Shown: piece by piece, positions 1 through 64,000 of the stretch | Position numbering within the stretch: position 1 is the first letter of the stretch | Layout of the letters: every line of letters begins with the position of its first letter | Virus record (IMG/VR): IMGVR_UViG_3300037047_000246 | Direction: 5' to 3' (one strand) | Origin: a virus | Lineage: Duplodnaviria > Caudoviricetes | DNA: 64,000 nt | Notes under the pieces: model-generated | The model's input: only the letters and a program-made list of their open reading frames with translations | Database searches by the model: none | What the model was told of the DNA's origin: nothing | Translations under genes and position numbers: made by a program

Positions 1-1
1 G

Positions 2-190
2 GAGCAGCGACTGGAAAAACGCATCCAACGGCTCGAAGCCGCCATCATCGACCAGGTCATGGAAGACGAGGTTGCCGTCCGAGCCATGGTGGCGGAGCGT
101 GTGATGCAGACGTACCTGGAGCTCTACAACAGCGGCATGTTGTGGTCTCAGGCCATGGATGAGGCTCGCAAACTATGGAAGGTCGAGTGA
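2..190 (+). CDS. hypothetical protein, 5'-truncated by the window edge
   Basis: Open frame from nt 2 (EQRLEKRIQRLEAAIID...LWKVE) ending at TGA 188-190, which overlaps the next ATG. Confidence 0.6.
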   Translation, partial: EQRLEKRIQRLEAAIIDQVMEDEVAVRAMVAERVMQTYLELYNSGMLWSQAMDEARKLWKVE

Positions 191-402
191 TGGCCAAGAA
201 GCGAGACATCGGGGAAGCTTCTGCGGTCCAGTTGCTGGATCGCCAGAACCGGGACTTGTTCGAAGTCGCTCGCGAAAGAGACCTTCTGCTTGGGCTGCTG
301 AACGACTGGGCAGACTGGCGGCGAGGCCAGTGCGACCTCAGCCAGGCCTCGCCAGAGGAGCTGGCGCTACTGGCCTTGTGCAAGCGAGGCGAGCGTGGCT
401 AG
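190..402 (+). CDS. hypothetical phage protein
   Basis: ORF 175..402; the ATG at 190 overlaps the upstream stop. Confidence 0.6.
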   Translation: MAKKRDIGEASAVQLLDRQNRDLFEVARERDLLLGLLNDWADWRRGQCDLSQASPEELALLALCKRGERG

Positions 403-424
403 GCGAGGCAGTTGGGCACGTTCG

Positions 425-775
425 ATGACGGTGGAGCTGGTCATTTCGAGGTGGGTCAATAGAGACACCGGGGAAGCCCAACTCCACGAGCCTGACTTGA
501 CCGAGGAACAGGAGCGAGCGGAGGCGCTTGCCGAGGTGCACGAGCAAGACCCGCTGTGGTCCGAAAAGGAGTTCATTTGTGAAGTCTCGGGCACAGCCTC
601 GTCGGAGCCGGACACTCAGTGGGAGCCGGGAGGGCTGGACTTCGAGGTGACGGCATTCCGGTGCGAATGCTCCGGCGTGGCGAAGTTCGAGGACTTGACT
701 GCCGAAGAGCAGCGCGACGCCAAGGAGCGCATTTGCGAAAGCGAGTGGGATTGCGACGACTACGAGCCTGGGTGA
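425..775 (+). CDS. acidic hypothetical protein
   Basis: ORF 395..775, probable ATG at 425; very D/E-rich with GC-ending codons. Confidence 0.65.
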   Translation: MTVELVISRWVNRDTGEAQLHEPDLTEEQERAEALAEVHEQDPLWSEKEFICEVSGTASSEPDTQWEPGGLDFEVTAFRCECSGVAKFEDLTAEEQRDAKERICESEWDCDDYEPG

Positions 776-786
776 CGACGTCACCA

Positions 787-813
787 AAGACACAGAAGAC
801 ACAGAAGACTCAG
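787..813. repeat. 3x9-bp tandem repeat AAGAC(A/T)CAG
   Basis: aagacacag aagacacag aagactcag; overlaps the stop of the minus-strand gene 810..1214. Confidence 0.85.
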
Positions 814-1214
814 TCTCCAAAGACCCAGTACTCGATTTTCTCAGAATTGGTCGGGGAGACCAGCACCGTGACGGCTGCCTCGGTCAGCGGGCTGACGCCG
901 GTGGACGCGTCCACCGGACACTCGTACGACATCTTGCCGCCAGGCGGCAACGTGATCGGATCGGCCGAGCCGTTCAGGGCCACGTCGATGTCCGAGGTCA
1001 TCAGGTTTTTAATGGTCATGTGCTTGGCTTTGCTGACCGAGCCAAACGGAATCTGGAACACCGTCAAAGGAGGCGTGGCCGGCGGCACGCCGATGGTGCC
1101 TACGTTTTGCTCGTTGTAGCTCGCCTGCTGCACGAAGGCGCTCTGACCGGAGTTGACTGCTGCCGAGGGAGGGGTCCACTGCAGCGTGCTGGTGCTGACG
1201 ACCGTGTGTGCCAT
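810..1214 (-). CDS. beta-rich hypothetical protein, possibly virion-associated
   Basis: 134 aa rich in S/T/V/P/G with alternating hydrophobic pattern; GGAG-like site upstream; only minus-strand gene in the early block. Confidence 0.7.
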   Translation of the reverse strand: MAHTVVSTSTLQWTPPSAAVNSGQSAFVQQASYNEQNVGTIGVPPATPPLTVFQIPFGSVSKAKHMTIKNLMTSDIDVALNGSADPITLPPGGKMSYECPVDASTGVSPLTEAAVTVLVSPTNSEKIEYWVFGD

Positions 1215-1253
1215 AACCCAGCCGGCGGCAAAAGGAGCCTATCGCGCGCCATC

Positions 1254-1291
1254 GGCGATTAGGCCGCGCGGCGCGTACTGGGCCGGGGAGG
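1254..1291 (+). promoter_or_regulatory. CGTAC-type promoter-like motif plus RBS
   Basis: CGTAC at 1274-1278, GGAGG at 1287-1291, ATG at 1300. Confidence 0.55.
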
Positions 1292-1299
1292 TGATCCGC

Positions 1300-1497
1300 A
1301 TGAAGTTTTCCGAAATGACGCTGGAGCAACTGATTTGTAAGCGCGATCGACTGAACCGAGAAATCGATCGGCGAATGCGCCTGCGCATTCGCCAGCCGGC
1401 CGCGCCATTAAGTATATCAAAAATCTGCCGAATCGATTTGTTGTTTTGTCGGACTGCTTCGATCTGCACTTGCTCGGACGGTCGCTTGATGTGCTGA
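1300..1497 (+). pseudogene. small gene whose 3' half is replaced by an inverted fragment of the 22-aa repeat gene
   Basis: Starts MKFSEMTLEQLICKRDRLNREIDRR; 1422-1525 reads on the minus strand as LIQHIKRPSEQVQIEAVRQNNKSI, matching the repeat in 23432..24103. Confidence 0.55.
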
Positions 1498-1598
1498 ATC
1501 AAGCTGTCATGTTTGACTGGAGAAATTTCTGCAAAGCCTAGCGATAAAACTGGTGCAAAATTCATGAGGCACCAGCTTTATCGAACCAGGAGGAACTG

Positions 1599-1985
1599 AT
1601 GTCGTTCGTGAGAGCACTTGAAATGGACGAGGTGAAGTTCGAACTTGCGGCAGAGCAAGAGCTGGAAAGTCTGGAGAAAGCCTTCGACGTCCCGGAGCAG
1701 CTGCGATGGGTGCGGGAGCAGCTCGCCTCAGGCAACTGTTGGGCCTGGTGCACCGCAGTGCTCCGGGCCAGGTGGGGCCCGTTTGTGGGGGAAGCCTGTC
1801 TTGGCGGCTGCTCGTATGAGTCAGAGGAGAAGTTTTTGGAGGACTCGTGCTACTACGACGGCATGGCGGTGGACGCCCTGAACGACTTGCAGAACAAGGT
1901 CGAGCAAGCGGCCGGGGCGCTCGAGCCGCTTATGACGCGAGAATCGGTCGACGAGTGGTTCGTCCGCCGGGTGCAGGAGGACTGA
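1599..1985 (+). CDS. hypothetical phage protein (C-terminal VRRVQED)
   Basis: AGGAGG RBS; 128 aa. Confidence 0.75.
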   Translation: MSFVRALEMDEVKFELAAEQELESLEKAFDVPEQLRWVREQLASGNCWAWCTAVLRARWGPFVGEACLGGCSYESEEKFLEDSCYYDGMAVDALNDLQNKVEQAAGALEPLMTRESVDEWFVRRVQED

Positions 1986-1999
1986 TTCTGAAGATCGCC

Positions 2000-2036
2000 G
2001 GAGCTGCGCGCCCGCTGCGCGTACTGGACCAGGAGG
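2000..2036 (+). promoter_or_regulatory. CGTAC-type promoter-like motif plus RBS
   Basis: GGAGC-N15-CGTAC (2020-2024)-N6-AGGAGG, ATG at 2045. Confidence 0.65.
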
Positions 2037-2044
2037 TGACCCGC

Positions 2045-2440
2045 ATGGCGAAATTCGTAGAGGTTCCCGCAGCAGCAATCGAACAACCCTTGCAAGCGCT
2101 AGGGTTCCGCCGCGTGTGCACGCACGGCCAGGTCGTGTACATCAAAGAGCACGACTGCTGCCGCAACGTGCTGGTCAAAGTGTACACTTCGATCCCGTAC
2201 TCTTTGGTTGCTCCGGCGGGCGCCGAAGCCGTCCGCCGAGCGGGAAAGGACTCCATCCGGGTGTGTTGCGCCTACGAGAGCTCGGTCAAGAACTTCGGCA
2301 TTGGCAAGTTCCCTTACATCGCCCGGGTGGGCACGGTCGAAGGCGTCGTGCAGCGCATGCTTGAAACCGTCAAGGCGGCATGGGTACGCGGCCAGGATTG
2401 GTTCGACGGCGTCCAGGTCAAGCAGGTGATGAGCGCATGA
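2045..2440 (+). CDS. hypothetical phage protein (C-terminal VKQVMSA)
   Basis: AGGAGG RBS, ATG at 2045; ATGA overlap with the next gene. Confidence 0.75.
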   Translation: MAKFVEVPAAAIEQPLQALGFRRVCTHGQVVYIKEHDCCRNVLVKVYTSIPYSLVAPAGAEAVRRAGKDSIRVCCAYESSVKNFGIGKFPYIARVGTVEGVVQRMLETVKAAWVRGQDWFDGVQVKQVMSA

Positions 2441-2676
2441 GCCCGCCCAGCCTGCCCTCGCCCCACAAGGGCTCCGTCGACCGATGCGACGCCATTGTCG
2501 ACGTGGACGGCACATCCGTCGTCGCGCGCTGCGGCGCACCTCCGATGCAGTGGCTGCGCATTGGCCTCAACCTGTACTGCAGGTGTTCCCGCCACATCAT
2601 CGACCGCACAGGCAAGCCCATGATCAAGGTCCTGACCTACGAGGAGGCGCTCGTGCTGAGCGTCCAGGAGAGCTGA
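2437..2676 (+). CDS. small Cys/His (Zn-binding) protein, paralog 1
   Basis: C..CGAPPMQW..YCRCSRH; ends TYEEALVLSVQES. Confidence 0.7.
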   Translation: MSPPSLPSPHKGSVDRCDAIVDVDGTSVVARCGAPPMQWLRIGLNLYCRCSRHIIDRTGKPMIKVLTYEEALVLSVQES

Positions 2677-2678
2677 CG

Positions 2679-2891
2679 ATGGACGTGAACCGCTGCAACC
2701 ACATTGACTGCGGCGTTCCAGCTGTGCAGTGGATATTCTGCGGCGCTCCAGCTGTGCAGTGGACATTTTTGACCGGAGCTGACGTGCTTTTTTGCCTGTG
2801 CTGCAGCCACACCATGGACAACATGTCCGACAGGTGGAAAAACCTAACTCATGAAGAAGCGCTGGTTTTGTCAGTGCAGGAGGACTTGTGA
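2679..2891 (+). CDS. small Cys/His (Zn-binding) protein, paralog 2, with internal 30-bp duplication
   Basis: CGVPAVQW/CGAPAVQW duplication (2708-2737 and 2738-2767); ends THEEALVLSVQEDL. Confidence 0.7.
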   Translation: MDVNRCNHIDCGVPAVQWIFCGAPAVQWTFLTGADVLFCLCCSHTMDNMSDRWKNLTHEEALVLSVQEDL

Positions 2892-3481
2892 TCATCACGC
2901 AGGCCGACATCGACGCCGGGAAAGTCAAAGATGCCATACGCCATATGCCCAGCGTCACCAGAGAGGTGGGAGCAGCCGCGCGCAAGCTGGCCGGGCAAGC
3001 CCAAGTGAGCTCGGACTTGAGAACGTACGGAGGCGCAGTGCACGTCCGTGTCCGCATCAAGCTGGCTGGCTCGAACGAGTATGCGCACTGGTTTGAGGAT
3101 GAGCAAGATCTGCGAGACTGCAAGCACATCGTGTGCATCGTGCTTGGGCTGCACTACAAGATGGGCATTGTGCCAGATGAGTTGTTCGATCCGAATGTGG
3201 ACTGGAAAACAGCAGGAGACGCTCTTGCTGGAGCCATGTACGAGCTTGTGTACGACGTCGCTCAGCCGGATGTGGACCGGCTACACGGCCGGGTGCTTCG
3301 GCTGCTCGACAAGCGATCCAAGACAGTGCCGGAGATGTCGAAGCGAGCCCGCGCCGCCTGGGTCAAGGAGGTGATGGACGACGTCCGCGACAAGCTGCGC
3401 CTGGTGCGAGCCGAGGTGCAGGAGCAGGACGTCGTGGACTTGTGGCGCGAGGTGTTGTGCGAGGAGACTCAAGACAGCTGA
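2888..3481 (+). CDS. hypothetical phage protein (C-terminal DVVDLWREVLCEETQDS)
   Basis: 197 aa ORF coupled to its neighbours. Confidence 0.75.
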   Translation: MIITQADIDAGKVKDAIRHMPSVTREVGAAARKLAGQAQVSSDLRTYGGAVHVRVRIKLAGSNEYAHWFEDEQDLRDCKHIVCIVLGLHYKMGIVPDELFDPNVDWKTAGDALAGAMYELVYDVAQPDVDRLHGRVLRLLDKRSKTVPEMSKRARAAWVKEVMDDVRDKLRLVRAEVQEQDVVDLWREVLCEETQDS

Positions 3482-3495
3482 GGAGGGCGACAAAA

Positions 3496-3717
3496 ATGGG
3501 AACCTTTGACTGCTCTTGGTGCGGCAGCCCGGCAACGCAGTTCGTGGTGCAGGGCCTGCGCATCGTCTGGCACCGGTGCGAGCGCCACAAGTTGGAAAGG
3601 TCGCTGTCTGGCTCCGGCTGCACGGGAGGGACAAGCGGCTATATCGGCGGAGCAGTTTTCACGAACGAGCAAGATGCGCTGAACTTCATCTACGTCCGGC
3701 GCGTTCAAGAGGGCTAG
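3496..3717 (+). CDS. small CxxC (Zn-binding) protein
   Basis: AGGAGG RBS; CSWCGSPATQF..RCERH; ends YVRRVQEG. Confidence 0.7.
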   Translation: MGTFDCSWCGSPATQFVVQGLRIVWHRCERHKLERSLSGSGCTGGTSGYIGGAVFTNEQDALNFIYVRRVQEG

Positions 3718-3729
3718 TCATAGCCCGGC

Positions 3730-3767
3730 GGAACTGCGCGCGACTCGTGCGTACCGGACTGCGGAGG
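3730..3767 (+). promoter_or_regulatory. CGTAC-type promoter-like motif plus RBS
   Basis: GGAAC-N15-CGTAC (3750-3754), GGAGG at 3763-3767, ATG at 3775 (22-codon ORF coupled to 3840). Confidence 0.65.
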
Positions 3768-3839
3768 TGACGGTATGCCGAAGACGAAGCTGACTGAATT
3801 CCGTCTCTCCGACGAGGATCAGGACGAGGAGGTGACAGT

Positions 3840-4820
3840 ATGAGACTACAGGACCATAACGTTATCAAGGCGATCATGGAAGCCATCACCCAGCCCGAGA
3901 TGGACTCCGCCCACATTGAGCGCGACCTGCCGCTCCGGGACGGGCTGCCGGTCACCCGCATCGACGGTGTGCCGTGCGCGATGGACGTCGTCAACGGGGT
4001 GATCCAGGCCGGAGAGGGCCGCGAGCAGCAGTGGTTCGAGGTGCATCTGCGCGACGTGACCCCCAAGCGCTTCCGCTCGCCCGAGGAGCAAACGAAGCTC
4101 GAGCAGGAGCACGAAGACTGGTGGCATGTGTCGTCGAGCCAGCGCTCCGTGTTTGTGCGCAACCGCTCCCGCTCCGGGGCCGTGGAGGACTTTCTGCGCA
4201 GGTTCCCCGGCGAGGCAGCCTCCGGTCTGGACATGCCCGATGCAGAGCTCGCCCGCGGGTTCGAATTCATCGACGACGAGGGGGACCGAATCCGCGCAGA
4301 GTTCATCGCTAAAGAGGTCATGGAGACCGAGGCCGAGGCCGCTCCCGACCCCCAGTATCCGCAGCCAGGTCAGAACTCTGCGAGCTCGCAAGGAGTTGGC
4401 GGTTGCCCGGCCGGCCAGTGCTCCTGCGGCGGGTGCTACCCGGAGCCGTCCGAGGACGAGGAGCAGGACGAACAGGACGACGATATCAACGCGGTCGATC
4501 CGAACGACCCCTACCAGAATCTGAAGCCCGAGGAGTGCTATTTTGGGGTAGCCGGCGAGTCGTGCGGCGGAGACCCGGACAGCAAATGGCTGATGGTGTG
4601 CCCCAAGGACTATTGGGACAAGAACCATCGCGCCTACGACGGCTACCTGGGCAACATCTGGAAGCACTTCCCCAGCTACATGCAGGCGCCTGAGGACATG
4701 GAGTGCACCTGGGCCATCCCGGACGACAAGGGCACCGAAGACGTCGCGATCGACATGACAGTGGCGGGGTTTGAGCGCAACCTGGAGCTGGAAAGTCTGA
4801 TCGAAGCAGAGGAGCCGTGA
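3840..4820 (+). CDS. acidic hypothetical protein, probably multidomain
   Basis: 326 aa; D/E-rich linker and small Cys cluster. Confidence 0.75.
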   Translation: MRLQDHNVIKAIMEAITQPEMDSAHIERDLPLRDGLPVTRIDGVPCAMDVVNGVIQAGEGREQQWFEVHLRDVTPKRFRSPEEQTKLEQEHEDWWHVSSSQRSVFVRNRSRSGAVEDFLRRFPGEAASGLDMPDAELARGFEFIDDEGDRIRAEFIAKEVMETEAEAAPDPQYPQPGQNSASSQGVGGCPAGQCSCGGCYPEPSEDEEQDEQDDDINAVDPNDPYQNLKPEECYFGVAGESCGGDPDSKWLMVCPKDYWDKNHRAYDGYLGNIWKHFPSYMQAPEDMECTWAIPDDKGTEDVAIDMTVAGFERNLELESLIEAEEP

Positions 4821-5443
4821 AAGCGCAGTTCGAAGCAGCAGAGGTGAAGGCGCGATTCGAGGCCTATTTGGCACCCATTGGCCTTTACCTGTACTGGACG
4901 TCTTTGACACTTCAGAACCAGAAAGACTTGGTTCGGTCCATAGTTGGCTGCGTGCAAGAACAAGAAGCCGCTCTGCGGAGCGCTAAAATTCAGGCCTACT
5001 GCGTGGCCTCAGGTCACACAGTTTCGATCCGCTTGAAGTGCCGTACAGGCACCAGACGGCTCCAAAAGGTCGTGCCTCGGAAGGGAGCTCCGACAGTCTC
5101 AGAGGTGGTGCTGGCATGCACGCCCCATTTCAAAGTAGTCCCGAACGGCGAAGCGTACGCGGCCCTGCACGCCGCTGCCCGCTGGTTTTCTGTGCTCGAG
5201 CTGGAATCGGCTCTGGGCGATGAGCTGCGAATCAAGATCGACGAGGCGCTGGCTGCACTGCCGACAGCGCAGAAGGCAAAGGCGCTGCAGCAAGCCGAGG
5301 CCAATCGGCACAACACCAGGTTGCGCCAACGGCAGGCGGCTTTGGAGCGGCTGGCGGAGACGATGCGCACCTGGGAGTACGGCGAGTCGGACGTGATGGA
5401 GGCTTGGCGCATGTCTCAAGTGGAAAGGGTGCAGCAGTCATGA
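4817..5443 (+). CDS. hypothetical protein (C-terminal DVMEAWRMSQVERVQQS)
   Basis: 208 aa, GTG start overlapping the upstream stop. Confidence 0.7.
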   Translation: MKAQFEAAEVKARFEAYLAPIGLYLYWTSLTLQNQKDLVRSIVGCVQEQEAALRSAKIQAYCVASGHTVSIRLKCRTGTRRLQKVVPRKGAPTVSEVVLACTPHFKVVPNGEAYAALHAAARWFSVLELESALGDELRIKIDEALAALPTAQKAKALQQAEANRHNTRLRQRQAALERLAETMRTWEYGESDVMEAWRMSQVERVQQS

Positions 5444-5859
5444 CGTCGTCTCAGTCATCGGTGGTCGGCGCGTGCGAGTCGCAAGTGCTGGCCCTGCTCG
5501 ACTGGTGGGTGGAAAAACACCAGGACGCCATCTTGGGCGTCTTGGAAGGTGCCGATCCGGGCGTCTTCGGCTCGGTGAGCTTGGATGCTGTGGGGTTCAA
5601 AATCCTGGAGCACTGGAGCGGATGGGAGGAGCTGTTCTTCAGGGACGTATATGCCGATTCGTTCGCCGCATTCACCTGGAACCGCTACGACAGCTATTGG
5701 GTGGGCATTAATACCAACGGCGTCAGGCATCTGGACGGGGAGCTGCACGGCCGGATCGGGTTGGTTGCCAAGGAAGCCGGCTGGATCGATAAACATCGCC
5801 GGACCATCCTCGCCACGCAGCGCCGCCTGCGCCAGATCAAGAAAGTGCAGGAAGCATGA
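5440..5859 (+). CDS. hypothetical protein (C-terminal IKKVQEA)
   Basis: ATGA overlaps at both ends. Confidence 0.7.
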   Translation: MTSSQSSVVGACESQVLALLDWWVEKHQDAILGVLEGADPGVFGSVSLDAVGFKILEHWSGWEELFFRDVYADSFAAFTWNRYDSYWVGINTNGVRHLDGELHGRIGLVAKEAGWIDKHRRTILATQRRLRQIKKVQEA

Positions 5860-5918
5860 AAGACTTGCTGCAAGAGTGCGGGCTGACTCCTGAAGAAGCG
5901 TTCAAATCAGGTCTGTAA
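5856..5918 (+). pseudogene. 20-codon N-terminal remnant of the repeat-protein gene at 23432
   Basis: MKDLLQECGLTPEEAFKSGL* versus MKDLLQKHGLTPEEAFKLGL at 23432, with clear nucleotide similarity. Confidence 0.75.
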
Positions 5919-5952
5919 CTACTAATCGCCCGGACTGGGCGAAGGAGGGCGA

Positions 5953-6342
5953 GTGATGCTGGAAGTCAAGCTGGAACTCCTCGTCGAACGCCAGGAGCTA
6001 GGCAGCGAGTCGTACTTTCTGCAGATCGAGGTGGAGTCGAAGGACAACCCGCTGCCGATCGATCGTAAGGAGCTCAAACAGGCGGCGGCGGCGGCGGCTC
6101 TCGCGGGCCTCTCGTCCAGCGAGCCCGCCGACGTCGTGGACCTGTGGTTTGACGGCAAAGATTTGATGGTGTCCGACGACAACGTCGTCCCGGCATACAT
6201 CTCGAAGGTCAAAGTGCTGCGATGGGTGATGGAGACCGCGAGGGTCGACAACTGGTATGTGCACCTGGCGACCGGGCGGTACTTCGCCAAAGACAACTTC
6301 GACCTGGGGAACAACATATGGCATGGCCGGGCGCCCGCTTGA
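5953..6342 (+). CDS. hypothetical protein
   Basis: AAGGAGG RBS; 129 aa. Confidence 0.7.
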   Translation: MMLEVKLELLVERQELGSESYFLQIEVESKDNPLPIDRKELKQAAAAAALAGLSSSEPADVVDLWFDGKDLMVSDDNVVPAYISKVKVLRWVMETARVDNWYVHLATGRYFAKDNFDLGNNIWHGRAPA

Positions 6343-6369
6343 GGTGTCCGGCCATCCAGAATATGCAAC

Positions 6370-6438
6370 ATCCCTTTGAAGCCGACCTTCGAGCGCAACT
6401 GGAGGTCGGGCCGGCTCGCGCGTACAGAGTGCAGGAGA
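6370..6438 (+). repeat. copy 1 of a ~69-bp hairpin + CGTAC + RBS module (copy 2 at 9166-9235)
   Basis: atccctttgaagccgaccttcgagcgcaactggaggtcgggccggctcgcgcgtac(a/c)gagtgcaggaga; the copies differ by one substitution and one T indel. Confidence 0.9.
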
Positions 6439-6784
6439 GATGATTGAAATGTCCAAGAAGCGCAAGCCCGAGCCGATGCAGTCATCCTGGTGTCGTACGT
6501 GCCGCTGCTCATGAGCGCCGATCGCGGATCCGCGCGCCTGGCGCGTACCGAACAGCGAGGCGGGCACCGGCCGCTCGGTCAGCCTGGCTGGCTCCCCCGA
6601 GCGGACACGGCCCCGCCCCAATTTTACATCAACCGCGCCGCAAGGCGCGCTGAGGGGTCATGAGACAGCAAGCCGACTTGACGCAGGACCCGGTGGGCCG
6701 AGGCCGTCTCTCTCGGCCAGTTCGAGCTGGCGCAGCAAGGCCCCGAATGCGGCTACATCGTCGAGCAGCTCAAGGAGCAACTCA

Positions 6785-7063
6785 ATGGCTGACAAAGAGC
6801 TGTATCAAGTAGTGACTTTTCTGGATTTCGAGGTGTCTGTGGCGGAGCATGCCGATCCGGTGCAAGCAGTCAACCTGGCGATCGATGCCACTTACCCTGG
6901 AGACCCGACTCACGCCACATACTTCATGGCCGATCCTCGCGAGTGGGAAGCCGGGCAAGAAAACCTGTCGGCCATTGGTCCGACGGACTTCGCGCTGTTG
7001 GTCATCGTAGGTGAAGTTGACACGAATCCATATCCGTTGGGCATCATTCGGAGAAAGAGGTGA
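6785..7063 (+). CDS. hypothetical protein
   Basis: AAGGAG RBS; 92 aa. Confidence 0.7.
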   Translation: MADKELYQVVTFLDFEVSVAEHADPVQAVNLAIDATYPGDPTHATYFMADPREWEAGQENLSAIGPTDFALLVIVGEVDTNPYPLGIIRRKR

Positions 7064-7068
7064 CTGGC

Positions 7069-7290
7069 ATGGCGGAGAAGAAAGACACCTACTTCAAGCT
7101 CAATTTGGATCAGGTGGACGAGATCCTGTCCGAATTCGGCATGACGGTGCAGCAGGCTAAGAATGTTGGAGCGGGTGTCCGACGCGCTGGACGAGGCGGC
7201 GAAGGTCCGCAGGGAGCTCGACGAGATGCGCGAAGACCGCTCCGGAGGCCGCTTCCGAGGGTATCCGGTGCAATCCTACACTATCTCTGA
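7069..7290 (+). pseudogene. small gene apparently frameshifted near 7165
   Basis: MAEKKDTYFKLNLDQVDEILSEFGMTVQQAK continues more plausibly in another frame as MLERVSDALDEAAKVRRELDEM at gctaag-a-atgttg. Confidence 0.45.
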
Positions 7291-7298
7291 GGCCCGCC

Positions 7299-7335
7299 GC
7301 AGGTCAGCGCGCCTGGCGCGTACTGGGCCAGGAGG
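7299..7335 (+). promoter_or_regulatory. CGTAC-type promoter-like motif plus RBS
   Basis: GCAGG-N15-CGTAC (7319-7323)-N6-AGGAGG, ATG at 7344. Confidence 0.65.
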
Positions 7336-7343
7336 TGACTCGC

Positions 7344-7757
7344 ATGCCGAGAGCGAAGCAAGCCAAGAGCAGAGCAGCAGTCGCGCAGGTGATGCTCGAC
7401 CTGCCCGAGGACCTGAAGGCGCCGGAGGGTTTGTCCGAGCGCAGCCTGCAGGCCTGGGAAACCATCGTGCAGTTCCTGGTCGCCAACGACCTGACTTACA
7501 CTGGCGGCTGCGGGGCGTTCATGGACCCGAAGGAGTGGAAGGAACGCGGCGGCGAGTATGGAACGGAGTCCGTGCTCGTCATCTTCCACGAGGGCTCCGA
7601 GGTCGGCCAAGCGTTCTCGATGGACGACTGCTACGAGCGCGGAGGCGGGGCGAACTGCTACGCCAAGCTCGAGGCGATGTCGGACGAGCTGGCGAAGATC
7701 GGGCTGTTCGCCGAGCAGTGCACGCGGCGCTACTCGGCCGTCTACGAAATCAAGTGA
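7344..7757 (+). CDS. conserved hypothetical phage protein
   Basis: YTGGCGAFMDPKEWKERGGEYGTESVLVIFHEG resembles a recurrent phage family (from memory, not searched). Confidence 0.75.
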   Translation: MPRAKQAKSRAAVAQVMLDLPEDLKAPEGLSERSLQAWETIVQFLVANDLTYTGGCGAFMDPKEWKERGGEYGTESVLVIFHEGSEVGQAFSMDDCYERGGGANCYAKLEAMSDELAKIGLFAEQCTRRYSAVYEIK

Positions 7758-7766
7758 GGTGGCGCC

Positions 7767-7979
7767 GTGAAGAAAGCGATGCTCAAGCGACTGGGACTGA
7801 AGAGCGTGACTCCTTGGAGCAACGGCCGAGATCCTACGGAGTTCGGGTGGGTCATCGATGGCGAGAACTGGACGGCGGACAGCCTGAACGCAGATAACGC
7901 TCCGGGAAATCTCGTCGACGTGGCCAAAGAAGAGGGATATGGCGACGACGTAACGGGGTTTCTGCAAGACCGCTGCTGA
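7767..7979 (+). CDS. hypothetical protein
   Basis: GAGG RBS, GTG start; 70 aa. Confidence 0.6.
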   Translation: MKKAMLKRLGLKSVTPWSNGRDPTEFGWVIDGENWTADSLNADNAPGNLVDVAKEEGYGDDVTGFLQDRC

Positions 7980-8058
7980 CTGCGCAGTATATGCCAGGCA
8001 GTTCGCGAATATGTGCCATGACATGCGCCCGTACGCGCGGAGTCCGCCGAATCCAGCC

Positions 8059-8096
8059 GGGAGCCGAGCGGCGCCCGCCGTACCGGGCGCAGGAGG
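8059..8096 (+). promoter_or_regulatory. CGTAC-type promoter-like motif plus RBS
   Basis: GGGAG-N15-CGTAC (8079-8083)-N7-AGGAGG, ATG at 8104. Confidence 0.65.
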
Positions 8097-8103
8097 TGAC
8101 GAA

Positions 8104-8424
8104 ATGTCGAGCCAGACCAAGCCGTACCGAGCAGCGGGCATCTTCTACACGACGTACCAGAATGAACCGTCGCAGCCGTTCTGCCTGGAGCTGCGCCGCG
8201 GCCAAGCGGCCGAAGACTTGGCAGAGTTTTACCGCAAGTCCTGCCAGGATCCGGAGGATCCGGACGCGTTTCAGCCGGGCGTGCTGTCGGCCGAGGAGTA
8301 CTACGGAGACGTCGCGATGCGCGGGCCTGACGACGAGGAGTCCGAGATCCTGTTCGTGACGTTCGCCGACGAGGACCGGGTCGAGGCGCTGGCCGAGCTC
8401 GACTTGCCGGCAGAGGAGTCATGA
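8104..8424 (+). CDS. acidic hypothetical protein
   Basis: AGGAGG RBS; ATGA overlap with 8421. Confidence 0.7.
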   Translation: MSSQTKPYRAAGIFYTTYQNEPSQPFCLELRRGQAAEDLAEFYRKSCQDPEDPDAFQPGVLSAEEYYGDVAMRGPDDEESEILFVTFADEDRVEALAELDLPAEES

Positions 8425-8864
8425 AAGTCAAGCTTGTCAAGCTCGAGCTAATACATACCGGCGCGGCCATCGTGGACGTGGCGTTCCTGCTGCCAGGGTG
8501 CAAACGCAGCCGCGAGGTCAAGTTCTTCGTCCGAATGCAGGGCGGCGTCCTCGCCGTCGATGTGCATCCGATTCCGCTCAGCGTGCCCAAAAACATCAGG
8601 CAGCGGCTTGGAGAGGCAGGTTGGGAGCGCATCCGTGCCGAGAGCTTCCGGCTATTCGCAGAAGCCGGAGGTCCGAAAGCCCTAGCCGAGCGCATGACCA
8701 AAAGCGAAGCAGAAGACCGCCAGCGCCTGATCCAGGAGGCCACCACATCGGTGAAGTATGCTGCGGCGAAGCTGCTGCGGTGCAAGCTGGGATGCCAAGA
8801 TGCAGAGGACATCGTTCGAGATGTGGTTCGAGAAGTGTTCGTCAAACAAGTCATGCAAAGCTGA
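8421..8864 (+). CDS. hypothetical protein (C-terminal VREVFVKQVMQS)
   Basis: 147 aa. Confidence 0.75.
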   Translation: MKVKLVKLELIHTGAAIVDVAFLLPGCKRSREVKFFVRMQGGVLAVDVHPIPLSVPKNIRQRLGEAGWERIRAESFRLFAEAGGPKALAERMTKSEAEDRQRLIQEATTSVKYAAAKLLRCKLGCQDAEDIVRDVVREVFVKQVMQS

Positions 8865-9165
8865 CTTTTGAACACCCCCGGCTGAAGCGGATCGGAGGGC
8901 CGAGCGCTGCGCGCGTAGCGGCGAGTGCGACAGACGCGGGCAACGGCCGACGACCCGCCAACCAATTCGCTGAAACATGGAGGTCTGCATGCACTGGCAT
9001 TAGGCGTGACTCCGCAAGGGTGCCGCGTTCCGCTCGTGGCGGCGCCCCAGGAGAAGCAAGCGCGAGGGCCGGCGGACATGATCACTCCGTCGGATGGCGT
9101 GGCCGGGCATCCTCTGCAACCTTCGGGTCGACGCGGAGGCTGGCCCGGCCACCGTCGCGCCGGGG

Positions 9166-9235
9166 ATCCCTTTTGAAGCCGACCTTCGAGCGCAACTGGA
9201 GGTCGGGCCGGCTCGCGCGTACCGAGTGCAGGAGA
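9166..9235 (+). repeat. copy 2 of the hairpin + CGTAC + RBS module
   Basis: Near-identical to 6370-6438; CGTAC at 9218-9222; precedes ATG 9242. Confidence 0.9.
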
Positions 9236-9241
9236 TGACGC

Positions 9242-9619
9242 ATGGCGAAGAGAAAGACCCCTGAGCAGATTGTCGCCGAAGTGCATGAGCACAATCCGGA
9301 CGGGCTCGACATCGGCGTGCCGGTCGACTACGCGCCGTCCGACGGCGAGGTGGACAACATCGTCTATCTGGTGTGCAAATACGCCGCGAACTGGCCCATG
9401 CGCGGCGCGGACTTGGCCATCTGCAAGATGATGGCCGGCGAGATGCGAGGGCGCGAGGGCATTGAGCAGCTCGTGCGCGTGACGTGCGAGTACGTCTGGG
9501 ACCATATCTGCGGCGAGCCCAAGAAGCCGACGGCCAAAGACTTTTTCAAGCACATGAAGCCTCTTCTCGAGGAGTGGTATAGCAAAACCTCGGCGGACGA
9601 CAGGAGCAAAACGTCATGA
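9242..9619 (+). CDS. hypothetical protein
   Basis: 125 aa; after the TGA the same frame continues PVLDLWREVIARDLGALS, resembling the shared C-terminal module. Confidence 0.7.
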   Translation: MAKRKTPEQIVAEVHEHNPDGLDIGVPVDYAPSDGEVDNIVYLVCKYAANWPMRGADLAICKMMAGEMRGREGIEQLVRVTCEYVWDHICGEPKKPTAKDFFKHMKPLLEEWYSKTSADDRSKTS

Positions 9620-9687
9620 CCCGTGCTCGACCTGTGGCGCGAGGTGATCGCCAGAGATCTCGGAGCCTTGAGTTGAAGGAGGATGGA

Positions 9688-9807
9688 ATGAAGGCACTGC
9701 TGGCGAAGTATGGGATGACTCCGGAGCAAGTATACGAAACCGGTGTGTTTTGTGCGTTGGATCTGTGTGCAAGACTCATAATCTTGCAGCCACGACGCAG
9801 ATCGTAG
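9688..9807 (+). pseudogene. truncated paralog of the repeat-protein N-terminus
   Basis: AAGGAGG RBS; MKALLAKYGMTPEQVYETGVFCALDLC versus MKDLLQKHGLTPEEAFKLGLRCILDLC; no repeats follow. Confidence 0.6.
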
Positions 9808-9846
9808 CCCGGCTGACGTATCGCCCGCCGGAAGGAGCAAGAAGTC

Positions 9847-10077
9847 ATGATTCAGATCACCACCATCACGCGCGGCTACTTGACTCACGCCGACCGCAAG
9901 CGCGCCATCAAGCACCTCCGTCGCCGCGGCTATGATCACTTCGTCGAGTACCGGGACACGGCCGCGAAGTACGCGCTGTGCTACGGCAAGTACATCCGGC
10001 TCGAGCGGATGCAATGCCAGGACCTGCTCGGGCTGGCCGCCGGGCCGGTCCAGCTTCCCCTGGCAGGAGTTCGGTGA
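9847..10077 (+). CDS. basic hypothetical protein
   Basis: GCAGA-N15-CGTAT motif variant and AAGGAG RBS upstream. Confidence 0.65.
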   Translation: MIQITTITRGYLTHADRKRAIKHLRRRGYDHFVEYRDTAAKYALCYGKYIRLERMQCQDLLGLAAGPVQLPLAGVR

Positions 10078-10099
10078 TGTCCGGCGGGAGGGACGACTG

Positions 10100-10462
10100 A
10101 TGACAGACGAAGACAAACTGATTGCCGAAGTGCACGAGGAAGAGATCAAGAAGATCTTTCTGTTCGTCCGCGGTCCGCTGGACAATGCCATATCTTGGGC
10201 TGAGCTCTGGACTCAGCGGCAGGCTGAGGACTACGTCAAGCACGACCTGGCGAAAGCCGGCGTTCTAGGGAAGCCTTTCGAATCGTACAGGGTGGAGCGC
10301 CACCGGGAAGAGAGCGAGGTCTCCATCTTGATCTGGGGCGAAGACAGTCCGAGCGTCCAGCTCGACGACTACGGAGACAAGAAAGGCCTGCTCGTAAAGC
10401 TGGATGGCAAAGAAGTCTTCAGCAATCTTCGACCCATCGAAGATGATGAGGAGGTCGAATGA
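10100..10462 (+). CDS. hypothetical protein
   Basis: GGAGG RBS, ATG at 10100. Confidence 0.7.
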   Translation: MTDEDKLIAEVHEEEIKKIFLFVRGPLDNAISWAELWTQRQAEDYVKHDLAKAGVLGKPFESYRVERHREESEVSILIWGEDSPSVQLDDYGDKKGLLVKLDGKEVFSNLRPIEDDEEVE

Positions 10463-10902
10463 AGACCGTGCTCACCATCGGCGGGTTCATCGCGGCGGCG
10501 GTCTTGGCTTGCATGGCTCTGGTCTTGGTGGGGGCCTTGAACCTGGTGCTCAACGGCTACCACTCGGAGTGCGGCATCTGGGAGAACGCGGTGCCGTTCG
10601 CTTGCAACCCCGGCAAGAAGCCTGAGGGGAAAGCCAACGTCGCCCGCCCTGCCCCGCCCGCCAAGGCCTCCTTGAAGGCGTCCGCCGCGCCGCAAAGGCC
10701 GGCCGGCCGCCTCGCGCCGCAGAAAGCAGCCGCAGTTTCAAAGCCCTCAAACAATCCGTACACGGGCCGGCGAGAGCCTTGGGGCTGCGGCCCGCTTCAA
10801 GCCGAGCCTTACCGGGTGCAGTGCGTCAACGGGATCTGCTACCACGACCCTGGATTTCGCGCAAACTGCGGCCTGGCGCACGACTGGAGGGACGGGCAAT
10901 GA
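10459..10902 (+). CDS. membrane-anchored or secreted protein with Pro/Ala linker and Cys-rich tail
   Basis: Hydrophobic N-terminus (GGFIAAAVLACMALVLVGALNLVL); P/A/K-rich linker; four-Cys C-terminus. Confidence 0.7.
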   Translation: MKTVLTIGGFIAAAVLACMALVLVGALNLVLNGYHSECGIWENAVPFACNPGKKPEGKANVARPAPPAKASLKASAAPQRPAGRLAPQKAAAVSKPSNNPYTGRREPWGCGPLQAEPYRVQCVNGICYHDPGFRANCGLAHDWRDGQ

Positions 10903-11505
10903 AGACTCGGCAAGAGTTGCTGAACTTGATCCAGCAGTCGTCCGACGACCTGCTCAAAGCGATGTCGGATGCCGTTCAGCTACATAGGCATAATGTCAAC
11001 AGTCAGCTGCAGCAAGAGCAAAAAATATAAGAAGCCCGCAATCGCATCGCGAAAGACCGTGCGGGCTTCAAGCGGCTTCTGCTGCGCTCGAAGCTGCAGG
11101 TGGCCCGGGTCAAGGGCTATGAGCTGCGCAAGTGGAATCTGCGTTTGATCGACGCCAGCCCGGTCGCCCAAGTCCCGGTCGTGCACGAGATCACGCTCTG
11201 CTCGGGCGACTACAGCGACTACAAGCTCGAGGAGCTGCTGCGAATTGCGGTGGCCAAAGAATACCAGGTGCCATGGTTTATGGGTAGTAACGGGCAAAAG
11301 ACTCGAAGTTGCCCGAAGCATGCATCCGGACGTCTGGTCCAAGGCGATGAAGCGGCTGCGCCGCAAGGCCGCTTGGATGACCGCCATGGACGCGGCCCGA
11401 TGCACGGCCAACCCGGCCGCACAGCACATGTCCAAAGACAAGCTGCTGGAGCTGGTCGGCCGCGCGTACGACAACGTGGTCCTGAAAGCAGTGCAGGATG
11501 TCTGA
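10899..11505 (+). pseudogene. disrupted gene with an in-frame TAA (11028-11030) and a frameshift near 11270-11300
   Basis: The frame of 10899 continues past TAA into 11100..; the plausible C-terminus (…VVLKAVQDV) lies in the frame of 11245..11505; both breaks sit in AT-rich patches. Confidence 0.55.
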
Positions 11506-11866
11506 GCGCCTCAGGCCGTCCAGACGCCAGCTGGCGCAGGAGCTTGAAATGAGCGTCGAGATTCTGGAGTTCATGTTGGGTCTGGACCACTTCAGGCTGC
11601 GCTGGCGCAATCCGCTGCACGGCCCGGAGCGCAGCGAAGTCTACCGGTTCAGGCTCACTCCGGGCCGCAAGCAGCTGTCTGTGGCCACGACCGGATTCCC
11701 TTCGTTTGCGCCTCCGCCCGAGCTGCGCCAAGCGCTGGAAAAAGCCGGACACTGGACGGCGATCCGAGACCAGCTGATTCGCCAGGAGCTGGATGCCCTG
11801 GCCGCGCAATTCGGCGAGACGGTGCTGGCGCAGATTATGAAGTCAAGACGCGGCAGGCGCACTTGA
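11498..11866 (+). CDS. hypothetical protein
   Basis: 122 aa, overlapping the upstream stop. Confidence 0.65.
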   Translation: MSERLRPSRRQLAQELEMSVEILEFMLGLDHFRLRWRNPLHGPERSEVYRFRLTPGRKQLSVATTGFPSFAPPPELRQALEKAGHWTAIRDQLIRQELDALAAQFGETVLAQIMKSRRGRRT

Positions 11867-12129
11867 CAGCAAGGGCAGTGTTTGATCTTTCATTTGCGGC
11901 AACCTGCATGAGCAACATTCACGTGCGCGTCGCCGCTAGGGCGATTCAAGCAGCTCGATTCGAAGTCGATGGCCAGCCGTTCGACGAGCTTTATCTGGCT
12001 GCCCAAGAGGCGGAGTTTGCCCACTCGGACGACGGACAGCCGCACCAAGTGCTGGCCGTCGTGGACGACGAGCACGGCATGTTTTCGGCTGGAGAAGTGG
12101 TCTACACGTCCAAAGGCGCGCCGGAGTAG
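11863..12129 (+). CDS. hypothetical protein
   Basis: 88 aa; start uncertain. Confidence 0.55.
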   Translation: MTARAVFDLSFAATCMSNIHVRVAARAIQAARFEVDGQPFDELYLAAQEAEFAHSDDGQPHQVLAVVDDEHGMFSAGEVVYTSKGAPE

Positions 12130-12187
12130 CCGCGCAGGCTTGCATGCTTGGCGCGCAGGTGCGCTGTAAAGTCAGGGAGGTGACAAC

Positions 12188-12340
12188 ATGCACGCCTGCG
12201 GAAACCCTTTGCACGACGTTCCCCTGTACATCGTCATGGCGCTGCCGTTCTTGGCGCCCCTGCTGGTGTGGCTGAAGATGAAGTTCGGCCGCCGCTGCGA
12301 ATGCGGACACGACCACGCGCAAGACCACGAGCATACCTGA
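12188..12340 (+). CDS. 50-aa single-TM protein with Cys/His-rich tail
   Basis: GGGAGG RBS; MHACGNPLHDVPLYIVMALPFLAPLLVWLKMKFGRRCECGHDHAQDHEHT; below the ORF-track size cutoff. Confidence 0.7.
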   Translation: MHACGNPLHDVPLYIVMALPFLAPLLVWLKMKFGRRCECGHDHAQDHEHT

Positions 12341-12366
12341 CTTCGTCTGCGCGTCGAAGGGCCGGA

Positions 12367-12404
12367 GGAGATGCGGCGCGGCGGCGCGTACCTGTGCCGA
12401 GAGG
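12367..12404 (+). promoter_or_regulatory. CGTAC-type promoter-like motif plus RBS
   Basis: GGAGA-N15-CGTAC (12387-12391), GAGG at 12401, ATG at 12411. Confidence 0.6.
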
Positions 12405-12410
12405 TGCCGC

Positions 12411-12689
12411 ATGCTTCGAGATCGCAAAAATTTGAAGGACCTGGAGTTTGCAGCTGTGCTGCAGTTCGGCGTTCAGGCGGCGCGCTTGCGGTGCACTTCG
12501 GCTGAGCAAAACAGTCTGGGGTTTGTCAATCTCGACAAATCTGGCAATTCGACGCATGAGCAGTTGTCCATATCGTTCATGTCGTCCCGCGAAGTCGGGT
12601 TCGACCGGGTCATGTGCGGACTGTTGCACGCTGCTTACGGCGAGCAGTTCACTGGCTACAGGCATGACTACTGGATGCAATGCGGCTAG
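12411..12689 (+). CDS. hypothetical protein
   Basis: 92 aa, downstream of the motif. Confidence 0.65.
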   Translation: MLRDRKNLKDLEFAAVLQFGVQAARLRCTSAEQNSLGFVNLDKSGNSTHEQLSISFMSSREVGFDRVMCGLLHAAYGEQFTGYRHDYWMQCG

Positions 12690-12787
12690 CCACCATCTGC
12701 CTGAAGCTGGCGGCGTTCCTGGACATGATTGAAGTGGACGCACTTTGAGAGGTCATAAGAACAACGAGTAGGCTGAGGAGAAGCGTC

Positions 12788-13036
12788 ATGGACCCGAACG
12801 CAGCACGGATGAGGCAAGCGCAGAAGCAATTGGCTGCAGACTGGAACAAGAAACACCGAGTGGGTACGCCAGTGCGATACTGGCTCTCTGACAAACAAGT
12901 CGCGGCCGACGGCGAATCGGTCACAGGGACCGGGTCCGCAGTGCTGGGAGGCCGGGCAGGCGTGTTCGTGAAGGGTGTGGCGCATTTTGTGCCGCTGGAA
13001 ATGCTCGAGCCGATAGAGCCTGAGCAAAAGAGCTGA
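12788..13036 (+). CDS. conserved hypothetical phage protein
   Basis: WNKKHRVGTPVRYW...SAVLGGRAGVFVKG resembles a recurrent phage family (from memory). Confidence 0.7.
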   Translation: MDPNAARMRQAQKQLAADWNKKHRVGTPVRYWLSDKQVAADGESVTGTGSAVLGGRAGVFVKGVAHFVPLEMLEPIEPEQKS

Positions 13037-13038
13037 TT

Positions 13039-13311
13039 ATGAACCAGTTCAAGTTCAAGTTCAAGCCCGAGCGCGACGCCAAGGGCAACGCCGTCTTTGA
13101 TCCGCACCGCCCGTGGTGCTGCTGCTGGTCAGCAGCAGGCTTCTGCGGCCGACCAGCCAGGTTCTTGTGGTGCAACTTGGCGCGCCCCTCGCTGCAGGTG
13201 GGAGGAGGTGTGATGGCGCTGTGCAATCAGCACAACTGGAAGGCAGGTTACGACCAGTGGCGCCGAGTGACGGCCGACGAGCTGGACGTGCTGCTGGTGC
13301 ATGAGGTCTGA
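13039..13311 (+). CDS. small Cys-rich protein
   Basis: CCCW..FCGRPA..LCNQH; ends LLVHEV. Confidence 0.65.
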   Translation: MNQFKFKFKPERDAKGNAVFDPHRPWCCCWSAAGFCGRPARFLWCNLARPSLQVGGGVMALCNQHNWKAGYDQWRRVTADELDVLLVHEV

Positions 13312-13319
13312 AGCCGGGC

Positions 13320-13357
13320 GAAGGCCGAGCCCGCTCGCGCGTACCGAGGGGTGGAGG
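13320..13357 (+). promoter_or_regulatory. CGTAC-type promoter-like motif plus RBS
   Basis: GAAGG-N15-CGTAC (13340-13344), GGAGG at 13353-13357, ATG at 13367. Confidence 0.65.
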
Positions 13358-13366
13358 AACCTGGCG

Positions 13367-13558
13367 ATGCCCGAAGATCTCAACTACATCTGCGTGGACC
13401 GGTGCGACTGCTGCGGCTGCAGGCGAGTGGGCACGATGCTGCACCACTTGGGAACGCCGGTGCTGTTCCTGTGCGCCTCTTCCGAGTGCGGCGGCCGGGC
13501 AGTGTTCGAGGCGACAGCCCGGAGAGACATCGACCGGTGGCTCCAGGAGGCGGCCTGA
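13367..13558 (+). CDS. small Cys-rich protein
   Basis: CDCCGC..LFLC..EC; ends RWLQEAA. Confidence 0.65.
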   Translation: MPEDLNYICVDRCDCCGCRRVGTMLHHLGTPVLFLCASSECGGRAVFEATARRDIDRWLQEAA

Positions 13559-13605
13559 TGCAAGCTGGCGTTTTGGACGGTTTCACTCTTGCTGGAGGTG
13601 ATTGC

Positions 13606-13833
13606 ATGGCTCCGAAGTTCGAGCACGATTGCGACGAAGGCTGCCGGTTCCTGGGGCATCTGGCAGGCGTGGACCACTGGGTGCACGCCGAGAGCGATCC
13701 GGCCGGCTGCGAGCTCATCCAGCGCCGGAGCGACCAGCCGGCCGACTACTCCGCCTGGCCTCTGCAGGACGTCCCTTTGCTGCCCGCGCCCGCGCGCCAG
13801 CGCTGGGCGCTCACCCTGGCCTTGCTGGGCTGA
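13606..13833 (+). CDS. conserved hypothetical phage protein (PKFEHDCDxxCxFLG type)
   Basis: GGAGG RBS; HDC motif recalled from other phages. Confidence 0.7.
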   Translation: MAPKFEHDCDEGCRFLGHLAGVDHWVHAESDPAGCELIQRRSDQPADYSAWPLQDVPLLPAPARQRWALTLALLG

Positions 13834-13917
13834 GGTCCGCGTAGAGCTTTTGGAGCCCGCCCTGCTGCTCGGGGCGGGCCTTGGAATCGCAACCTTTCTG
13901 CTGTGGAGGTGACGGAC

Positions 13918-14280
13918 ATGTCGAATCCGAGTCTTACCAAGAAGATTGCCGGCGATCTGGCGAACAAGTACGGAGTGCCGATCGAGGCCGTGCTGCACGC
14001 GATGACGGCTGGACGTGGCTTGGCAATCGAGGAGTTGCGCGAAGGTCAACGACTGGCCGAATTCAGCGATCCGCAGCTGGCTTGCGCCGTACTGGCCGCT
14101 GTGCCGCGGGTGCGGCTGGTGGCTGGTCTTCGAGGCCTGGAGCTGCGGCCCGAGCGGCTGCTGGACGACCAGGGCATGGCCGAGCTGCAGTCGCTGGTGG
14201 CCATAGCTGAGCGCGCGGCTCGAGCCATGATGCCTCCCGAGGCAGAAGGCGCTCCGAGCGCGTACCAGGAGGGGCCTTAG
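13918..14280 (+). CDS. hypothetical protein
   Basis: GGAGG RBS, ATG at 13918. Confidence 0.7.
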   Translation: MSNPSLTKKIAGDLANKYGVPIEAVLHAMTAGRGLAIEELREGQRLAEFSDPQLACAVLAAVPRVRLVAGLRGLELRPERLLDDQGMAELQSLVAIAERAARAMMPPEAEGAPSAYQEGP

Positions 14281-14538
14281 CCGCAAGTGCCGGCAGTTTT
14301 AAATATGGCACAGATGTGAGCAAAATCTATGTCAAATATTCGGCAAATGCGTTTGGGCACTGGAAGCCGGCTGAACTGCGCGCCGAAAGGCCGCAGCGCG
14401 GCTCTCGACAAATTCGACCGAGACTGGAAGGCGCAGCTGTACGGCAGAACAGACGCGCTGTGGCAGCTGCGCTGCAGGCAGGACGTCCTTGTGGCTCGCC
14501 TGCGCGACGCGCTGCGGCAGCTTGACCTGGAGGTAAAG

Positions 14539-14730
14539 ATGAAGACGTGGAAAGTGTGCATGGTGGATGAGTCTGGTTGCCCGACGTCTCAAAAGCTGCA
14601 AGCATCAAGCCGGGACCAGGCGTGCGCCCTGGTGCTCGAGGGGCTGCGGCAGCAGGGCCTGCAAGCGGCAGTGCAGGTGCTGTGGGCCGAAGAAGTGCTG
14701 CCCGAGGACAGTTCGGACACTGACGTTTGA
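14539..14730 (+). CDS. hypothetical protein
   Basis: Internal GGAGG-taaag-ATG within ORF 14329..14730; the upstream in-frame part may be a fused or decayed gene. Confidence 0.55.
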   Translation: MKTWKVCMVDESGCPTSQKLQASSRDQACALVLEGLRQQGLQAAVQVLWAEEVLPEDSSDTDV

Positions 14731-14748
14731 ACCTGAAAGGAAGGCGAC

Positions 14749-15066
14749 ATGCTGAAGCCAGGTCAAAGAGTGTCGCACGACGGCCGAGGACTAGGCCGAG
14801 TGCTGGCAATCCGCCCGCTGCAGCCGAGCTGCGCCTGCCAGCTGGGCCGAGCCCTCGACTCCGGAGAGCCTGGCTTCGGCGCGCTGGCCTGCGCAGCCGT
14901 CTACGGGCCGGACAGGTACCCATACCTCGTTCGGTTCGATTGCGGCTACGAAGACGTGTACGCGCAGTCCGACCTGACCGAGGTCGCGGACTGCGCCGTC
15001 CTGCCCCGGGAAGGGCCTTCGGAGCCCGCCATCGAACAAGGTGGGGCTCGAGGTCGTCCGACCTAG
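14749..15066 (+). CDS. hypothetical protein, SH3-like beta pattern
   Basis: LKPGQRVSHDGRGLGRVL...YPYLVRFDCGYEDVY; last gene of the + strand block. Confidence 0.7.
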   Translation: MLKPGQRVSHDGRGLGRVLAIRPLQPSCACQLGRALDSGEPGFGALACAAVYGPDRYPYLVRFDCGYEDVYAQSDLTEVADCAVLPREGPSEPAIEQGGARGRPT

Positions 15067-15361
15067 GCCAAGGCGCAGGGAAGGCCAAGCTCGCTCAAGC
15101 GGCAGGCCAGTCCAGTCCAGGGGGCAGGACTGGGGCAGGTTTCCAAACCCCATGGCATATGCTCGCCAAAGGTATGTACCCTATTCGGCAAAGGAGCAGG
15201 GATTCGGTTCGAACCATGCCGTACCTTTGAACACCCTACCCTACTCCCTTTGAAGATGCGCGGCAGGAGTTCTGCCTTAGGGGCAGTATGCCAGACCAGG
15301 AGCCAGCAGCCCGACATAGTGCCTTGGGATAGTCTGCAAGTGTGTGGCATGGATAGAGCCA

Positions 15362-15958
15362 CTACTGCACATGCCTTGCGCCGGGATTATCTATAGGCAC
15401 CCAAGGCGCGCGGGGCTCGGTCCAAGGGTATGTGCCCGTTGGCCTGGGGCGCCTATCTCCGTCCAGACCTACCCGTGTCCAGTGGTCGCGAATGCTGCGG
15501 CATACTTGCAAGAATACTGGCACATCTGCCAAGCGCCACTGCTGCGCAGTTTTGAAACCCATCTCGCCCCCTCCGTCGCGAGAAGAGCAGTTGCGAACGG
15601 CCAGCGCCTGGAAATCTACCGAGACCCCTGCCAGATGCTCGAAGAGTCTGCCGGTATACTTCCAAACCCTGCTCTGGTGCCCTTCAGGCATAGCTGCCAG
15701 CAGCTCGGACCATCCCTGGCAGGCAGCAAGGCACACCCCCAGCTGCAGTTCGAGGGGCAGGCGCCAGTACTGCTCTGCGTAGGGCCTGCCTCGAAGCAAG
15801 TCCTCGGCTACGTTTCGGACCAGAGTTCGGTCCGCTTTGAGCAGGATCTGGCAGGGGATCCAGCGGTCCCTGCACCGGATCAGGTGCACAGAAGCTGAGG
15901 GCTTGTAGCGCCTGTAGTTCGACAGCGCTCTGTCTAGCACGGCGGATTTGCAAATCAT
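15362..15958 (-). CDS. hypothetical protein
   Basis: 198 aa; the overlapping + strand ORF looks antisense. Confidence 0.5.
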   Translation of the reverse strand: MICKSAVLDRALSNYRRYKPSASVHLIRCRDRWIPCQILLKADRTLVRNVAEDLLRGRPYAEQYWRLPLELQLGVCLAACQGWSELLAAMPEGHQSRVWKYTGRLFEHLAGVSVDFQALAVRNCSSRDGGGEMGFKTAQQWRLADVPVFLQVCRSIRDHWTRVGLDGDRRPRPTGTYPWTEPRAPWVPIDNPGARHVQ

Positions 15959-16019
15959 GGAGGTCTGGGTGTCCTTTCAGGTAGGCCGGTGGGCACTTCT
16001 CGCCAAACGTCGGATACGA

Positions 16020-16085
16020 CTTTGGGCGGACGCCCGCCAGGGGACGTCCGCCCAAAGAGAGGGGAGGGGCCTTGCGGCCCCTCCC
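16020..16085 (-). terminator. two tandem GC-rich hairpins just after the stop of 16091..16567
   Basis: 13-bp arms 16020-16032/16045-16057; 10-bp arms 16062-16071/16076-16085 with a GCAA loop on the minus strand, followed by CTCTCTTT. Confidence 0.7.
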
Positions 16086-16090
16086 GCGGG

Positions 16091-16567
16091 TCACTTCACC
16101 GAGAACATCTGGGCCGTGACGGCCAGTTCGGGATTCTCGGCCATGGCCCAGGTCCTGAGGCAGACGCTCGTCTGCTTGGCGTAGCGGCCGCCGATGTGCT
16201 GCAAGAAGGCCTCATGGCCCGTGAACTTCTGGCCATCGCAGCGGTACTCCAGGGCCTCGTCAGGGGAGGCGCCCAGGATGAGGGATTGGATCAGCTTGCT
16301 GGCCGAGGCGGCGTGCGAGCTCATCAGGCCACGCTTGTTCTTCTCGATGGTCTCCCGCTTGGCCTGCTCCGCGTCGGTCTGCAGGTGGAACATCGTGACC
16401 GCCACCAGGGTGCGCAGGTCCGGGTCGTTCTCCAGCCGGGCACGCACCGCCTTTTCCCCCACGAAGGGGTAGACCCTGGCGTCGCGAGAGACCACGGGCG
16501 GGACCGCCTCGGCGAGGCGCTGCAGGCAGGTGTCCAGAGAGGTGAGCTCGGTGATGTTGATCGTCAT
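16091..16567 (-). CDS. hypothetical protein
   Basis: AAGGAG RBS before ATG 16567; strongly GC-ending codons; terminator downstream. Confidence 0.8.
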   Translation of the reverse strand: MTINITELTSLDTCLQRLAEAVPPVVSRDARVYPFVGEKAVRARLENDPDLRTLVAVTMFHLQTDAEQAKRETIEKNKRGLMSSHAASASKLIQSLILGASPDEALEYRCDGQKFTGHEAFLQHIGGRYAKQTSVCLRTWAMAENPELAVTAQMFSVK

Positions 16568-16765
16568 TGGCTGGCTCCTTTGGGGCTCGCGGCCCCGTTG
16601 CAGTTGCGCGGTCGCCCGCGCCTTCGTTACTCGCGGCCAGGCGCGATCGCCGAGCGGCCGCCGGTCCCGCGCGATCGTCGCGCCGTCCCGCACCACCTGA
16701 TACGCGCGCAGCCGCACAGCCGCCGGGAATCCGTAAATCGGACAGGGCGGCATGGCCCCAGGGCG

Positions 16766-16815
16766 GCGTACCCATCCCGGATTTACGGGGCCCCGTAAAT
16801 CCGGGATGGGTACGC
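16766..16815. repeat. perfect 50-bp palindrome with no spacer
   Basis: GCGTACCCATCCCGGATTTACGGGG|CCCCGTAAATCCGGGATGGGTACGC, checked base by base; centre 16790/16791. Confidence 0.97.
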
Positions 16816-16880
16816 ATATACGTATAGGGAGGGATTATACGGTATGTATATGTAGTATAATATCCTACCCAGTAAATATG
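16816..16880. other. AT-rich tract (possible unwinding element) containing TATAAT
   Basis: atatacgtatagggagggattatacggtatgtatatgtagtataatatcc in an otherwise very GC-rich context. Confidence 0.6.
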
Positions 16881-17029
16881 GGAGGGCGGCGAGTATCTCT
16901 TTTGGGGTGGGGAACCGGATGCACACTTTGTAAATCCGGGGACCCGCGGAAATAGGGTCGTTCGATATGCGCGACGACGATCCCGCGAAGAAGTTCAAAT
17001 AGACTGACAGTTTGTTCAGTTATATCCAG

Positions 17030-17074
17030 TCCGGATCAGTCATATCCGGATCAGTCATATCCGGCTCAGTCATA
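17030..17074. repeat. 3x15-bp tandem repeat TCCGG(A/C)TCAGTCATA (iteron-like)
   Basis: Units at 17030-17044, 17045-17059 and 17060-17074, plus partial TCAGTTATA at 17016-17024. Confidence 0.9.
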
Positions 17075-17109
17075 CCCAATCATGATAGCATGCCGGCTCC
17101 GGAAGGCTG

Positions 17110-17400
17110 TCATGACTGCGACGGCGAACCGGCGGACGGTGTTTCTGGCGTTTTCGCGGGCTCGACGTCGCCTGCGTTCGCATCTTCCGCGACGATGCCG
17201 ATCACCTCGGGCTGGCCGACCATGCGGACGAACGACGGCAGCCGGCACATGTTCTCTTCCACCAGCCGCTTGGCCTCGCGGCCCGCTTGGTCGAACAGCT
17301 GGTGGAGCGTGCAGTCTTTGCCCCACCGGCCGGCCGTCACTTCGACCGTCAGCCGCACCCGTGCGGTGCCGACAATCTTCTTATCATCATTCAGTTTCAT
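17110..17400 (-). CDS. hypothetical protein
   Basis: AAGGCGG upstream of ATG 17400; 96 aa. Confidence 0.65.
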   Translation of the reverse strand: MKLNDDKKIVGTARVRLTVEVTAGRWGKDCTLHQLFDQAGREAKRLVEENMCRLPSFVRMVGQPEVIGIVAEDANAGDVEPAKTPETPSAGSPSQS

Positions 17401-17476
17401 GATCCGCCTTTCTGGTGGAGCGCCACCAGTCGAGTGCCGTTTGGCAGGCTGTAGAGCCGTCGGCTTTTTCCCTTCA

Positions 17477-17869
17477 TCATCGCCTTCCTTCGGGTAGCTG
17501 CGGCGGTGGGGGAGGGCCGTGCGGCATCTTCTCCCGCCAGGCCAGCCAGCGCAGGTATTCCTTGTCGTGCCCACCTTCGTTCTTCAGGTAGTCCTCGGCC
17601 GAGAACCAGTTGATATGTCGGGCCAGCCCGTGCGGATCTTCGTCGCCGTCGTAGATGACCTGCGCGACGGACCGCATCCAGCGCGCGATCGAGTACACCA
17701 TCGCCCTGTCGGGCCCGTGCAGGCAGCTGTATTCGATGGTGATTTTGCGCCCGCGCCGCTTTTCCGGAGGGCCCGCCCACTGGGACCATCTCCAGCTTTG
17801 CCCTGTCGCGCGAATCATCGCGTCGCGCAGCTTCGCAGACCGCGCCGCCACTTCCAAACAAGAGCTCAT
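17477..17869 (-). CDS. hypothetical protein
   Basis: Within ORF 17477..17953; start uncertain. Confidence 0.55.
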   Translation of the reverse strand: MSSCLEVAARSAKLRDAMIRATGQSWRWSQWAGPPEKRRGRKITIEYSCLHGPDRAMVYSIARWMRSVAQVIYDGDEDPHGLARHINWFSAEDYLKNEGGHDKEYLRWLAWREKMPHGPPPPPQLPEGRR

Positions 17870-17974
17870 GCCTTGGTTTACACCAGGGATCCCCAGATTT
17901 TCGCTCGCTGTGAGGCTTGTGATTGAGAGGGGCATGGACAAGCTGCAGCGCATCGCGGGTGGCCGAATGACCCG

Positions 17975-18490
17975 TCAGCTCTCCATCGTCTCCCACACCA
18001 GCCATTCGGCTGCTATCTCTTCCGCTCGCTCGCCTCGGATCTCCGCGAAAACTTCTTTTGAAGACGGCCACAGCGATCCTGGCAGGCTTTCGGGTCCCCA
18101 GCCGAGGTCCTCGGGTGGGACGGCGCACAGCCCGGCGCGCAGGACGATCTCGGCCCCGATGCGCGGCCCGCCCAGCGACAGCACCCCCTCGGACGCGACC
18201 AGCGCCCGAAAGTCGCACGGGCCGCAGAATTCCGCCAGCCGCGCGAGCTTTTCGGCCAGCTGCCGCCTGACGGACGAGCGCAGCTCTTGCAGCATCTGGT
18301 CGATGGACTGGAACCGGCAGTTCGGATCGAACTTGGTCTTGGACGCGCCGGATCGCACTTCGATCAGGTCCAGCATGAACCGGCGCCCAAAGGCGAGCGG
18401 AATGCGCGGCCCTGCAGGCCCAAGGGCCGCGATGGCGTCGTCCACTGTCGGCAGCGCCCCGCCCAAGTTCTCCGGCAAAACCCTCAGCAT
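17975..18490 (-). CDS. hypothetical protein (C-terminal AEWLVWETMES)
   Basis: 171 aa; C-terminus paralogous to 22503..22655. Confidence 0.7.
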   Translation of the reverse strand: MLRVLPENLGGALPTVDDAIAALGPAGPRIPLAFGRRFMLDLIEVRSGASKTKFDPNCRFQSIDQMLQELRSSVRRQLAEKLARLAEFCGPCDFRALVASEGVLSLGGPRIGAEIVLRAGLCAVPPEDLGWGPESLPGSLWPSSKEVFAEIRGERAEEIAAEWLVWETMES

Positions 18491-18595
18491 CGCTCACGGC
18501 CCGCGCAAGATTTTCTTTCAACGCGGCGATTCAACCGCGCAGGCAGACGCATTTTACAGCTTTTGACTGCGCATTTCTGCGTCGTAGGCAGGCCT

Positions 18596-18863
18596 ATGCG
18601 CCTACGACGAGCTCGGCTGGAACGACTGGACGCCCGCCTCCGATTTCGGCGACGTCGAGCGCAAAATCCGCGAGATGTGCGGGAACGGCCGGCTCATCGG
18701 GAACGCCGACGCGTACGCCGACGAGGCGCGCGAAAACTGGGAGGACTACAAGCACATCTGGGAGAAGCACTACCTGAAGGGCAACGCCGACGAGCCGTTC
18801 ACTCCCGAGGAGAGCGCAGAGGTTGACCAACTCGTGAATCAGCAGCGGCAGCAGCGGCCCTAG
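18596..18863 (+). pseudogene. acidic small gene with apparent frameshift just after the start codon
   Basis: atg-c-gcc-tac-gac: the frame AYDELGWNDWTPASDFGDVERKIREMCGNG.. joins ORF 18675..18863. Confidence 0.45.
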
Positions 18864-18971
18864 CTCTCCATCACGCACCACACGGCGCGTTCCTTCGGCC
18901 CCAGCACTCGCACCCCGCGACAATCCCGCGTTCAACGAGACGTTCGCAAAGGAGCTGGCATGACCGGCCTG

Positions 18972-19673
18972 CTACGAGTCGCCGTCGCCCAAAGTGCCCC
19001 GAGGCTCTTCGGGGCAATGCGCCTGCAGCCGCGGCGGCGCCTTTTGGGCTTTGTCGGCCAGAGACCGCATTCCCTCGGCCATCGCGCACGCAGAGACGAA
19101 AGCGTCGATCTCCGTCTTCGCAGCATTCGCCATTCTCTGGGCGGCTTGTCGAAATTGGTCCAGCATGAACGGCATGTCTTCTTTCACTGACCTGATCATC
19201 CTGTCGAGCCTCTTCAAAATTTTTTCTCTGTCATGCTTGCCCAAACTCTTCTTTGACTCGAACGCCGCCGCAATCTCGCCGCGGGCCGCCTCCATCTCTG
19301 CAGCCAGCGATTTCGCGTCGCTTTCGAACCCTGCCTGCACGAGCTGCTGCTCGGTGGGCTCGTCCGGGCATGGCTCCACCGGCTGGCCTCCGAGGCGCAC
19401 GACGGTGCACGGCACGCCTTGCCCTATGTTCATGGTCGTGATGAGCTCGGCGAACTGCGCCGCCGACAAGTTTGCTTCGACTATGTCGCCGTCTTGCCCA
19501 AAAAACCCGTCCTCACCCAGCCTGTGCGTCCGCTCAGCCCTGCCCAGCCGCAGGCGCACAAAGTTTTGGTGATCTGTCAGCGGCGATCCGAACAGCTTTC
19601 CGGGATTCCCGGAGATTCGGGAGAACGACACCATTGCGTGCGACCTGTGCTGCGCCTTGAATTTTTCGTCCAT
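18972..19673 (-). CDS. conserved hypothetical phage protein
   Basis: SHAMVSFSRISG..LFGS....LSAAQFAELITTMNIGQGVPCT matches a widespread phage family (from memory). Confidence 0.8.
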   Translation of the reverse strand: MDEKFKAQHRSHAMVSFSRISGNPGKLFGSPLTDHQNFVRLRLGRAERTHRLGEDGFFGQDGDIVEANLSAAQFAELITTMNIGQGVPCTVVRLGGQPVEPCPDEPTEQQLVQAGFESDAKSLAAEMEAARGEIAAAFESKKSLGKHDREKILKRLDRMIRSVKEDMPFMLDQFRQAAQRMANAAKTEIDAFVSACAMAEGMRSLADKAQKAPPRLQAHCPEEPRGTLGDGDS

Positions 19674-19827
19674 GCCCGCATGTTACAGGCGAAGCCTTTT
19701 TGTAGAGAGGGCCTTTCTCCTGGGGCTTCGCTTTCGGGTCCCTGCTGCATGCCTCCCGAAAGCGAAGCCCGCTCCGCCTGTAGTTTGCTTGCCGGCATTT
19801 CGCTCCGGCGGCAAGGACTGTTTTGAC

Positions 19828-20121
19828 ATGATCGTTCGCAAACCCGGGCAGCCGAAGGCAGATCTTTCCGAGGAGACCACGGCCGAAGTCTTGAAGAAAG
19901 CCAAAGCCCTCATCCGCACCGACTGGGGAGGGCAGAACCCCGATCAGGCCATCTTCCGCAAGCTTCTGGCCGCTGGGATGGAAGCCTCCCCTCAGCTCGT
20001 GGCTGCTTGTTTGGCCATCGCCGAGCAGCAAGTGGCCGGGTGCCGCAGACGCACTTCCAGGCGCTTGAACGAAGCCATCCGCCGCCTGGAGACCGGCCCG
20101 GCCGCCAAAAAGGCGCCCTGA
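19828..20121 (+). CDS. hypothetical protein
   Basis: AAGGA RBS, ATG at 19828. Confidence 0.6.
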   Translation: MIVRKPGQPKADLSEETTAEVLKKAKALIRTDWGGQNPDQAIFRKLLAAGMEASPQLVAACLAIAEQQVAGCRRRTSRRLNEAIRRLETGPAAKKAP

Positions 20122-20171
20122 CCCCGCCCGGACGCGCCGTAAATCTGCGCCGCAAGCGAGTACGCTCTGGC

Positions 20172-22208
20172 ATGAAACTTCATGCTCTGCTTGTGTGCCT
20201 GTCGGCAATCGTTGCCTGCGGAGGGCCGCCTGAAACTGCTGCGGAGAGCCTCGCTGGCGCCTCCGGCGAGTCGGGAGCTTCCGGCGCGGCCGGCGCGCCT
20301 GTCTCCGCTGGCGCTGCCGGCGAATCCAGCTTCGCCGGATCCGCTGGCGCCTCCGGCGAAGCTGGATCGTCGGGCGCAACTGGCGCATCTGGAGCTGCCG
20401 GAGAATCTGGCGCATCTGGAGCTGCCGGAGAATCTGGCGCATCTGGCGCATCGGGCGCGGCCGGAGAATCTGGGTCATCTGGCGCCGCTGGGGCGCCTGC
20501 TGGAGGCGCAGCCGGCGCTGGAGGAGCGGCGACCGAGTGCGCGCCGGGAGCCAAAAACTGCGTGGGGCTGACGCTGCTCGAATGCAACCCGATGGGCTTT
20601 TGGATCCAAAAGCAGCAGTGCCAATATGTCTGCCAATCCGGCAGCTGCGCAGGAGAATGCGTGCCCGGCGCCAGCCAATGTGCCGGGCTTGTGCCGCAGC
20701 ACTGCGACCAATCTGCCGCTTGGCAGCCGTCTCCCGCCTGCCCCTTTGTGTGCCAAAGCGGCGCCTGCGCCGGCGTCTGCGTCCCGGGAGCCCAAGAGTG
20801 CGCAGGCGCTGCGCCTCGCACATGCTCTGCGGCCGGCCAATGGCAGGTAGCCGCGGACTGCCCCTTTGTGTGCCAAAGCGGCGCCTGCGCCGGCGTCTGC
20901 GCTCCAGGCGACTCCAGGTGCTTCGGCGCAGACGTCCAGTCCTGCCATTCGGACGGGCAGTGGCACGTCGAGCAGACTTGCCAGTTCGTCTGCGTCGGCG
21001 GCGCGTGCGCCGGCGCCTGCGTCCCCGGGCAGATGCGATGCTCCGGATCGGCGCTGCAGCAGTGCTCCGCACTCGGCCAGTGGGTCGACGCTGTCGTTTG
21101 CCCGTACGCGTGCCACGAGCTGTCGTGCGCTGGCGTCTGCGTCCCTGGCCAGAAGCAGTGCTCCGGCGCAACTGTCCAGCAGTGCAGCCTGGCCGGGCAG
21201 TGGGCGGACCTGCAAGCCTGCCCGTCCGGCCCCGGCGCCGAGGCCGCGTGCTCGGAAGGCGCCTGCTCGCTTGCGTGCCTGGCTGGCCGGGGCGACTGCA
21301 ACGGCGACATCTCTGACGGCTGCGAGGCCAGCTTGACTGCAAACGACCCCGCCAACTGCGGCGCGTGTGGCCGCGCGTGCGCCAGCGCTGCAGTGTGCAT
21401 CATCGGCAGGTGCGCTCAAACGCTGGCCGTGGAGAGCAGCTCTGTGCTGGACATCAAGATCGATGCGGCGTTCGTCTATTATTCGGTGGAAGGCAAAGTC
21501 ATGAAAGTCGCCAAGAGCGGCGGCACCCCCGTTGCGCTGGCTGCAGGCACGACGGTGACAAATCTGGCTGTCAACAGCTCGCACGTGTTCTGGGTGGACG
21601 GCGGCAACTACGTGCGCAGGGTGAGCAAGAGCGGCGGCGCAACAGACGTGTTGTCCAGCGCAGCCAACATGGCTCAGCAGGTGGTGGCGGACTCGTCTTA
21701 CGTCTACTTTTCCAGCTACGGCTTGATCGCAATCCGCAAAATCCCTGTCGGCGGTGGCGCCGCGACGACGGTGTGCGCGGGGTCCCCGAAGCGCATGGCC
21801 TTGGACTCGGTGCAGGGCGCCGTGCTGTGGACCAATTTCGACTCCGTTCGCGGATGCTCGACGTCAGCGCCGCACTCGTGGGTGGTGGCGTCAGGGCAAA
21901 ACGGCCCGTCAGGCATAGCGATCGACAAAGCGTCAGCCGCCTACTGGACCAACGCGGGCCCTGGCCTGAAGGCCGTGATGGGTCCTGGCGCGGTCGCGAT
22001 TGCTGTCGATGCCGCCTTTGGGCCGATCGCGGTCGACGACAGCCGCGCGTATTGGTACAACTATGTCGAAAGCAAGATCAAGCGCGTATCCAAATATGGC
22101 GGCGCGGTGGAAACTGTGGCATCGTCCGTTGTGGCAAGTGCGATTGCTGTCGACGACGAGTCTGTCTACCACGCGGCGCACAACATCTTGGCAAAGACAG
22201 ACAAATGA
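20172..22208 (+). CDS. myxobacterial-type surface lipoprotein: G/A/S linker, six 40-aa six-Cys repeats, C-terminal beta-propeller-like domain
   Basis: MKLHALLVCLSAIVAC lipobox; 27-bp repeat at 20381-20443; C.PG...C.G....C...GQW....C.FVC..GAC units; IAVDD..VY blade repeats. Confidence 0.85.
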   Translation: MKLHALLVCLSAIVACGGPPETAAESLAGASGESGASGAAGAPVSAGAAGESSFAGSAGASGEAGSSGATGASGAAGESGASGAAGESGASGASGAAGESGSSGAAGAPAGGAAGAGGAATECAPGAKNCVGLTLLECNPMGFWIQKQQCQYVCQSGSCAGECVPGASQCAGLVPQHCDQSAAWQPSPACPFVCQSGACAGVCVPGAQECAGAAPRTCSAAGQWQVAADCPFVCQSGACAGVCAPGDSRCFGADVQSCHSDGQWHVEQTCQFVCVGGACAGACVPGQMRCSGSALQQCSALGQWVDAVVCPYACHELSCAGVCVPGQKQCSGATVQQCSLAGQWADLQACPSGPGAEAACSEGACSLACLAGRGDCNGDISDGCEASLTANDPANCGACGRACASAAVCIIGRCAQTLAVESSSVLDIKIDAAFVYYSVEGKVMKVAKSGGTPVALAAGTTVTNLAVNSSHVFWVDGGNYVRRVSKSGGATDVLSSAANMAQQVVADSSYVYFSSYGLIAIRKIPVGGGAATTVCAGSPKRMALDSVQGAVLWTNFDSVRGCSTSAPHSWVVASGQNGPSGIAIDKASAAYWTNAGPGLKAVMGPGAVAIAVDAAFGPIAVDDSRAYWYNYVESKIKRVSKYGGAVETVASSVVASAIAVDDESVYHAAHNILAKTDK

Positions 22209-22262
22209 GTCCCGAGGCTTTTTGGCGGCTGGCAGTGAAGCTTTGATTGCGCAAGCTCCTGC

Positions 22263-22499
22263 ATGGACAAGTTGCAGCGCATCGCCGCTCGCGTGGCTGG
22301 ATCGGAGCAAGACCAAGCTGACAGGGACGCTGAGGCAGAGGTGCTGGACGCAATGGCCGCAGGAGACAGCTGCGTCCAGAGCGTTTATCTGCAGCTCAAG
22401 CGCAGCGGGCTTTGGGAAGCGCAGCGCGGCTTGCCTTGGTTCCTGGCGTGGCTGGAGAGCCGAGGCTTTTCGCTGGCAGGCTCCGAGATCCGCCTATAG
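22263..22499 (+). CDS. hypothetical protein (MDKLQRIAARVA N-terminus)
   Basis: 78 aa; 5' end duplicated at ~17935. Confidence 0.65.
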   Translation: MDKLQRIAARVAGSEQDQADRDAEAEVLDAMAAGDSCVQSVYLQLKRSGLWEAQRGLPWFLAWLESRGFSLAGSEIRL

Positions 22500-22502
22500 G
22501 CT

Positions 22503-22655
22503 TCAGCTCTCCATTATCTTCGCGACCAGCCATTCGACCGATATCTCTGCAACCCGCCCGCCTCTGGCGATCTCCGCGAAAATCTCGCCGAAGTGCCGGA
22601 CAAAGCGCGGCGCTGCCTTTTCTGGAACTGGAGGCGCGCGCGCAGCGCTTCCCAT
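22503..22655 (-). pseudogene. 50-codon C-terminal remnant paralogous to 17975..18490
   Basis: EIFAEIARGGRVAEISVEWLVAKIMES* versus EVFAEIRGERAEEIAAEWLVWETMES*. Confidence 0.6.
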
Positions 22656-22673
22656 TGTATGATTCGGGTGACC

Positions 22674-23372
22674 ATGTGCAACACATGCAAATTTCTCGAG
22701 GACGAATCCTGCGACGATGCGTCTCCCAACGACTGGTGCCCGAGATACGAGCCAGGCTCGTCAGCCGACAACGCCCGCCTTGCCGCCGAGAAAGCTGGGC
22801 TGGATGAGAAGCACAAGCAGCTCATGGACGGGTACGAGAGCTGCTACGACGCAGCCTCGCTGCAGGGAGATGCGCGCCGCCCCGAAGCGCTGCGGAACTG
22901 GATCGATGCCACCGTAGCTGAGCGCGACCAGCTCGATCGCGAGAACGCGGAGATCGGCGCCGACCGCGACATGATGCGCGGGGCGCAGAAGGAGGCAGAT
23001 CGGCTCCGGCACGGCGTGGCGATCAAAGGCGACTTCGTGTGCCCGAACGGCCTGCGCGCGACCGTAGCCGAGCAGGAGTTGGCAGAGGCGCGCATGTCAA
23101 TCGCCGCGCTGACCGGGGCGATTGCAGACGGCTCGCTGGAGCGCGACAAGCTGGCAGCCGAGCGAGACGAGGCGCGGGAGGCGCTGAAGCAGTGCGCGAA
23201 GGTGCGGCTCGAATACCAGCAGCAGCGCGACGAGTATCGGGCAGTGCTGGAAGACTTATCCTGCGACGGGTGCGAATACGGCGACAACTGCCCTCCGTTT
23301 GGCACCAATCACGGACAGTGTATGCCGTGCAAATGCAGGGAAGCCCTTGACCGGACGAGGAGGGGAGGATGA
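22674..23372 (+). CDS. coiled-coil protein with terminal Cys clusters
   Basis: CNTC..C....C at the N-terminus, heptad-rich middle, CDGCEYGDNC..CMPC at the C-terminus. Confidence 0.7.
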   Translation: MCNTCKFLEDESCDDASPNDWCPRYEPGSSADNARLAAEKAGLDEKHKQLMDGYESCYDAASLQGDARRPEALRNWIDATVAERDQLDRENAEIGADRDMMRGAQKEADRLRHGVAIKGDFVCPNGLRATVAEQELAEARMSIAALTGAIADGSLERDKLAAERDEAREALKQCAKVRLEYQQQRDEYRAVLEDLSCDGCEYGDNCPPFGTNHGQCMPCKCREALDRTRRGG

Positions 23373-23431
23373 GCTGCGCGATGGCGCGAAGATGCGGCTG
23401 CCGCCGCAACGCGCAGGAGCCGCGAGGCGAT

Positions 23432-24103
23432 ATGAAAGACTTGTTGCAGAAGCATGGGCTGACTCCTGAAGAGGCGTTCAAATTAGGTTTGCGCTGCATA
23501 CTGGACCTATGCCCGGAGCAGGTGCAGTTCGAAGCAGTCCAACAAAATGGGTACTTGATACAGTTCATAAAGAATCCGTCCGAACAGGTGCAGCTCGCAG
23601 CAGTCCGGCAGAGCGGCTTCTCAATCCAGTCCATCGAGCAGCCGTCCGAGCAGGTGCAGCTCGAAGCAGTCAAAGAAAACAGGGACTCGATCCGGTTCAT
23701 CGAGCGACCGTACGAGCAAGTTCAGCTCGCAGCAATCAAACAAGATGGGTTTTTGATCCAGTTCCTCAATGACCCGTCCGAACAAGTGCAACTCGAAGCA
23801 ATCCGGCAGAACGGTGAGGCGATTCAATTCGTCAAGAATCCATCCGAACAAATACAGCTTGCAGCAGTTAGGCAGTATGGGCAATCAGTTAGATTCGTCA
23901 AGCGGCCGTCCGAGCAGGTGCAACTCGCAGCAGTCCGTGAGAACGGACTATCGATCCAGCACGTCAAGAACCCGTCCGAGCAAGTGCAGCTCGCAGCAGT
24001 CAGACAGTACGGAGACTCAATTCTGTTCATCAATGATCCGTCGCATGAAATATTGGAGAGATTATTGACGGACTTGGCGATCAGGAGCGTGCAGGACTCG
24101 TGA
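23432..24103 (+). CDS. 22-aa tandem repeat protein (DUF4116-like), 8 repeats
   Basis: PSEQVQLAAVRQxGxSIQFIKN-type units; ends LAIRSVQDS. Confidence 0.85.
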   Translation: MKDLLQKHGLTPEEAFKLGLRCILDLCPEQVQFEAVQQNGYLIQFIKNPSEQVQLAAVRQSGFSIQSIEQPSEQVQLEAVKENRDSIRFIERPYEQVQLAAIKQDGFLIQFLNDPSEQVQLEAIRQNGEAIQFVKNPSEQIQLAAVRQYGQSVRFVKRPSEQVQLAAVRENGLSIQHVKNPSEQVQLAAVRQYGDSILFINDPSHEILERLLTDLAIRSVQDS

Positions 24104-24157
24104 GGTAGCTGACGGCGCAGTGCCGAATGCCTCGGAGCGCCAAACAAATTGAAACTG

Positions 24158-24391
24158 ATGAGCAACCTGAAGCTGGAGCCAAAATGGGAGCGTTGGGAAC
24201 CGGGCGTGCATGTGTACGGCCGCCATGCCCCAGGCAGCCCGGATCCGTACGGCGTATCTGTTTGCCTCGGATCGGATGGCAGGTGGTGCGCGTACGTTAC
24301 CACAATCAAGTCTCCAGGTGATTCTCAACACAGGACTTTGCGCGAAGCAAAAATTGCCGCAGAGAAGGGATACCTGAAGAAGATCGCGTAG
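24158..24391 (+). CDS. hypothetical protein
   Basis: Short coupled ORF. Confidence 0.55.
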   Translation: MSNLKLEPKWERWEPGVHVYGRHAPGSPDPYGVSVCLGSDGRWCAYVTTIKSPGDSQHRTLREAKIAAEKGYLKKIA

Positions 24392-24435
24392 AGCGTAAGT
24401 CATGACAGCGACTATTTCAACTATGGATTTGACGA

Positions 24436-24630
24436 GTGATGATCATGCCTAACATCGCCGCGCTCTTGGCCGGGCGGGACTACGTTGACGACGTGCTTGT
24501 GGCCGATGGACTGTCATTCGCCGACGCGCACATGCTTGCCTATACCAAGAACTGCGCAGAGCCTGGGGACAGCCCATCTTACTACCGAGTCGTTGATGAC
24601 GATTACGAACTACAGAGGTTTGAACCATGA
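24436..24630 (+). CDS. hypothetical protein
   Basis: Short ORF with ATGA overlap to 24627. Confidence 0.55.
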   Translation: MMIMPNIAALLAGRDYVDDVLVADGLSFADAHMLAYTKNCAEPGDSPSYYRVVDDDYELQRFEP

Positions 24631-24986
24631 CCAACGCCGACATTGACCGCATCATCGGGGAGTGGAGCAGCCAAGAATCGAAGTCACTGCGCGACCTGTG
24701 CCGCACCATCGCCACCCGCGCCACCAAGGTGGAGAGGGAGGCGTGTGCCTGTTACCTGTTCGACCGTGCCGAGCAGTACGACCCGAGCACCGGCACGCGC
24801 GCGGCATTCGACGAGTTGATCCGCGACGTTCGAGCGGGCTGGCATGCCGAGTGTTTTGCAGCGGGGGAGTATGACGACCTGCGAGCGGCACGCAAGGTGG
24901 GAGAACTGAAACTGCCCCCGCGCGAAAGCGTTTACAAGATGGCAATGGTGCGAGCGGCCGAAATCCGCGCAAGGGGTGCGAAATGA
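24627..24986 (+). CDS. hypothetical protein
   Basis: 119 aa, coupled at both ends. Confidence 0.65.
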   Translation: MTNADIDRIIGEWSSQESKSLRDLCRTIATRATKVEREACACYLFDRAEQYDPSTGTRAAFDELIRDVRAGWHAECFAAGEYDDLRAARKVGELKLPPRESVYKMAMVRAAEIRARGAK

Positions 24987-25243
24987 GCGAACCGAGCGAC
25001 AAAGACCTATTCTACACCTACCGCATCGCGGTCGAGGCATCTGAGCGCACGCCGGCTTCGGCCGCAGAGGTGGATGGTCTTCGTGCCGTCTTCGAGGCAG
25101 GCCGCGCCGCCGAGAGGGATAGCCGCTTCTCGTACCTTACACGCATCGCGGAAGCGGTCGCTGAGGCCACCATCACGACCGGCAAGGCAAACATTGTTGA
25201 GGCAATTTTGGCAATGGGGATGGGGGTGAAGGATGAAACGTGA
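24983..25243 (+). CDS. hypothetical protein
   Basis: 86 aa, ATGA overlap. Confidence 0.6.
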   Translation: MSEPSDKDLFYTYRIAVEASERTPASAAEVDGLRAVFEAGRAAERDSRFSYLTRIAEAVAEATITTGKANIVEAILAMGMGVKDET

Positions 25244-25446
25244 GCGAGCCTGCGAGCGAATTGTCTGCCAAAATCCATTCCTTTGTGCTGTGGGCCGTTC
25301 TCAGGGCTGTTCTGCGAACCGCTCAAAATATTGGATCCACCATCCATCGCCGACAGGCTACTCGATCGCGGAGTTGGTGACGGGACGGACGAGCGAACTG
25401 CCGCCGGCGGTGCGTAGGTCTGGAACTCTATGGAGTAACAGTCGAG

Positions 25447-25779
25447 ATGAAGCACAAAGGCCGCCACTGGGGCCGCAGCTGGGAAGCGACCGAGGACGTG
25501 TCAGAGCAGCTCGTCGATGGCCGCGTGCGTACTGCGCTTGAGTGCGCGTTCGCGTCAGCTTGCATGGACGTCGAGGCAGGCTCCGAAGAGCTCGCCTCTG
25601 CCAAGGTGAGAAAAACTCCAAACGGAATGTGGAAAGTTTCAGCAACCTGCTGCGGAAAGCTGGCGCACCGAGTGACGTCAAGGTGCGCTTCGTGCGGCGC
25701 AGACGTCATGCCCGGAGGTTCTGATCACCCAATGAACGGGTGCATCGAAGTGGCCGTGCAAGAGGTCATGGAGATCTGA
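25447..25779 (+). CDS. Cys-containing hypothetical protein (C-terminal VQEVMEI)
   Basis: GGAG RBS; 110 aa. Confidence 0.65.
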   Translation: MKHKGRHWGRSWEATEDVSEQLVDGRVRTALECAFASACMDVEAGSEELASAKVRKTPNGMWKVSATCCGKLAHRVTSRCASCGADVMPGGSDHPMNGCIEVAVQEVMEI

Positions 25780-25813
25780 GACCGGCGTAGGCTTTTGATT
25801 CGCGTTGTCGAGC

Positions 25814-26566
25814 ATGACTACAAAAATTGCTCGCGCCGCACGCATGTTTGCCGACAAGCTTGAAGCAAAGAGCACGGCACACCAGAACGCGTCTCGCCAG
25901 TTGATTGCTCTAGCTTTCAGCTTGGCTGCGGATCCGGTGGAAATGCTGCGGCACCGAGCGGCATCTGCATCGAGCGCCAGTGTCAAAGCGGCCTTGACCA
26001 AGGCCGCACAAAGCGTAGCGGCTGCCGGCAGGCTTGCGGCGGACAAAGCTGACCCGCTGGTCGTGCTGCGACAGCAGATTGACCTAGCGAAGGATGCGGA
26101 AGTCAAGAAAGCGCTTGAGGAAGTCCTCGAGAAGCTGGAAGGCTTGCGCTCCAAAGCGGCTTCAGTCCTGGCTGCTGACGACAAAACAGTGTTCACTCGC
26201 ATGAGCGAAATGTTCCCTGACGGCGCGCCGAAGACTCCGCAAGACGACAAAGCTGTGTTTGCCCGCATCGAAGACGTGCTTGGAGACTCAGCGAGCGACC
26301 CTGAGGTCAAGCGCGCCGTGGAAGAGCTCATGCGGGCTTTGGAGCAGTCCGGCCAAACCAAATCCGCCTCTGCGCGTCGTTTGGCCGTGGACGGCGTAAT
26401 CGACGCGAGCACTCTGATCAAGACTTTAGAGGGTGCGCTGCGCGCCGGAAAGCTCACGCCGGAGCAAGAAAAGAATGCCAAGCTGCTGCTGCAGCAGCTG
26501 CAAGAGTCGTCTCAAGACAAGCAAGAAAAAGTGGCCGCACGGCTTGCAGCAAGGTTCGCGCGGTAG
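25814..26566 (+). CDS. helical Ala-rich protein, possibly virion-associated
   Basis: 250 aa; KIARAAR N-terminal and KVAARLAARFAR C-terminal motifs. Confidence 0.75.
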   Translation: MTTKIARAARMFADKLEAKSTAHQNASRQLIALAFSLAADPVEMLRHRAASASSASVKAALTKAAQSVAAAGRLAADKADPLVVLRQQIDLAKDAEVKKALEEVLEKLEGLRSKAASVLAADDKTVFTRMSEMFPDGAPKTPQDDKAVFARIEDVLGDSASDPEVKRAVEELMRALEQSGQTKSASARRLAVDGVIDASTLIKTLEGALRAGKLTPEQEKNAKLLLQQLQESSQDKQEKVAARLAARFAR

Positions 26567-26569
26567 ATT

Positions 26570-27405
26570 CCGCATCCGATGCGGATGACGTGGTCGTCGC
26601 CGAGCAGCTTGCCCCAATACCGGACCAGCTCCGGGTCATCGTAGTGCTGGGTACCGCGTGGGATCATGAAGAACACATTGTACCTCTGCTGACAAGCCTG
26701 GACAATCTCTTCTACGTCGAGGCTGTCGGGGGGTCTGCTTATTGGCTTTTGCCAACGGTTCCGTTGCGCCTTTATCGGCGAGCTTGGCGGCTTCGGCATC
26801 CGGCAGATCGCCGAGCACATCGCGCAGCTGGGTGGCCGGAGTCTTGCGGTACGCATGCTCATCGCCTACGACGAACAAGTACCCTTTCTTGCCGCGCTTC
26901 TCGAGGCAATCGCAACTGGTGCGGTGCGCGAAGAAGTACAGGGCGTTCTGATACGATTCTTCATACGAGCCGCCACCTCCGCCTTCGAGCACAAACTTCG
27001 TGAGGTTGTCATCCATTTCGATGCCAGATTCGAACTGGCCGATCTGCAGCGGCACCCGGTCCGAAAAGTAGTCGCCAATGGCGCCGAACAGCACTTGCGG
27101 TCCTTGACGTAGCCCTTGCGGATGAGCATGCCCATCAGCTGCGGCAGCTTCTTCTGCATGATGGCAGGCTTGTCCGACATCGACCCGGTCACGTCGAACA
27201 GCACGGCGATGGCGAGCGACTCTGGGTGCGCTGCCGAATCGCGAGCCTCTCGCACTTTGCCCTTCACATCGAGGGAGTCGTGCACCTTCCTGTCCACACG
27301 CCCAGCTCTGTAGTCCGCGTCGTAGCTGAACGTCGGCACCGCGCGCTTGGCCCTGTCGGTGACCCGGCTGGTGTAGTGATCATCGCTCCATGAACTGCCG
27401 CCCAT
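26570..27405 (-). pseudogene. vWA-domain protein split over three frames and 3'-truncated
   Basis: MGGSSW..IAVLFDVTGSM (MIDAS) / LFGAIGD..GQFESG..LEGGGGG..ESY..ALYF..KGYLFVVGDE / YNVFF..YW.KLLG; shifts at ~27100 (G2) and ~26720 (G6). Confidence 0.8.
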
Positions 27406-27427
27406 TTTCAATCTCCTTGTTGTGCCC

Positions 27428-28542
27428 TCATGAGGGCTGAGGCATCGCAAAAGGCCTGTACGTGCGCTTGCCCACCAGCTGGTACATCAGCTCATCGAAC
27501 TCTCTGTGCAGCTCCCAGGCATCGTCTGGCCGCGCGTGGGGCGCGTCGAGCGCGCATCCCCTCAAGAAGGATTGCAGCTTCTTGGGCACGGCGTCCGGCA
27601 TCCTTAGAGTCGCCGGATCTCCACCCAGCAACATAACCATCGTCTTGGCCACCATAAAGATGTCTGTGCGCGGCGTCGGCGCGCCTTTGCTCAGCACCTC
27701 TGGCGCGTAGCATGCACGCCAAGCGCGGCTGGCGAACGGAATGCGCGCGCCGTCTTGCGCGGCCGACGTCCAGTCCAACAGGATCGCCCCGTGGTTGATC
27801 GGGTGCACCATGACGTGCGGCGGAATCACGGCGCCGTGCACGACTCCGGCGCCGTGCACCAGGTGCAGCGCTGACAGCAGGCGCTTGAACATCCAAGCGG
27901 CGTCTTTGCAGTCGATGCCCTTGGGGAAGGCGTGCAGCACGCGCTCGAGCGGAATGTGCTCGTCGTAGCAGGCGAAGATGTTGACTCGTCTGCTGGCGCC
28001 TTTGGCGTCGCGCATGCTGAAGTCGTCGACCAGCTCCGGCAGAAGCTTGAGCAGCTTCTCGGCTCGGGCTGACGTCTTCTTGAAGACGTGGCGCAGGGTC
28101 TTGGCTTCATTCTCTATCAAGTCGTTGTCGCCCGCGTTGCGAGCGACTTTGAACACCGCCTTGCGGTCTTGCGCGCCGTCCGCCCAGGTGCAGTCGTACA
28201 CGTCCGCGATATCTCCCGAGCACCGCAAGGCGCCGACCACGTACTTGCGGCGCTTGACTTGCACCACGACGGGACTGGCCTTCGGAGCAGGAGCCGCGGC
28301 GGCCTTGTCGCCATAAGTGCCGGCTCTTACTTTGGCCTCGGCTGCAGCGTTTATGGCTGTGAGCTTGGTGAACGCTGCAGTCGCTTGCGACTTGTCGGCA
28401 TGATGGTCGGGGTGAACGACTTGCACGAGCTGCCGATATAGCGCCTTCAGATCATGCAGCTGTTTGGCCTGGTCGCCGCTCAGCGCGCCGAACACATCTT
28501 CAGGGGCGCCGCCAGAATGCTCTGCAACACCTTGTCTGCCAT
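27428..28542 (-). pseudogene. J-domain plus Ser/Thr kinase-like fusion, frameshifted near its 5' end
   Basis: YRQLVQVVHPD J-motif; AVFKVAR..NEA..VHGAVIPPHVMV..ILLDW kinase-like core; N-terminus MADKVLQSILAA (ATG 28542) is out of frame at a G4 run near 28505, so the intact part is 27428..28495. Confidence 0.75.
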
Positions 28543-28596
28543 TGGTTCACCCGCGCCACATTACACCCCGCCAGGCGTAATTTTCGGGCTGGGTGA

Positions 28597-29244
28597 TCAC
28601 AACTGACGAAGGTATTCGCTCACTCGACGTCGGCACAGTTCTGCCGCCGCGTCATCAAACGCGGTCCTCGCACCTTTCGACGCGTTGCATGTCTGGTGGG
28701 CGATGCGCGCATTCTCGGGGCAGTGAGTGCCGCCAAACTTCAATGGTACAACATGGTCGATAGTTGGCCTGAGCTTGATGTCAGGGCAGTCCGCTATCGT
28801 GTCGATGCCGCAAATGTGACAAGCACACCCTCGCCCACGGATCAGGTCACCGATGGTGAAGGCTTCAAGCTGTTCCATCTTGCGTTTGGCTCTGCGCTGC
28901 GCAATTTGGGCCCTCTTCTTCCCGGGGTTGGCCTTGTAGAAGGCCGACACTCTGGCGCGCTCTTTGATCCTGTCCTCCTCCGAGCGATTGGCTCGGGCAG
29001 CCGATATAACTTCTTGGCTGCGTTCGTACCGCGAGTGATTTGCGCGCTTGCACTCGGCCTGATGTTCCATCCTATACTTGCGTGTCCTGGACTTCACCTT
29101 TTCTTTGTTGGCCACATACCTTCGCGAAGTTCTTCCCCTGGTGCAGTATACGCACTCCGCCATCCGGCGGATTTTGCCGCATGTCTTCCGGGTGTAGAAC
29201 TCGCCTGGCTCACGCGGAAGCCCGCAGATCGAACAATTAATCAT
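28597..29244 (-). CDS. HNH endonuclease with N-terminal Zn ribbon and basic helix
   Basis: CHICG..TIDHVVPLKFGGTH..N...AHQTCNASKG; CSIC..CVYC N-terminus. Confidence 0.9.
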   Translation of the reverse strand: MINCSICGLPREPGEFYTRKTCGKIRRMAECVYCTRGRTSRRYVANKEKVKSRTRKYRMEHQAECKRANHSRYERSQEVISAARANRSEEDRIKERARVSAFYKANPGKKRAQIAQRRAKRKMEQLEAFTIGDLIRGRGCACHICGIDTIADCPDIKLRPTIDHVVPLKFGGTHCPENARIAHQTCNASKGARTAFDDAAAELCRRRVSEYLRQL

Positions 29245-29281
29245 ATGAGCAAAGAACCACAAAAAGCCAAGGAGGTCCAGC

Positions 29282-30181
29282 ATGCGGAGCAAACCAACTG
29301 TGACGGCGGCCAGCAAAGGCAAAATCGTAGTCCACAGCGGGTTTCAAGGATATGATGTATACATCAACTCGTATGTCGGATGTGAGTTCGGGTGCTCGTA
29401 CTGCTACGTCAGGTGGTTCCTGAAGGATGCGCGCCCCTGGGGGCAGTTCGTGCGCCCCAGGATGCACCTGCCCAAGCGGCTAGCCAAGGAGTTGGCGCTG
29501 GTGGCGGGCAAGCGCGTGGTCATGGGGACGATGACAGATCCTTACCAGCCGCTCGAGCGCCAAATGCGGCTGACCCGCCAGGCGCTGCAACTGATGGCGA
29601 ACGCCCCGGTACCGCCAAGCAAAGTCGGCATCTTCACCCGCTCGCCGATCATGCTCGATGACCTGGCTCTGATTGCATCGCTACCCAAGGCTCGCGTGCA
29701 CATGACAGTGCCGCCGCTGCCGCGCGACGCCCAAGTGCTGATGGAGCCCATTCCAGTGCTGGCTCGGGCGCGCTGGGACGCGGTGGCCAAGCTCAAGGCA
29801 GCTGGAATTCGGGTGCACGTCAACATCGCGCCGTCTATCCCGATACTGTCCGACGGGTTGGTGGAGGCCAACGCGCGAATGCTGGCGGCGCTGGGAGTGG
29901 ACGAGTTCTTCGTCGACTCGATGCAAGCGTACTCAGACAGCTTCGCCTGCACCGCCGCGGTGATGGCGGGGCACCCGGACTGGCCGGCCATAACCAAGAT
30001 CATCCAGGACAAGGCGGCGTACGCCGTCTGGAAGAAGAAGCACCGGGACGACTGGATGTCGGCCTGGAAGCAAGTGGGCCAGCCCGGCGCACTGCCCATC
30101 TGGTGCGATCACGAGACGCGAGTCTGGGAAGACATGAGGACTGGCTTGGCGCTGGACCCTGCGACCTACGACGCGGCTTGA
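29282..30181 (+). CDS. radical SAM protein, spore photoproduct lyase-like (SplB/Rv2578c-type)
   Basis: INSYVGCEFGCSYCY (CxxxCxxC); MGTMTDPYQPLE; FTRSP; AAGGAGG RBS. Confidence 0.85.
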   Translation: MRSKPTVTAASKGKIVVHSGFQGYDVYINSYVGCEFGCSYCYVRWFLKDARPWGQFVRPRMHLPKRLAKELALVAGKRVVMGTMTDPYQPLERQMRLTRQALQLMANAPVPPSKVGIFTRSPIMLDDLALIASLPKARVHMTVPPLPRDAQVLMEPIPVLARARWDAVAKLKAAGIRVHVNIAPSIPILSDGLVEANARMLAALGVDEFFVDSMQAYSDSFACTAAVMAGHPDWPAITKIIQDKAAYAVWKKKHRDDWMSAWKQVGQPGALPIWCDHETRVWEDMRTGLALDPATYDAA

Positions 30182-30183
30182 CG

Positions 30184-30732
30184 ATGGCGAACTGGGATCG
30201 CATCTACGCCTCGCTACAAGCTGCCGTAGTGGCTGCCGAGGGGTGTCTGACCGACGCGCCTTCCAGAGCGCACGGCACGAAAGCGGACTGGCACATTCGC
30301 ACGCTGCAGCGCGGAGAGATGCCCTGGTGCGCCACCATGAGATCGGATGGCCTGCTAGTGCAAGCTGGCCATAATGCAGCATTCTCCATTCGGCTGACAA
30401 ACCGCGAGCCTGAAAGCCTGCGCCGGCTTGTGGGATTCCTGTGTATGCTGAGCACCATGCACACGATCGGGGGCAGGGAGCAACTTCATGTTAATGTCGA
30501 GCATGAGGCCAAGCGACTGTCGCGCTTCATCAGATGTGATATGGGTCCGCGTGCGGCCTCATTCTATAGCGAAGTGATGGAATATTGGCGCGATCCTCTA
30601 GATATCCGACGCGCCAAAGTCGAGCAAGTTATGCGACATATTTTAGCCGAATGTCTTGATGTCGGGATGACCATGCAGGACGTCGCCAAGATGTGGGACG
30701 AAATGCAGGTGCAGAAAGTCCACGACGAGTGA
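30184..30732 (+). CDS. hypothetical protein (C-terminal QDVAKMWDEMQVQKVHDE)
   Basis: ATG at 30184 follows the upstream stop; central AT-rich patch. Confidence 0.7.
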   Translation: MANWDRIYASLQAAVVAAEGCLTDAPSRAHGTKADWHIRTLQRGEMPWCATMRSDGLLVQAGHNAAFSIRLTNREPESLRRLVGFLCMLSTMHTIGGREQLHVNVEHEAKRLSRFIRCDMGPRAASFYSEVMEYWRDPLDIRRAKVEQVMRHILAECLDVGMTMQDVAKMWDEMQVQKVHDE

Positions 30733-30733
30733 G

Positions 30734-30916
30734 CTATGTGCCTTTGTAGCCGTCAGCCGCCCATCCGGAGCCTTTGAGCACAAACAACGCAGCCGACACG
30801 AGGCGCTTGGCTGACTCTTGGCTGCACTGCGGGCATTTCTTGTCTGGCTCCGCGGTGATTGGTGCCTCTTTTTCCCATTTGTGGCCGCATGCGCAACATT
30901 CGTACTCATATGTCAT
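30734..30916 (-). CDS. FmdB-family zinc ribbon protein
   Basis: MTYEYECCACGHKWE..CPQC..AKRLVSA..FVLKGSGWAADGY. Confidence 0.9.
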   Translation of the reverse strand: MTYEYECCACGHKWEKEAPITAEPDKKCPQCSQESAKRLVSAALFVLKGSGWAADGYKGT

Positions 30917-31031
30917 GTCGGACGTTACTGTAATTTGCCTATGTCATAAACCTCACTATCTGCGCGATGTGGCCAAAGGTCCGCGGGATCGCCAAGACCG
31001 ACAAACGCTCGTGCTGGGGAAGGAGGCTTGA

Positions 31032-31244
31032 GTGCCTATCGAGTGTGTCTTGCTACATACGCAGTCCAGCCTGTTCGCGGTGTGCCCGAAGTGTGGCGAG
31101 CGGTTTGAGCATTTCATGCGAGGACAGGTGCAGTCATGGTGGCGACGGTGGGCTGGCATTGGCTACTGCGCCGCAATCTGCCGCGAGTGCAAGTGTGTGG
31201 TTGGGTGGGAGAAGCCCACCACGGCTGGGAGGAGTGGTGGATGA
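31032..31244 (+). CDS. small CxxC protein
   Basis: AGGAGG RBS, GTG start; CPKC..CRECK. Confidence 0.6.
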   Translation: MPIECVLLHTQSSLFAVCPKCGERFEHFMRGQVQSWWRRWAGIGYCAAICRECKCVVGWEKPTTAGRSGG

Positions 31245-31547
31245 CTAACGGCGGCCGACTGACCACTGCGGCTCGGCACGCGCTCCCGGCGGAGCTGACT
31301 GAACCGGTCCGGCCCTGTAGTCATCACCAACAAAGCAGCACATGCCTGCGGGACAGCCAGTGCCCACTGGACCCCCGCACACTTCGCTGTTCCAGCAGCA
31401 CAGCAGCGGATTCGTGCTGCAGGCATGGGCACGTGTGCCGCACGGGTGCTCGGGAGTCACCGGGTTGTGTGGCCTATTGCAGTCTTTACAGCTACAGAGT
31501 ATTGTCAATGCCGCGACCAGCATGGCGATTCGCATACTTACCATCAA
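31245..31547 (-). CDS. secreted or lipid-anchored Cys-rich protein
   Basis: MRIAMLVAALTILCSC signal/lipobox; Cys-rich mature part. Confidence 0.65.
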   Translation of the reverse strand: MMVSMRIAMLVAALTILCSCKDCNRPHNPVTPEHPCGTRAHACSTNPLLCCWNSEVCGGPVGTGCPAGMCCFVGDDYRAGPVQSAPPGARAEPQWSVGRR

Positions 31548-31594
31548 TATTGAAAATGTAAGATCACGCAGTACTCACACACATGAGGTCAGTT

Positions 31595-31825
31595 ATGCAG
31601 ACGGTACAAGGTAAGAAAATGCGCGACGGGTCTGTGCTTGTATTTCGAGGGACCAACTGGAAATTAGCCGGCGACTCTAAATGGGCGGCGCATGGTACGT
31701 CGTACGTTGCCAACGGCAACGAGAAGTATGTCGGAAGTCGGAAAATCGGCGGCGTGGAACACGAAGTGTTCGTGCTGTGCGATGATGACTTTGGCGCTCA
31801 GCCGAAAGAGCAGCCGGCAGCGTGA
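31595..31825 (+). CDS. hypothetical protein
   Basis: GAGG RBS, ATG at 31595. Confidence 0.6.
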   Translation: MQTVQGKKMRDGSVLVFRGTNWKLAGDSKWAAHGTSYVANGNEKYVGSRKIGGVEHEVFVLCDDDFGAQPKEQPAA

Positions 31826-31827
31826 AG

Positions 31828-31866
31828 TGATGGGGGCAGTTCAGTCAAACTGAACTGCCCCCATCA
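31828..31866. terminator. perfect 17-bp inverted repeat with 5-nt loop
   Basis: TGATGGGGGCAGTTCAG-TCAAA-CTGAACTGCCCCCATCA immediately after stop 31825; U-tract weak. Confidence 0.7.
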
Positions 31867-31929
31867 TTAAATGCCCTATTAGGCTTTTAATGTAAATTGG
31901 TTGGTAACCACCAAACACTGATCAAGCAC

Positions 31930-32286
31930 ATGAGCGAATTTGGCAACTACATCAAAGCGCTGCGGGAAGCCAAGAGGACCCAAGACAAGTCCTGGTCTGT
32001 CAGAAAAGTGGCTGGACGCATCGGCAAATCGCATACTTTCCTGAGTCAGATTGAATCAGGCTCGCACATGTCGCTCCCCTCGGACGAGACCATACTGAAA
32101 ATCGCCGAGGTCCTCGGAGAGGACCCGGACGTGCTGCTCGCTGTGGCAGGAAGAGTATCCAAATCGCTGCAAGAGGTGATCATCAAACGGCCGAAGCTGT
32201 TCGGCACACTTATTCGACAGCTCAAAGACGTGCCGGAGCATGCAATCCTCCGGGTGGTGAGGGAAGTCCGAGACGGAGACTGGTGA
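31930..32286 (+). CDS. XRE/HTH_3 family transcriptional regulator
   Basis: FGNYIKALRE..SVRKVAGRIGKSHTFLSQIESG..PSDETILKIAEVLG. Confidence 0.9.
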   Translation: MSEFGNYIKALREAKRTQDKSWSVRKVAGRIGKSHTFLSQIESGSHMSLPSDETILKIAEVLGEDPDVLLAVAGRVSKSLQEVIIKRPKLFGTLIRQLKDVPEHAILRVVREVRDGDW

Positions 32287-32301
32287 ACAGGAGATACGAA
32301 A

Positions 32302-33557
32302 ATGTTGGAGCTCAAAAGTGACACGCTGCAGTTTCATTTTCCGGAAATCCACCCGGAGGCGCGCGTCAGCGTCGTCTTCAATCGGACGCTCCGCATCCCG
32401 GACGACGGCAGGACGTATCCTCTGCCTCCGGGCCTCGGCCGGTTCCCCATCAAGCACGTGGACGACTACAAAGACAAGGTACCCGAGAAGTGGGTCCGTC
32501 ACGGCGGAGTCATGTTGCCCATGTGGCAGTCTGAGGCCATGTGGCTGCAGTTCGCTCCGCACACGCCGCACGGGCACGCGCACGCTTGGCCATTCGCCAT
32601 CAAGGTTTCGACCGGCAAGCGCTCGGCCGTCACCGGCAAACCATGGTCCAAAATGCTGCGCGAAGGCGACTACTGCGTGGTCCCGGAGCAGCCCTGGCTT
32701 GATGGTTACGTGGTCGAAGACGGCGTCGTTCGCCAGTTCGTCGCTGCTCCGCTCGGCATGGGCGTGACCGCCGAGGAGCAGATCACGGGCAAAGCCGAGT
32801 TCGGAGGCCTGCAGATTGAAATGTTCCCAATGCTCGCCGCGGAGTTCCTGAAGCGTTGGCCGAAAATTGAGCCGCGGCGCCAAGACTTCGGCCGCAGGAT
32901 CTTGCGCAAATGCTCCGCCAGCTTCGAGAGCAGCAGCTCTAGCGAAGGGCTCGGATTCGGCCCGGAGACACCCATTGGAGATTGCGAGCTGTCCGAGAGC
33001 TCCGACACCCTGGACTTCATGCCGCAGAGCTACAGCGCTGGGCCGGCTGCGGCCGCAAGCGTCAACTACTGTGCCGACGTCGACGTCAGGCTCGAATCGG
33101 CGACGTCGGCCAGTCGCGCGGCCTGACCAGAGACTGCGCGTTCAACGGCGAGGTCAAGACCTCGGGCATCATTCGGCCCGACATGGGCCTGGCGCCTGGC
33201 GGCCGCATGGCCCAGCAGGTGTTCGCCGACGCGTACGGCATGGACTGCTGGTCCCGCGATCACCACGACCGGTGCTTCGTGCATCTGTCGAATTCTCTGG
33301 CATGGAAGGCCATCACGGGCCAGGATGTACCCACCATGCCATTCACCGCGGCCGATTATAGCCGCCGCGGCTACCCGTGGTATGAAGCATACTCCGAAAT
33401 GCCATCCTTGTCTGGAACTACACATACCAAGGCACTCAAAAGTGTGGTTTCAATGGATGCATCATCGGGTGGGCCGCCGATCGTATTGGATAATGAATCA
33501 GCGCACATCAAACTCCATCAGGTAATGAAAGTGGTGCGAGACGGGAAATGGGGTTGA
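32302..33557 (+). pseudogene. conserved hypothetical protein, frameshifted at ~33095
   Basis: RTLRIPDDG.YPLPPGLG.FP..QPWLDG..VRQFVA.PLG in one frame and MGLAPGG..CFVHL..YSRRGYPWY in another; joined by one extra A in ctcgaa(a)tcggc. Confidence 0.75.
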
Positions 33558-33603
33558 TTGGTGATCCGTTTTTCTGGGTTGGGCCATCCGGATCATTTGC
33601 TTC

Positions 33604-33690
33604 CCGTACGCAGGGTATGCCAGTGAAATAATGCTTGACGTTAGCAATTGCGGCCTCACTGCGCGTCTTAGGGTATGACTCGTAATCCAT
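33604..33690 (-). pseudogene. N-terminal remnant of a homing-endonuclease-associated domain
   Basis: YPKTRSEAAIANVKHYFTGIPC matches the KTRxEAxxxGxKxYFTGxPC motif, then similarity stops. Confidence 0.55.
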
Positions 33691-33722
33691 AATCACTAAG
33701 GTCACAACAAATTGAGTAAACC

Positions 33723-33956
33723 ATGATGATTTGCCACAGTTATTGCGCTAGTCACTGCTGGCACGTTTACCATGGCCTAGTGTGGATGGTCGTGCCTGCC
33801 GGGCACGTTGTAATGCAGTGCTGCAAGTGCAGCGCGATGGCGCTCGAGCGAAGTGAGCATTCGACTTGTTGCCCGCCCATTCGCCGCCAGCGCACTTGGA
33901 CGACAAGCGAGTGGAAATTCACTCCGACATCTGTGCGCAGCGGCACGTGGACGTGA
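33723..33956 (+). CDS. small Cys/His-rich protein
   Basis: CHSYC..HCWH..QCCKC. Confidence 0.45.
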   Translation: MMICHSYCASHCWHVYHGLVWMVVPAGHVVMQCCKCSAMALERSEHSTCCPPIRRQRTWTTSEWKFTPTSVRSGTWT

Positions 33957-34008
33957 GCACATCGCTGGCTGCGCAGGTGCACTGAACCTTCGATGCACCT
34001 GCCGAGGT

Positions 34009-34320
34009 ATGATCGACCCCAATACCCTGTCCGACAATTTGCGAAAACTCGCGTCTGCTATCGCCAATGCAAAATCTCCGTCCAAGTCAGCCGTTTTGGC
34101 CCATATGAGCAGAATCATTGCATCTGTGGAGTCCGGTCTGGATTTGAAGACGCAAAGGGAGATCGAGAAGCAGACAAAAGATACCGTCAAGAAGACTCAA
34201 GACGATCTCGGCAAGAAAATGGAAGACCTTGTCAAAAAGGGCGTGTCCGGGGAAGACATAACCCGGGCGGTAGGCGACGTCGAGAAGGATTTTGACGACC
34301 TAGAGCGTCAAAAACGCTGA
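34009..34320 (+). CDS. helical hypothetical protein
   Basis: GAGG RBS, ATG at 34009; LRKLASAI..PSKSAV..SRIIASV. Confidence 0.7.
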   Translation: MIDPNTLSDNLRKLASAIANAKSPSKSAVLAHMSRIIASVESGLDLKTQREIEKQTKDTVKKTQDDLGKKMEDLVKKGVSGEDITRAVGDVEKDFDDLERQKR

Positions 34321-34445
34321 CTTGGCCCCAACACCCTCTCCTCACTGATTGCTCTATTGGCTGCACACAGAAGCTGTAAATTTGAACACAGCTGCAGTAC
34401 GGCGAACGTTCCACGTCGTTCGACTGACGCCGATAGTGAGGAAAT

Positions 34446-34826
34446 ATGGAAAACACATACAGAGAAAAGGTCATTGCCGCAGTTTTGCGCCTACACGAAG
34501 CAGGCGCCGCGTACCAGAAAGCGCAGGCTGAGCTTGACGACTTGATATTCGATGTTCGGCCAGAGAGCCCGCCTGAAAGCGGCGGCAGCGAGGTCGCCAT
34601 CAGCAATCCCAAGTTGCGAGCAGTTATTGACGCCATCAAGCCGCACGGCGCCGACGTATGGACAGCAGCAGATCTCATTCGACGGGCCAAGGTTAAGAAG
34701 CCTCAGCAGTTGTCTCATCAGCTGTCTGCGCTGCTGCGCGCTGGCGCCATCGAGAGAGTCGGAAAGAAAGTGTGGCGAGCAGTGCCTGAAACGCTGGAGA
34801 AATTCTCGCGGCGCGTTACTGATTGA
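34446..34826 (+). CDS. putative winged-helix DNA-binding protein
   Basis: WTAADLIRR..QQLSHQLSALLRAGAIERVGKKVWR wHTH-like pattern. Confidence 0.65.
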   Translation: MENTYREKVIAAVLRLHEAGAAYQKAQAELDDLIFDVRPESPPESGGSEVAISNPKLRAVIDAIKPHGADVWTAADLIRRAKVKKPQQLSHQLSALLRAGAIERVGKKVWRAVPETLEKFSRRVTD

Positions 34827-35091
34827 CGCGACGCGTGAATCCTGAGGTAATCAGGCCGGTGTTGGATACCCAGTACTCTTGTCCTAGTTCCGAGTCGTGC
34901 AACAGAAGTCCGCCGTTGCGTTCGCCCGTTACCCACAACTTGGTCGATGAGGACGCGCCGCCAGGCGCGGCAGGAGGGACCCAGCCGTTGCCAACGAGAG
35001 CGTCTGCGGGGACGAAAAAAGTTTCCTTGGAATCGGCCACGGTCATGCCGTCTCGGCCGCTCTCAACTATTTGCACATGCCTGGGTACCAT
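34816..35091 (-). CDS. hypothetical protein
   Basis: GAGGAG RBS; 91 aa. Confidence 0.55.
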   Translation of the reverse strand: MVPRHVQIVESGRDGMTVADSKETFFVPADALVGNGWVPPAAPGGASSSTKLWVTGERNGGLLLHDSELGQEYWVSNTGLITSGFTRRVNQ

Positions 35092-35103
35092 TCACTCTCC
35101 TCC

Positions 35104-35751
35104 TCATATGTCGTGTTGGCTCGGCATCGAAGGTCTGTCGTCATCATCGTCTACGAAATCTCCCTCGTCGCTGACTTCCGGTGGTCTAATTTGCTTGCGC
35201 CAATAAAACAACACCGTGAACACGCTCAAAGCGGCAAGCCCCAAAGAGACGCAGAAAGTCGTCAAACCAACGGTCCGAGCCGCAGCTAGGTTATCCTGAG
35301 ACAATACCACCATCGCAGCCACTGGCATCAGAAAGCATGCATGCATGAACTGATCTATACCCATGGTGAGGGTGAAACCATACGGCTTTGCGCACCATGC
35401 AGTGAAACCGCCGACAGGATTGTCTTGCATTTCTGATGGCTTACGGAAAAATCTCGCCCAAAGCCATATTGGCGTGTAGGTGTCTATGGCGCCGTGCGAC
35501 ATCATGAGCATCAGTGTGGATGTGACAGTCATATACACTGACCTGTCAAGAGCGAAGTATAGCAACGGAGCAAACATCGCAGCGTACGTCGCGCTGTGCA
35601 CCACCAGCATCCAAGTGGACTCGCTTGCCTTGCGTTTGGCCATAGAGTCAGTTTGCATTAGCCAGTCAGCAAGGAAATGCACAAACATTAGCAGGACGAA
35701 GACGCCACCGGACGCGCTAAACGAGTGAATCATTACAGCAGCAGCAAGCAT
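35104..35751 (-). CDS. DUF3307-family membrane protein
   Basis: HFLADWLMQT..MAKRK..LVVHS..SHGAID..GIDQFMH; several TM segments; start at 35751 or 35733. Confidence 0.85.
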   Translation of the reverse strand: MLAAAVMIHSFSASGGVFVLLMFVHFLADWLMQTDSMAKRKASESTWMLVVHSATYAAMFAPLLYFALDRSVYMTVTSTLMLMMSHGAIDTYTPIWLWARFFRKPSEMQDNPVGGFTAWCAKPYGFTLTMGIDQFMHACFLMPVAAMVVLSQDNLAAARTVGLTTFCVSLGLAALSVFTVLFYWRKQIRPPEVSDEGDFVDDDDDRPSMPSQHDI

Positions 35752-35817
35752 TAAAACCTGTGTGCGCGCTTGTTTGTACAGTGTGTGTGCTTTGCCTATG
35801 CGTTTGCGAGGATTACA

Positions 35818-36924
35818 ATGGTTAAACCGGCTGATATTGGATGGGGTAGTTACAAACAGTGGGAGGGTCCGTATCACATCGGAAACATTCCGTTCATCAT
35901 GCCGAACGACCCGACAGATGACGAGAAAGTTCTGTCCGTAATCACTGCAACGGAAGGCGGATCGTACTCCGCCATCAACATGTACGACTCGTGCATACTT
36001 AGCGTTGGCCTGATTCAGTGGTGCGAAGCTCACTACCTGGTATCGGGTCTTCTCGGAACAGTGGCGGCCAGCAACCCGGCTCTGCTGGATCCGATGGGCC
36101 CCGCCTTGAAGTCTGTCAGCGCCGCGTTCAAACAGCGGCAAGACGGCAGATGGCGGTTTTTCGACAGCACAGGCGAGGTCAATACCTTGGCCAAGCAGCA
36201 AGCGCTGTTTTTGGGATGCTCTGGCACGAAAGGCGCGTGGACCGCAGAAACCAAAGCGAGAGCCAGGCTGTGGGCGGCCTGCGTGGCTTCGATCTGGGAG
36301 AATGAAGAAGCCTGCAGAATTCAGATGCGATACACAGCAGACAGGCTCAGTATGTTCCACACAAAGGAGTCTAAAGCAATCCTTTGCGGGCCAAATTCGC
36401 CGAAGCACAACGATGGGTGGGTCGGCGCCGTCCGTGCCGCTTATTTGAGCTTTGCTGCCAACTTGCCCGCCGTGGCTTCGGAACACCTTCGCTTGGCCGT
36501 CTCTCAAACCAACGCGGCTGTGTGGACCGAACCGTGGGCGATTGCTGTTTTGCGTCAGCTAACGTTTGGGCCGAAGATTGCCATATATCCGGCCCGATAC
36601 GAAAAAATCCGCCCCAAGCTTGAGTCGCTATACTCTGTGGATTTGCCTGATTTTGCGCCGGATTTGTCTGAATGGCATGCAGAAATAGAGCTGAACACGA
36701 TACCTGGCATGGCGCCAGAGTTCCTAGAGCCCAAAGAAGTGCAGGAAGAGCTCATCGCCCAAGGTTACGACCTGGGTCCAAGAAAAGCCGACGGCGTGTT
36801 TGGTCCAAAGACAAAGCAAGCTGTGCGAGATTTCCAGTTGAAACACGGCTTGTCTGAAAACGGAGTGGTCGGCATCAACACGCGCAAGGCACTGTTGGCG
36901 GAGTACGTGAAGAGGTCATCATGA
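35818..36924 (+). CDS. putative endolysin or muramidase with C-terminal PG_binding_1 domain
   Basis: TEGGSYSAINMYD..LSVGLIQW lysozyme-like segment; VQEELIAQGYDLGP..DGVFGPKTKQAVRDFQ..GL..NGVVG.NT. Confidence 0.8.
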   Translation: MVKPADIGWGSYKQWEGPYHIGNIPFIMPNDPTDDEKVLSVITATEGGSYSAINMYDSCILSVGLIQWCEAHYLVSGLLGTVAASNPALLDPMGPALKSVSAAFKQRQDGRWRFFDSTGEVNTLAKQQALFLGCSGTKGAWTAETKARARLWAACVASIWENEEACRIQMRYTADRLSMFHTKESKAILCGPNSPKHNDGWVGAVRAAYLSFAANLPAVASEHLRLAVSQTNAAVWTEPWAIAVLRQLTFGPKIAIYPARYEKIRPKLESLYSVDLPDFAPDLSEWHAEIELNTIPGMAPEFLEPKEVQEELIAQGYDLGPRKADGVFGPKTKQAVRDFQLKHGLSENGVVGINTRKALLAEYVKRSS

Positions 36925-37115
36925 CAACTCAGTCACTGACGCATCTCAACGACACGGAGCTGCTCGATCTGCTTGATCAGGTGAGCGCCGAGGTCAAGCG
37001 CCGCAACACGCTTGTGCCGTCTGAATCGGAAAGCTTCGTAGACCAAGAGGCGCTGAAGAATGCTACCGCGGCTTTTGCCCGGATGATGAAAGATGTCACA
37101 AGTCAAGGTCGCTGA
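36921..37115 (+). CDS. hypothetical protein
   Basis: ATGA overlap with the lysin. Confidence 0.6.
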   Translation: MTTQSLTHLNDTELLDLLDQVSAEVKRRNTLVPSESESFVDQEALKNATAAFARMMKDVTSQGR

Positions 37116-37707
37116 TATCGCCCACAGAAGCGATTGGCTTGGGCTTGCGTTCTTCTATTTCTTCGTTGATGAGTCTCAGTACTGCTCGCAGTGAGGCTGC
37201 TGTTTCTTGAAAACAGTCCAGCCCGAGGTTGCTTTCCCAGCTGTCCTGGTGTCGCCTCAAGCAAAGATTGGCCGCGTGTATGGCTGTCGTAAGTTCAGGC
37301 GGACCTACCTGAAAATATTTGCAGTCGCTCATTTGCCTATACTCCCAGTCGCACACGTCTGTGCCGTCGTGCGGACAGTGGTAATACGGCGCATTTCTCT
37401 CAAGCGGTGCGCCGTCGCTTCGCACGCCAGGGTCAAACCTGTAACTGCCTTCTAGCTTGATCCAGCTACCCACCCGAAGCGGCGTCGGCGCATCGAACCT
37501 GAAAGCAATTTTCTCTTGTGGACATTCAACTGTCACCGCCCACGGGCCATGTCCGGTCACATAGCACACTCGGCCGACGTGAGGACCTGCTTGAAATGTT
37601 GTTTGCATACCCAAAACATACACTGCGCAGGGTCGGCGTCGTGCCACAAACGGCCCAATCCGCAAAACGACGGCGCTTCTAATCCTCCGTAGTTTGCGAA
37701 TCAGCAA
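37096..37707 (-). CDS. hypothetical protein
   Basis: 203 aa ORF; start uncertain. Confidence 0.5.
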   Translation of the reverse strand: MLIRKLRRIRSAVVLRIGPFVARRRPCAVYVLGMQTTFQAGPHVGRVCYVTGHGPWAVTVECPQEKIAFRFDAPTPLRVGSWIKLEGSYRFDPGVRSDGAPLERNAPYYHCPHDGTDVCDWEYRQMSDCKYFQVGPPELTTAIHAANLCLRRHQDSWESNLGLDCFQETAASLRAVLRLINEEIEERKPKPIASVGDISDLDL

Positions 37708-37952
37708 TGTACATACTATGGCAGCCCGAAATGGGCAAGTGTTCGCACTGTGGCAAAAGATCTCGCATTGTGCGCAGATTCACGGATGCCAGGTCCCACT
37801 CAGTTTTTTGCCATTCCTGTTGGAGTCGAGCTCAAAGAAACAGGATGGAATACGCCGTGAGCAAACATGAATGGAAAGACGACTCGGCCGTCACATTCGA
37901 ATGCGAAGTTAGTGTGAAGCACGGGTTTGCGTTGGACGTAGTGTGGCACTGA
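37707..37952 (+). CDS. small CxxC protein
   Basis: CSHCG..FCHSC. Confidence 0.5.
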   Translation: MYILWQPEMGKCSHCGKRSRIVRRFTDARSHSVFCHSCWSRAQRNRMEYAVSKHEWKDDSAVTFECEVSVKHGFALDVVWH

Positions 37953-37969
37953 ATTTGGCAGTCCGGCAG

Positions 37970-38368
37970 TCAGGACTCCTGGACGTCGTTCACGAACATG
38001 CTGAGCTGAACGTCCTCTGGAATGGCAGCTACCAGGCTGCGCACCAGCTCATTCAAATCGGCGTGTCTCAAGTGGTCAAATTTTTCAGTCAAAAGAGTCC
38101 GGCAAATGTCGCCGGACTCGAGACTGAGTGTCACCCATCCGCCTGGTGGGTGACTCAGCACCATGAGCACGACAAGTGTCGCATTCGGCAAACTGAATTC
38201 CGGCAAACGGAATCTCCACTCAATCTCAAGTTCAGTACTGCTGCTGACGACCAAGGAGCACAGTTCGGACGAATTTTCACCTGGCAGCACCAACTGCCGG
38301 GTGAATGACTCCAGTTTCTCCTTCATTTGCCTCTCGACGTCATGGCGAATCATGGAAGGACCATACAT
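37970..38368 (-). CDS. hypothetical protein (C-terminal FVNDVQES)
   Basis: 132 aa. Confidence 0.65.
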   Translation of the reverse strand: MYGPSMIRHDVERQMKEKLESFTRQLVLPGENSSELCSLVVSSSTELEIEWRFRLPEFSLPNATLVVLMVLSHPPGGWVTLSLESGDICRTLLTEKFDHLRHADLNELVRSLVAAIPEDVQLSMFVNDVQES

Positions 38369-38421
38369 GCGAATTCTTCCGGTGTAAGGTCTGTGCTGAA
38401 CCGAATCAGCACAGAGGTCGA

Positions 38422-39378
38422 ATGGCTCACTTCATGTTTTGCGTGTCTGGCTACTCCGGCACAGGCAAAGACGAATTTTGCAAATGTTTGGTGGACAAAT
38501 ACGGCGCGGTCCACACTGGGCTCGCCGACCCGGCCAAACGCCACATGGCAGACGTGTACGGGTTCACCAAGCATCAGTTGTTCGGCCCTAGCGAAGCTAG
38601 GAACTCTGGCGATCCTAGATACCCCAAGACGCGCTTGATCCATCTAGGGGGTAGGCCGGCCGATGCTGCAGAGTTACTGCCGACAAGCACAAAATCGCCA
38701 CCGTATCCTAGGCTTGGATGGTGGCTATTTGACGTGACGCCGCAGTCAGCTTCTGAGGCCGGCCTGAAGTATGTGGCGCGCGGAGACAATTCTGCAGTTT
38801 TGGCCGGAGACAGGCACCTGCCGACTCAGTATTTGGGGAGAATGCAGACGCGGGTGTTTGTGCAAGACACAGACCCTGGATTCTTTCTGTCGCCCAGGGA
38901 AGCGCTGCAGCTGTACTGCGACCTCATGAACCAACTGGACATGTTCACTTGGGTACGCGCCGGCGTAAGCACGCATCGGAAACTGGCTGAGCTGCACGTC
39001 CAGGCCCGAGGCACCCGCATGCGTAGTCCTAAGTACGCGTACGATCGCATGCTCGGACTATGCATCAACAAGCGCGGAGAGGAGTGGGAAAGGGGGCTGA
39101 CTGAAGACGTGGTCACATGCTTCTCCGATTTCAGACACCGGCACGAAATTCAGTATGTGCGCCAGGCCGAAAAAACGCACGAAGACTTCAAACCGGTCCT
39201 GATTCGAGTCAAGCGTCCAGGGGTGGAGACGCCGCCGTTCAACCATAGGTCAGAGACCGAGCAGGCCACCATTCCAGATTCAGAGTTCGACTACGTGGTG
39301 GACAATAACGACACCATTGAGAGTTTGCACAAAGTGGCTGCCCAGATCGTGGAGCAAGTGAAAGGCGTTTCCAAATGA
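38422..39378 (+). CDS. deoxynucleoside monophosphate kinase (T4 gp1-like) with insertions
   Basis: VSGYSGTGKD P-loop; LADPAK; LFGPSEAR; SPREALQ; SDFRHRHE; IRVKRPG..HRSE; DYVVDN. Confidence 0.85.
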   Translation: MAHFMFCVSGYSGTGKDEFCKCLVDKYGAVHTGLADPAKRHMADVYGFTKHQLFGPSEARNSGDPRYPKTRLIHLGGRPADAAELLPTSTKSPPYPRLGWWLFDVTPQSASEAGLKYVARGDNSAVLAGDRHLPTQYLGRMQTRVFVQDTDPGFFLSPREALQLYCDLMNQLDMFTWVRAGVSTHRKLAELHVQARGTRMRSPKYAYDRMLGLCINKRGEEWERGLTEDVVTCFSDFRHRHEIQYVRQAEKTHEDFKPVLIRVKRPGVETPPFNHRSETEQATIPDSEFDYVVDNNDTIESLHKVAAQIVEQVKGVSK

Positions 39379-40328
39379 AAGTGGACCAAATTCTGCAAGC
39401 GTCAGAAATCGTGTCACACGCTGGTTGCCCTGACGGCATCGGAGCAGCCATGATTTGCGCTGCTGCGTTCGTGGGTGCCGGAATGAAACCACCTCCTACG
39501 AACTTCATCCAGTACGACACAAGAGGCCACGAAGGTATGGCTGTCCACCCAAGGCAGATATTTGCAGACATTACTCCCCCCAAAAGCCGGTGGGAAGAGT
39601 GGAAAGGCCTGTCGCCTATTGTGTTGGATCACCACGAAACGGTGCAGCACATTGTGCAGGCGCTCGGCGGTCAGTACGGCGGCCCGGACGAGTCTGGGTC
39701 CACTCTTGCCTTCGATAAAATAATGATGCCGTTGGCTGGCGACAGAATCGGGAAGGCTGCACTGGAGTCGTGGCGCACATTTGCTCACTTATGCATGACG
39801 AGGGACACTTGGAAAACCGCTTCGCCCGACTGGCCGGAGGCGTGCGCTCTGGCCCAAGCTCTTCTTCTGTACGGACACAGCTGGGCCGTGTCAGTGTCTT
39901 CGTTCGGAAGTCTTCCCATGGAAGAGTTGCTTGCAGTCGGCAGGAAAATGCACGACAAGATTATTCGGCAGTCTAAAGGAGTGACCAGATCGTCAGCCAA
40001 ATACGACGTCATACTGCCGTCAGGCACCATCAAATTGGCGTTTTTCAATCATGCCAACGGCGGGTCCATGAGCGACATCGCCCACTACATGATGGACGAG
40101 ATGCCGTGCGACGCTGTGGTTGGGTACTTCTATAAGCACGACAATGGGCAAACGCAGTGCGTAATGTCTGCAAGGACAAACGGCAGTTTCTCTGCTTCGG
40201 ATCTTGCCAGGTCTTTCGGCGGCGGCGGACATGCGAAGGCAGCTGGTTTTAGGCTCGATGGGAGCGTGTCGCCAGACGATGCCATTTCAGCGGTGCTGAA
40301 ACGCATCGTGGAGCTCAATCGGGCATAG
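39375..40328 (+). CDS. DHH/DHHA1 family phosphoesterase
   Basis: SHAGCPDG; ADI; LDHHET; ESGS; GGGGHAKAAGF. Confidence 0.9.
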   Translation: MKVDQILQASEIVSHAGCPDGIGAAMICAAAFVGAGMKPPPTNFIQYDTRGHEGMAVHPRQIFADITPPKSRWEEWKGLSPIVLDHHETVQHIVQALGGQYGGPDESGSTLAFDKIMMPLAGDRIGKAALESWRTFAHLCMTRDTWKTASPDWPEACALAQALLLYGHSWAVSVSSFGSLPMEELLAVGRKMHDKIIRQSKGVTRSSAKYDVILPSGTIKLAFFNHANGGSMSDIAHYMMDEMPCDAVVGYFYKHDNGQTQCVMSARTNGSFSASDLARSFGGGGHAKAAGFRLDGSVSPDDAISAVLKRIVELNRA

Positions 40329-40333
40329 ACTCC

Positions 40334-41101
40334 TTGTCTGCTTGCGGTTTCATGCGTTGCAGACTTGCACTAACTACTGTAGACGACATCCTGAAACTCA
40401 TTGGGCGACGGGATGAATACGACACGCGCGTGCTGGAAGACGGAACGCTGGAAGTAGATGCGTACCCGTACCTCATTAGCATGAAGCAAAACACCCCAAT
40501 ATTTCACTGGACGGTGGAGGCTGTACAAGACTCATCCGACCGTGACGAGGGGTACTCGAGCAGCCCGACAGAAGACATCATAGAGTTCGTCAAGGGAGAG
40601 GTGCCAGGCGGACAGTTCATGGACAGGTTTGTGACCTCTGCGCTTCTTCGCATCGCGAAAGCCGTGATGTCCGCAGAGTGCAATCCTGACGATGCAGCGC
40701 TAGCGCTTCGGCGCTTGGCCGCTCGAATTTTGCATCTCGGAACCGCGGAGTCTGTGCTGCTTACGCTGCACAAGATGGAGCTTGGTCAGTTGGCCGGAAA
40801 GATGACCAAAAACGGCTGGCGGATTCAGGAGTTCAAAGACGACAGCGGTTTGCCGGCGCTAGAGTACGAGATTGGCGAAATGTACTTCGGCAAGATAATG
40901 CTGCACGATGTCATGTACGACTACAAATTTGTCGTGCACGGCTCCCCGAACGTCACAGCGTCAGGCACGACGAACGACCTGGAAGCTGAATTCAAGAAAT
41001 GGTCGAAAAGCGACGCCGTGGATGAGGCAAGAGAGAACGCCCCGGACTCGCCGGACGCGGACACTCTGCCGCCCGACGGTGGTCAGACTAAGCGTCCGTA
41101 A
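40334..41101 (+). CDS. hypothetical protein
   Basis: 255 aa; ALLRIAKAV / ALRRLAARI motifs. Confidence 0.7.
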   Translation: MSACGFMRCRLALTTVDDILKLIGRRDEYDTRVLEDGTLEVDAYPYLISMKQNTPIFHWTVEAVQDSSDRDEGYSSSPTEDIIEFVKGEVPGGQFMDRFVTSALLRIAKAVMSAECNPDDAALALRRLAARILHLGTAESVLLTLHKMELGQLAGKMTKNGWRIQEFKDDSGLPALEYEIGEMYFGKIMLHDVMYDYKFVVHGSPNVTASGTTNDLEAEFKKWSKSDAVDEARENAPDSPDADTLPPDGGQTKRP

Positions 41102-41130
41102 ATCTCTACGCAGCAAACGTACTCTTGCCT

Positions 41131-41505
41131 ATGGCGTACGAGCTGGAACCGTATCCCTCGAAGATTCAAGACGGCATGCTGCACATGTCTCTGGGGACAG
41201 ATAGCAAAGACGTGTCCGCAAGGCTCCGTCGACTGATCATCCGTCGCGTGGCGGACGACAACCCGGGATCCATGGCTGGGATCTTCAGGGCAGCCCGTAT
41301 GTGCTTTGAGCTTGAAAGAGACATGGCCGTTAGCGGAGCGACACTGGAAGACGTCGCGCTTCTGTACGAAATGGTGCTGGACGAGGTCACGGAAAGACTA
41401 TTTAAAACTCTCAACACATACAAGTCCAGGGTGACCGCGAGCAGCGTTGATCCTGCCACGGCCCACGCTGCCGCCATGAGTGTTATGTCCGTAATGACGT
41501 CGTGA
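41131..41505 (+). CDS. hypothetical protein
   Basis: ATG at 41131 within ORF 41125..41505. Confidence 0.65.
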   Translation: MAYELEPYPSKIQDGMLHMSLGTDSKDVSARLRRLIIRRVADDNPGSMAGIFRAARMCFELERDMAVSGATLEDVALLYEMVLDEVTERLFKTLNTYKSRVTASSVDPATAHAAAMSVMSVMTS

Positions 41506-41509
41506 CGGC

Positions 41510-42439
41510 TCACCGCAAGAACTTTTCCAGAAGTATCTGGATTATCGTCACCACGGCAGCAATAACCGACATCGGGATTACGATCCTGCGGCTGAGTCCT
41601 TTGGAGGACTCTTTAGCCTGCTTTGCTAGACCGTCGGACGAGGTCTTGGCTTGCATTTGAATAGACTGAACTGCAAGTTCGGCAGTAATTTTCATGTGCT
41701 GCTCGAACGCGTCTATGCGCTTGTCGTGAACCACGTCGGTGCCTATGAGCTTCAGGATTTCTGCCCCATACTTGGCCTCTAGATCCTGAAAAGTACGCTG
41801 CAGCCCGTCGATCATTTTTATTGATGTTTTGGAAGAGGCAGCAGACTCCTTGGTGGCGGCGAGCGCCTCAGTCAGTTTAGACTCCAGCGAAGTCAAACTT
41901 TCGTGAAGGCGTTTGTCCTCGGAGTTAAGGTTGTCTATCTGGTTTGACGTCCAAGCTTTGAGCTCGGCTATCTGGTTGCTGAGCCCGGTCTGTCCGTTTG
42001 CCGCGCGCATGAACGCGCGCATGAACGCATACGACATCCCGTTTACGCCAGTGGTTTGCACGTGGTCGCCGTGGATCCAAACAAGCGGGAACTCTATGGT
42101 GGTCTTTATGACAGCCCACCACGTGACTTTTCCGCCGGAAGTCAGCATGGGCCATACTGACGTAGTTTCTTCTTGGGCGTTGTGTTTCCGGTCAGCAGTG
42201 TTGGCTATCGCTGTCTGCACTTCGCTATGAAACGGAGACGGGGTCAGGTCGAGAAGAGTCATATGCTTGACTTGGTCAAGCGTATAACCGGACTTGTCTA
42301 TTGCGAACTCATTTGCCCAAACAACTCTGTTCTCGATCAAATCGATTTCGAACACGCCTATGTCGTCTAGCGATCTGCCTTCTTCTCTCGCCTTCATTAC
42401 GAGACTTTGCGATGGTGGTGCTTTAGGCTTTGTAACCAT
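41510..42439 (-). CDS. PAS-domain protein with coiled coil and C-terminal TM anchor
   Basis: IGVFEIDL..RVVWANE..SGYTLDQVKHM..DLTP..GGKVTWW (PAS-like); heptads; IVIPMSVIAAVVTIIQILL. Confidence 0.75.
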   Translation of the reverse strand: MVTKPKAPPSQSLVMKAREEGRSLDDIGVFEIDLIENRVVWANEFAIDKSGYTLDQVKHMTLLDLTPSPFHSEVQTAIANTADRKHNAQEETTSVWPMLTSGGKVTWWAVIKTTIEFPLVWIHGDHVQTTGVNGMSYAFMRAFMRAANGQTGLSNQIAELKAWTSNQIDNLNSEDKRLHESLTSLESKLTEALAATKESAASSKTSIKMIDGLQRTFQDLEAKYGAEILKLIGTDVVHDKRIDAFEQHMKITAELAVQSIQMQAKTSSDGLAKQAKESSKGLSRRIVIPMSVIAAVVTIIQILLEKFLR

Positions 42440-42811
42440 GATTCCCCTGAACGGGGAATAAAACTCCGAGCGGTATTGTGGTGCATGCAGATGCGATGCG
42501 ACAAATGTGCTGTGGCACTATCGTGCCCACGCAGGGGATCTGTTCCTGTCGTGGTGGGCAAAAAGCAATACTGGTGCAACATAATCGGAGGATATGGCAG
42601 GAAGCCAGTGGACGCGGACGTTCTGTCGACGGAGTCTGCTGCAGTTGTGTCGAAGAATGGTCCGTGTTTGACTATCGCCGAAGTGCCGGAAGTGGACTCT
42701 GGGATGGTTCACTATGCAATAGTGAAAATTTTCAGTCAACCGGTGCTTGCGGACAGGGAGAAAAACGTGGTCACAACGTCTTCAGATGTGGCAGTGAGAT
42801 CCCACAAGTAA
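42407..42811 (+). CDS. hypothetical protein with CxxC
   Basis: MRCDKCAVALSC; real start probably near 42486. Confidence 0.5.
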   Translation: MRWWCFRLCNHDSPERGIKLRAVLWCMQMRCDKCAVALSCPRRGSVPVVVGKKQYWCNIIGGYGRKPVDADVLSTESAAVVSKNGPCLTIAEVPEVDSGMVHYAIVKIFSQPVLADREKNVVTTSSDVAVRSHK

Positions 42812-42818
42812 GATGCTG

Positions 42819-44213
42819 TCACTTGTGCTCGCCCACGGATGATGGGACGCACACTCGACACCACTGCATCAAGCTAGGCAGACTTTCAGCAGCTAGCTGG
42901 TACATCTTGTGCGCCACGCGACGGTAGGACATGTGCCCTTTCGGTGTTGTGCGCAGCTCTACGATATAGTACAGCTCCTTGAGCGACATCTGAAAACTGG
43001 ACCGGTGCAAGTAGCCTAGCGGCACTACGTACTGCGACAAATCCGTGTCGTAAGCGGCCTCTTCGTCGTAAGTCGACGCATAGTCCATGGCAGCCACGTA
43101 CTCCGGCTCCAACTCCGAGCCAGCAATGTCGTCTGGAATGATGTAGCCGTACTGCGTTGTCAGCGGCTCGGGGAACTGCTCGCACCGCCTGTGCCTCTGC
43201 AAATCGCGAAATGCTCCGAAATCCATCAGGACATCGAAAGTCAACACGATCGTTTTGAATACGTCCGGTACTTCGGCGTGTTCAGGCCTGGCCGACATGT
43301 GTTTGCAGAACATGTCCGGATTCATGCCGTATCGCTGCTCCACCAAATCGAAAAACTCTGGTTCTGCGTTTGCTGGCACTTTGGTGACCAAGTCCACATA
43401 CCAGTCGGGCCGCTCCATCGAAAACTTGTCCGACGTAGGCCCTAGCGATAGCACCCTCGGCTCGAACGTGTTGGGAGACGCGTGGCGCATCAATACCGGG
43501 CAGACGTCTGACACAGCGGACAAAATGCTTTTGCCGATCTGCACGACTTCAGGATTGGAATGACCCATCATGGTGGATACCAGGTCCCTGGCGTCTCTGA
43601 AATTCAAGACGCAAGCGACGTTTGTGCCTGTGCCGGCCGGCAGAAGATACCGAAGGTTGTCGAAAGCCCTGGCGCGAACGACTCTGTCCACCTGCGAGGG
43701 GTCCTCAGGGTCTCTGCCCATCAAGACCGCGCATCTCCTGACCATCGCATCGTGCAACTTGTCGTATGTGGCATACATGCGGCTGGCGAATGGCTTCATA
43801 GTCTCAGGGCCGCCTGGGGGCGTCACGAAACTGTCTTTGGAAAATCTCTGGTACCTGGTGCTTTTTTCTGAATAAGCGCCTCTCTGCATCGTTTCCACCA
43901 CTTTGGATGCCACTATGGACAGCCCCTCGATGCAAATAGGCACTGTCGCCAGTTCAGCGACGGAGCTATGCCCATAGCCGATTACCCACTTGTCGTGGAA
44001 TTTGCCAGACTCTTCTAGCGTGATGTTGCTCAAGATTTCTTTGGCAGACATCGGGGAACGGGAGTACTTGGCCAGCACAGTGGCCTGCACTGCTGGATCG
44101 AGCAGTTTTCCATCAGATCCCATCAAACAGAATACGTTAGGCACAGTTTCCTCCACACGAACACTGGCGTCTTGGCTCCGATTCCGACCTCCCCATCCTA
44201 CAGTCGAAAGCAT
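42819..44213 (-). CDS. thyX: FAD-dependent thymidylate synthase, tandem-domain type
   Basis: AKYSRS; GYGHSSVAE; SEKSTRY; RYLLP; FRDLQRHR; YIVELRT..GHMSYR; start uncertain. Confidence 0.9.
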   Translation of the reverse strand: MLSTVGWGGRNRSQDASVRVEETVPNVFCLMGSDGKLLDPAVQATVLAKYSRSPMSAKEILSNITLEESGKFHDKWVIGYGHSSVAELATVPICIEGLSIVASKVVETMQRGAYSEKSTRYQRFSKDSFVTPPGGPETMKPFASRMYATYDKLHDAMVRRCAVLMGRDPEDPSQVDRVVRARAFDNLRYLLPAGTGTNVACVLNFRDARDLVSTMMGHSNPEVVQIGKSILSAVSDVCPVLMRHASPNTFEPRVLSLGPTSDKFSMERPDWYVDLVTKVPANAEPEFFDLVEQRYGMNPDMFCKHMSARPEHAEVPDVFKTIVLTFDVLMDFGAFRDLQRHRRCEQFPEPLTTQYGYIIPDDIAGSELEPEYVAAMDYASTYDEEAAYDTDLSQYVVPLGYLHRSSFQMSLKELYYIVELRTTPKGHMSYRRVAHKMYQLAAESLPSLMQWCRVCVPSSVGEHK

Positions 44214-44298
44214 TCCAAGCTAAGACTGCTGGAAATGCTCGAGCCAGGCGACAGCGAGTGGTGCCGGCAGAACCTGTGCGGACAAGTATTGTTTACGC

Positions 44299-44868
44299 AT
44301 GATTGCCGACATTCAAGCCGAGGTCACCCAACTGGGCGTTTTCCACGTCAAGTCTTTGCACACTTTTGCCGGCGTCCCGCCTGAGTTCAAGCCTTGGGAA
44401 AGTGGTTTGTCGCCGTCCGCGCTATACAACTGTTCACTGGCTTGTCGCAAGCAAGTCGGGCTAAAAACTCCTGAAGTCAAATGGATGTCGATCAAGCGGT
44501 GGGTCACCACTACGCCTGGCGGCGTAGATCTGCCACCGGGCGTGTACTTCTCAATCAAGAGGAAAGAAACATTCTGCGCTATTCCAAAGCCTCATTTTGA
44601 GAAGAAAGAGTTTGTGCTCATGATGTTCCCGTACGGCAACGTGTGGAGTCAGCGAGAGCAAGATGTGCCGATAGACGAGCAGTGGCTACTGTCTGAATGT
44701 GGCGGCAAGACAGTGCTTGAGCTGCTGATGCGCAAGGATGCAGCATTTCCTGTCCTGGGTTACTTCAAGTCTTGTCTGGACTATATGCGCAGCAATAGCG
44801 ACCAGCTATGGATACACATGAAGCGCAGACGCAGGGAGATCAATCCTGCCGAAGCTGCAACCATCTGA
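44299..44868 (+). CDS. hypothetical protein
   Basis: 189 aa. Confidence 0.65.
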   Translation: MIADIQAEVTQLGVFHVKSLHTFAGVPPEFKPWESGLSPSALYNCSLACRKQVGLKTPEVKWMSIKRWVTTTPGGVDLPPGVYFSIKRKETFCAIPKPHFEKKEFVLMMFPYGNVWSQREQDVPIDEQWLLSECGGKTVLELLMRKDAAFPVLGYFKSCLDYMRSNSDQLWIHMKRRRREINPAEAATI

Positions 44869-45127
44869 GCGCGGCAAGCAGTCTGGCCTCTTGTTCTGTT
44901 TTCAAGTCCTGCTGTTGATTTCCAGTCAACGGAGCCAGAGACACTTCTACTTCAGTGGCGTTTTCGCCAACAGAGGCGCGCACGCGCCGCACAAGGGATA
45001 GTTTGTGTGGTCCGGCATACACTTGAATACTGTCGGGCCACGGCTCCGGCCCCATGACCACCGTCAAAGTGCCGTCAGCGAATACCCTCGGCGGGTTCAC
45101 GAAGACCTTGGAGCTGGCATGGCGCAC
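44840..45127 (-). CDS. hypothetical protein
   Basis: 95 aa. Confidence 0.55.
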   Translation of the reverse strand: MRHASSKVFVNPPRVFADGTLTVVMGPEPWPDSIQVYAGPHKLSLVRRVRASVGENATEVEVSLAPLTGNQQQDLKTEQEARLLAALRWLQLRQD

Positions 45128-45387
45128 CGGACCCCTGGAACTTTGCGAAGAAGCTCGAAATGCCTCTTCGCTGTCGCGACGATACCCTCGTCCAGCAAAC
45201 CAAGGTCTGCGCCCCGAAGCATGTCTATCTGAACTGCCGGCGTCGCATCGTCAGAGTCGTAGTCTACGCGCAACCGGCTCACCAGTCCGATCGGTTCGCC
45301 GTCGACGTGCAGCTTGGCGGATGTGGACAAAACACCTTCATCGTTGACTTCGACGAGCATTGAAATCTCGAATTTCACAGGGGACAT
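45097..45387 (-). CDS. hypothetical protein
   Basis: 96 aa. Confidence 0.6.
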   Translation of the reverse strand: MSPVKFEISMLVEVNDEGVLSTSAKLHVDGEPIGLVSRLRVDYDSDDATPAVQIDMLRGADLGLLDEGIVATAKRHFELLRKVPGVRCAMPAPRSS

Positions 45388-45425
45388 GGCTTTACTCTAC
45401 GTTTGGGCAAACGATGCCTAGACTA

Positions 45426-45454
45426 TTGACTTTTCTAATCCTCAATGTTACGGT
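45426..45454 (+). promoter_or_regulatory. sigma70-type promoter
   Basis: TTGACT-N17-TACGGT with extended TG, just upstream of ATG 45461. Confidence 0.55.
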
Positions 45455-45460
45455 GGTTAT

Positions 45461-46990
45461 ATGGTGGACTGGACTGACTTTTTAAACAAATCGGAAACTC
45501 TTCGGCAGTTCGGGTACTCTATGCCGGATAAAGATGCGCAGGACTGCTTCGCCAATTGTGCCTTGTGCAACGAAGCAATTCGCACCACGCGCAGGGCACT
45601 GCGCCGCACTGTGCGTAAAAGGTGTACGTACAGGTGCGGCCCATGCATTGCCAGATCCGACGAAGGTCGCCTAGCTCGATCGCGCCAAGCTAAAGCGGTG
45701 TGGGGAGATCCAGAGATTGCCCGCGCCATACAAGACAAGAACGCACAAAACGCCAGATCTGCGGCTGGCCGGCAGCAGCGCTCTATGCAAGCCAAACTTG
45801 CTTGGGCGACGCCAGAGTTTGCGAGGTTGCACAGAGCGCGCATAGCAACTTTGTTCAAATCGGCTGAACATCGCAGACTTGTTGCAGAGCGCAATAAGTC
45901 AGATTACGCGGCAAATCCGGAAGAATACCTGAAAACCAAGACAGCTGCGCTGCGCTCAGTGCAGGCCAAAGCGGCGCACAAAGCAGCTTTGGCCAAACCA
46001 GAGTACAAACAGCTGCATGCAGAACTGGCTCGAGCTCGTTTTCAAGATCCAGTTTACAAGGCCAAAATCGCTGCTGGGCTCGAAGGTTTCCCCCGCGGAG
46101 GGCGGCAGTCTGCGCCGGAAGTGGCTGTGCGAGATGTGTTGACTGGACTCGGTTGCGAATTCATCTACAACAAATCCCTAGGACCATATAACTTCGATTT
46201 TTTCATCGAGAAGCTAGATTTGTTCGTTGAAGTACAAGGTGAATACTGGCACACGTTGCCTAACAACGAACGCCGAGATAAAGCCAAGTATGCTTATTTG
46301 CGAAGCACCAGGCCCGCATCGAGGATAGTGTACATATGGGACTATGACCTGGTGACTGGCGCGGCTAGCGCTAAACTGGCACAAGCCGTCGGTGTGGCAT
46401 CTTTGCCAGTGCAAGACTTTTGTTTTCACGAAATAGCTTTAAGGGTTGTCGATTCGACGACGGCCAAGAATTTTCTCAACACCTGGCACTACGCACAATT
46501 TGGGAAATCGGGCAAATTCATAATCGGGGCATTTCTGGGTGACCAACTGGCGGCGGTAGCCAAACTGGGTCCAGTGTCACGCAAAGAAGTGGCCACTTCC
46601 CTAGGATCCAATCCTCGAGAAACATTTGAACTGGATCGACTGTGCATCCATCCTATGAGGCAAAAGAAAAACTTTGCTTCATACTTCCTTAGTCGAGTCA
46701 CCACACTGTTTTTCAACGCGTTTCCTGGTGCGATGCGCGTTGTTGCTTTTTCTGATGAGACGTTTGGGCACGACGGCACGGTGTATAAGGCCTGCAACTG
46801 GTCCCAAACGGGCACAGTGCGACCCGACTACATGTACGTGCGAAATGACGGTTGGTCTATGCACAAGAAAACGCTGTACAACCAAGCCCTCTCGGTGCAC
46901 ATGACCGAGAAGCAGTACGCGCAACAAAATGGATGGACGAAAGTGTTCGGCAAATGCAAGCACAAGTTCGTGCTTGAAAGGTCAAAGTAG
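45461..46990 (+). CDS. DUF559/Vsr-like PD-(D/E)XK endonuclease fused to a Mom-like GNAT domain, with N-terminal basic helical repeats
   Basis: SAPE..YNFDFF..VEVQGEYWH..RDKAK; WHY..ELDRLC..NFASYFLSR..VAFSD..GHDGTVYKACNW..G. Confidence 0.85.
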   Translation: MVDWTDFLNKSETLRQFGYSMPDKDAQDCFANCALCNEAIRTTRRALRRTVRKRCTYRCGPCIARSDEGRLARSRQAKAVWGDPEIARAIQDKNAQNARSAAGRQQRSMQAKLAWATPEFARLHRARIATLFKSAEHRRLVAERNKSDYAANPEEYLKTKTAALRSVQAKAAHKAALAKPEYKQLHAELARARFQDPVYKAKIAAGLEGFPRGGRQSAPEVAVRDVLTGLGCEFIYNKSLGPYNFDFFIEKLDLFVEVQGEYWHTLPNNERRDKAKYAYLRSTRPASRIVYIWDYDLVTGAASAKLAQAVGVASLPVQDFCFHEIALRVVDSTTAKNFLNTWHYAQFGKSGKFIIGAFLGDQLAAVAKLGPVSRKEVATSLGSNPRETFELDRLCIHPMRQKKNFASYFLSRVTTLFFNAFPGAMRVVAFSDETFGHDGTVYKACNWSQTGTVRPDYMYVRNDGWSMHKKTLYNQALSVHMTEKQYAQQNGWTKVFGKCKHKFVLERSK

Positions 46991-48181
46991 CGAAATCATG
47001 TCTGCGTGGTCAGCGCCTGTGCCGATCAGCACTACGGGGACGTTGGCTGCAGCTTCAATCCTGTCCACCATCGACCTTGTTTTGGAGGATAGTTTATTGA
47101 ACGCTTCCCTTCCTCCGCGAAGGCCGTGATCGCGCCAGTCCAAATACTGCACGAAATTCAGCGCCAGCTTTGTTGCGCCGTTCGTTGCGACAGCGTCTTC
47201 CAAACCCACCCAAGAGAACGTGCAAACACGTCGCACCCTCTTTGTGACTGTCGTCCTTTCGCGCTCCATGAGTGCAGCTGCCTCTTCGTCTGGCATTCCA
47301 GCTTCCTGTGCTATTTGCTGCCAGGTCAGCTCTTTGCAGTCAGTGTAGAAATCGCCAGAGTACCCCGTCTGCACGCCGTTCTCCTGCACGTTGCCGACTC
47401 GGATGCCAAAAGTACGGAGATTCAGGTATACGTCGCCCACCATGGAAGCTGGCACTGCCATGTCGTCCATGGCCTTTTGGGCGGTGCAGTTGCGCGAGGT
47501 GCAGTGCGGGTAGCTGGAGCCATGGTCGACGGACAAGGCGTATCCTTGGGAACCTTCATGCAGCCAAGTGTTGCCCGCCTTGATCAGACCTTGCACGCTC
47601 GACCTGAACTGCATGCCGTCCAAAATGCGCACTCTGGACTCAAACTCGTGCATGAGCTCGAGCATGCCTGGTCTAGCATGTCCTGTCCATTCAGCCACTT
47701 GTTTGGACCCAACAAGCAGGCATTCCTTCCTGCGCAGAATCTTGTCCACCATGGACGCGGAGCACCCCTGCATCGTGGAAGCGATATGTTTGGTTGACCC
47801 GGAGCCGTTTCTTTCTTGCTCCGCATGGTCCGGAGTGACGACGGAAGCCCTGCTGTGTAGGCACAAACTAGGTCTGCCTGTTTCCACCCATTCGTCGAAC
47901 AGCCTATCCCATGTGCCTTGCTCGGTCACGGTCAGTCCGGAGGCCGGAGACAGCCACCCCTGCATGTTGACGCCTTTGGCCTTCCGAAGTGCCAAAGCAG
48001 TGGGGATGGCTTTCGCCACGAACTTGTAGTTGCCAGACAAGAACGTGTGGCCTGCGTTGGGGAAATTCGAAGACGAGACGTGGCTGACGCCGTACGCGTC
48101 TGCCAGCCAAGCGGACACCTTGCCTTTGCCGGACGATCCCCAGAACCCGTCTAACAAAATGTTGAACTTGCCAGGTTGCAT
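46982..48181 (-). CDS. purZ: PurZ-type 2-amino-2'-deoxyadenylosuccinate synthase (PurA homolog)
   Basis: DGFWGSSGKGK (Ser16 at PurA Asp13); NFPNAGHT; STMQG; EGSQG..YPHCTSRNCT; IRVG; SG.FY.D..ELTW; TTVTKRVRRV; LNFVQYL instead of TKLD. Confidence 0.85.
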   Translation of the reverse strand: MQPGKFNILLDGFWGSSGKGKVSAWLADAYGVSHVSSSNFPNAGHTFLSGNYKFVAKAIPTALALRKAKGVNMQGWLSPASGLTVTEQGTWDRLFDEWVETGRPSLCLHSRASVVTPDHAEQERNGSGSTKHIASTMQGCSASMVDKILRRKECLLVGSKQVAEWTGHARPGMLELMHEFESRVRILDGMQFRSSVQGLIKAGNTWLHEGSQGYALSVDHGSSYPHCTSRNCTAQKAMDDMAVPASMVGDVYLNLRTFGIRVGNVQENGVQTGYSGDFYTDCKELTWQQIAQEAGMPDEEAAALMERERTTVTKRVRRVCTFSWVGLEDAVATNGATKLALNFVQYLDWRDHGLRGGREAFNKLSSKTRSMVDRIEAAANVPVVLIGTGADHADMISLL

Positions 48182-48510
48182 TATTTTTCCTCCGGCGAGG
48201 CCGGTTTGTGCGACGTTTGCTCAGAATCTGCAGAAAACATCACCATCCCTTTGTACTCTCTGACCCCTGAAACGCCATCGGACGAGACGTCCTGGCCCTC
48301 CGGTTCGTACACCGCCAAGACCAGCTCGCCCGGACCAAGCGAGTTGCCGCTGTCCTCGGCCAGCTGCTGCAGCAGCTGGCCGAGCGTACCCCCGGTGCGC
48401 AACGACAGCAGCTCCGGCACGTCTCTTTGCCAACCGCCGGCGCCGAGGTACCAGGTACCTTCTGGGGCCGAGTACATGTCGTTAATCTGTATCACTGCCA
48501 GTTTCAACAT
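48181..48510 (-). CDS. hypothetical protein coupled to purZ
   Basis: Its stop overlaps the purZ ATG. Confidence 0.65.
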   Translation of the reverse strand: MLKLAVIQINDMYSAPEGTWYLGAGGWQRDVPELLSLRTGGTLGQLLQQLAEDSGNSLGPGELVLAVYEPEGQDVSSDGVSGVREYKGMVMFSADSEQTSHKPASPEEK

Positions 48511-49243
48511 TGAACACTTCCGATTCTACCGACGATACCCTCGCCTTGCCTGCAGCTTTTGCAATTTTGCCGAGGTCTTTTGCTTCGATATACTTGGCCA
48601 ATTGGAAGCGTGCGTCTGTGGGTGGTCCGAGAGCTGCGATGCGGGCGCCGTTTATTTCCTTAGGTGAAAATACACGGCCCACCAGCTGCAACTGCCTGCG
48701 TTTGTTCACTCTGTTGGCCCACCGCATATCCAGCTTCCTTCGAATCGCCTTTTCGGTCATAAACATGACTCGAATTGTGAGATCAGCCGGGATGCGCCCA
48801 TGTACGCGCAAGGATGCTCGACACGCGTAGTCGCAAGCCAGAGCGAACGCTTCTTGGTAAGAGTCTGCTCGGATGAGCACATGTGCTAGCTTAAAACGAG
48901 GCGGAAGTATGACTCTCCACACTTTCGTGCGGTCGCTTATCGAAGCGCCTGGTCCGAGAAGCCTTTCCAGGGTTTCTTGCCGATATCCGGGAAAAGACAA
49001 GTCCGTGGCGGCGTCGTACAACTGGTCAAATCTGGTTTTGCCGATTTGTGCCGGAGACGCGGGCAGAGTATCCAAAAGCTCAGCCGGTATGGAGTTGTTC
49101 ATCACCATCGAGTAAAGGAGCGACGCCAGATACTGCTTTTCTTTGCTGCCTCTGAAGCGCTTCATACATTTCTCTACGGCTGCAACAGCTTTACGCTGGT
49201 CCACCCGGACAGTGCCTCCTTTACGTTTCTTTGAACTAGCCAT
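48482..49243 (-). CDS. basic hypothetical protein
   Basis: ATG 49243 within ORF 48482..49345. Confidence 0.7.
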   Translation of the reverse strand: MASSKKRKGGTVRVDQRKAVAAVEKCMKRFRGSKEKQYLASLLYSMVMNNSIPAELLDTLPASPAQIGKTRFDQLYDAATDLSFPGYRQETLERLLGPGASISDRTKVWRVILPPRFKLAHVLIRADSYQEAFALACDYACRASLRVHGRIPADLTIRVMFMTEKAIRRKLDMRWANRVNKRRQLQLVGRVFSPKEINGARIAALGPPTDARFQLAKYIEAKDLGKIAKAAGKARVSSVESEVFNVETGSDTD

Positions 49244-49501
49244 CTGTCTCACCTGTAGAGTATCGAGCAATGTGCAGACTGAGGGAACATACGTGACAAT
49301 ACGCTGCACTCGGTTCCCTTCGGTTTTGTGCGTTCTTGGAACCAAGGCGCCCGAAGCCGATCTCGCAGAGACAGAGGCACGATCCGAAAGATTTGAGAAA
49401 AAGGACTGCTCGATGATTCGGTTCCTTGTGAGTCATCCTGCTGCATCAGGTAGCCAGATCCAAAAAGTCTGTTGCCCCCTGATGGAGAGTTTTTAACTCT
49501 C

Positions 49502-49530
49502 TTGCTTTTTCTTTCTTCGATCTGTACTAT
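49502..49530 (+). promoter_or_regulatory. sigma70-type promoter
   Basis: TTGCTT-N17-TACTAT in an AT-rich divergent intergenic region; TGCAACT-TC-AGTTGCA inverted repeat at 49564-49579. Confidence 0.55.
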
Positions 49531-49621
49531 TGCTTAATCAAAACGCAGTAACGGTGATCGTGTTGCAACTTCAGTTGCATTGAGTAAGACAGCAGAGGCA
49601 GTGGAGGTGTAAGAGTTAGAG

Positions 49622-49891
49622 GTGGAAGGTGGAGCAGAATTGGTTCGCACATATTTGGTATTTCATGATTTGCCGGTGCATGTCGAGTACAGAGTAAGCG
49701 ACATGCCTCTTGTGCCGGAAGGCACGCAGATCGATTTTAGGATCGATCTGCGGCACCCGCGCAATCCAAAGCGAGTTCGGAAAGTGAATGGGGCGTACGT
49801 AGTGCAGAAGCGATACCTCATTTACTCTTCTGAAAAGCCGCGCGACCAGGGACTGACTCAATACCTCGAGTTGGACCCGGTCGAAGACTGA
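49622..49891 (+). CDS. hypothetical protein
   Basis: 89 aa, GTG start. Confidence 0.6.
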   Translation: MEGGAELVRTYLVFHDLPVHVEYRVSDMPLVPEGTQIDFRIDLRHPRNPKRVRKVNGAYVVQKRYLIYSSEKPRDQGLTQYLELDPVED

Positions 49892-49969
49892 TCGACCGGT
49901 TTTTTGCTCTGAACGGCAAGAAGCTGACTGATCAGTCGTGGCTGTCAACAACAAACATAGGAGGTTGGT

Positions 49970-50896
49970 ATGAGGAAGTTTGTTCCCCACATCGTGGCAT
50001 GGTCTGTTCTTGCCATTTTGATAGGATGGAACTCGCCCTCGAGAGCGGACGAACCCGACGCAGCAGACCTGCGAAAATGGGTTGTTGACCGCATGACTGC
50101 TTGGTCCAAACCAGGCGCCACTTTGCATCCGCCAGCAATGGAGACGTTTGAAGACGGTCGGGCGAGATATGAGCTCATAGCAAATTCCGTTCTGGCCACC
50201 GTGGCCAGAGAAAAACCTGTGTTTAGCGGCAAACGAGGCAGAATTCGCACAGCGGCTCTGCTGCTGTCCATTTCAATGTTCGAGAGTTCGTATCGAAAAG
50301 ACGTGGATATGAACTTGGGCAAACAGGGGCGAGGAGACAACGGGCGCTCCTGGTGCCTCATGCAGGTGCAGCTGGGGTCTCCTGTGTACGTGGACGCCGC
50401 CACTAGGCAACGGGTGCAGCTTGTGCAGGTATGCAACGACGTGCCACTATCTGGTATCAAACCAGGTGCCGCGGGCTCGTTCAGGAAATGCGAATTCCGT
50501 CCGCCTGCTGGTGCCCTGGCCTCCACGCCTTCGCGCATCGTCCTTGACGGTGAAGGATATGAACTCACATCGGACCAGACGCGCGGACACAGTGGTCAGG
50601 ATTTGGTCGCCGACAGAGGGCTGTGCTTCACCGCTGGTCTCAGGATACTGCGCAGCTCTTTCAGAGCCTGCAGGTCGCTGCCTGTGTTGGAGCAGTTGTC
50701 GGCTTACGCCTCTGGCAACTGCGTCAGCGGCAGGGATGCTTCGCGCCGCAGGATGTCTGCGGCGATTCGGTGGCTGTCCTCTTACCCGCCTCCGGCAGAC
50801 GACGAACAACTGATGAAGCTCTTCTTGGACGCACCTGACGAAGAGCCGGCAGACGAGCCGTCTGCCGTCCTGAACGCACTGTACGCAGGCACCTGA
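49970..50896 (+). CDS. secreted lysozyme/transglycosylase-like protein of a myxobacterial-type family
   Basis: Signal peptide; LLLSISMFESSYRKDVD..GRGDNGRSWCLMQV with candidate catalytic Glu. Confidence 0.7.
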   Translation: MRKFVPHIVAWSVLAILIGWNSPSRADEPDAADLRKWVVDRMTAWSKPGATLHPPAMETFEDGRARYELIANSVLATVAREKPVFSGKRGRIRTAALLLSISMFESSYRKDVDMNLGKQGRGDNGRSWCLMQVQLGSPVYVDAATRQRVQLVQVCNDVPLSGIKPGAAGSFRKCEFRPPAGALASTPSRIVLDGEGYELTSDQTRGHSGQDLVADRGLCFTAGLRILRSSFRACRSLPVLEQLSAYASGNCVSGRDASRRRMSAAIRWLSSYPPPADDEQLMKLFLDAPDEEPADEPSAVLNALYAGT

Positions 50897-50952
50897 AATA
50901 TCTGTGCGCCATTTGGCGACCCACGCCGACCGTGCGTGACCGCACAAAACGC

Positions 50953-50981
50953 TTGCAACCAGACCGGGGCTGTGGTATTGT
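50953..50981 (+). promoter_or_regulatory. sigma70-type promoter upstream of the sigma-like gene
   Basis: TTGCAA-N17-TATTGT with extended TG; GGAGG RBS before ATG 51068. Confidence 0.55.
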
Positions 50982-51067
50982 GAGTTTTAGGCTGCGGGCC
51001 TGTAAACTCTGACCCGCAGTCAGTACCCACCGGTAAGTCGGCGCGATAAGCGCCGCATGGAGGCAAA

Positions 51068-52741
51068 ATGGAGCAGGGGTCCCTATGGGTAAGAGGCGAC
51101 AAGTCTTTGTGGCGGGAGATCAAGATCCCCTCCAACAGCGAATTTTTGCAGCTGTACTACAAGTGGACCTTCGGAAAGGTCGCGGAGCTGTTTCGGCGCG
51201 ATAGGGACCGCATCCAGGACTCTGTGCAGGATGCGTGCATGCGTCTGCTCCAGAAGGACTTCATAGGCCGCTGGTTCTTCCGGCATCTGTCTCACGAGCT
51301 GGTGTCCCGCGACGAAGCCGAGCGCATCCTCGGCCCAGGCTCCAAACTCAAGTTCATCTCTGCTGTTTGTCCAGTCGTGGGCAAACGCTCAGAGAAGGAC
51401 TCTCTGTGGCGCATAAGCGATCTGCTCGCCTATGCGAAGTTCGACCACGACCGATACTACTACTCTATTCAAAATCACACAATCACATCTGACTTGGTGC
51501 TGAGGATGCTTGGCTATTCTGATCTTGCTGTGCCGGTGGAGTCCCCAGAGGCCTCCAACCCAAAGAGCAAGGTTCAGGATCCTAACAATCCGGGACAGTT
51601 CATCAGCCACAAAGCTGAAGCCTACAATGTGCTGAAGTCCTTGTACAAGCAGGGCCGGTTGAAGCCGGCCGAGCTGACCCAGCACGATTGCTGCGAACAG
51701 TCAACTTCCGGTTCGGCTCTTCGCGGCCAGGACGGCGAATTCGCGAGGAACAGCGCGGGCGAACTCATGTGCTCAGTGCCGGATTGCGGCAAGAAGCATT
51801 TTGCGCGCGGATTCTGCACCCTGCACTATGGCCAGCAGACGAAATCGGTCTGTCAGGAATGCGAAAGGGGTCGAGCGTCTTTGCGATCTCGCCATCTTTC
51901 CTTGGCTGACGACTGGACGAAAAATCCGCAAGCGGCCTCTGTCCTCAGGTGGAACGATTCTCAGCTGCGCCCATTTTTGCGGCATTGGCGGGGGTGCAAT
52001 GCCGTCAGCTCTGTGCCTCACTACATCGTTCGTCCGGACAATCATCAGGGGCAGTACCAGGGGATCAAAGCCGGTTTGTTGGCTTACGCTGCTAAAGTCA
52101 TAAACAACGCGGTATGCAATAACTTCACCAGGTTGGGTCGCACGTCAGACTTGGACAGCACGATCTTCAACGACGGCATTTCGCCGGACGTAGGCAATCA
52201 AGACGTGGTTGCCTGGGAAACTGAAGACGGCACGGACCACAAGGTCATGGTGGTCAAAGACTCCAGTGCGCTTGAGTCTTTCCGCATCGCTGAAGCTGGT
52301 CACGACGTACGCGCAATGGCGGCAAAAGCCAGCCTCACTGACGAAGAGCGGGCGGCTCTGGACTCGGTGGATATGAACGACACCAGCATCAGAGAGTTTG
52401 CTCAGCAGCGAGACGTGTCTGTGGCGTATGTACATAGGATCCGCAATGCAGCTTTTGAGAAGCTGCGCAATGCCGAGATTGCAGACGCATTTGTGGACAA
52501 GATGGCGGAGCTGGTGTGTGCGAAGTACGGCTGCTCGTACGGCGAGCTGATAGGTGACGACAGAGTCGGTCCGTGCGTTCTGGCCAGAACAGAGTTCTTT
52601 CACCACCTGCACGAGTTTGGTTTGTCAGTGGACGAAATCGCCAGTCGCATCGGCATGTCGAAGGATCGCGTCAGCCTGTCGATAAGCCGGGCAGTGGTCA
52701 TGTGCAAGCCGTTCACTGACATGAGCGGCATAACCCTTTAG
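51068..52741 (+). CDS. sigma70/ECF-like factor with a large Zn-finger insertion and a DnaA C-terminal-like domain
   Basis: RIQDSVQDACMRLL (2.2); LLAYAAKVINNAV (2.3/2.4); LTDEERAAL..SIREFAQQRDVSVAYVHRIRNAAFEKLR (4); CSVPDC..HFARGFCTLHY; VCAKYGCSYGELIG..RVGPCVLAR..LSVDEIASRIG. Confidence 0.75.
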   Translation: MEQGSLWVRGDKSLWREIKIPSNSEFLQLYYKWTFGKVAELFRRDRDRIQDSVQDACMRLLQKDFIGRWFFRHLSHELVSRDEAERILGPGSKLKFISAVCPVVGKRSEKDSLWRISDLLAYAKFDHDRYYYSIQNHTITSDLVLRMLGYSDLAVPVESPEASNPKSKVQDPNNPGQFISHKAEAYNVLKSLYKQGRLKPAELTQHDCCEQSTSGSALRGQDGEFARNSAGELMCSVPDCGKKHFARGFCTLHYGQQTKSVCQECERGRASLRSRHLSLADDWTKNPQAASVLRWNDSQLRPFLRHWRGCNAVSSVPHYIVRPDNHQGQYQGIKAGLLAYAAKVINNAVCNNFTRLGRTSDLDSTIFNDGISPDVGNQDVVAWETEDGTDHKVMVVKDSSALESFRIAEAGHDVRAMAAKASLTDEERAALDSVDMNDTSIREFAQQRDVSVAYVHRIRNAAFEKLRNAEIADAFVDKMAELVCAKYGCSYGELIGDDRVGPCVLARTEFFHHLHEFGLSVDEIASRIGMSKDRVSLSISRAVVMCKPFTDMSGITL

Positions 52742-54486
52742 TGGCTTGGCTCAGCCGAGCCATGCAACCTACATTTCGTGTATCCGCAAGCACCAGGTTC
52801 GTCCTAGCTTTCATGCGTCTCAGCGCGGACATCGCTGAAGGATTTGGCAGAGCTATCCTGTCGATTCTCCAGAAGCAATATCCGGAGATGCGCAGGGAGA
52901 TGGCTGAAGACGAAAAGTACAAAGAGAATCCTGCTGCCGCGGTTGGCCACAAGCTGCTTGCTATCGCCAGGAAGCAGCTTCAGTACAACGATCAGGACGC
53001 GTACGACGCCATCCAGGACTTTCTGGTATACCTGACTTCAAGTAATTTCCAGTTCAAGTCCCCCACCAAGCGCGGCAATCCAGGCGCGTCCACATGGCGC
53101 CACGCCCTAGGCAACATCTTTTCGAATATGCACACTCGGGCGATGTCGCATTCGTTCAAGAAGTTCAAGGCGGGCAAACACACTGAGGAGGACCTGTACT
53201 CTGATTTGAAGTGGCGCAAAAACCAGTTTGATCAAGGCAACAAGCGATATAACTGGACTGAAGACGACGAAGACGAGCTGGCTAGGCTGGAGCAGGCTCT
53301 GCGTACGAAGAACGTAGACATCAACAAGATCGTCCCTACCAAGCTTCGGCGCAAAAATACTCGCGACAAGACTCTGGACGAGGCGTTCGGCAAGCGGGAT
53401 GAAGGTGGCTCGCCTTCAGGCGGTTTGGAACGCATGCCGGTGTCGCCTGAGTCTTCCATGGGAATGCCTTCTGACGAGCGTGCGGCGAAGAAGAGCTTCA
53501 TGGAAGTGCTTGACGAAGTTGTGCCGGACCTTCAGAACGAGCTCAACCAGCCTGAGTATAGAACAGTTGACCGCACCCCAGATTTCCCAGTCGGTCTGCC
53601 GGCGCAGCGGTTTTTGTTTGAGTATATCATGTCGGAAGAGGGCACTGGATCATTTTTGCCCGATATCAAGGCGAACATGGGCCAGGCTTCAGAATTCCGT
53701 GACTGGCTCGAGGAGCGAGCTACCAGGCCGGGCCCCAACGGCAAAGAAGCACGCGAAGTCCTCAAGCGATATGCTAAGAGGTGGTCCGGATTTGTCGGCG
53801 ACACCAGACTGAAGCTGATGAAATCCGTGCAGAGCTTCATGGAAGACGCGCTGCCCGAGCAAGAGTACGAGCAGCTGTGGAATGAATTTTTCTCCGACAC
53901 CACGCCGCGCCAAGTGGAGAAGCTCAAAGAGCGGCGTGACTTGGAAGCTGTGCGGTACCAGCGTGGTAGGGACTTGCGGGCTTTGATCCGCATGATGGAA
54001 TCCAGCAAGCTCGGACTGCTGTCCACAAAAGAGCAGTCCGACATGACCAAGCTGAAGCAGAAGATCGGGCGCGAGATCGAAGACGAAATGACAGATGCCG
54101 TGGTCAGCGCGCAGAACAAATACAAGAAGGACATGGAGCAGTATTCTAAGATGCTTGACTCCTATATGCGCAAACGCGAGCAAGTGTCGCATCTGCCCGT
54201 GGAGAAACAGCCGAAGTTGGATAGGCCTGAGAAGCCTAAGCCAGTTAATCCTGCCGCAATCAGAGCGGCTATTGGGCCCTTTGACGCTCAGCTCAAGTAC
54301 GCATATGCGGAGTGGGGCGAAGATATCACGAAAGCCATCGAAAAGGAACTTGGCCACCAGATCCAGAAAGAGGACGAGGAGAAGGCCGCAGCTGATATTG
54401 CTGAGCAGGCCATTGCCGAGGTAGACCAGCGCAGGGAGCCCATCGCATCTCGCGTGGCCCGAAAGTTCCTTCGTTTGTGCACCTGA
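52741..54486 (+). CDS. large protein with sigma region 2/3-like segments and a coiled-coil C-terminus
   Basis: IARKQL..DQDAYDAIQDFLVYL..STWRHALGNIF.N; KTLDEAFG; no clear region 4; start uncertain. Confidence 0.5.
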   Translation: MAWLSRAMQPTFRVSASTRFVLAFMRLSADIAEGFGRAILSILQKQYPEMRREMAEDEKYKENPAAAVGHKLLAIARKQLQYNDQDAYDAIQDFLVYLTSSNFQFKSPTKRGNPGASTWRHALGNIFSNMHTRAMSHSFKKFKAGKHTEEDLYSDLKWRKNQFDQGNKRYNWTEDDEDELARLEQALRTKNVDINKIVPTKLRRKNTRDKTLDEAFGKRDEGGSPSGGLERMPVSPESSMGMPSDERAAKKSFMEVLDEVVPDLQNELNQPEYRTVDRTPDFPVGLPAQRFLFEYIMSEEGTGSFLPDIKANMGQASEFRDWLEERATRPGPNGKEAREVLKRYAKRWSGFVGDTRLKLMKSVQSFMEDALPEQEYEQLWNEFFSDTTPRQVEKLKERRDLEAVRYQRGRDLRALIRMMESSKLGLLSTKEQSDMTKLKQKIGREIEDEMTDAVVSAQNKYKKDMEQYSKMLDSYMRKREQVSHLPVEKQPKLDRPEKPKPVNPAAIRAAIGPFDAQLKYAYAEWGEDITKAIEKELGHQIQKEDEEKAAADIAEQAIAEVDQRREPIASRVARKFLRLCT

Positions 54487-54519
54487 ACTCAGACCGACTC
54501 AGGCGGGGTAACGTTCGTC

Positions 54520-54720
54520 ATGGAAAAAGATTACCCCGTCGTTCTGATCAAATGCCGCCGAGGCCAAGACGCGGCGACTTCCGGCCAAGAGTGTGGCAGC
54601 AATCAGGCCTACAATTTGGCCAACCACGGCGACTTCGTGGTCAAGTTCAAATGCGTCAAGTGCGGCTACATTTGGTCCACACCTGTCGGCGGTTCCATGA
54701 ACCTTCCGCCCGGCGTTTAA
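54520..54720 (+). CDS. zinc-ribbon protein
   Basis: C-x12-CGSNQAY..FKCVKCGYIWS. Confidence 0.7.
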   Translation: MEKDYPVVLIKCRRGQDAATSGQECGSNQAYNLANHGDFVVKFKCVKCGYIWSTPVGGSMNLPPGV

Positions 54721-54960
54721 ATGATCGCGCTTTGCCCCAAATGTGCCAAGCCCATGGAGCCGCTTGGGCAAGTGAACCGCATGGCGTGCTTTAGCTGCCG
54801 ATGTATCTTCGATGTTAGAATAACAGTAGACATCGAAGAGGTTTTCAGCAGTGACAAAGACGCCAACTTTGACGCGGACAGAGCAGTTCGAGGAGCTTCG
54901 CCGCCTAATCTTTTGCCCGCCGACTGCAGCCGTGTTGACGGGGCCAGAGAAGACGGGTAA
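54721..54960 (+). CDS. zinc-ribbon protein
   Basis: CPKC..CFSC; overlaps the holB-like start. Confidence 0.55.
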   Translation: MIALCPKCAKPMEPLGQVNRMACFSCRCIFDVRITVDIEEVFSSDKDANFDADRAVRGASPPNLLPADCSRVDGAREDG

Positions 54961-55624
54961 ATGGCGCACCGCTGTGCAGGTGTCGGAGTTTGCAGGCCTT
55001 AGTGACGTCCTGCAAGTCGACGGGTCCATAGATGGAGCGCGTCAAGCGGCTTCATTTTTGAAGTCCATGCCGCTTGACGGCGTTGTGAGATTGGTCGTGG
55101 TAGACGGCCGGTCCGGCATATCAGAACCTGCGCAGGACGCCTACCTGAAAACTTGCGAAGAGACGCCAGAATTTGCCTCAATTCTGTTCGTGGCGGAAGA
55201 CGCGAACTTGCTGCGGCCCGCGCTGCTGTCTCGCTTGACCGTGCTGCATTGGTCTGCTGCCACCGCGGACGAGGTGCGCGCAACGACAGAAGTTGACGAC
55301 TTCGTTGCGACTATGTTGCGAGGAAGGACTGAACTTTGCCAGACTGCGACTAAAAATGCTGTCGCGCTGCGCGCACTGTACGACGCTGCAATTGACCTGG
55401 CGAACAGCTCACTAGACCTGACCAGGGCGCCGTCCATGCTGACCGAGTGGTCCAAACTGGACGATGACTGCAAGAAAGCAGCCATTTTGGCGTGCGAAGC
55501 TGCGGCCGCGCATGCGCTAGAAGCACCGCGTTTGACGTCTCTGCTTCTTTTTGTAGACGTGCTTAGGACCTGCCCGTCTGCAAATGTTGAAGTCCATTGG
55601 TGGCGAGCCTGCATGGCGGTGTAA
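54851..55624 (+). CDS. holB: DNA polymerase III delta-prime-like clamp-loader subunit
   Basis: VLTGPEKTGK; IDGAR; VVVD..ISEPAQDAYLKTCEE; LLRPALLSR. Confidence 0.8.
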   Translation: MTKTPTLTRTEQFEELRRLIFCPPTAAVLTGPEKTGKWRTAVQVSEFAGLSDVLQVDGSIDGARQAASFLKSMPLDGVVRLVVVDGRSGISEPAQDAYLKTCEETPEFASILFVAEDANLLRPALLSRLTVLHWSAATADEVRATTEVDDFVATMLRGRTELCQTATKNAVALRALYDAAIDLANSSLDLTRAPSMLTEWSKLDDDCKKAAILACEAAAAHALEAPRLTSLLLFVDVLRTCPSANVEVHWWRACMAV

Positions 55625-56556
55625 TGTGCTTTGCGGTGAGCACTTTAATCATTGTTAACGGGGACGACGACTTCCTGAAAGAGCGTGCAGCTCTTGACGA
55701 GTCGGCTATGAGTCTGGCGCCTTCTGTTCAGCATTTTTCGCTGAAGAGCGACGCTGAAAAGTATGCCGAGTGGCTTGACATGATTCCGATCGGAGGCGTC
55801 TGCACTTTGGTGCTGTGGGATGCTACAGAAGTGCCGGATTTGCCGTCTGACGGCACTGTCGTTTTGGTTGCCGCAAAAGGCAAAACCATTCACAGTGCAC
55901 GTGCTAAGCGCGAAGTCGAAGTCAAAAAACCCAAGCCGTACGACGACGGAGCAGAGTACGTGCGATGGATTCTGAAGGAAGGCGAGCGGCTTAACATAGA
56001 TCTAAGCATGATTGCCGTCGCACTTTTTTGGAACTGTGGGACGGACCTACGGAAGATATGCTCAGAGATCACGAAGATCAAAGTGCTGGTGGGTCCCGGA
56101 GGCACCGCTGAACCATCTTTGGCTCGGCGCGTCATGTGCTTTTCCGCTGAACTAACCCCTAAACATGTTATCGATGCTGTGTGTGAAGGTCATCCAGCTA
56201 AAGCCATCGCCTTCTACGATAGGCTGCAAGAAGGGGGATGCGAGACGGGATGGATAATAGCATACATGCAGCGTCATGCTATTCAGCAGTTACGTGCGGA
56301 GCTGTTGCTGAAGTCCGGGCACACGGTGGAGCAGGTGGCCGCTGCTTTCGGCTCACATCCGGCGTTCGTGAGGAGTAACATCCTTCCTAAGCTTGGTCTG
56401 TGGAGCATTTCTTCTTTGCGCTTTAGCCTTGACACCCTGTGCAGTCTTGATCTGAAGCACAAGCGCGGCACAGATGTTTCTCGATGGGGACTGGAACCAG
56501 AAATCATACGTTTGTCCGAGGAGGCCAAACACAATGTCACAAGTCGTCGAAGTTGA
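55624..56556 (+). CDS. holA: DNA polymerase III delta-like clamp-loader subunit
   Basis: IIVNGDDDFLKE; GTDLRKICSEITK; VIDAV..AKAI..YDRL..IAYMQR; LCSLDLKHK. Confidence 0.8.
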   Translation: MCFAVSTLIIVNGDDDFLKERAALDESAMSLAPSVQHFSLKSDAEKYAEWLDMIPIGGVCTLVLWDATEVPDLPSDGTVVLVAAKGKTIHSARAKREVEVKKPKPYDDGAEYVRWILKEGERLNIDLSMIAVALFWNCGTDLRKICSEITKIKVLVGPGGTAEPSLARRVMCFSAELTPKHVIDAVCEGHPAKAIAFYDRLQEGGCETGWIIAYMQRHAIQQLRAELLLKSGHTVEQVAAAFGSHPAFVRSNILPKLGLWSISSLRFSLDTLCSLDLKHKRGTDVSRWGLEPEIIRLSEEAKHNVTSRRS

Positions 56557-59305
56557 GCGTTGCAATGTTGTTGAGCTGCAGCGTCCGACCGCAGCAAAGG
56601 AAGCTGAGTCCGCTGGCCGTTGGACCAGATTTTTCACAAAGGAAGAAGTACACCCTTTTGACGAAATCCGGTGGAAGATTACCGATGCCAGGATAGTCAG
56701 CTCTGACGGCGTTGTCGTGTTTGAGCAGCTCGGAGTTGAGGTGCCTGATTGGTGGAGCGTCAACACGATCAACATCGTTGCTGACAAATACTTCCGGGTG
56801 ATTGATGGAGAGAAAGAAAACTCCGTCAAGCAAATGATCTTTCGAGTTGCGGTAGTCATGCGTAAGTGGGCTGCGGAGCAGGGTTATTTCAACTCTGATC
56901 ACGACGCCCAAGTCTATGAAGACGAACTGTGCTACGTGCTTCTGCACCAGTACGGAGCATTCAACTCGCCCGTCTGGTTCAACATCGGAGTGCCTGGTCG
57001 CAAGCAACAAGCCTCCGCTTGTTTCATTTCTAGCGTCGACGACACGCTTGACGCCATCATGGAGTTTCAGAAATCTGAAGTCAAAATTTTCGCTGGCGGT
57101 TCTGGTTCTGGCGGAAACTTGTCCAACTTGCGCTCGTCTTGGGAACGTCTGTCGTCTGGTTCATATGTGTCTGGCACGCTGGCATGGATGGAGGGCTTCG
57201 ACAAATTCGCCAAGGCCATGAAGTCCGGCGGCAGCACGCGCAACGCGGCCAAGATCATTGTGCTGGATATGGACCACCCAGACATCCTTGAAACAAAGGA
57301 CGGCCGCCCCGGATTTATTCGTTGCAAAGCGGCCTCGGAGAAAATTGCCCAGGACCTGGCTGCTCTGGGCTACGGCGTGGCCTACGACGATCCAAATTCA
57401 GTTTACAAGCTTGTGCCGTTCCAGAACGCCAACCATTCGGTCAGCGTCGACGATGCCTTCATGAAAGCTGTGGTCGACGACAAAGAATGGTGCACTGTGG
57501 AACGCACGACAGGCAAGGTTGTGCACACTTACAAAGCGCGCGACATGTGGCGCGAAGTGGCAGAAGCTGCTTGGACTTGCGGCGATCCAGGCATTCAGTT
57601 CACAGATACGATCAACGATTGGCATACCACTCCAGCTGCCGGTCGCATTCGTTCAAGTAACCCGTGTGCTGAATATCTCAACATAGACAACACAGCTTGC
57701 AACCTGGCGGCTATCAATCTGACAAAATTCTTTGACGGCCGAAAATTGGCGACAGACCGCTTGGCGCATGTGGTGCGTGTGCTAGTGACGGCGCAAAATG
57801 CCATAATTGCCATGGCCGAGTATCCGACGCAGGCTATCGCTGACAACTCGATCAAGCTGCGACCGATCGGGCTGAACTATGGCAACCTTGGGTCGCTCAT
57901 CATGAAGCTCGGATATGGCTACAATTCGGACGAGGGGCGGGCTGTTGCTGCTCGCACAGCGAGCTTGATGACAGGCATGGCGTATGTGGCGGCAGCAAAG
58001 TTGGCTTCCCGCATCGGTGCCTTCCCTGCTTTCCATGACAACAGGGAGCCCATGCTTGGCGTCATTGCTAAACATGCCGCTGCTGATGCCGACGTTTGCC
58101 AGCGCTGGAGTTTGCATCATGACCCGCTGGGGAAAGACGTCAAATCGTGCAGTGCATCCATATGGCGCGAAGCGCTAGAGCTCGGCCGCAAATATGGCTA
58201 CTCGGTGTCTCAAACTACGCTGCAGGCGCCGCTCGGCACGCTGTCGTTTTTGATGGAGATGGACACGACTGGCGTCGAGCCCATGTTCTCTCTGGTTACC
58301 TACAAATCTCTGGTCGGCGGCGGGGCGCTCAAACTGGTGAACTCGGCAGTGCTAGGTGCTCTGGAAGGTCTAGGGTACTCTAAGTCGCAGATTGAAGTCA
58401 TCTGCAAGTACATTGAGACCAATGACTACATAGAGGGAGCGCCTGGCCTCAATCCAAAGCATCTGCCTGTGTTCGACGGCGCCATGGCTTGCGGCCCCTC
58501 TGGCAGACACTTGTCTCCGATGGCGCATGTGGATATGTTGGCGGCCATCCAACCGCTCATCACTTGCTCCATCAGCAAAACTGTCAACCTAGCTAAAAAC
58601 ACCACTCCAGAGGAAATCGCCGACATTTACCTGCAGGCTTGGAAGCTCGGGGTCAAGTGCATCGCACTGTATCGGGACGGCAGCAAGATGTCGCAGCCTC
58701 TCGTAACAAAGACTTCTGAAGCTCCCACCGTGTCAATCGCGCCTCCTAGCGAGGAGGCGACACGACGCCGGCATCTGCCCGCGGATTTGGAAGGACACCG
58801 GCATCGGTTCACCATGGGCGGCTGCAAAGGGTATATCATGATGAACGAATACCCGGACGGCAGTTTGGGCGAGGTGTTCTTGCGTCTCGGCAAGACCGGC
58901 ACGACAATGGCTGGATTTATCGATGGGTTCACGCAGCTGCTTAGCATTTCTCTTCAGTATGGCGTGCCGCTAGACAAGATGATCCGATCGTTCGTGCATA
59001 CGAAGTTCGAACCGTCTGGGTTTACAGACAATCCGCAGATCCGGTTCGCCGACAGTCTGTTCGATTACCTGTTCAAACTGCTCGACATACGATATTTCGA
59101 AGGTCGCAACTCAGGCTTGGCAGACAAACTTGCGGCGATGGCATCTGAATCCGAGGACGCCGGCTCGCTGCCGCCGGTGTCCATGCCGGCTCCTGAACCG
59201 GTCAACGTCAGCGCCCCCATCTGTCCCAACTGCGGCAGCATGACGCGCCGGGTCGGCACCTGCCACCTGTGTGCGACGTGTGGAACAAGCACTGGATGCA
59301 GCTGA
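56534..59305 (+). CDS. nrdJ: class II (B12-dependent) ribonucleotide reductase with TSCPD and Zn-ribbon tail
   Basis: FNSPVWFN; QASACFI; GSGSGGN; GGSTRNAAK; SNPCAEY; NTACNLAAINL; QAPLGT; SISKTVN; LYRDGSK; CPNCG..CATCG. Confidence 0.95.
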   Translation: MSQVVEVERCNVVELQRPTAAKEAESAGRWTRFFTKEEVHPFDEIRWKITDARIVSSDGVVVFEQLGVEVPDWWSVNTINIVADKYFRVIDGEKENSVKQMIFRVAVVMRKWAAEQGYFNSDHDAQVYEDELCYVLLHQYGAFNSPVWFNIGVPGRKQQASACFISSVDDTLDAIMEFQKSEVKIFAGGSGSGGNLSNLRSSWERLSSGSYVSGTLAWMEGFDKFAKAMKSGGSTRNAAKIIVLDMDHPDILETKDGRPGFIRCKAASEKIAQDLAALGYGVAYDDPNSVYKLVPFQNANHSVSVDDAFMKAVVDDKEWCTVERTTGKVVHTYKARDMWREVAEAAWTCGDPGIQFTDTINDWHTTPAAGRIRSSNPCAEYLNIDNTACNLAAINLTKFFDGRKLATDRLAHVVRVLVTAQNAIIAMAEYPTQAIADNSIKLRPIGLNYGNLGSLIMKLGYGYNSDEGRAVAARTASLMTGMAYVAAAKLASRIGAFPAFHDNREPMLGVIAKHAAADADVCQRWSLHHDPLGKDVKSCSASIWREALELGRKYGYSVSQTTLQAPLGTLSFLMEMDTTGVEPMFSLVTYKSLVGGGALKLVNSAVLGALEGLGYSKSQIEVICKYIETNDYIEGAPGLNPKHLPVFDGAMACGPSGRHLSPMAHVDMLAAIQPLITCSISKTVNLAKNTTPEEIADIYLQAWKLGVKCIALYRDGSKMSQPLVTKTSEAPTVSIAPPSEEATRRRHLPADLEGHRHRFTMGGCKGYIMMNEYPDGSLGEVFLRLGKTGTTMAGFIDGFTQLLSISLQYGVPLDKMIRSFVHTKFEPSGFTDNPQIRFADSLFDYLFKLLDIRYFEGRNSGLADKLAAMASESEDAGSLPPVSMPAPEPVNVSAPICPNCGSMTRRVGTCHLCATCGTSTGCS

Positions 59306-60954
59306 CCCTACGGGACCTTTGGACCGAGGCGCAGTGGGGTAAACTGCGCCTCGTTCCTCCTTTTCCTGATTGGAGTGCCAAATCACACAACAAAGCATTG
59401 TGGCAATGCGAGTGTGGCCGGCGCAAGCAGATCATAACCCAAAATGTGACTAGCGGAAGGACAACCTCCTGCGGACAGTGTTCAGTCCTGTCTGCAGAAT
59501 ACTGGACTGCGACCAAGTTCGGCCACTTGCGCATGCAGACGCCTCAAGATATGCATCCGAAATCTTCTCGGAAAGTGGCTTGGCTGTGTGACTGCGGGCG
59601 TAGCAAGCTCATCGTGGTGCACAGCGTAGTCAACGGCGCCACTGTGCGATGCGGCCAGTGCAACGTTGTGGACCCTGGCCTGGCGCAGTTTGGGCTGTGG
59701 ACAGTGTCGCTGACCGGCAACGAGACTCAAAGCAGTGATGCGAAAATTCAGGCTCGATGCCGGTGCGGCCTGCAGTCTGAGGTTCGTTTAGCTGACCTCA
59801 CATCAGGCAAATCTAAAAGCTGTGGTCGGTGTTTTGAACGCGCCATGCAGTGGTATGAAGATCACCGAGATCAACTGCGTCAACTGCGCCTTCCATTTCC
59901 GCCAGATGCCTTGCCGAGCGGGTGGATCGTGGCCCGGTCGGCGGTTGTGCGTAGCAGCGTGCCGTTTGACGCTGAGTGCGGGGCCTGCGGTCGCTCGTAC
60001 AGGCCAACGTGGAACAATATTAGACAAGGCAAATCGCTAACTTGTGGCTGCGTTTCATCAAGAGTGTCGCATGGCCATAAACGACTAGCGGACTTCATAG
60101 TGTCGCTTGGTTTTGATGTTGAAGTGGAACACGCTATTGGCGGGCTAAAATTCGACGTTGTGGTGCCTAGTGCGCGCCTGGCGATTGAATTCCAGGGGCT
60201 CCACTGGCATTCTGCAGAGGGGTCGCAGACGAGGGACTTTAAAAAATTTGCTTTGGCCAGGAGCCTTGGTTACGGCGTAATATGTTTATATGAAGACGAA
60301 TGGCACGAGCATCGGCATAAAATCGAGAACTTGTTGCGCAGCCGGCTCGGTGTGAGCCGACCCGTCAGGTGGCGCGGATCCAAGTGCACGGTGTCTTGCG
60401 TATCGAGTGCGGACGCGGATGCCTTTCATGACAGTTACCACTATATTGGAGCCGCCCGATGTCCAGTCAACTACGGGGTGTTCGTTGAAGGAAACCTCGT
60501 TGCTTGCGCTTCTTTCAGGCGTCCAACCCGCCAGTCCAAATATCAGTACGAACTGGCGAGAATGTCCTCCTGCCCAAATATCACGGTGCATGGCGCATGG
60601 TCCAAGGTGATGCAAGCTTTTGCTTTTGACCACAAGCCCGAATCCGTCGTATCATTCTCTGACGATCGGTTATTTGACGGGCTCGTGTATGGCAAGATCG
60701 GATTTCGGCGCGACGGGAAAGTGAAGCCGGACTATTACTGGACTGACGGGAAGCGACGTTGGCATAAATCGTCGATGCGCAAGCGTGGTACTGAGCGCAC
60801 AAGTGGCAAGACAGAGGGGCAACTCAGGTCTGCCGTCGGTTTGTGCAAAATTTGGGACTTGGGTAAAACGAGGTGGGTATGGCCGCACACTTCCAATTCA
60901 GTGGTAAAGGAAGCTGACAGACGAGGAGATGGCCGCGGTCGTTCCCATGTCTAA
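59296..60954 (+). CDS. putative homing endonuclease: repeated CxCG..SCG Zn ribbons, DUF559-like nuclease, GNAT (Hef/Mom-like) domain
   Basis: WQCECGR..SGRTTSCGQC repeats; FDVVVPSARLAIEFQGLHWHS; HYIG..YELARM..SFSDDRLFDG.VY..GF..PDYYW. Confidence 0.85.
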   Translation: MQLTLRDLWTEAQWGKLRLVPPFPDWSAKSHNKALWQCECGRRKQIITQNVTSGRTTSCGQCSVLSAEYWTATKFGHLRMQTPQDMHPKSSRKVAWLCDCGRSKLIVVHSVVNGATVRCGQCNVVDPGLAQFGLWTVSLTGNETQSSDAKIQARCRCGLQSEVRLADLTSGKSKSCGRCFERAMQWYEDHRDQLRQLRLPFPPDALPSGWIVARSAVVRSSVPFDAECGACGRSYRPTWNNIRQGKSLTCGCVSSRVSHGHKRLADFIVSLGFDVEVEHAIGGLKFDVVVPSARLAIEFQGLHWHSAEGSQTRDFKKFALARSLGYGVICLYEDEWHEHRHKIENLLRSRLGVSRPVRWRGSKCTVSCVSSADADAFHDSYHYIGAARCPVNYGVFVEGNLVACASFRRPTRQSKYQYELARMSSCPNITVHGAWSKVMQAFAFDHKPESVVSFSDDRLFDGLVYGKIGFRRDGKVKPDYYWTDGKRRWHKSSMRKRGTERTSGKTEGQLRSAVGLCKIWDLGKTRWVWPHTSNSVVKEADRRGDGRGRSHV

Positions 60955-61023
60955 AGACGAACTGACCTAGCCTTGGAGCAAGGCCGGCGAGATCGTTACG
61001 TACTGAGAGGGCCTAAGAGACCT

Positions 61024-61296
61024 ATGAAAAGCGCATGGATTTTGTTTACCATGGCAGCGTGCGGCTACGACGGAGCAGTGCTGCCTCCTCAAGCTCCGAT
61101 GCAGTCCCGTTCGATGCAAGAGATCGACGGCACTTTCGAGGTGGAATGCCGATTCGGCATATCGGCGTGTGAGAATCAGGCCGCAGCGAGGTGTAAGTAT
61201 GCCGGGTACCGCATTGTCAGCAGTTATCGCACAATCGGGCCGCTTGGTCCGTATTGGTACGCCAAGATGGCCTGCGGTAAGGACGAATCTGATTGA
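61024..61296 (+). CDS. small lipoprotein-like protein
   Basis: MKSAWILFTMAAC lipobox-like; three further Cys. Confidence 0.6.
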   Translation: MKSAWILFTMAACGYDGAVLPPQAPMQSRSMQEIDGTFEVECRFGISACENQAAARCKYAGYRIVSSYRTIGPLGPYWYAKMACGKDESD

Positions 61297-61339
61297 CCAA
61301 AGGGGACCGGTTGATTAGTAAACATTGCCACTTCGTGAT

Positions 61340-61356
61340 GGACGAGTGACTCGTCC
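61340..61356. promoter_or_regulatory. 7-bp inverted repeat, possible operator
   Basis: GGACGAG-TGA-CTCGTCC, 15 bp upstream of the HTH gene. Confidence 0.4.
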
Positions 61357-61371
61357 TGGTAAAATAACTGG

Positions 61372-61572
61372 ATGGAAATCACTGAGCAAGACCGCAGCAT
61401 AATTGAGCTGATGAAGGTGCACAGGTCCCTCAAGGTGATTTCCAGGACCTTGCATTTGACTGAAGGCAGAGTGAAGCACAGGCTGTTTCGCGCCGCCAGG
61501 ATACTCAGGGACGGAGGGGATGTTCCATCTGCTGAGGCTTTGGAAAAACTATTTGCCTTGTCTGGACTGTAG
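61372..61572 (+). CDS. LuxR/sigma4-type HTH protein
   Basis: ITEQDRSIIELM..SLKVISRTLHLTEGRVKHRL. Confidence 0.7.
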   Translation: MEITEQDRSIIELMKVHRSLKVISRTLHLTEGRVKHRLFRAARILRDGGDVPSAEALEKLFALSGL

Positions 61573-61581
61573 AGTGTACGC

Positions 61582-61836
61582 ATGGAAGACAACGAAAGAG
61601 ACAGGTTCGACTGCGGCTACGACGCCGGCACAATCGTCGACGGCATAGTGCAGCAGGATCCCGGTACCAAGCAGTACATTCTGGTAGACGAAGATGGCAA
61701 AGCTTTCAATCCGCAGCGCGTGCTCGAAACCCTCGTTGGCAAGAGGGTACGGATGACAATGGTGTCATTCGAAGCCATGGAAAATCTTGAGCGCATGTAC
61801 GAAGCGGCTCAAGCGGCCATGGGCAAGCCGGACTGA
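61582..61836 (+). CDS. hypothetical protein
   Basis: 84 aa. Confidence 0.65.
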   Translation: MEDNERDRFDCGYDAGTIVDGIVQQDPGTKQYILVDEDGKAFNPQRVLETLVGKRVRMTMVSFEAMENLERMYEAAQAAMGKPD

Positions 61837-61947
61837 TGTTGACTGAGGATTAGGACCATCTTGCTGATAAGGGGTCCCACTTGGACTGCCATGCGTCGCT
61901 CCTGGCAGACCAAACCTTCTGGCGGTGAGTTTTTTCAGGCGGCTTGC

Positions 61948-63063
61948 TTATGTGGTTTCCAGGTCGAGATTTGCCGCCAGGTAAGGAATGACGTCGTTCC
62001 TGCGCTCTACCAACACTCTGCATCCGCGGAACAATTTGAGCTCGGTGAACATTTTGAGATTGTGCAGAGACACGCTCTCTATGGTGACTCCTCCGATATG
62101 GACTGGCTCGACTTTAGCTACCGGGCAGACACGTCCGGTGGGGCCTACTTGCCACACCACGTCCAAGACCCTGGTTTCCGCTTTTTCCGACTCGAATTTC
62201 CAAGCGATCTGACCAAGTGGACACTTGTCGACATGACCAAGCTCTTCAAGCAGCTTCATGTCGTCCACTGAGACCACCATGCCGTCGATGTCGTAGGCCA
62301 CGGAGGAGCGCCAGGCCGCAGATTTATCAAATTCTTCCACGATGAGCTCGACAGTACCTTGGCAGATAGGCGGCACTTTGAATCCTAGGCGCTCTAGCCA
62401 GCTGAACACTAGCACCATGGAGTCGGGGCGTTCTTCAGCTTGAGCCCAATATGCTACGAACTCCAAATCTTCGCACGCGGCGCCCGCTCCTTTCTTCTCC
62501 CGCATTTTGGCTGCCGCCGTGTTGCGCGGGTTGGCATACTTCGCCGCATATTTGTTCTGAAACATGGACCGGAGCATGACCGCTTCGCCGCGCACTGTGG
62601 CGTCGATCTCAGCAAGTTTGCCATCCAACTCTAGTCTGTGCGGCACTGACGGAATGCGCCGCACATTGGTGGTCACGTCTTCTCCAACTATGCCGTCGCC
62701 GCGAGTGACCCCTCGAACAAGCTTTCCGCCTCTATACACTAGCTCAAGAGACGCTCCGTCTATCTTGTGGGTCATGACGAAGGCGCCGGTCGCTCCTGTC
62801 TTGGCTGCCCAGCCGCGGAATTCTTCAGCGCAGTGCACTTTGCTGAGCGACCCCATCAGGATTTCGTGGCGGACCTTTTCCCAGACGGAGACTGATGGAG
62901 GGGCGGCTCCTACTGCACGAGTTTCAAAGTGCTCCGGGCATATTTGCCGAAGTCTGTCTCTGGCTTCGTCGTACTCGTGATCAGGGACCAGCGGGTCCAA
63001 GTTGTAGTACGCTTGTCTCCACAAAGATAATTTGGCAGCAAGTTTTTTGGCTTCTTCGTCCAT
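61948..63063 (-). CDS. ligA: NAD+-dependent DNA ligase, domain Ia + adenylation + OB only
   Basis: YY..DPLVPDHEYD; MGSLSK; KIDG; TRGDG..GEDVT; RGE; NPRNTAA; IDGMV; AWKF; WQVGPTGRVCP; SLHN; RRNDVIP, then stop. Confidence 0.9.
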   Translation of the reverse strand: MDEEAKKLAAKLSLWRQAYYNLDPLVPDHEYDEARDRLRQICPEHFETRAVGAAPPSVSVWEKVRHEILMGSLSKVHCAEEFRGWAAKTGATGAFVMTHKIDGASLELVYRGGKLVRGVTRGDGIVGEDVTTNVRRIPSVPHRLELDGKLAEIDATVRGEAVMLRSMFQNKYAAKYANPRNTAAAKMREKKGAGAACEDLEFVAYWAQAEERPDSMVLVFSWLERLGFKVPPICQGTVELIVEEFDKSAAWRSSVAYDIDGMVVSVDDMKLLEELGHVDKCPLGQIAWKFESEKAETRVLDVVWQVGPTGRVCPVAKVEPVHIGGVTIESVSLHNLKMFTELKLFRGCRVLVERRNDVIPYLAANLDLETT

Positions 63064-63084
63064 GGAACAAAATACAGTTGGCAA

Positions 63085-64000
63085 TTACGTCAGCTGCATC
63101 ACCCACCGCTTCTTTCCCAGGTCCCAAATCTTCGTGTAACCCTGAGACTCCCTTAGTTTGCTTTCTGTCGCCTCGCATCCAGGCGGTTTGCGCAAGGCGC
63201 TTTTGTGCCATCTTTTTTGGCCGCGCGTCCAGTAGTAGTCAGGAGCAACGTCGCCGTCGAAGACAAAACCTAGCTTTTCGTAGACCGAGCCAGTGAACAG
63301 CCTGTTATCAGAGAAGCTCACCACAGACCCGCTGCGACCTTCGGCAAACTCACGAAGCAGTTTGTGCCAAATTCCGTGCACCCGGTACCTGGGATTCGAA
63401 GCCATGCGCACCAGTTCCCAACTGTGCTTAGACTGGCGCGTAGGCTTTTTGAAGCTCACGCATGCCACCACTTCTCCGTTCACTGCTGCGCTGAAATTGA
63501 ACTTGGCGCAGCAGCCGCCAAGGTAGTGGTGTTTGTCGTAGAAAGCGTCCGCTTGCGCAGCCTGGATTCGCCCCACTTGCGTCTTGCTCGGGCGCATAGG
63601 TAAACAGTCCAGTCGGCCGACCCTGTTCAAGATCAGGTTCCCAAACACTTCCCGTTTGTTCGCCCATTCGTCTTCGAATATGGACAACATCCCCCACCCG
63701 CATCGCATTGCTTGCGCAAACTTCCGCGCGTCTCTATTGTGAGACTGTTTTCCGGAGTGCCACCGAAGTCCGTTGTGCTCTATGAGAATGCGCTTGCTCG
63801 GCACGCCCACGTCGTACTTCATTCCGTCGACTTCGAACTCTGCCTGTGCATGCACTCCGTTGGCAGCAAGGAAGTCAAGGATGCCTTGTTGCCCGGAGGA
63901 GACTCGGCTGCTCGCACATCCGCAGTTCAAGGAAATTCCCCGCTTGATGTCGTTCATGCGAGGTCTGTATGTTGCGCCACATGCCGGGCACATGGCGTCG
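63085..64000 (-). CDS. putative homing endonuclease (Zn ribbon, DUF559-like nuclease, GNAT/Hef-like), 5'-truncated by the window edge
   Basis: CPACG..SLNCGC; YDVGVPSKRILIEHNGLRWHS; HHYLG..WELVRM..SFSDNRLFTG.VY..GF..PDYYW; frame open to the window end. Confidence 0.85.
   Translation of the reverse strand, partial: DAMCPACGATYRPRMNDIKRGISLNCGCASSRVSSGQQGILDFLAANGVHAQAEFEVDGMKYDVGVPSKRILIEHNGLRWHSGKQSHNRDARKFAQAMRCGWGMLSIFEDEWANKREVFGNLILNRVGRLDCLPMRPSKTQVGRIQAAQADAFYDKHHYLGGCCAKFNFSAAVNGEVVACVSFKKPTRQSKHSWELVRMASNPRYRVHGIWHKLLREFAEGRSGSVVSFSDNRLFTGSVYEKLGFVFDGDVAPDYYWTRGQKRWHKSALRKPPGCEATESKLRESQGYTKIWDLGKKRWVMQLT

Follow-up and report, generated by a model that had tools for sequence, protein, structure and literature searches.

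About 28 copies of a two-box signal, with the consensus CGNRRNT-N14-CGTAY-N7-8-GGAGGTGA-N4-6-ATG, head small accessory genes of a single 42-kb block in the 362-kb genome of an uncultured phage. These repeats probably represent an ECF-like class of promoters read by a sigma factor of the phage. In the proposed mechanism each repeat would be a promoter-plus-leader cassette belonging to one phage-specific class, and a phage-encoded, very divergent ECF-like sigma factor would direct the host core RNA polymerase to the cassettes. The accessory block itself probably consists of host-takeover or anti-defence genes.

Architecture of the repeated signal

Within the window, the whole 64,000-nt stretch of phage DNA analysed here, an earlier note had listed 13 sites of a promoter-like motif, and all 13 were located as given, with CGTAC at 11 positions, CGTAG at 8914 and CGTAT at 9817. 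The pentamer CGTAC is not specific by itself, with 26 copies on the plus strand and 16 on the minus strand of window positions 1-15000, only 11 of which are motif members. The purine-rich pentamer described 15 nt upstream is present, although it is better defined as a CGG(A/C)GNT-like heptamer whose first base lies exactly 21 nt upstream of that C and which is separated from CGTAY by 14 bp of unconserved sequence. An SD was observed 6-11 nt downstream of 10 of the 13 sites, in agreement with the description of a usual downstream SD, and the same 10 have a start codon that opens an ORF, 23-30 nt beyond the C of CGTAC. The distance from CGTAC to the SD is fixed, being 8 nt in most copies, with the conserved boxes 8-34 nt upstream of the SD. 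No SD or start codon was present near the sites at 6544, 8914 and 14261. The reported self-complementary spacer CGCGCC-T-GGCGCG was found at both 6544 and 7319. A scoring matrix was built from 11 of the listed sites. In window coordinates, the 13 sites are:

1253..1302, plus strand: cassette 1, CGGCGAT at 1253, CGTAC at 1274, SD, ATG at 1300 of a 65-aa ORF ending at 1497; matrix score 30.2 bits (the site belonged to the training set)
1999..2047, plus strand: cassette 2, CGGAGCT at 1999, CGTAC at 2020, GGAGGTGA, ATG at 2045 (131 aa); also kept by the ortholog in relative G002
3729..3777, plus strand: cassette 3, CGGAACT at 3729, CGTAC at 3750, GGAGGTGA, ATG at 3775 opening an ORF of 22 codons; its end, at 3843, overlaps the ATG of a 326-aa gene at 3840
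6400..6451, plus strand: cassette 4, TGGAGGT at 6400, CGTAC at 6421, AGGAG, start at 6444 or 6449
6523..6548, plus strand: two-box copy without adjacent SD, CGCGGAT at 6523, CGTAC at 6544, spacer as above; the leader before the ATG at 6660 would be about 115 nt
7298..7346, plus strand: cassette 6, CGCAGGT at 7298, CGTAC at 7319, GGAGGTGA, ATG at 7344 (137 aa)
8058..8106, plus strand: cassette 7, CGGGAGC at 8058, CGTAC at 8079, GGAGGTGA, ATG at 8104 (106 aa)
8893..8918, plus strand: two-box copy without SD, CGGAGGG at 8893, CGTAG at 8914, within the 378-nt gap preceding cassette 9; 19.7 bits though outside the training set
9197..9244, plus strand: cassette 9, TGGAGGT at 9197, CGTAC at 9218, AGGAG, ATG at 9242 (125 aa)
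9796..9849, plus strand: weaker variant, CGCAGAT at 9796, CGTAT at 9817, GAAGGAG, ATG at 9847 (76 aa); below 9 bits with the matrix
12366..12413, plus strand: cassette 11, AGGAGAT at 12366, CGTAC at 12387, GAGAGGTG, ATG at 12411 (92 aa)
13319..13369, plus strand: cassette 12, CGAAGGC at 13319, CGTAC at 13340, GGAGG, ATG at 13367 (63 aa)
14240..14265, plus strand: doubtful site, with CGTAC at 14261 but neither a CG-type heptamer nor a nearby start; below threshold (under 9 bits) when left out of matrix training, and probably not a motif member

Enrichment, position and orientation

The genome-wide enrichment that had been suggested as a check on the motif was found to be far beyond chance for the composite signal. 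In the sequence outside the training region, 12 matches scored above 16 bits against 0.85 expected from 20 order-3 Markov simulations (maximum 2), all of them in genome 298-326 kb, and the reversed control gave 2. Sites in the block scored 18-33 bits with nothing beyond genome 283-326 kb above 16.2 bits. Thresholds were kept at 18 bits or more since iterating the matrix led it into GC-rich noise beyond the block. Among the 25 strong sites, 24 fall outside coding calls (binomial p = 2e-11), and every strong site with a called downstream gene (21/21) is co-oriented with that gene, on two divergent arms. The intergenic gaps of the block are about 65 nt and are taken up by the cassette.

Conservation among related phages

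Clustered cassettes are present in eight related phage records of 180-436 kb. Six large records found via a 557-aa sigma-like protein encoded in the window carry 8-41 clustered matches each against 0-1 for the reversed pattern; a single-sequence search for relatives of this protein was empty and a search with a three-sequence alignment succeeded. When sites were picked by their downstream part alone, CG.A was observed exactly at -21 in 33/34 sites of G001, 29/41 of G009, 29/36 of G003, 8/18 of G000 and 7/15 of G002, and the first three of these genomes show the two boxes at fixed spacing around an unconserved spacer that a sigma-type promoter would have. Eight cassettes paired between G000 and G002 at matching block positions have kept their boxes while the spacers diverged, orthology of the downstream genes being verified for about five of the eight.

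The boxes themselves vary between lineages. The upstream box is CGG(A/C)GNT here, CGNAA(A/G)T in G003 and G009 and (C/T)GGAA(A/G)T in G015, and the downstream box is CGTAC here and usually CGTAT, as at 9817, in G002 and G009. The incomplete and more distant G015 and G017 encode homologs of both candidate sigma factors described below, yet have almost no exact pattern matches; in G015 the form present instead is shifted and ends in CGTT or CGTC. Among cultured phages, no match to window positions 1-12000 was found by megablast and no homolog of the 557-aa protein by tblastn. All sequencing runs listed as containing the stretch are DNA runs, from groundwater and coal metagenomes, with no RNA run among them.

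Candidate sigma factors

The phage gave no match to the RNA polymerase beta-subunit family, and several sigma genes were found, including the sigma-like gene at 51068..52741 to which the earlier note had pointed. Either of two proteins could be the director of the polymerase:

51068..52741, plus strand: 557-aa sigma-like protein, candidate reader, with a conserved sigma-70-type promoter upstream
genome 52921-53586 (outside the window), minus strand: 221-aa ECF-like protein, candidate reader

The 221-aa protein is the more ECF-like and is present in all five complete genomes with 57-74% identity. It scores 27.9 bits on Pfam Sigma70_r2, with region 4 not detected by sequence. Sigma factors make up nearly all of the best structural matches of its predicted model, with E. 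coli sigma-E and M. tuberculosis SigH and SigE among them; the model is of low confidence (pLDDT 62), and the Foldseek E-values, also those for sigma-E and SigH, are 0.01 or worse. On TIGR02937 the 557-aa protein reaches 41.7 bits, just under the 42.9 cut-off. Its similarity to sigma factors is confined to the C-terminal third, where sigma region 4 lies at 421-468; a second region-4/HTH-like stretch follows at about 507-544, and the large N-terminal part has no family match. PDB sequence searches with both candidates gave nothing useful, and no anti-sigma partner was identified. A 278-aa RpoS/RpoD-like sigma was rejected as the reader because the complete relative G002 carries cassettes but lacks a match to it. 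Complete relatives carry both candidates and co-occurrence therefore does not separate them; motif and sigma genes moreover occur together among related phages, so that their association is not independent evidence.

That the cassettes are read by the 557-aa protein, and not by a conventional ECF sigma, seems rather unlikely. If it were true, the promoter-factor pair would represent a new way to recognise a promoter. This phage lineage also encodes PurZ, and in the PurZ lineage the pair may be adapted to 2-aminoadenine at the invariant A of both boxes.

ECF sigma genes are usually autoregulated from their own promoter. Here the matrix scan placed the motif near neither candidate gene; instead, both are preceded by sigma-70-type promoters, TTGNNN-17-TGGTANNNT, in this phage and in most relatives examined. 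Host sigma-70-type promoters would thus drive both genes, and the 42-kb accessory block would form a middle (delayed-early) class. Given the position of both candidates behind such conserved promoters, the block is probably middle in timing, and the early transcription units proposed before are unlikely. A strict genome-wide scan for TTGNNN-N14-16-TGNTANNNT gave 12 matches, within chance (7-18 in simulations), so that early promoters are not mappable in that way.

The cassettes could also be promoters read by a hijacked host sigma factor, either ECF or another alternative sigma. The CGTA-type downstream box and 14-bp spacer do resemble host ECF promoters (PMC5758882), and a phage with no beta-subunit match would fit such dependence. 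However, the same boxes persist in relatives with block G+C contents of 55, 55, 57, 61 and 68%, and in derived form at 46%, which a phage-carried reader fits better than a factor common to diverse hosts. The phage itself offers conserved sigma genes behind host-type promoters, and the fact that ECF sigmas are normally kept inactive by anti-sigma factors also counts against a host factor. Recruitment of a host ECF sigma, as once suggested for this motif, or of any other host sigma is therefore quite improbable.

Predicted transcription start and leader

In at least 10 full two-box copies, the ATG lies 12-13 nt after the C of CGTAY with no SD. This distance would place the boxes near -34 and -13 and the RNA start at the SD. 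In the preferred reading, with a phage sigma factor at the cassettes, the -35-like heptamer CGNRRNT would span about -34 to -28, followed by the 14-bp unconserved spacer and the -10-like CGTAY at about -13 to -9, and RNA would start at or beside the first G of GGAGGTGA, the promoter being so close to the SD. Leaders would then be about 13-17 nt, with none in the variant copies, which fits the very short leaders predicted previously.

The same pair of boxes, CGNA and CGTA at a distance of 21 bp, might instead form a direct-repeat site for a phage repressor or activator, with transcription starting elsewhere. Both start CG-N-A and lie two helical turns apart on the same helix face, and the sites are asymmetric, intergenic and co-oriented, as are L5 stoperators (cited in PMC3203893). 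Against this, the cassette occupies the intergenic gaps of roughly 65 nt, and no further promoter signal was found to recur in the block: sigma-70-type promoters showed no excess in window positions 1-15000 (2 found, 2.0 expected). In addition, the ATG of the leaderless variants is spaced as would be expected downstream of a -10 box, and the two arms, which diverge from a single point, share no other signal. An operator function has a correspondingly small chance of being correct.

A role in RNA, as a processing site or an SD-fused translation-initiation signal in long polycistronic transcripts, appears very unlikely. It would account for the fixed distance to the SD, for which the SAS/ESAS repeats of Cluster K mycobacteriophages offer a comparable fusion (PMC3203893), and for the modestly raised self-complementarity of the sequence before CGTAC (mean z over 28 sites, -0.70). 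Yet full two-box copies occur without any SD, others directly precede the ATG without one, and a spacer of fixed length and variable sequence is what recognition of double-stranded DNA gives. Predicted hairpins vary by site in position and partners with no common structure, and a hairpin promoter or terminator was rejected on the same grounds, the folding excess being weak and the stems different among sites. U-tract terminators showed no excess in window positions 1-15000, and no Rfam family reached its gathering score within the window.

Cassettes 4 and 9 are duplicates, near-identical over about 75 nt, and two other pairs have common spacers (genome 311540/322981 and 314451/315265), but that the repeats are chiefly recombination cassettes spread by duplication, with no function in their present sequence, is barely credible given identical boxes around unrelated spacers in most copies and boxes kept at orthologous positions although the proteins are only 35-80% identical.

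Significance and comparison with known systems

A promoter class of this kind, with about 25-40 copies per genome, would give a lineage of uncultured phages, 180-436 kb in size, a concrete regulatory map that can be tested. It predicts a transcription start at the SD and a cascade from host sigma to phage sigma, with the reader narrowed to two sigma genes. The motif could delimit the accessory block in relatives and annotate its small genes and leaderless starts, and could supply compact promoter-RBS parts that come with their own sigma.

In ECF promoters the -10 box has CGT, or CGTA in the case of sigma-W, the -35 box has AAC, and the spacer measures 14-17 bp (PMC5758882). The ECF-type class put forward in the earlier note stands in part. 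The rigid two-box structure, the intergenic and co-oriented position, the CGT(A) box and the 14-bp spacer agree with it, whereas the upstream box lacks AAC in this genome and in G003, G009 and G015. The promoters of B. subtilis sigma-W (TGAAAC-N16-CGTA) likewise combine a downstream CGT(A), a short rigid spacer and a tight consensus (PMC5758882). Unlike bacterial ECF promoters, the signal described here has no AAC upstream and does not precede the candidate sigma genes.

The PeSLs of T4-like phages are likewise repeated regulatory cassettes, set between variable small accessory genes where the genome is plastic, and some are recent duplicates (PMC2839356, PMC4122927). Each combines a sigma-70 early promoter with a defined stem-loop, whereas here there is no sigma-70 or terminator excess and the hairpin tendency is weak and inconsistent. 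The SAS/ESAS elements of Cluster K are also asymmetric, SD-associated repeats in one orientation at the starts of non-structural genes; the repeat contains the SD, sometimes with an upstream extension (PMC3203893). In contrast, the part conserved here lies mainly upstream of the SD and not at the ribosome-binding position 3-7 bp before the start. Its presence without an SD and at leaderless starts indicates that it is not tied to ribosome binding.

A close parallel to the proposed cascade is found in the phage-sigma classes, namely phiEco32 gp36, phage 7-11, SPO1 gp28 with gp33/34 and T4 gp55. There, sigma-70-type promoters drive a phage sigma and the polymerase is redirected to a well-conserved phage motif heading later genes (PMC4331800, PMC13401047). 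The phiEco32/7-11 consensus tAATGTAtA has its GTA core in common with the present motif. The phage described here differs in its two boxes with a rigid 14-bp spacer and fixed-distance SD fusion, in a candidate sigma that is very divergent, and in about 28 copies within one accessory block as opposed to few copies before structural genes. The mechanism is most likely a useful, if expected and fairly ordinary, type of phage gene switch.

Architecture of the two-box cassette

The window corresponds to the minus strand of positions 233,348–297,347 in an IMG/VR phage record that is 362,524 bp long and has repeats at its termini; the first 16 kb of the window, where plus-strand genes predominate, have a G+C content of 60–63%. 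The phage occurs at groundwater and coal sites. Direct inspection of the window sequence confirmed all 13 CGTAC-type positions (1274 to 14261) listed in an earlier note. The purine-rich pentamer described there, 15 nt upstream, does mark a conserved upstream element, but alignment of the sites defines this as a heptamer beginning precisely 21 nt ahead of the C in CGTAC (CGGAGCT, CGGAACT, CGCAGGT, TGGAGGT, CGGCGAT and similar forms). Downstream of the heptamer follow a G+C-rich 14-nt spacer, (G)CGCGTAC(Y)GG, 7–8 nt, GGAGGTGA, 4–6 nt and the start codon, and at many CGTAC-aligned sites the upstream gene's stop codon is located approximately 35–57 nt upstream. An SD shortly after CGTAC, also proposed previously, is present at 10 of the 13 sites, with the start codon 23–30 nt after the C of CGTAC, and missing at 6544, 8914 and 14261. 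The first two of these are complete two-box copies without an SD, and 14261 is probably not a member of the class, the heptamer being absent. Bare CGTAC is frequent, occurring 26 times on the plus strand and 16 times on the minus strand of window 1–15000; the signal is carried by the composite motif only, not by CGTAC alone.

Several features adjoin individual cassettes. A 22-codon ORF (window 3775–3843) is headed by the cassette at 3750, and its stop codon shares bases (ATGA) with the start codon, ATG 3840, of a 326-aa gene; this arrangement suggests that the short upstream ORF couples the translation of the two. A near-identical duplication of ~75 nt (window 6376–6450 and 9173–9245) reaches from the upstream gene's end through the cassette into the opening codons of the downstream ORFs, and is a sign of recent cassette-mediated gene shuffling. 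Genes preceding several cassettes share similar terminal codons, ..GTGCA(C/T/G)(C/G)A(G/A)G(T/C)(T/C)TGA (window ~13296–13311; genome ~317190–317205 and ~322940–322955), which adds apparent motif conservation at −45 to −38.

Genome-wide distribution

A matrix covering −24 to +7 around CGTAC, with the SD excluded, was trained on 11 of the listed sites and used to scan the complete genome. Beyond the stretch used for training, 12 matches exceeded 16 bits, all at genome 298–326 kb, compared with a mean of 0.85 (maximum 2) in 20 order-3 Markov simulations and 2 in the reversed genome. When the model included every good site, the sites of the accessory-gene block scored 18–33 bits and no match outside genome 283–326 kb exceeded 16.2. 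The sites found by the matrix scan form two divergent arms:

Cassette arm 1: genome 284.0–298.6 kb, plus one site at 311.5 kb; genome minus (window plus) strand
Cassette arm 2: genome 299.5–325.4 kb; genome plus strand

Although the block is 68% coding, 24 of the 25 strong sites lie outside coding calls (p = 2e-11), the sole exception being a start-codon call artefact, and the 21 for which a downstream gene was called all share that gene's orientation. The intergenic position noted earlier for most sites is supported. Including weaker complete copies (genome 298099, 302648, 312352 and 320945; window 9817), the genome carries ~28–30 cassettes. No structural genes were recognised in the block, where many small proteins without family matches accompany the following:

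MoxR-type AAA ATPase
DUF2201 metallopeptidase/VWA protein
Mom-like and restriction-endonuclease-like fusion
GIY-YIG endonuclease
ATP-dependent DNA ligase

Conservation among related phages

Exact-pattern scans of IMG/VR identified two other large records with several matches:

G001: 273,770 bp, 64% complete, block 68% G+C
G002: 376,674 bp, complete, block 55% G+C

Nine further records were found with an alignment, from the three phages, of a 557-aa sigma-like protein (window 51068–52741). The pattern CGNA-N17-CGTA-N8-10-GGAG gave 8–41 matches per record in the six of these of at least 180 kb, almost all clustered in one region, and its reverse 0–1 in the same six; the three small fragments (8–20% complete) contained no match. 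For an unbiased view of the upstream box, sites were selected by the downstream half only (GTAN or CGTAN, 6–9 nt, SD, start) and the position of CG.A was then determined. Precisely −21 was its offset at 33/34 of the G001 sites, 29/41 in G009, 29/36 in G003, 8/18 in this phage (G000) and 7/15 in G002; no other single offset was represented by more than four sites. The lineage consensus is CGNAA(A/G)T-N14-CGTA(T/C)-N8-GGAGGTGA, the heptamer of G000 being richer in G+C. The blocks of G000 and G002 are syntenic, with proteins 35–80% identical, and eight cassette pairs at corresponding positions (downstream-gene orthology checked for ~5) keep the heptamer and CGTA columns but not those of the spacer.

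In the more distant G015 (46% G+C, 72% complete; L268–L270), ~10 shifted copies, (C/T)GGAA(A/G)T-N13-CGT(T/C)-N8-10-GGAGG, occur at 35–68 kb, so the cassette class predates its CGTAY form. Within G001 (L091/L092, 239–273 kb), two sub-blocks have a common CGTAC box and different upstream heptamers: CGTACGT or CGTAGCT at 257–273 kb, and, at 239–250 kb, CGGAGGT, CGTAAGC or CGCAAGT, which frequently sit within a G+C-rich hairpin loop. The sub-blocks may represent two sub-classes that differ in timing or in factor.

Predicted transcription start and nature of the element

No fewer than 10 complete two-box copies lacking an SD (genome 312352 and the blocks of G001, G003 and G009) have the ATG 12–13 nt after the C of CGTAY. 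If these copies give leaderless mRNAs, transcription would start at about +13 from this C; CGTAY would then occupy −13 to −9 and the heptamer −34 to −28, as in a sigma-type promoter. Applied to copies with an SD, this distance would lead to the initial G of GGAGG, and the fixed 8-nt gap could then reflect the shortest leader compatible with an SD-led mRNA. A purely operator role for the boxes is disfavoured by the short intergenic gaps, which leave no space for a separate promoter; sigma-70-type promoters and U-tract terminators showed no excess in window 1–15000. The SD-less and leaderless two-box copies likewise speak against a purely translational element.

The self-complementary spacer CGCGCC-T-GGCGCG noted earlier occurs at 6544 and 7319. 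Compared with shuffled versions, sequence upstream of CGTAC has a slightly stronger tendency to fold (mean z −0.70, n = 28), and predicted stems differ by site, involving the heptamer in some and GCGCG adjoining CGTAC in others. This is read as the effect of spacers rich in G+C, which may have some role as terminators, and not as a common structure.

Other SD-less two-box copies are followed by A/C-rich leaders (genome 299524–299583 and 325410–325454, equivalent to L235:2524–2583 and L236:10410–10454; window 8914–8975). The two genome leaders contain an identical 14-mer, CAGACAACCAACCC, 13–33 nt before the start codon, which could be a translational enhancer or small RNA. Throughout G000, (T)GTA(A/T) begins 13–14 nt before the start codon of SD-less genes in 27 cases, against ~3 at neighbouring offsets. 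TGTAA or G-TAnnnT ahead of such starts (e.g. genome 20398, 122491 and 231690) forms a second promoter-like class, which would imply many leaderless mRNAs.

Candidate sigma factors

The phage genome has no match to the RNA polymerase beta-subunit family and encodes five sigma-like genes:

Two group-3-like sigmas, 278 aa and 258 aa
221-aa protein (genome 52921–53586, minus strand), weak region 2, best matches of ECF type
259-aa protein, two region-4 domains
557-aa sigma-like protein, inside the window

The 278-aa sigma is unlikely to read the cassette because the complete genome G002 lacks a match to it. The 557-aa protein is present in all records by construction, and the 221-aa protein occurs in 5/5 complete genomes (57–74% identity); co-occurrence with cassettes does not separate the two candidates. 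Modelled by AlphaFold at modest quality (pLDDT 62), the 221-aa protein has sigma factors as almost all of its best 50 PDB matches, with E-values of only 0.01–1, and it aligns full-length with E. coli sigma-E and M. tuberculosis SigH. G015 and G017, both more distant records, encode homologs of both candidates, their version of the 557-aa protein being shorter (439–449 aa) and stopping before the C-terminal tail.

A TTGNNN-17-(TGG)TANNNT promoter lies upstream of both candidate genes here and in most relatives examined, and the matrix scan of the genome placed no cassette upstream of either. These sigma-70-type promoters suggest a cascade in which the host sigma would drive the phage sigma gene(s), whose product(s) would then drive the cassette block. 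The units had been called early; with both candidate genes behind sigma-70-type promoters, the block would instead be a middle class.

Upstream of the 557-aa gene (window 50900–51067; L237–L247 ~1770–2000), most of 11 relatives examined keep three elements: a sigma-70-type promoter, TTGNNN-17-TGGTANNNT; a YGTAAAYT box; and a leader ending ..GGTAAGTCGgc[hairpin]gcCGCATGGAGG directly before the start. This leader may be regulatory.

Comparison with known systems

A survey of huge phages (PMC7162821) mentions sigma-70 and anti-sigma genes and no promoter class. PeSLs (PMC4122927) and SAS elements (PMC3203893) have a cassette-like distribution in common with the present element, but the defining features of each are absent here. 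ECF promoters (PMC5758882) are alike in the CGT(A) box and 14-bp spacer, whereas the phage box pair differs in being without AAC and without autoregulation. The nearest working counterparts are promoter classes that phage-encoded sigmas read in phiEco32/7-11 (PMC4331800) and SPO1 (PMC13401047).

Follow-up and report, generated by a model that had tools for sequence, protein, structure and literature searches.

Our analysis showed that a 362-kb uncultured groundwater phage carries the same seven-residue C-terminal tail on about one sixth of its proteins, 16–17 of them encoded in the window (the whole 64,000-nt stretch of DNA examined here). The tail is anchored at the chain end, is modular relative to the body that bears it, depends neither on nucleotide sequence nor on downstream genes, and is kept across relatives of 40–64% G+C; these observations support the conclusion that selection acts on it as protein. 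We consider it probable that the tail is a portable C-terminal docking short linear motif on small, soluble, fast-evolving accessory proteins. A description of this tail was not found in the literature searched.

Enrichment at the exact C-terminus

All 18 C-terminal peptides listed in the original prediction translate as given, together with their stop coordinates, and 16 of the 18 have the position-fixed form [V/I]-x-x-[V/I]-[M/Q/H]-[E/D]-x-COOH. Membership was scored with a 12-residue C-terminal profile, using the 99.9th percentile of internal windows as threshold (Table 1). On this measure the proposed signature of about 18 members came down to 16: the gene ending at 2891 has one extra residue and fails the profile only because of this one-residue shift, while RWLQEAA (stop 13558) was dropped as a non-member on its score.

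Across the whole genome, 51 of 473 genes have the strict pattern at the exact C-terminus, where its 71 matches in 106,384 internal windows would predict 0.32. With shuffled tails the strict matches averaged 0.32 and never exceeded 3, so the predicted enrichment over shuffled controls was borne out; the ends of non-gene open reading frames had the pattern in 8 of 4,836 cases. Compared with the 51 matches at offset 0, offsets 1 to 7 from the end gave 1, 0, 2, 0, 0, 1 and 0. The profile, which is passed by 0.1% of internal windows, counts 83 of the 473 genes (17.5%) in this genome, and in the whole genomes of three relatives it finds the tail on 18.9%, 24.4% and 10.5% of genes at 51%, 40% and 45.5% G+C, respectively. 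A motif-free scan selected positions −7, −4 and −2/−3 in all four genomes, with log10 p of −14 to −170 versus −7 to −10 at pseudo-termini.

Table 1. Genes of the window with the C-terminal tail, with variants and excluded candidates (stops are the right-hand coordinate on the + strand and the left-hand one on the − strand)
Coordinates	Strand	Length (aa)	C-terminal end	Profile (score)	Remarks
1599..1985	+	128	VRRVQED	pass (18.3)	G001 orthologue ends VSQVQEM, codons differ
2046..2440	+	131	VKQVMSA	pass	start corrected from 1955; one of only three tagged core genes
2437..2676	+	79	VLSVQES	pass (18.6)	next gene starts 2 nt past stop; in-frame GGAG may also serve next gene
2679..2891	+	70	VLSVQEDL	fail	variant; weak paralogue of neighbouring gene 2437..2676 (E 2e-5)
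2888..3481	+	197	CEETQDS after DVVDLWRE	pass (18.8)	no orthologue in three related genomes
3496..3717	+	73	VRRVQEG	pass (14.4)	TAG stop; 122 nt to next gene
3840..4820	+	326	SLIEAEEP		decayed tail; in G001, orthologue with 58% identity ends LLDEVHES (profile pass)
4817..5443	+	208	VERVQQS	pass (16.8)	tail without GGAG
5440..5859	+	139	IKKVQEA	pass (15.5)	G001 orthologue ends VKKIQEA, V/I exchanged at both hydrophobic positions
8421..8864	+	147	VKQVMQS	pass (21.4)	tail without GGAG; 229 nt to next gene
11320..11505	+	61	LKAVQDV	pass (11.8)	
13039..13311	+	90	VLLVHEV	pass (17.6)	
13367..13558	+		RWLQEAA	fail (−11.3)	non-member
17975..18490	−	171	VWETMES	pass (21.0)	
22503..22655	−	50	VAKIMES	pass (17.2)	convergent junction; downstream neighbour on opposite strand
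23432..24103	+	223	IRSVQDS	pass	DUF4116 repeat protein (Pfam DUF4116, E 4e-18); two tagged paralogues at other genome sites
25447..25779	+	110	VQEVMEI	pass (22.0)	H-P-x-x-x-C ending at −12; Cys(−12) subclass
30184..30732	+	182	VQKVHDE	pass (23.7)	convergent junction
37970..38353	−	127	VNDVQES	pass (12.9)	convergent junction
41131..41505	+	124	SVMSVMTS	(10.8)	weak extra candidate; G001 orthologue fails profile

Carriers and candidate readers of the tail

The carriers are mostly accessory proteins. Only 3 of 147 core genes are tagged, orthologues are present for 34% of tagged genes versus 57% of the others, and identity to those orthologues is 44% versus 59%. Known domains are nearly absent among the tagged proteins, only 1 of 69 appears to span a membrane, and 69 of the 83 tagged genes lie within a 134-kb terminal arm that spans the genome termini. 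On such proteins the tail would make up the final two turns of an amphipathic helix: positions −7, −4 and −3 are hydrophobic, −2 is acidic, and −1 is a small residue bearing the free carboxylate. We infer that the tails dock on a single common reader, which would gauge how far the chain end lies from a hydrophobic groove, and that docking would address the tagged proteins to one machine.

Tentatively, the leading candidate for this machine is the phage's own AAA+ protein (MoxR-like fold) paired with a zincin-VWA protein, encoded just upstream of the window. The latter joins a DUF2201_N domain (HEGYH) and a VWA-like domain (DTSGS) in one protein, and its gene lies 3.5 kb from that of the AAA+ protein. 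Both HExxH and DxSxS...T...D are invariant in 47 homologues, as is the complete MIDAS (D398, S400, S402, T458 and D483). For the AAA+ protein, a model with a pLDDT of 70 has NorQ and CbbQ2 as its nearest compact folds in Foldseek (target TM-score 0.52–0.56), with MCM and dynein modules also among the matches, and Pfam gives AAA_5 at 22–24 bits (cut-off 22) and AAA_3 under its cut-off. The intact MIDAS would accept an acidic residue or the terminal carboxylate of the tail, after which docked proteins could be processed or cleared by the HExxH peptidase. The complete reading, in which the tail is an address label and the AAA+/zincin-VWA pair docks, processes or clears the 80–160 accessory proteins that carry it per genome, is doubtful as it stands.

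The AAA+ and DUF2201_N/DUF2201 genes are syntenic and lie within tag-rich arrays in every relative, and tag-like ends flank the pair at 12 of 12 related loci examined, two NCBI assemblies included. Also in favour of this candidate, searches of the phage detected no ClpP, Lon, PDZ_2 or TPR_16. At the same time, the pair belongs to the core genes of the whole clade, and therefore its co-occurrence with the tag has no discriminating power. Coliphage N4 has the pair (gp24/gp25) and lacks the C-terminal motif, and therefore the pair must have a function that is independent of the tag. The arrangement of an AAA+ gene followed by DUF2201_N plus a VWA-like domain is likewise that of N4 gp24/gp25 and, in the passages of Iyer et al. 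2021 (PMC7824862) on the pair, that of group 2.2 jumbo phages; those passages propose a role in virion assembly for the pair in jumbo phages and mention no C-terminal tag. A precedent for a chain end touching a MoxR-type ring is NorQD, in which the ring is bound by the VWA partner's C-terminus (Kahle et al. 2026, PMC13036017), and NorQ and CbbQ are also the compact folds closest to the phage AAA+ model. However, the docked end of NorD is that of the single VWA partner itself, whereas in the phage this partner has a conserved basic C-terminus of FGRVAPLR type, unlike the tag.

It is quite possible that the tail is read by something other than the AAA+/zincin-VWA pair, either the capsid interior, with the tail as a cargo-loading or ejection signal, or a host protease, chaperone or secretion ATPase, as the same sequence evidence fits these readers equally. 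The [V/I]-x-[E/D] near the end of the tail resembles the L/I-x-E sites of T4-type prohead proteases. According to PMC10052503, the virions of giant phages contain more than 50 proteins, many of which are ejected. On the other hand, the tagged genes are remote from the structural module and hardly any belongs to the core, and a T4-type prohead protease was not detected in a search that had no positive control.

Short terminal peptides with a targeting role are known from encapsulins, whose cargo-loading peptides are C-terminal, and from T4, whose capsid-targeting sequence is N-terminal; in both, such a peptide directs unrelated proteins to one shell of HK97-type ancestry. The phage tail is similar in being a short terminal peptide common to unrelated proteins, but its sequence is unrelated to theirs, and its 80–160 carriers per genome are mostly non-core accessory proteins. 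The ssrA-type degrons read by ClpXP, ClpAP, FtsH and Tsp have a non-polar end (LAA) and are recognised at the exact chain end, and FtsH itself consists of an AAA+ module and a zinc HExxH peptidase. The phage tail is like them in that the exact chain end would matter, and the phage pair of AAA+ and HExxH has an FtsH-type composition, but the tail does not fit an ssrA-type degron: it ends in [E/D]-[S/E/A], and a search that covered the phage's own proteins detected no ClpP, Lon or PDZ_2.

Peptide-processing modules coupled to vWA-MoxR systems have been described by Kaur et al. 2020 (PMC7159879), with one precursor gene adjoining the peptidase, FxSxx, RxD or acidic motifs, and often a radical-SAM enzyme. 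The phage resembles them in combining a zincin metallopeptidase with MoxR and vWA, and in having small, fast-diverging proteins whose C-terminal peptide is the conserved part, but it differs in having dozens of carriers over 134 kb and a peptidase fused to the VWA domain. The tag was not retained as a precursor peptide of this type, its motif being V-x-x-V-[M/Q/H]-[E/D]-x on 83 carriers spread over the genome, with no single adjacent precursor.

Tail and body

Could the tagged proteins be one or a few families of far-diverged paralogues, with a C-terminal helix that is structural and carries no signal? We find this improbable. When the tail was removed, 84 tagged proteins fell into 79 BLAST groups. 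The original description of the window's carriers as otherwise unrelated holds for most of them, with no BLAST link among the remaining genes, but not for a small paralogue group (genes ending at 2676, 2891, 3717 and, weakly, 13311) nor for the genes at 17975 and 22503, which have only the pre-tail helix in common. Such small paralogue groups favour common descent, as does a subset of about 9–21% of tagged proteins, depending on the genome, with Cys exactly at −12, often in H-P-x-x-x-C, which may be one zinc-knuckle superfamily; small phage proteins that look unrelated by BLAST may also be distant homologues after all. In the one AlphaFold2 model of a tagged protein, that of gene 2046..2440 (pLDDT 83), the tail is the end of a 33-residue C-terminal helix, and since it prolongs a long helix that belongs to the fold, it could be structural in part.

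Common descent is opposed by the size range of the tagged proteins, 37 to 433 aa, and by the diversity of their bodies, among them DUF4116 repeats, a GIY-YIG nuclease and an alpha/beta domain. Moreover, the members of one family share a body but not always the tail: all 16 homologues of gene 2046..2440 with at least 53% identity end in QVKxVMxx-COOH, while four distant ones (41–47%) have the body and lack the tail. Tails arise by extension, C-terminal extension or truncation being the route of gain and loss. The motif also keeps to offset 0 and hardly occurs internally, a restriction that a helix with a structural role would not need.

Level of selection and meaning of the tail

An effect on the ribosome, in which the motif would act as a nascent peptide at termination and tune release or read-through in a phage with a stop-reading tRNA, appears very unlikely. 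Its distance to the stop codon is fixed, the phage carries a tRNA(UUA), and TAA is depleted in tagged genes across four genomes (Mantel-Haenszel OR 0.64, p 0.002), all of which would suit such a role. However, tagged genes end in all three stop codons, with no bias in the base that follows; the related genome G003 has a tRNA(UCA), yet TGA is enriched there rather than avoided; and hydrophobic spacing at i, i+3 and i+4 with a variable −1 is typical of a docking helix.

That the tail is a by-product of a Shine-Dalgarno or other junction nucleotide element read in frame (xxG GAG giving Q/M-E) is scarcely credible, and has already been refuted by our controls. At stops 2676 and 2891 an in-frame GGAG is indeed placed 5–10 nt ahead of the next start and may play both roles. 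Yet the tag is found on 11.5% of genes that precede an adjacent gene, 13.4% of those followed by a gap of more than 40 nt and 8.3% of those at convergent ends, and GGAG is found in only 14 of 51 strict tails. The rate is the same with and without an adjacent gene and the motif survives this control, as the original prediction had it, and the genes at 37970 and 22503 are indeed tagged at convergent junctions. The in-tail GGAGG at stop 1985 is not the ribosome-binding site of the next gene, because that gene starts 60 nt downstream and has its own AGGAGG. M, Q and H and Ser in the tails have unrelated codons, with codon usage like that of the genome at large (at −1, Ser is encoded by AGC 6 times and by TCN 14 times), and the tag is retained at 40% G+C.

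Tail and body show the same degree of synonymous divergence. Among 26 tagged orthologue pairs, identical residues are encoded by different codons in 54% of cases in the tail versus 60% in the body, and V/I and M/Q/H swap within their class between orthologous tails; the proposed comparison of synonymous and non-synonymous change thus finds homologues keeping residue classes, not nucleotides. A protein-level tag grafted onto many genes, as first suggested, stands on the Shine-Dalgarno control and on this conservation; it may serve as a degron, a packaging signal or an adaptor tail.

If the docking motif does address its carriers to the AAA+/zincin-VWA pair, the phage would have a proteome-wide, phage-private addressing system working through one C-terminal heptapeptide. 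Such a system may be wider, with marine N4-like phages that have the same pair carrying a tail of the same architecture on small early proteins.

A peptide anchored at the protein end

Translation bore out all 18 C-terminal peptides, with their stop coordinates, that the original prediction had listed as a shared signature. Over the whole genome, 51 of 473 proteins end exactly in the strict pattern [VILC]-x-x-[VI]-[QMH]-[EDSQ]-x, as against 0.32 expected from internal windows and at most three in shuffled tails, so that the enrichment proposed for checking is real. The pattern is nearly absent when moved 1–7 residues off the protein end, and ORF ends outside genes, used as a control, match it in 8 of 4,836 cases. 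A profile of 12 residues, its cut-off placed at the 99.9th percentile for internal windows, marks 83 proteins as tagged (17.5% of the genome's 473); 16 of the 18 predicted members pass it, while VLSVQEDL is a variant longer by one residue and RWLQEAA drops out as a non-member. When residue classes were scanned with no preset motif, positions -7, -4 and -2/-3 (-1 being the last residue) were picked independently in four of four genomes. The tails have the consensus E(-10), hydrophobic(-9), V/I(-7), V/I(-4), M/Q/H(-3), E/D(-2) and S(-1).

The 473 genes, which cover 91% of the genome, come from a dicodon-model gene finder that took this same genome as its training set, and every statistic for the four huge phage genomes was obtained with this finder, a longest-ORF caller having been rejected as unreliable at high G+C. 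The window corresponds to bases 233,348–297,347, read on the reverse strand, of a 362,524-bp virus record that is complete and has direct terminal repeats. Identical DNA is present in groundwater and coal-seam metagenomes, and we found no cultured phage resembling this genome at the DNA level; Pfam gave no family for most proteins encoded within 1599–38368. Twelve contigs from a groundwater RNA library (n=1) are identical to scattered pieces of window 1–20000 but, with DNA possibly present in the library, are no proof that tagged genes are transcribed. A promoter search among 8-mers 5' of genes recovered only the Shine-Dalgarno (SD) sequence and a single weak word.

The residue at -3 is lineage-specific: nearly always M in the relatives G003 and G002 and the related loci L075 and L079, a mix of M, Q and H in the phage under study (G000), its relative G001 and locus L091, L in L077, and I/V in L082 (only three tails). 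This may reflect reader specificity, that is, the preference of a common partner of the tails, or G+C drift. In a further group, made up of gene 25447–25779 and 48 other tagged genes, a Cys stands at exactly -12; it occurs there in 9–21% of tagged proteins (four genomes) against a background of 2–3%, is nearly missing at -11 and -10, and is often preceded by H-P-x-x-x. From its sequence, this arrangement resembles the final ligands of a small zinc knuckle, of which the tag would be the C-terminal helix.

Selection on the peptide and the Shine-Dalgarno alternative

As the original prediction had argued, the motif is not a by-product of SD sequences: the tag rate is alike before a gene within 15 nt (11.5%), a gap of more than 40 nt (13.4%) and a convergent gene (8.3%). 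GGAG occurs in only 14 of the 51 strict tails. Tail codons for V, Q, E, D and H track genome-wide usage, Ser at -1 is encoded six times by AGC and 14 times by TCN, and the -3 residues M, Q and H are separated by two nucleotide changes. The accompanying concession that an SD explains some tails narrows to stops 2676 and 2891, the only ones where an in-frame GGAG may plausibly do double duty; the gene 3' of stop 1985 starts 60 nt away and has its own AGGAGG.

Two relatives, G001 (376,674 bp, 51% G+C) and G003 (426,960 bp, 40%), and the fragment G002 (45.5%) were fetched whole, and the tag ends 18.9%, 24.4% and 10.5% of their genes, respectively, against an internal rate of 0.1%. In 26 orthologue pairs with the tag on both members, identical residues differ in codon at 54% of tail and 60% of body positions, showing that homologues keep the amino acids and not the nucleotides. 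Because the tag is kept in relatives, its codons diverge as those of the body do, and orthologue tails swap residues within class (V/I and M/Q/H), we conclude that selection acts on the peptide.

Stop codon usage is also skewed: in each of the four genomes, G000–G003, tagged genes are poor in TAA stops and rich in TGA (Mantel-Haenszel OR 0.64, p 0.002). Suppressor-type tRNAs are encoded, tRNA(UUA) in G000 and G001 and tRNA(UCA) in G003. That tagged genes avoid the stop read by the phage's own tRNA is ruled out as the source of this bias, because G003 carries tRNA(UCA) and yet has TGA enriched.

Accessory proteins carrying the tail

The bodies behind the tail are mostly unrelated, as proposed, since 84 tagged proteins stripped of their tails fall into 79 BLAST groups; the exceptions in the window are a small group of paralogues and a single pair. 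Tagged proteins are soluble and short (median 94 aa versus 153.5), and among the 32 largest, Pfam recognises only DUF4116 (three paralogues) and one GIY-YIG. Most of their genes (69 of 83) lie in the arm formed by 259–362 kb plus 1–31 kb of the genome, and only 3 of the 147 core genes common to both complete relatives are tagged. Compared with untagged genes, they have fewer orthologues, of lower identity; for the 197-aa gene 2888–3481, none was found in the viral collection or the three related genomes. Tag status is retained in 21 of 28 orthologue pairs, the discordant ones mostly involving near-threshold tails.

The tail can also part from a conserved body. The protein of gene 2046–2440 has 20 homologues, of which the closest 16 all terminate in QVKxVMxx-COOH; the four most distant keep the body and diverge completely past the last tryptophan, and for two of these untagged homologues the adjoining genes on their contigs are tagged. 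In an AlphaFold2 model (pLDDT 83), an alpha/beta domain is followed by a C-terminal helix of 33 residues with the tag at its end, and a PDB fold search with this protein gave no match at E <= 0.001.

Two other proteins of the window deserve mention: a 355-aa protein (27428–28495, minus strand) that weakly matches the J-domain (DnaJ) and protein kinases, in each case under the Pfam cut-off, and a 678-aa protein (20172–22208, plus strand) with collagen triple-helix repeats, within a stretch of 68% G+C.

A candidate reader

A MoxR-like AAA+ gene and a zincin-VWA gene form a pair that we regard as a lead, not a finding, for the reader of the tail.

The candidate reader pair and its immediate surroundings
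Feature	Genome position	Position in locus L004	Remarks
AAA+ gene	299,583–300,689		2.2 kb ahead of the window start
DUF2201_N/DUF2201 gene			3.5 kb beyond the AAA+ gene; zincin with HEGYH, VWA-like domain with DTSGS
Two inserts	300.8–304.2 kb	3487–5319 and 5962–6822	Between the pair genes
231-aa protein gene	298,751–299,446	1407–2099	Adjoins the AAA+ gene

Synteny of the pair is kept at related loci with a flank long enough for both genes. Tag-like ends occur beside it at all 12 related loci examined; two of these are NCBI assemblies, in which 13 of 44 and 19 of 45 genes nearby are tagged. Across 47 homologues, neither the peptidase nor the MIDAS residues vary. Among compact folds, the AAA+ model comes nearest to the MoxR proteins NorQ and CbbQ, and the zincin-VWA profile found no PDB relatives by sequence. 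NorQD has a VWA partner that docks on the ring through its C-terminus (PMC13036017); beside vWA-MoxR systems, Kaur et al. reported zincin peptidases together with small diverging proteins bearing conserved C-terminal peptides (PMC7159879); and Iyer et al. noted the same pair in jumbo phages and proposed a role in virion assembly (PMC7824862).

Both genes are present in G000, G001, G003 and a further complete genome, G004 (four of the clade's five complete genomes checked), and are adjacent in locus L079 of a 436-kb record; the four records that lack them are 40–64% fragments. The pair belongs to the clade's core genes, so its co-occurrence with the tag proves nothing. Covariation of the -3 residue with the AAA+ protein has no power as a test, since the only lineages in the comparison with heavy use of Q/H are sister lineages, and the choice at -3 also loosely tracks G+C. 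A predicted complex of zincin-VWA (alignment of 47) with the gene 2046–2440 protein (alignment of 16), Zn and Mg weighs neither way (score 0.10, mark 0.32). Coliphage N4 has the pair and lacks the motif. As for other partners, ClpP, Lon_C, PDZ_2 and TPR_16 were not found in the phage, nor was a T4-type prohead protease detected in a search run without a positive control.

The inserts, which resemble homing endonucleases (treble-clef zinc finger/REase/Mom-like, and GIY-YIG), split the pair together with one tagged gene; LAGLIDADG-domain inteins interrupt two core proteins, one a DnaB-like helicase. Relatives carry several diverged copies of the 231-aa protein in the surroundings of the pair (L007, L077, L009).

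Vibrio phage VBP47 (NC_020848.1; L086 and L087) and Pseudoalteromonas phage pYD6-A (L092, 1–40 kb), both marine N4-like phages, also carry the pair, and their small early proteins, mutually without BLAST links, end in a tail of like architecture, [LMIVA]-x-x-[LM]-[LIV]-[GDNE]-x-COOH. In VBP47, where the pattern was picked post hoc, 10 of 117 proteins match it against 0.28 expected; applied a priori to pYD6-A, it gave 3 matches at offset 0, 6 at offset 1 and 2 at offset 2, where 0.27 would be expected for each. Coliphage N4 has no such tail.

The tail is thus a genuine, strongly selected, end-anchored peptide common to mostly unrelated accessory proteins of a huge-phage clade, and its sequence features suggest that it acts like a label for docking or addressing. 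We came across no account of it in the literature searched. For most huge-phage genes no function is known, and a label on 10–24% of proteins defines a large functional class in one step, all of which the tail's reader would handle. The 7–12 residue peptide could serve experiments as bait or as a portable tag, and annotation as a search key. If the AAA+/zincin-VWA pair is the reader, a gene pair widespread in phages, N4 included, would gain a function, and a virus-encoded system for the sorting or timed removal of accessory proteins would be revealed.

Follow-up and report, generated by a model that had tools for sequence, protein, structure and literature searches.

A PurZ-type synthetase and putative helper enzymes point to probable Z-DNA in a 362-kb phage and its relatives

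The complete genome of an uncultured phage from IMG/VR encodes an intact PurZ-type synthetase together with candidate helper enzymes for the replacement of adenine by 2-aminoadenine (Z). The analysis establishes what the genes are, which diagnostic residues they have, where they fall in trees, and how far they are syntenic and occur together. On this basis we consider it likely (probability roughly 0.7) that the phage has a functional PurZ pathway and a 362-kb genome that is largely or fully Z-substituted and resists adenine-dependent restriction. The kinase steps, the substrate specificities of all enzymes and the occurrence of Z in virion DNA are inferred from this evidence. Given the intact PurZ-type gene and the helper enzymes in this phage, the lineage of 360–445 kb phages to which it belongs probably has Z-DNA genomes. 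The preliminary description of this DNA spoke of a large phage, which is correct but understated: the genome measures 362,524 bp (362.5 kb) and is complete, with direct terminal repeats. Coordinates without a prefix refer to the analyzed stretch of 64,000 nt (the window), and those prefixed C1: refer to the genome contig.

The genome has a single gene of the PurA family, purZ (46982..48181, minus strand). Its 399-aa product was assigned as a PurZ-type N6-succino-2-amino-2'-deoxyadenylate synthase based on domain, PDB, residue, tree and PHROG evidence. The N-terminus reads MQPGKFNILLDGFWGSSGKGK. All motifs listed in the preliminary description are present in the minus-strand ORF translation, which contains the blocks NFPNAGHT, STMQG, YPHCTSRNCT, ELTW, TTVTKRVRR and NFVQY. 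The product matches Pfam Adenylsucc_synt (PF00709) with an E-value of 9.5e-29 (100.8 bits, cut-off 27) and phrog_1211, annotated as ‘2-aminooxy adenylosuccinate synthetase’, with an E-value of 7e-45; given these two values the match is not due to chance. The top PDB matches are the PurZ of Vibrio phage phiVC8 (6FM1/6FKO, 7e-31) and the PurZ of cyanophage S-2L (7ODX, 6.5e-27); structures of PurZ0 and of the archaeal and E. coli PurA rank below them.

In a column-by-column alignment, the two substitutions on which the PurZ assignment was first proposed are borne out. The Ser of GSSGKG is aligned to the catalytic Asp (Asp13) of PurA GDEGKG, and NFVQ is aligned to TKLD of the Salmonella PurA. The P-loop Ser (S14 in phiVC8) is invariant in all 60 rows of the Ser clade. 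Four residues, S14, T262, F295 and Y298 in phiVC8 numbering, have been named for the 2-amino pocket of dGMP and for the adenine of ATP (bioRxiv 10.1101/2025.10.22.683976). All four are present in the purZ product, whereas the same positions are D, G, K and V in PurA and S, T, M and Q in PurZ0. The region of T262 reads TTVTKRVRR in the purZ product and GATTGRRR in PurA, with Gly or Ala at the site, and the region of F295 and Y298 reads NFVQY, compared with TKLDV in PurA and SMADQ in PurZ0. The position of phiVC8 F12 is Trp in the purZ product, as in most metagenomic family members, and Tyr in S-2L, so that it stays aromatic across the three enzymes.

The phylogeny agrees with this assignment. 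In a careful IQ-TREE run that included PurA, PurZ and PurZ0 references, the purZ product and the characterized PurZs form a clade of 37 rows (support 99/96) that contains neither PurZ0 nor PurA sequences, and a quick tree gives the same result. PurZ0 and the purZ product both fall in a larger clade of Ser-P-loop enzymes (100/98), in which PurZ0 is basal. A PurA identity is ruled out by Ser in place of the catalytic Asp13 and NFVQ in place of TKLD, and the GTP-dependent PurZ0 identity by F and Y at the M and Q sites and by the basal position of PurZ0. The residues at the diagnostic sites, the top structural matches and the trees thus all support the 399-aa ORF as encoding a PurZ-type enzyme that is neither PurA nor PurZ0, in line with the preliminary description. 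These results also bear on the improbable alternative that purZ serves nucleotide-pool metabolism or counter-defence without its product entering DNA. In such a case, 2-aminoadenine (deoxy)nucleotides might act as signals or inhibitors, or the enzyme might act with PurB in a PurA-like salvage that supplies adenylates to a large, slow-replicating phage. However, the Asp that IMP chemistry requires has given way to Ser and the guanine-nucleotide pocket to an NF..Y pocket of the ATP type, both as in proven PurZ, and the purZ product is nested within the PurZ clade.

Among NCBIfam models, the top model for the purZ product is that for PurZ (NF038379, 170.7 bits), just ahead of the archaeal PurA model (161.2 bits), and the product is far below the cut-off of every purA model. 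The PurZ model is a narrow one, built on siphophage and podophage enzymes, with a cut-off of 300 bits. Since this cut-off is missed, we regard the purZ product as part of a divergent subfamily outside that operational model.

More than 1000 homologues of purZ were found at 57–82% identity, many of them on contigs of 240–445 kb. Its synteny is kept in relatives with genomes of 376–436 kb, and the arrangement of ribonucleotide reductase (RNR), clamp loader, purZ and ThyX genes is syntenic in relatives. Among homologues of 57–77% identity approximately 130 columns are invariant. Inteins, which are elements that persist in genes that are conserved and functional, occur in homologues. The start of purZ overlaps the stop of the upstream ORF (TAATG), and a GGAGGA Shine–Dalgarno sequence lies approximately 7 nt upstream. 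The idea that purZ is a decaying or non-expressed relic is effectively refuted by the conservation data: we found no point in its support, and it is opposed by the intact frame, the strong Shine–Dalgarno sequence and translational coupling, the invariant columns and synteny, and the inteins.

The habitat of the phage is indicated solely by groundwater and coal metagenome runs that contain its DNA. With regard to the host, the analysis gave no support to the myxobacterial origin suggested in the preliminary description. Among cellular proteins the PurB of the phage has no near relative; the top match, at 37%, is to the metagenome-assembled genome (MAG) of an uncultured archaeon. A 6-kb contig that was binned into a Methylobacter MAG carries one purZ homologue, which is too weak for a host call. 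We also calculated palindrome statistics, as a Z-genome might avoid GC-only restriction sites alone. The 6-mer palindromes made of G and C alone have a mean z of −1.5, and those that contain A/T have one of −0.5; among 4-mers, CGCG and GGCC are avoided, and GCGC and CCGG are enriched.

The ORF whose stop overlaps the purZ start is small (48181..48510, minus strand, 109 aa). It has no Pfam or PHROG match, and homologues were found in the two closest relatives only. The conserved gene directly upstream of purZ (48482..49345, minus strand; 253 aa from an internal Met at 49243) has a homologue that directly precedes purZ in 18 related loci, and the homologue alignment has a mean column identity of 56%. 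Its product has no match in Pfam, PHROG, Atlas or AFDB clusters, and the predicted structure (pLDDT 70) has no meaningful fold match, the best one, in the PDB, having a Z of 5.5. This gene could be an undescribed component of the Z pathway that is co-transcribed with purZ. On the other side, a gene encoding a fusion of a Vsr-like nuclease and a Mom-like (GNAT-type) domain (45461..46990, plus strand), assigned by Pfam and PHROG, is convergent on purZ and overlaps its end. The matches are to Pfam Mom (1.7e-21) and Vsr (1e-4) and to the Mom-like phrog_1384 (3e-26), and homing-endonuclease PHROGs are matched over the whole length. The gene is a paralogue of 59269-60954 and is present in the 430-kb relative but absent from the 436-kb relative. 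It is probably a homing-type mobile gene.

The window encodes further nucleotide and replication enzymes. The clamp loader, RNR and ThyX reported for this phage in the preliminary description are real. ThyX, a flavin-dependent thymidylate synthase of 464 aa (42819..44213, minus strand; Pfam Thy1, E 9e-33), is syntenic with purZ in relatives, as is the clamp-loader subunit, which is DNA Pol III delta'-like (54851..55624, plus strand; DNA_pol3_delta2, E 4e-6). The ribonucleotide reductase is of class II (B12-dependent; 56474..59305, plus strand), with a Ribonuc_red_lgC match of 2e-112 alongside Ribonuc_red_2_N and TSCPD. A dNMP kinase-like protein (38305..39378, plus strand) is just over the cut-off for Pfam DNMK (27.4 bits) and matches phrog_139, deoxynucleoside monophosphate kinase, with an E-value of 3e-24. 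It is followed by a DHH/DHHA1 phosphoesterase (39375..40328, plus strand; DHHA1, E 2.6e-10; phrog_4771, E 1.8e-22).

The search of the whole genome for Z helpers returned a DatZ-like HD phosphohydrolase, a MazG-fold gene and a family-A polymerase, whereas the profiles of DUF550 (PF04447) and Pfam MazG (PF03819) had no match. The absence of DUF550 is uninformative because its profile matched no control genome either. The HD phosphohydrolase (C1:46220-46855), assigned by Pfam, PHROG, PDB and residues, and the putative MazG-fold pyrophosphatase (C1:46855-47622), assigned by predicted fold, are encoded by adjoining genes approximately 200 kb from purZ. The pair is adjacent in four out of four complete close relatives, all of which have purZ. 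In more distant purZ-bearing huge phages the YfbR-like HD protein was not found.

The HD protein matches the YfbR-like Pfam family PF12917 (3.9e-18), phrog_7076, annotated as ‘dATP triphosphohydrolase’ (3.9e-16), and the DatZ structure 6ZPA (6.7e-4). The NCBIfam 5'-deoxynucleotidase model scores 4e-11, below its cut-off. The catalytic residues H34, H66, D67 and D119 all agree with those of S-2L DatZ. In S-2L DatZ, specificity has been shown to be given by the pair W20/I22. The pair in the HD protein is instead Y/T, within an R-Y-S-T motif. A Y20-T/S22 YfbR-like variant has been reported from Z-enriched metagenome contigs (bioRxiv 10.1101/2025.10.22.683976). For the MazG-like protein, the predicted structure has a pLDDT of 85 and the top 16 Foldseek matches in the PDB are all members of the MazG superfamily (probability 0.87–1.0, with weak E-values of approximately 0.1; TM by target 0.46–0.69). 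The best folds are DCTPP1, iMazG and AF1178, all-alpha NTP pyrophosphatases with probabilities of 0.99–1.0. The Pfam MazG-like match is weak (E 0.037), and homologues carry the JGI label ‘NTP pyrophosphatase’.

The genome also encodes a PurB (adenylosuccinate lyase; C1:351119-352570), identified by TIGR00928 (417.9 bits, cut-off 326.2) and by the structure 1F1O (2.6e-117). Its distribution among relatives is patchy. The use of purZ for pool metabolism or counter-defence draws its support from this part of the genome: a PurB such as that of the phage has a role in making AMP and in de novo synthesis of purines as well, purZ and the HD/MazG-like pair are far apart and do not form a compact Z cluster, and the HD protein, being YfbR-like, could simply be a 5'-deoxynucleotidase. 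On the other hand, the best PHROG of the HD protein is the DatZ family. The sole DNA polymerase is Pol I-like (family A; C1:55695-58679), with matches to Klenow and Taq at 1e-33, and profile searches of the genome for PolB (PF00136) and Pol III alpha (PF07733) found neither. The match to the DpoZ of phiVC8 is more distant (4e-12, 23% identity) than that to Klenow and Taq; the polymerase is not DpoZ-like.

These components suggest a route to Z-DNA. PurZ, using ATP, would join dGMP and aspartate to form N6-succino-2-amino-2'-deoxyadenylate, which would be cleaved to dZMP by the PurB of the phage or of the host. The phage dNMP kinase may convert dZMP to dZDP and, together with a host NDP kinase, would yield dZTP. 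The class II RNR would be the source of dGTP (and dATP), the MazG-fold pyrophosphatase would convert dGTP to dGMP, and the DatZ-like HD phosphohydrolase would destroy dATP. The single Pol I-like polymerase would place Z opposite T as in S-2L, because dATP is missing, and not by way of a Z-selective DpoZ.

In a second, rather unlikely alternative, the PurZ pathway operates but replaces A only in part, and the DNA is a mixture of A and Z. The Y-x-T HD protein and an unselective polymerase would fail to exclude dATP completely, or Z synthesis would be limited to part of the infection cycle. This would fit a polymerase that is not DpoZ-like, HD specificity residues that differ from the characterized W20/I22, and an RNR that will go on making dATP precursors. 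However, S-2L, whose polymerase is unselective and which has DatZ, substitutes A completely, and the trio of purZ, HD and MazG-like genes is kept in every complete close relative. Contigs with the Y-x-T/S HD variant survived a restriction cocktail, and therefore heavy substitution is implied. Several points count against the reading of a largely or fully Z-substituted genome, which we retain as the likeliest: the PurZ model score of the purZ product, below the cut-off and only slightly higher than that of the archaeal PurA model; Trp at the F12 position; an HD protein that has Y/T for W20/I22; the weak E-values of the MazG-like protein and the Pfam MazG and DUF550 searches that gave no match; a polymerase nearer to Klenow than to DpoZ; the patchy PurB; and the more distant purZ-bearing huge phages in which no YfbR-like HD protein was found.

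Beyond the single genome, we lean slightly towards a broader reading, in which phages of 360–445 kb from groundwater, coal and freshwater use Z for A in genomes approximately ten times the size of any known Z-genome, with a dispersed and partly self-sufficient pathway. The pathway would consist of purZ, purB in some members, the dNMP kinase, the Y-x-T variant of DatZ, a MazG-fold enzyme that would be new, and a clamp loader working with a Pol I-like polymerase of the ordinary kind. If this is true, the switch from A to Z is compatible with a large clamp-loader replisome and hundreds of phage genes, and isolates greatly understate how common Z-DNA is in the viromes of groundwater and freshwater. 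Synthetic biology would also gain new enzymes from the lineage (a Z-tolerant polymerase, a PurZ of a deep branch, a dATPase of the Y-x-T type and a new MazG-fold enzyme), and the finding would and have a bearing on restriction and CRISPR defence against huge phages and on sequencing biases. To our knowledge, the chemically verified Z-genomes are all from sipho- and podoviruses of approximately 38–67 kb. The claim that a large phage is a new context for PurZ holds in the searched literature: no paper links PurZ to huge phages, and nothing relevant tied PurZ, diaminopurine or aminoadenine to jumbo, huge or megaphages.

We compared the system with the PurZs of Vibrio phage phiVC8, cyanophage S-2L, Acinetobacter phage SH-Ab 15497 and Salmonella phage PMBT28. 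The PurA-superfamily fold, the P-loop Ser, the TTVT Thr and the NF..Y ATP pocket are common to both sides, which are sister clades in the tree (99/96), and the known PurZs are likewise accompanied by a DatZ-type HD protein and an all-alpha NTP pyrophosphatase, here predicted. In contrast, the purZ product is only approximately 30% identical to them and approximately 35–55 aa longer, with insertions. The genome is 362 kb rather than 38–67 kb, purZ is approximately 200 kb from the HD/MazG pair rather than in one cluster, the phage has its own PurB and dNMP kinase, and its polymerase is neither DpoZ nor PrimPol. The PurZ0 of Gordonia phage Archimedes (7VF6) has the Ser P-loop and the TTVT Thr but keeps a guanine-type pocket (SMAD, Asp kept), whereas the purZ product has NFVQY and groups with the ATP-using PurZs; in the PDB search, PurZ0 reaches 4e-12 and PurZ 7e-31. 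The HD protein shares with S-2L DatZ the HD/YfbR-like fold, the invariant catalytic His and Asp residues and the same PHROG, but is approximately 19% identical, is without W20/I22 and has a longer C-terminal region; its R-Y-S-T motif matches the Y20-T/S22 YfbR-like variant of Z-enriched contigs. The largest cultured phage found with a PurZ-type gene is Flavobacterium phage MaF61 (PQ858689, 167.8 kb), with a genome less than half the size. Its ‘putative adenosuccinate synthetase’ has the same S, T, F and Y residue set and is on the side of the purZ product in the PurZ tree (95/84), although on a long branch and with 26.5% identity.

The purZ gene (window 46982-48181, minus strand) was located by ORF listing and translation, and every sequence block that the preliminary description had read in this ORF is present in the translated 399-aa product. 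In the sequence TAATG its start codon shares bases with the upstream ORF's stop, and a GGAGGA Shine-Dalgarno sequence lies before it. No other PurA-family gene occurs in the 362,524-bp genome. That purZ is a dead gene seems extremely improbable.

The protein matches Pfam Adenylsucc_synt (E = 9.5e-29) and the PHROGs family '2-aminooxy adenylosuccinate synthetase' (E = 7e-45). Compared against all PDB sequences, its best match is PurZ of phiVC8 (6FM1/6FKO, 7e-31), followed by PurZ of S-2L (7ODX, 6.5e-27), archaeal PurA (5e-20), PurZ0 (7VF6, 4e-12; confirmed as the Gordonia phage Archimedes protein and used as the PurZ0 reference) and E. coli PurA (about 1e-8). The narrow NCBIfam PurZ model is the top model, yet scores 170.7 bits against a curated cut-off of 300. 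Identity to PurZs of GenBank phages is only about 30%.

Residues separating PurZ from PurA have been given in phiVC8 numbering: F12, S14 and T262 make up the pocket for dGMP's 2-amino group, and F295 and Y298 bind the adenine of ATP (bioRxiv 10.1101/2025.10.22.683976). We read these positions from a 68-sequence alignment. The query has W at the F12 position, followed by S14, T262, F295 and Y298; characterised PurZs have F or Y at the first position and the same four residues. The corresponding states are an aromatic residue, D, G, K and V in bacterial PurA, and F, S, T, M and Q in PurZ0, while archaeal PurA is variable at the last three positions. In addition to a quick tree, we made a careful IQ-TREE run (LG+C20) rooted with bacterial-type PurA. 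Here, short archaeal PurAs branch first and all sequences with a Ser P-loop form one clade (support 100/98), with PurZ0 basal. Nested within it is a 37-row clade (99/96) containing the characterised PurZs (phiVC8, BCSR129, S-2L, SH-Ab 15497 and PMBT28) and their sister group, which comprises Flavobacterium phage MaF61 and the huge-phage clade of the query (99/95). The PurZ-type reading of the ORF is thus upheld, as the query groups with characterised PurZs, apart from PurA and PurZ0. Because of its diagnostic residues and tree placement, we regard it as a predicted ATP-type PurZ of a deep, uncharacterised branch.

The window belongs to a single IMG/VR virus record of 362,524 bp (C1, the whole genome) with direct terminal repeats and a CheckV completeness of 100%, in agreement with the earlier description of a large phage. 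Nothing supports the myxobacterial host proposed at that time. The phage DNA is present in public groundwater and coal metagenome runs from 2020, stored as contigs. G+C is about 0.61 in the first 33 kb of the window (1-33 kb), which has many small ORFs, and drops at about 33000-34000 to about 0.54 in the nucleotide-metabolism and replication module (34-64 kb). Outside the window, ARAGORN identified a suppressor-type tRNA with anticodon TTA, reading UAA (C1:176188-176278); three further tRNAs are Leu-CAG, Gln-TTG and Met-CAT.

A search of the rest of the genome for DatZ recovered its sole HD gene (C1:46220-46855), about 200 kb from purZ. The protein matches Pfam YfbR-like (3.9e-18) and the PHROG 'dATP triphosphohydrolase' (3.9e-16), and YfbR and S-2L DatZ are near-equal PDB matches (about 6e-4). 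An alignment with DatZ of S-2L and phiVC8 shows no change in the catalytic H34, H66, D67 and D119. In place of the W20/I22 specificity pair the protein has Y/T, and the relatives have Y or F with S. This is the Y20-T/S22 combination reported from restriction-resistant, Z-enriched contigs (bioRxiv 10.1101/2025.10.22.683976). The genome has no match to Pfam MazG or DUF550. A gene with a predicted MazG fold abuts the HD gene. In the AlphaFold model of its 244-255 aa product (pLDDT 85), the C-terminal half is predicted to be a MazG-type all-alpha NTP pyrophosphatase, with DCTPP1, iMazG, AF1178 and RS21-C6 as top PDB fold matches (probability 0.99-1.0, E about 0.1). The Pfam MazG-like match is weak (E = 0.037), and several homologues are named 'NTP pyrophosphatase' by JGI.

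In characterised Z-phages the host enzyme is credited with the PurB step. This genome encodes a true PurB (C1:351119-352570; TIGR00928 score 417.9 against a cut-off of 326; PDB 1F1O at 2.6e-117). The neighbours of purZ include a dNMP kinase, a DHH phosphoesterase, ThyX and a class II RNR. ThyX (window 42819-44213, minus strand) is unusually long at 464 aa, and its Thy1 domain is matched in two stretches.

The only recognisable DNA polymerase, found when the genome was searched for one, belongs to family A, has 994 aa and includes a 3'-5' exonuclease domain (C1:55695-58679); PolB and Pol III alpha were looked for in the genome and not found. Its sequence resembles Klenow and Taq (1e-33) more closely than phiVC8 DpoZ (4e-12, 23% identity). 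The case for a Z pathway rests on observed gene identities, residues, phylogeny and co-occurrence, and we infer a chain from dGTP to Z in DNA. The MazG-fold enzyme would convert dGTP from RNR to dGMP, from which PurZ would make the succinylated intermediate; PurB would cleave this to dZMP, and kinases would take it up to dZTP. The DatZ-like enzyme would meanwhile remove dATP, and the Pol I-like polymerase would by default place Z opposite T, as happens in S-2L. Partial substitution of the genome by Z is rather unlikely, and a use of PurZ that does not involve DNA very unlikely. We favor an active Z pathway with a largely or fully substituted genome, at a probability of roughly 0.7.

Immediately upstream of purZ, in 18 related loci, is a conserved gene (window 48482-49345, minus strand) that is co-transcribed with it. 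Its 253-aa product, a candidate for an undescribed partner of PurZ, has no family match and no detectable fold relative. Fusions of a Vsr-like nuclease and a Mom-like (GNAT-type) domain abut purZ (window 45461-46990, plus strand) and RNR (window 59269-60954, plus strand), with a possible third paralogue at window 63085-63993 (minus strand). The fusions are paralogues (25% identity, E = 5e-13) and have full-length matches to homing-endonuclease PHROGs. The copy adjoining purZ is present in a 430-kb relative and missing from a 436-kb relative, a distribution that fits a mobile gene and not a component of the Z pathway.

More than 1000 database proteins share 57-82% identity with the query, many of them on contigs of 240-445 kb, and IMG/VR yields 42 loci, mostly on contigs 180-436 kb long. 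The 430-kb and 436-kb relatives share the gene order RNR, clamp loader, purZ, ThyX. Within the close clade, each of the four complete genomes with terminal repeats (376-436 kb) has the HD gene next to the MazG-like gene, as do two fragments. The Z toolkit appears to be a lineage trait. PurB has a patchy distribution, occurring in 3 of 10 near-complete relatives. Huge phages whose PurZ is more divergent (about 40-53% identity) lack a YfbR-like HD; among them are six IMG/VR genomes of 250-395 kb (G011, G015, G016, G019, G020 and G021), which also have no homologue of the MazG-like protein. The more distant phages may clear dATP by another route. Inteins are typical of conserved, indispensable genes, and PurZ of some family members contains one or two of the LAGLIDADG type. 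Four metagenomic homologues of 747-1197 aa (P0122, P0123, P0124 and P0130) are interrupted by one or two inteins (Hint/Intein_splicing and LAGLIDADG), whose insertion sites number at least two.

Seven groups of Z-phages have been described from NCBI viral genomes, with genome size unmentioned (Poubanne et al., PMC12884076), and the searchable literature holds no link between PurZ or Z-DNA and jumbo or huge phages. Members of this lineage may already be present, without comment, in existing listings. Among known phages, the cultured Flavobacterium phage MaF61 (PQ858689, 167.8 kb) has a PurZ-type enzyme with GSSGKG, TTLT and NFVNY (983-2326 of locus L006) that, like the query, branches with the huge phages in the PurZ tree; it is annotated merely as 'putative adenosuccinate synthetase'. 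In contrast, the 735-kb uncultured megaphage LR756501 has a canonical PurA with GDEGKG and TKAD (1001-1735 of locus L011) rather than a PurZ, and huge phages therefore hold both kinds of PurA-family gene.
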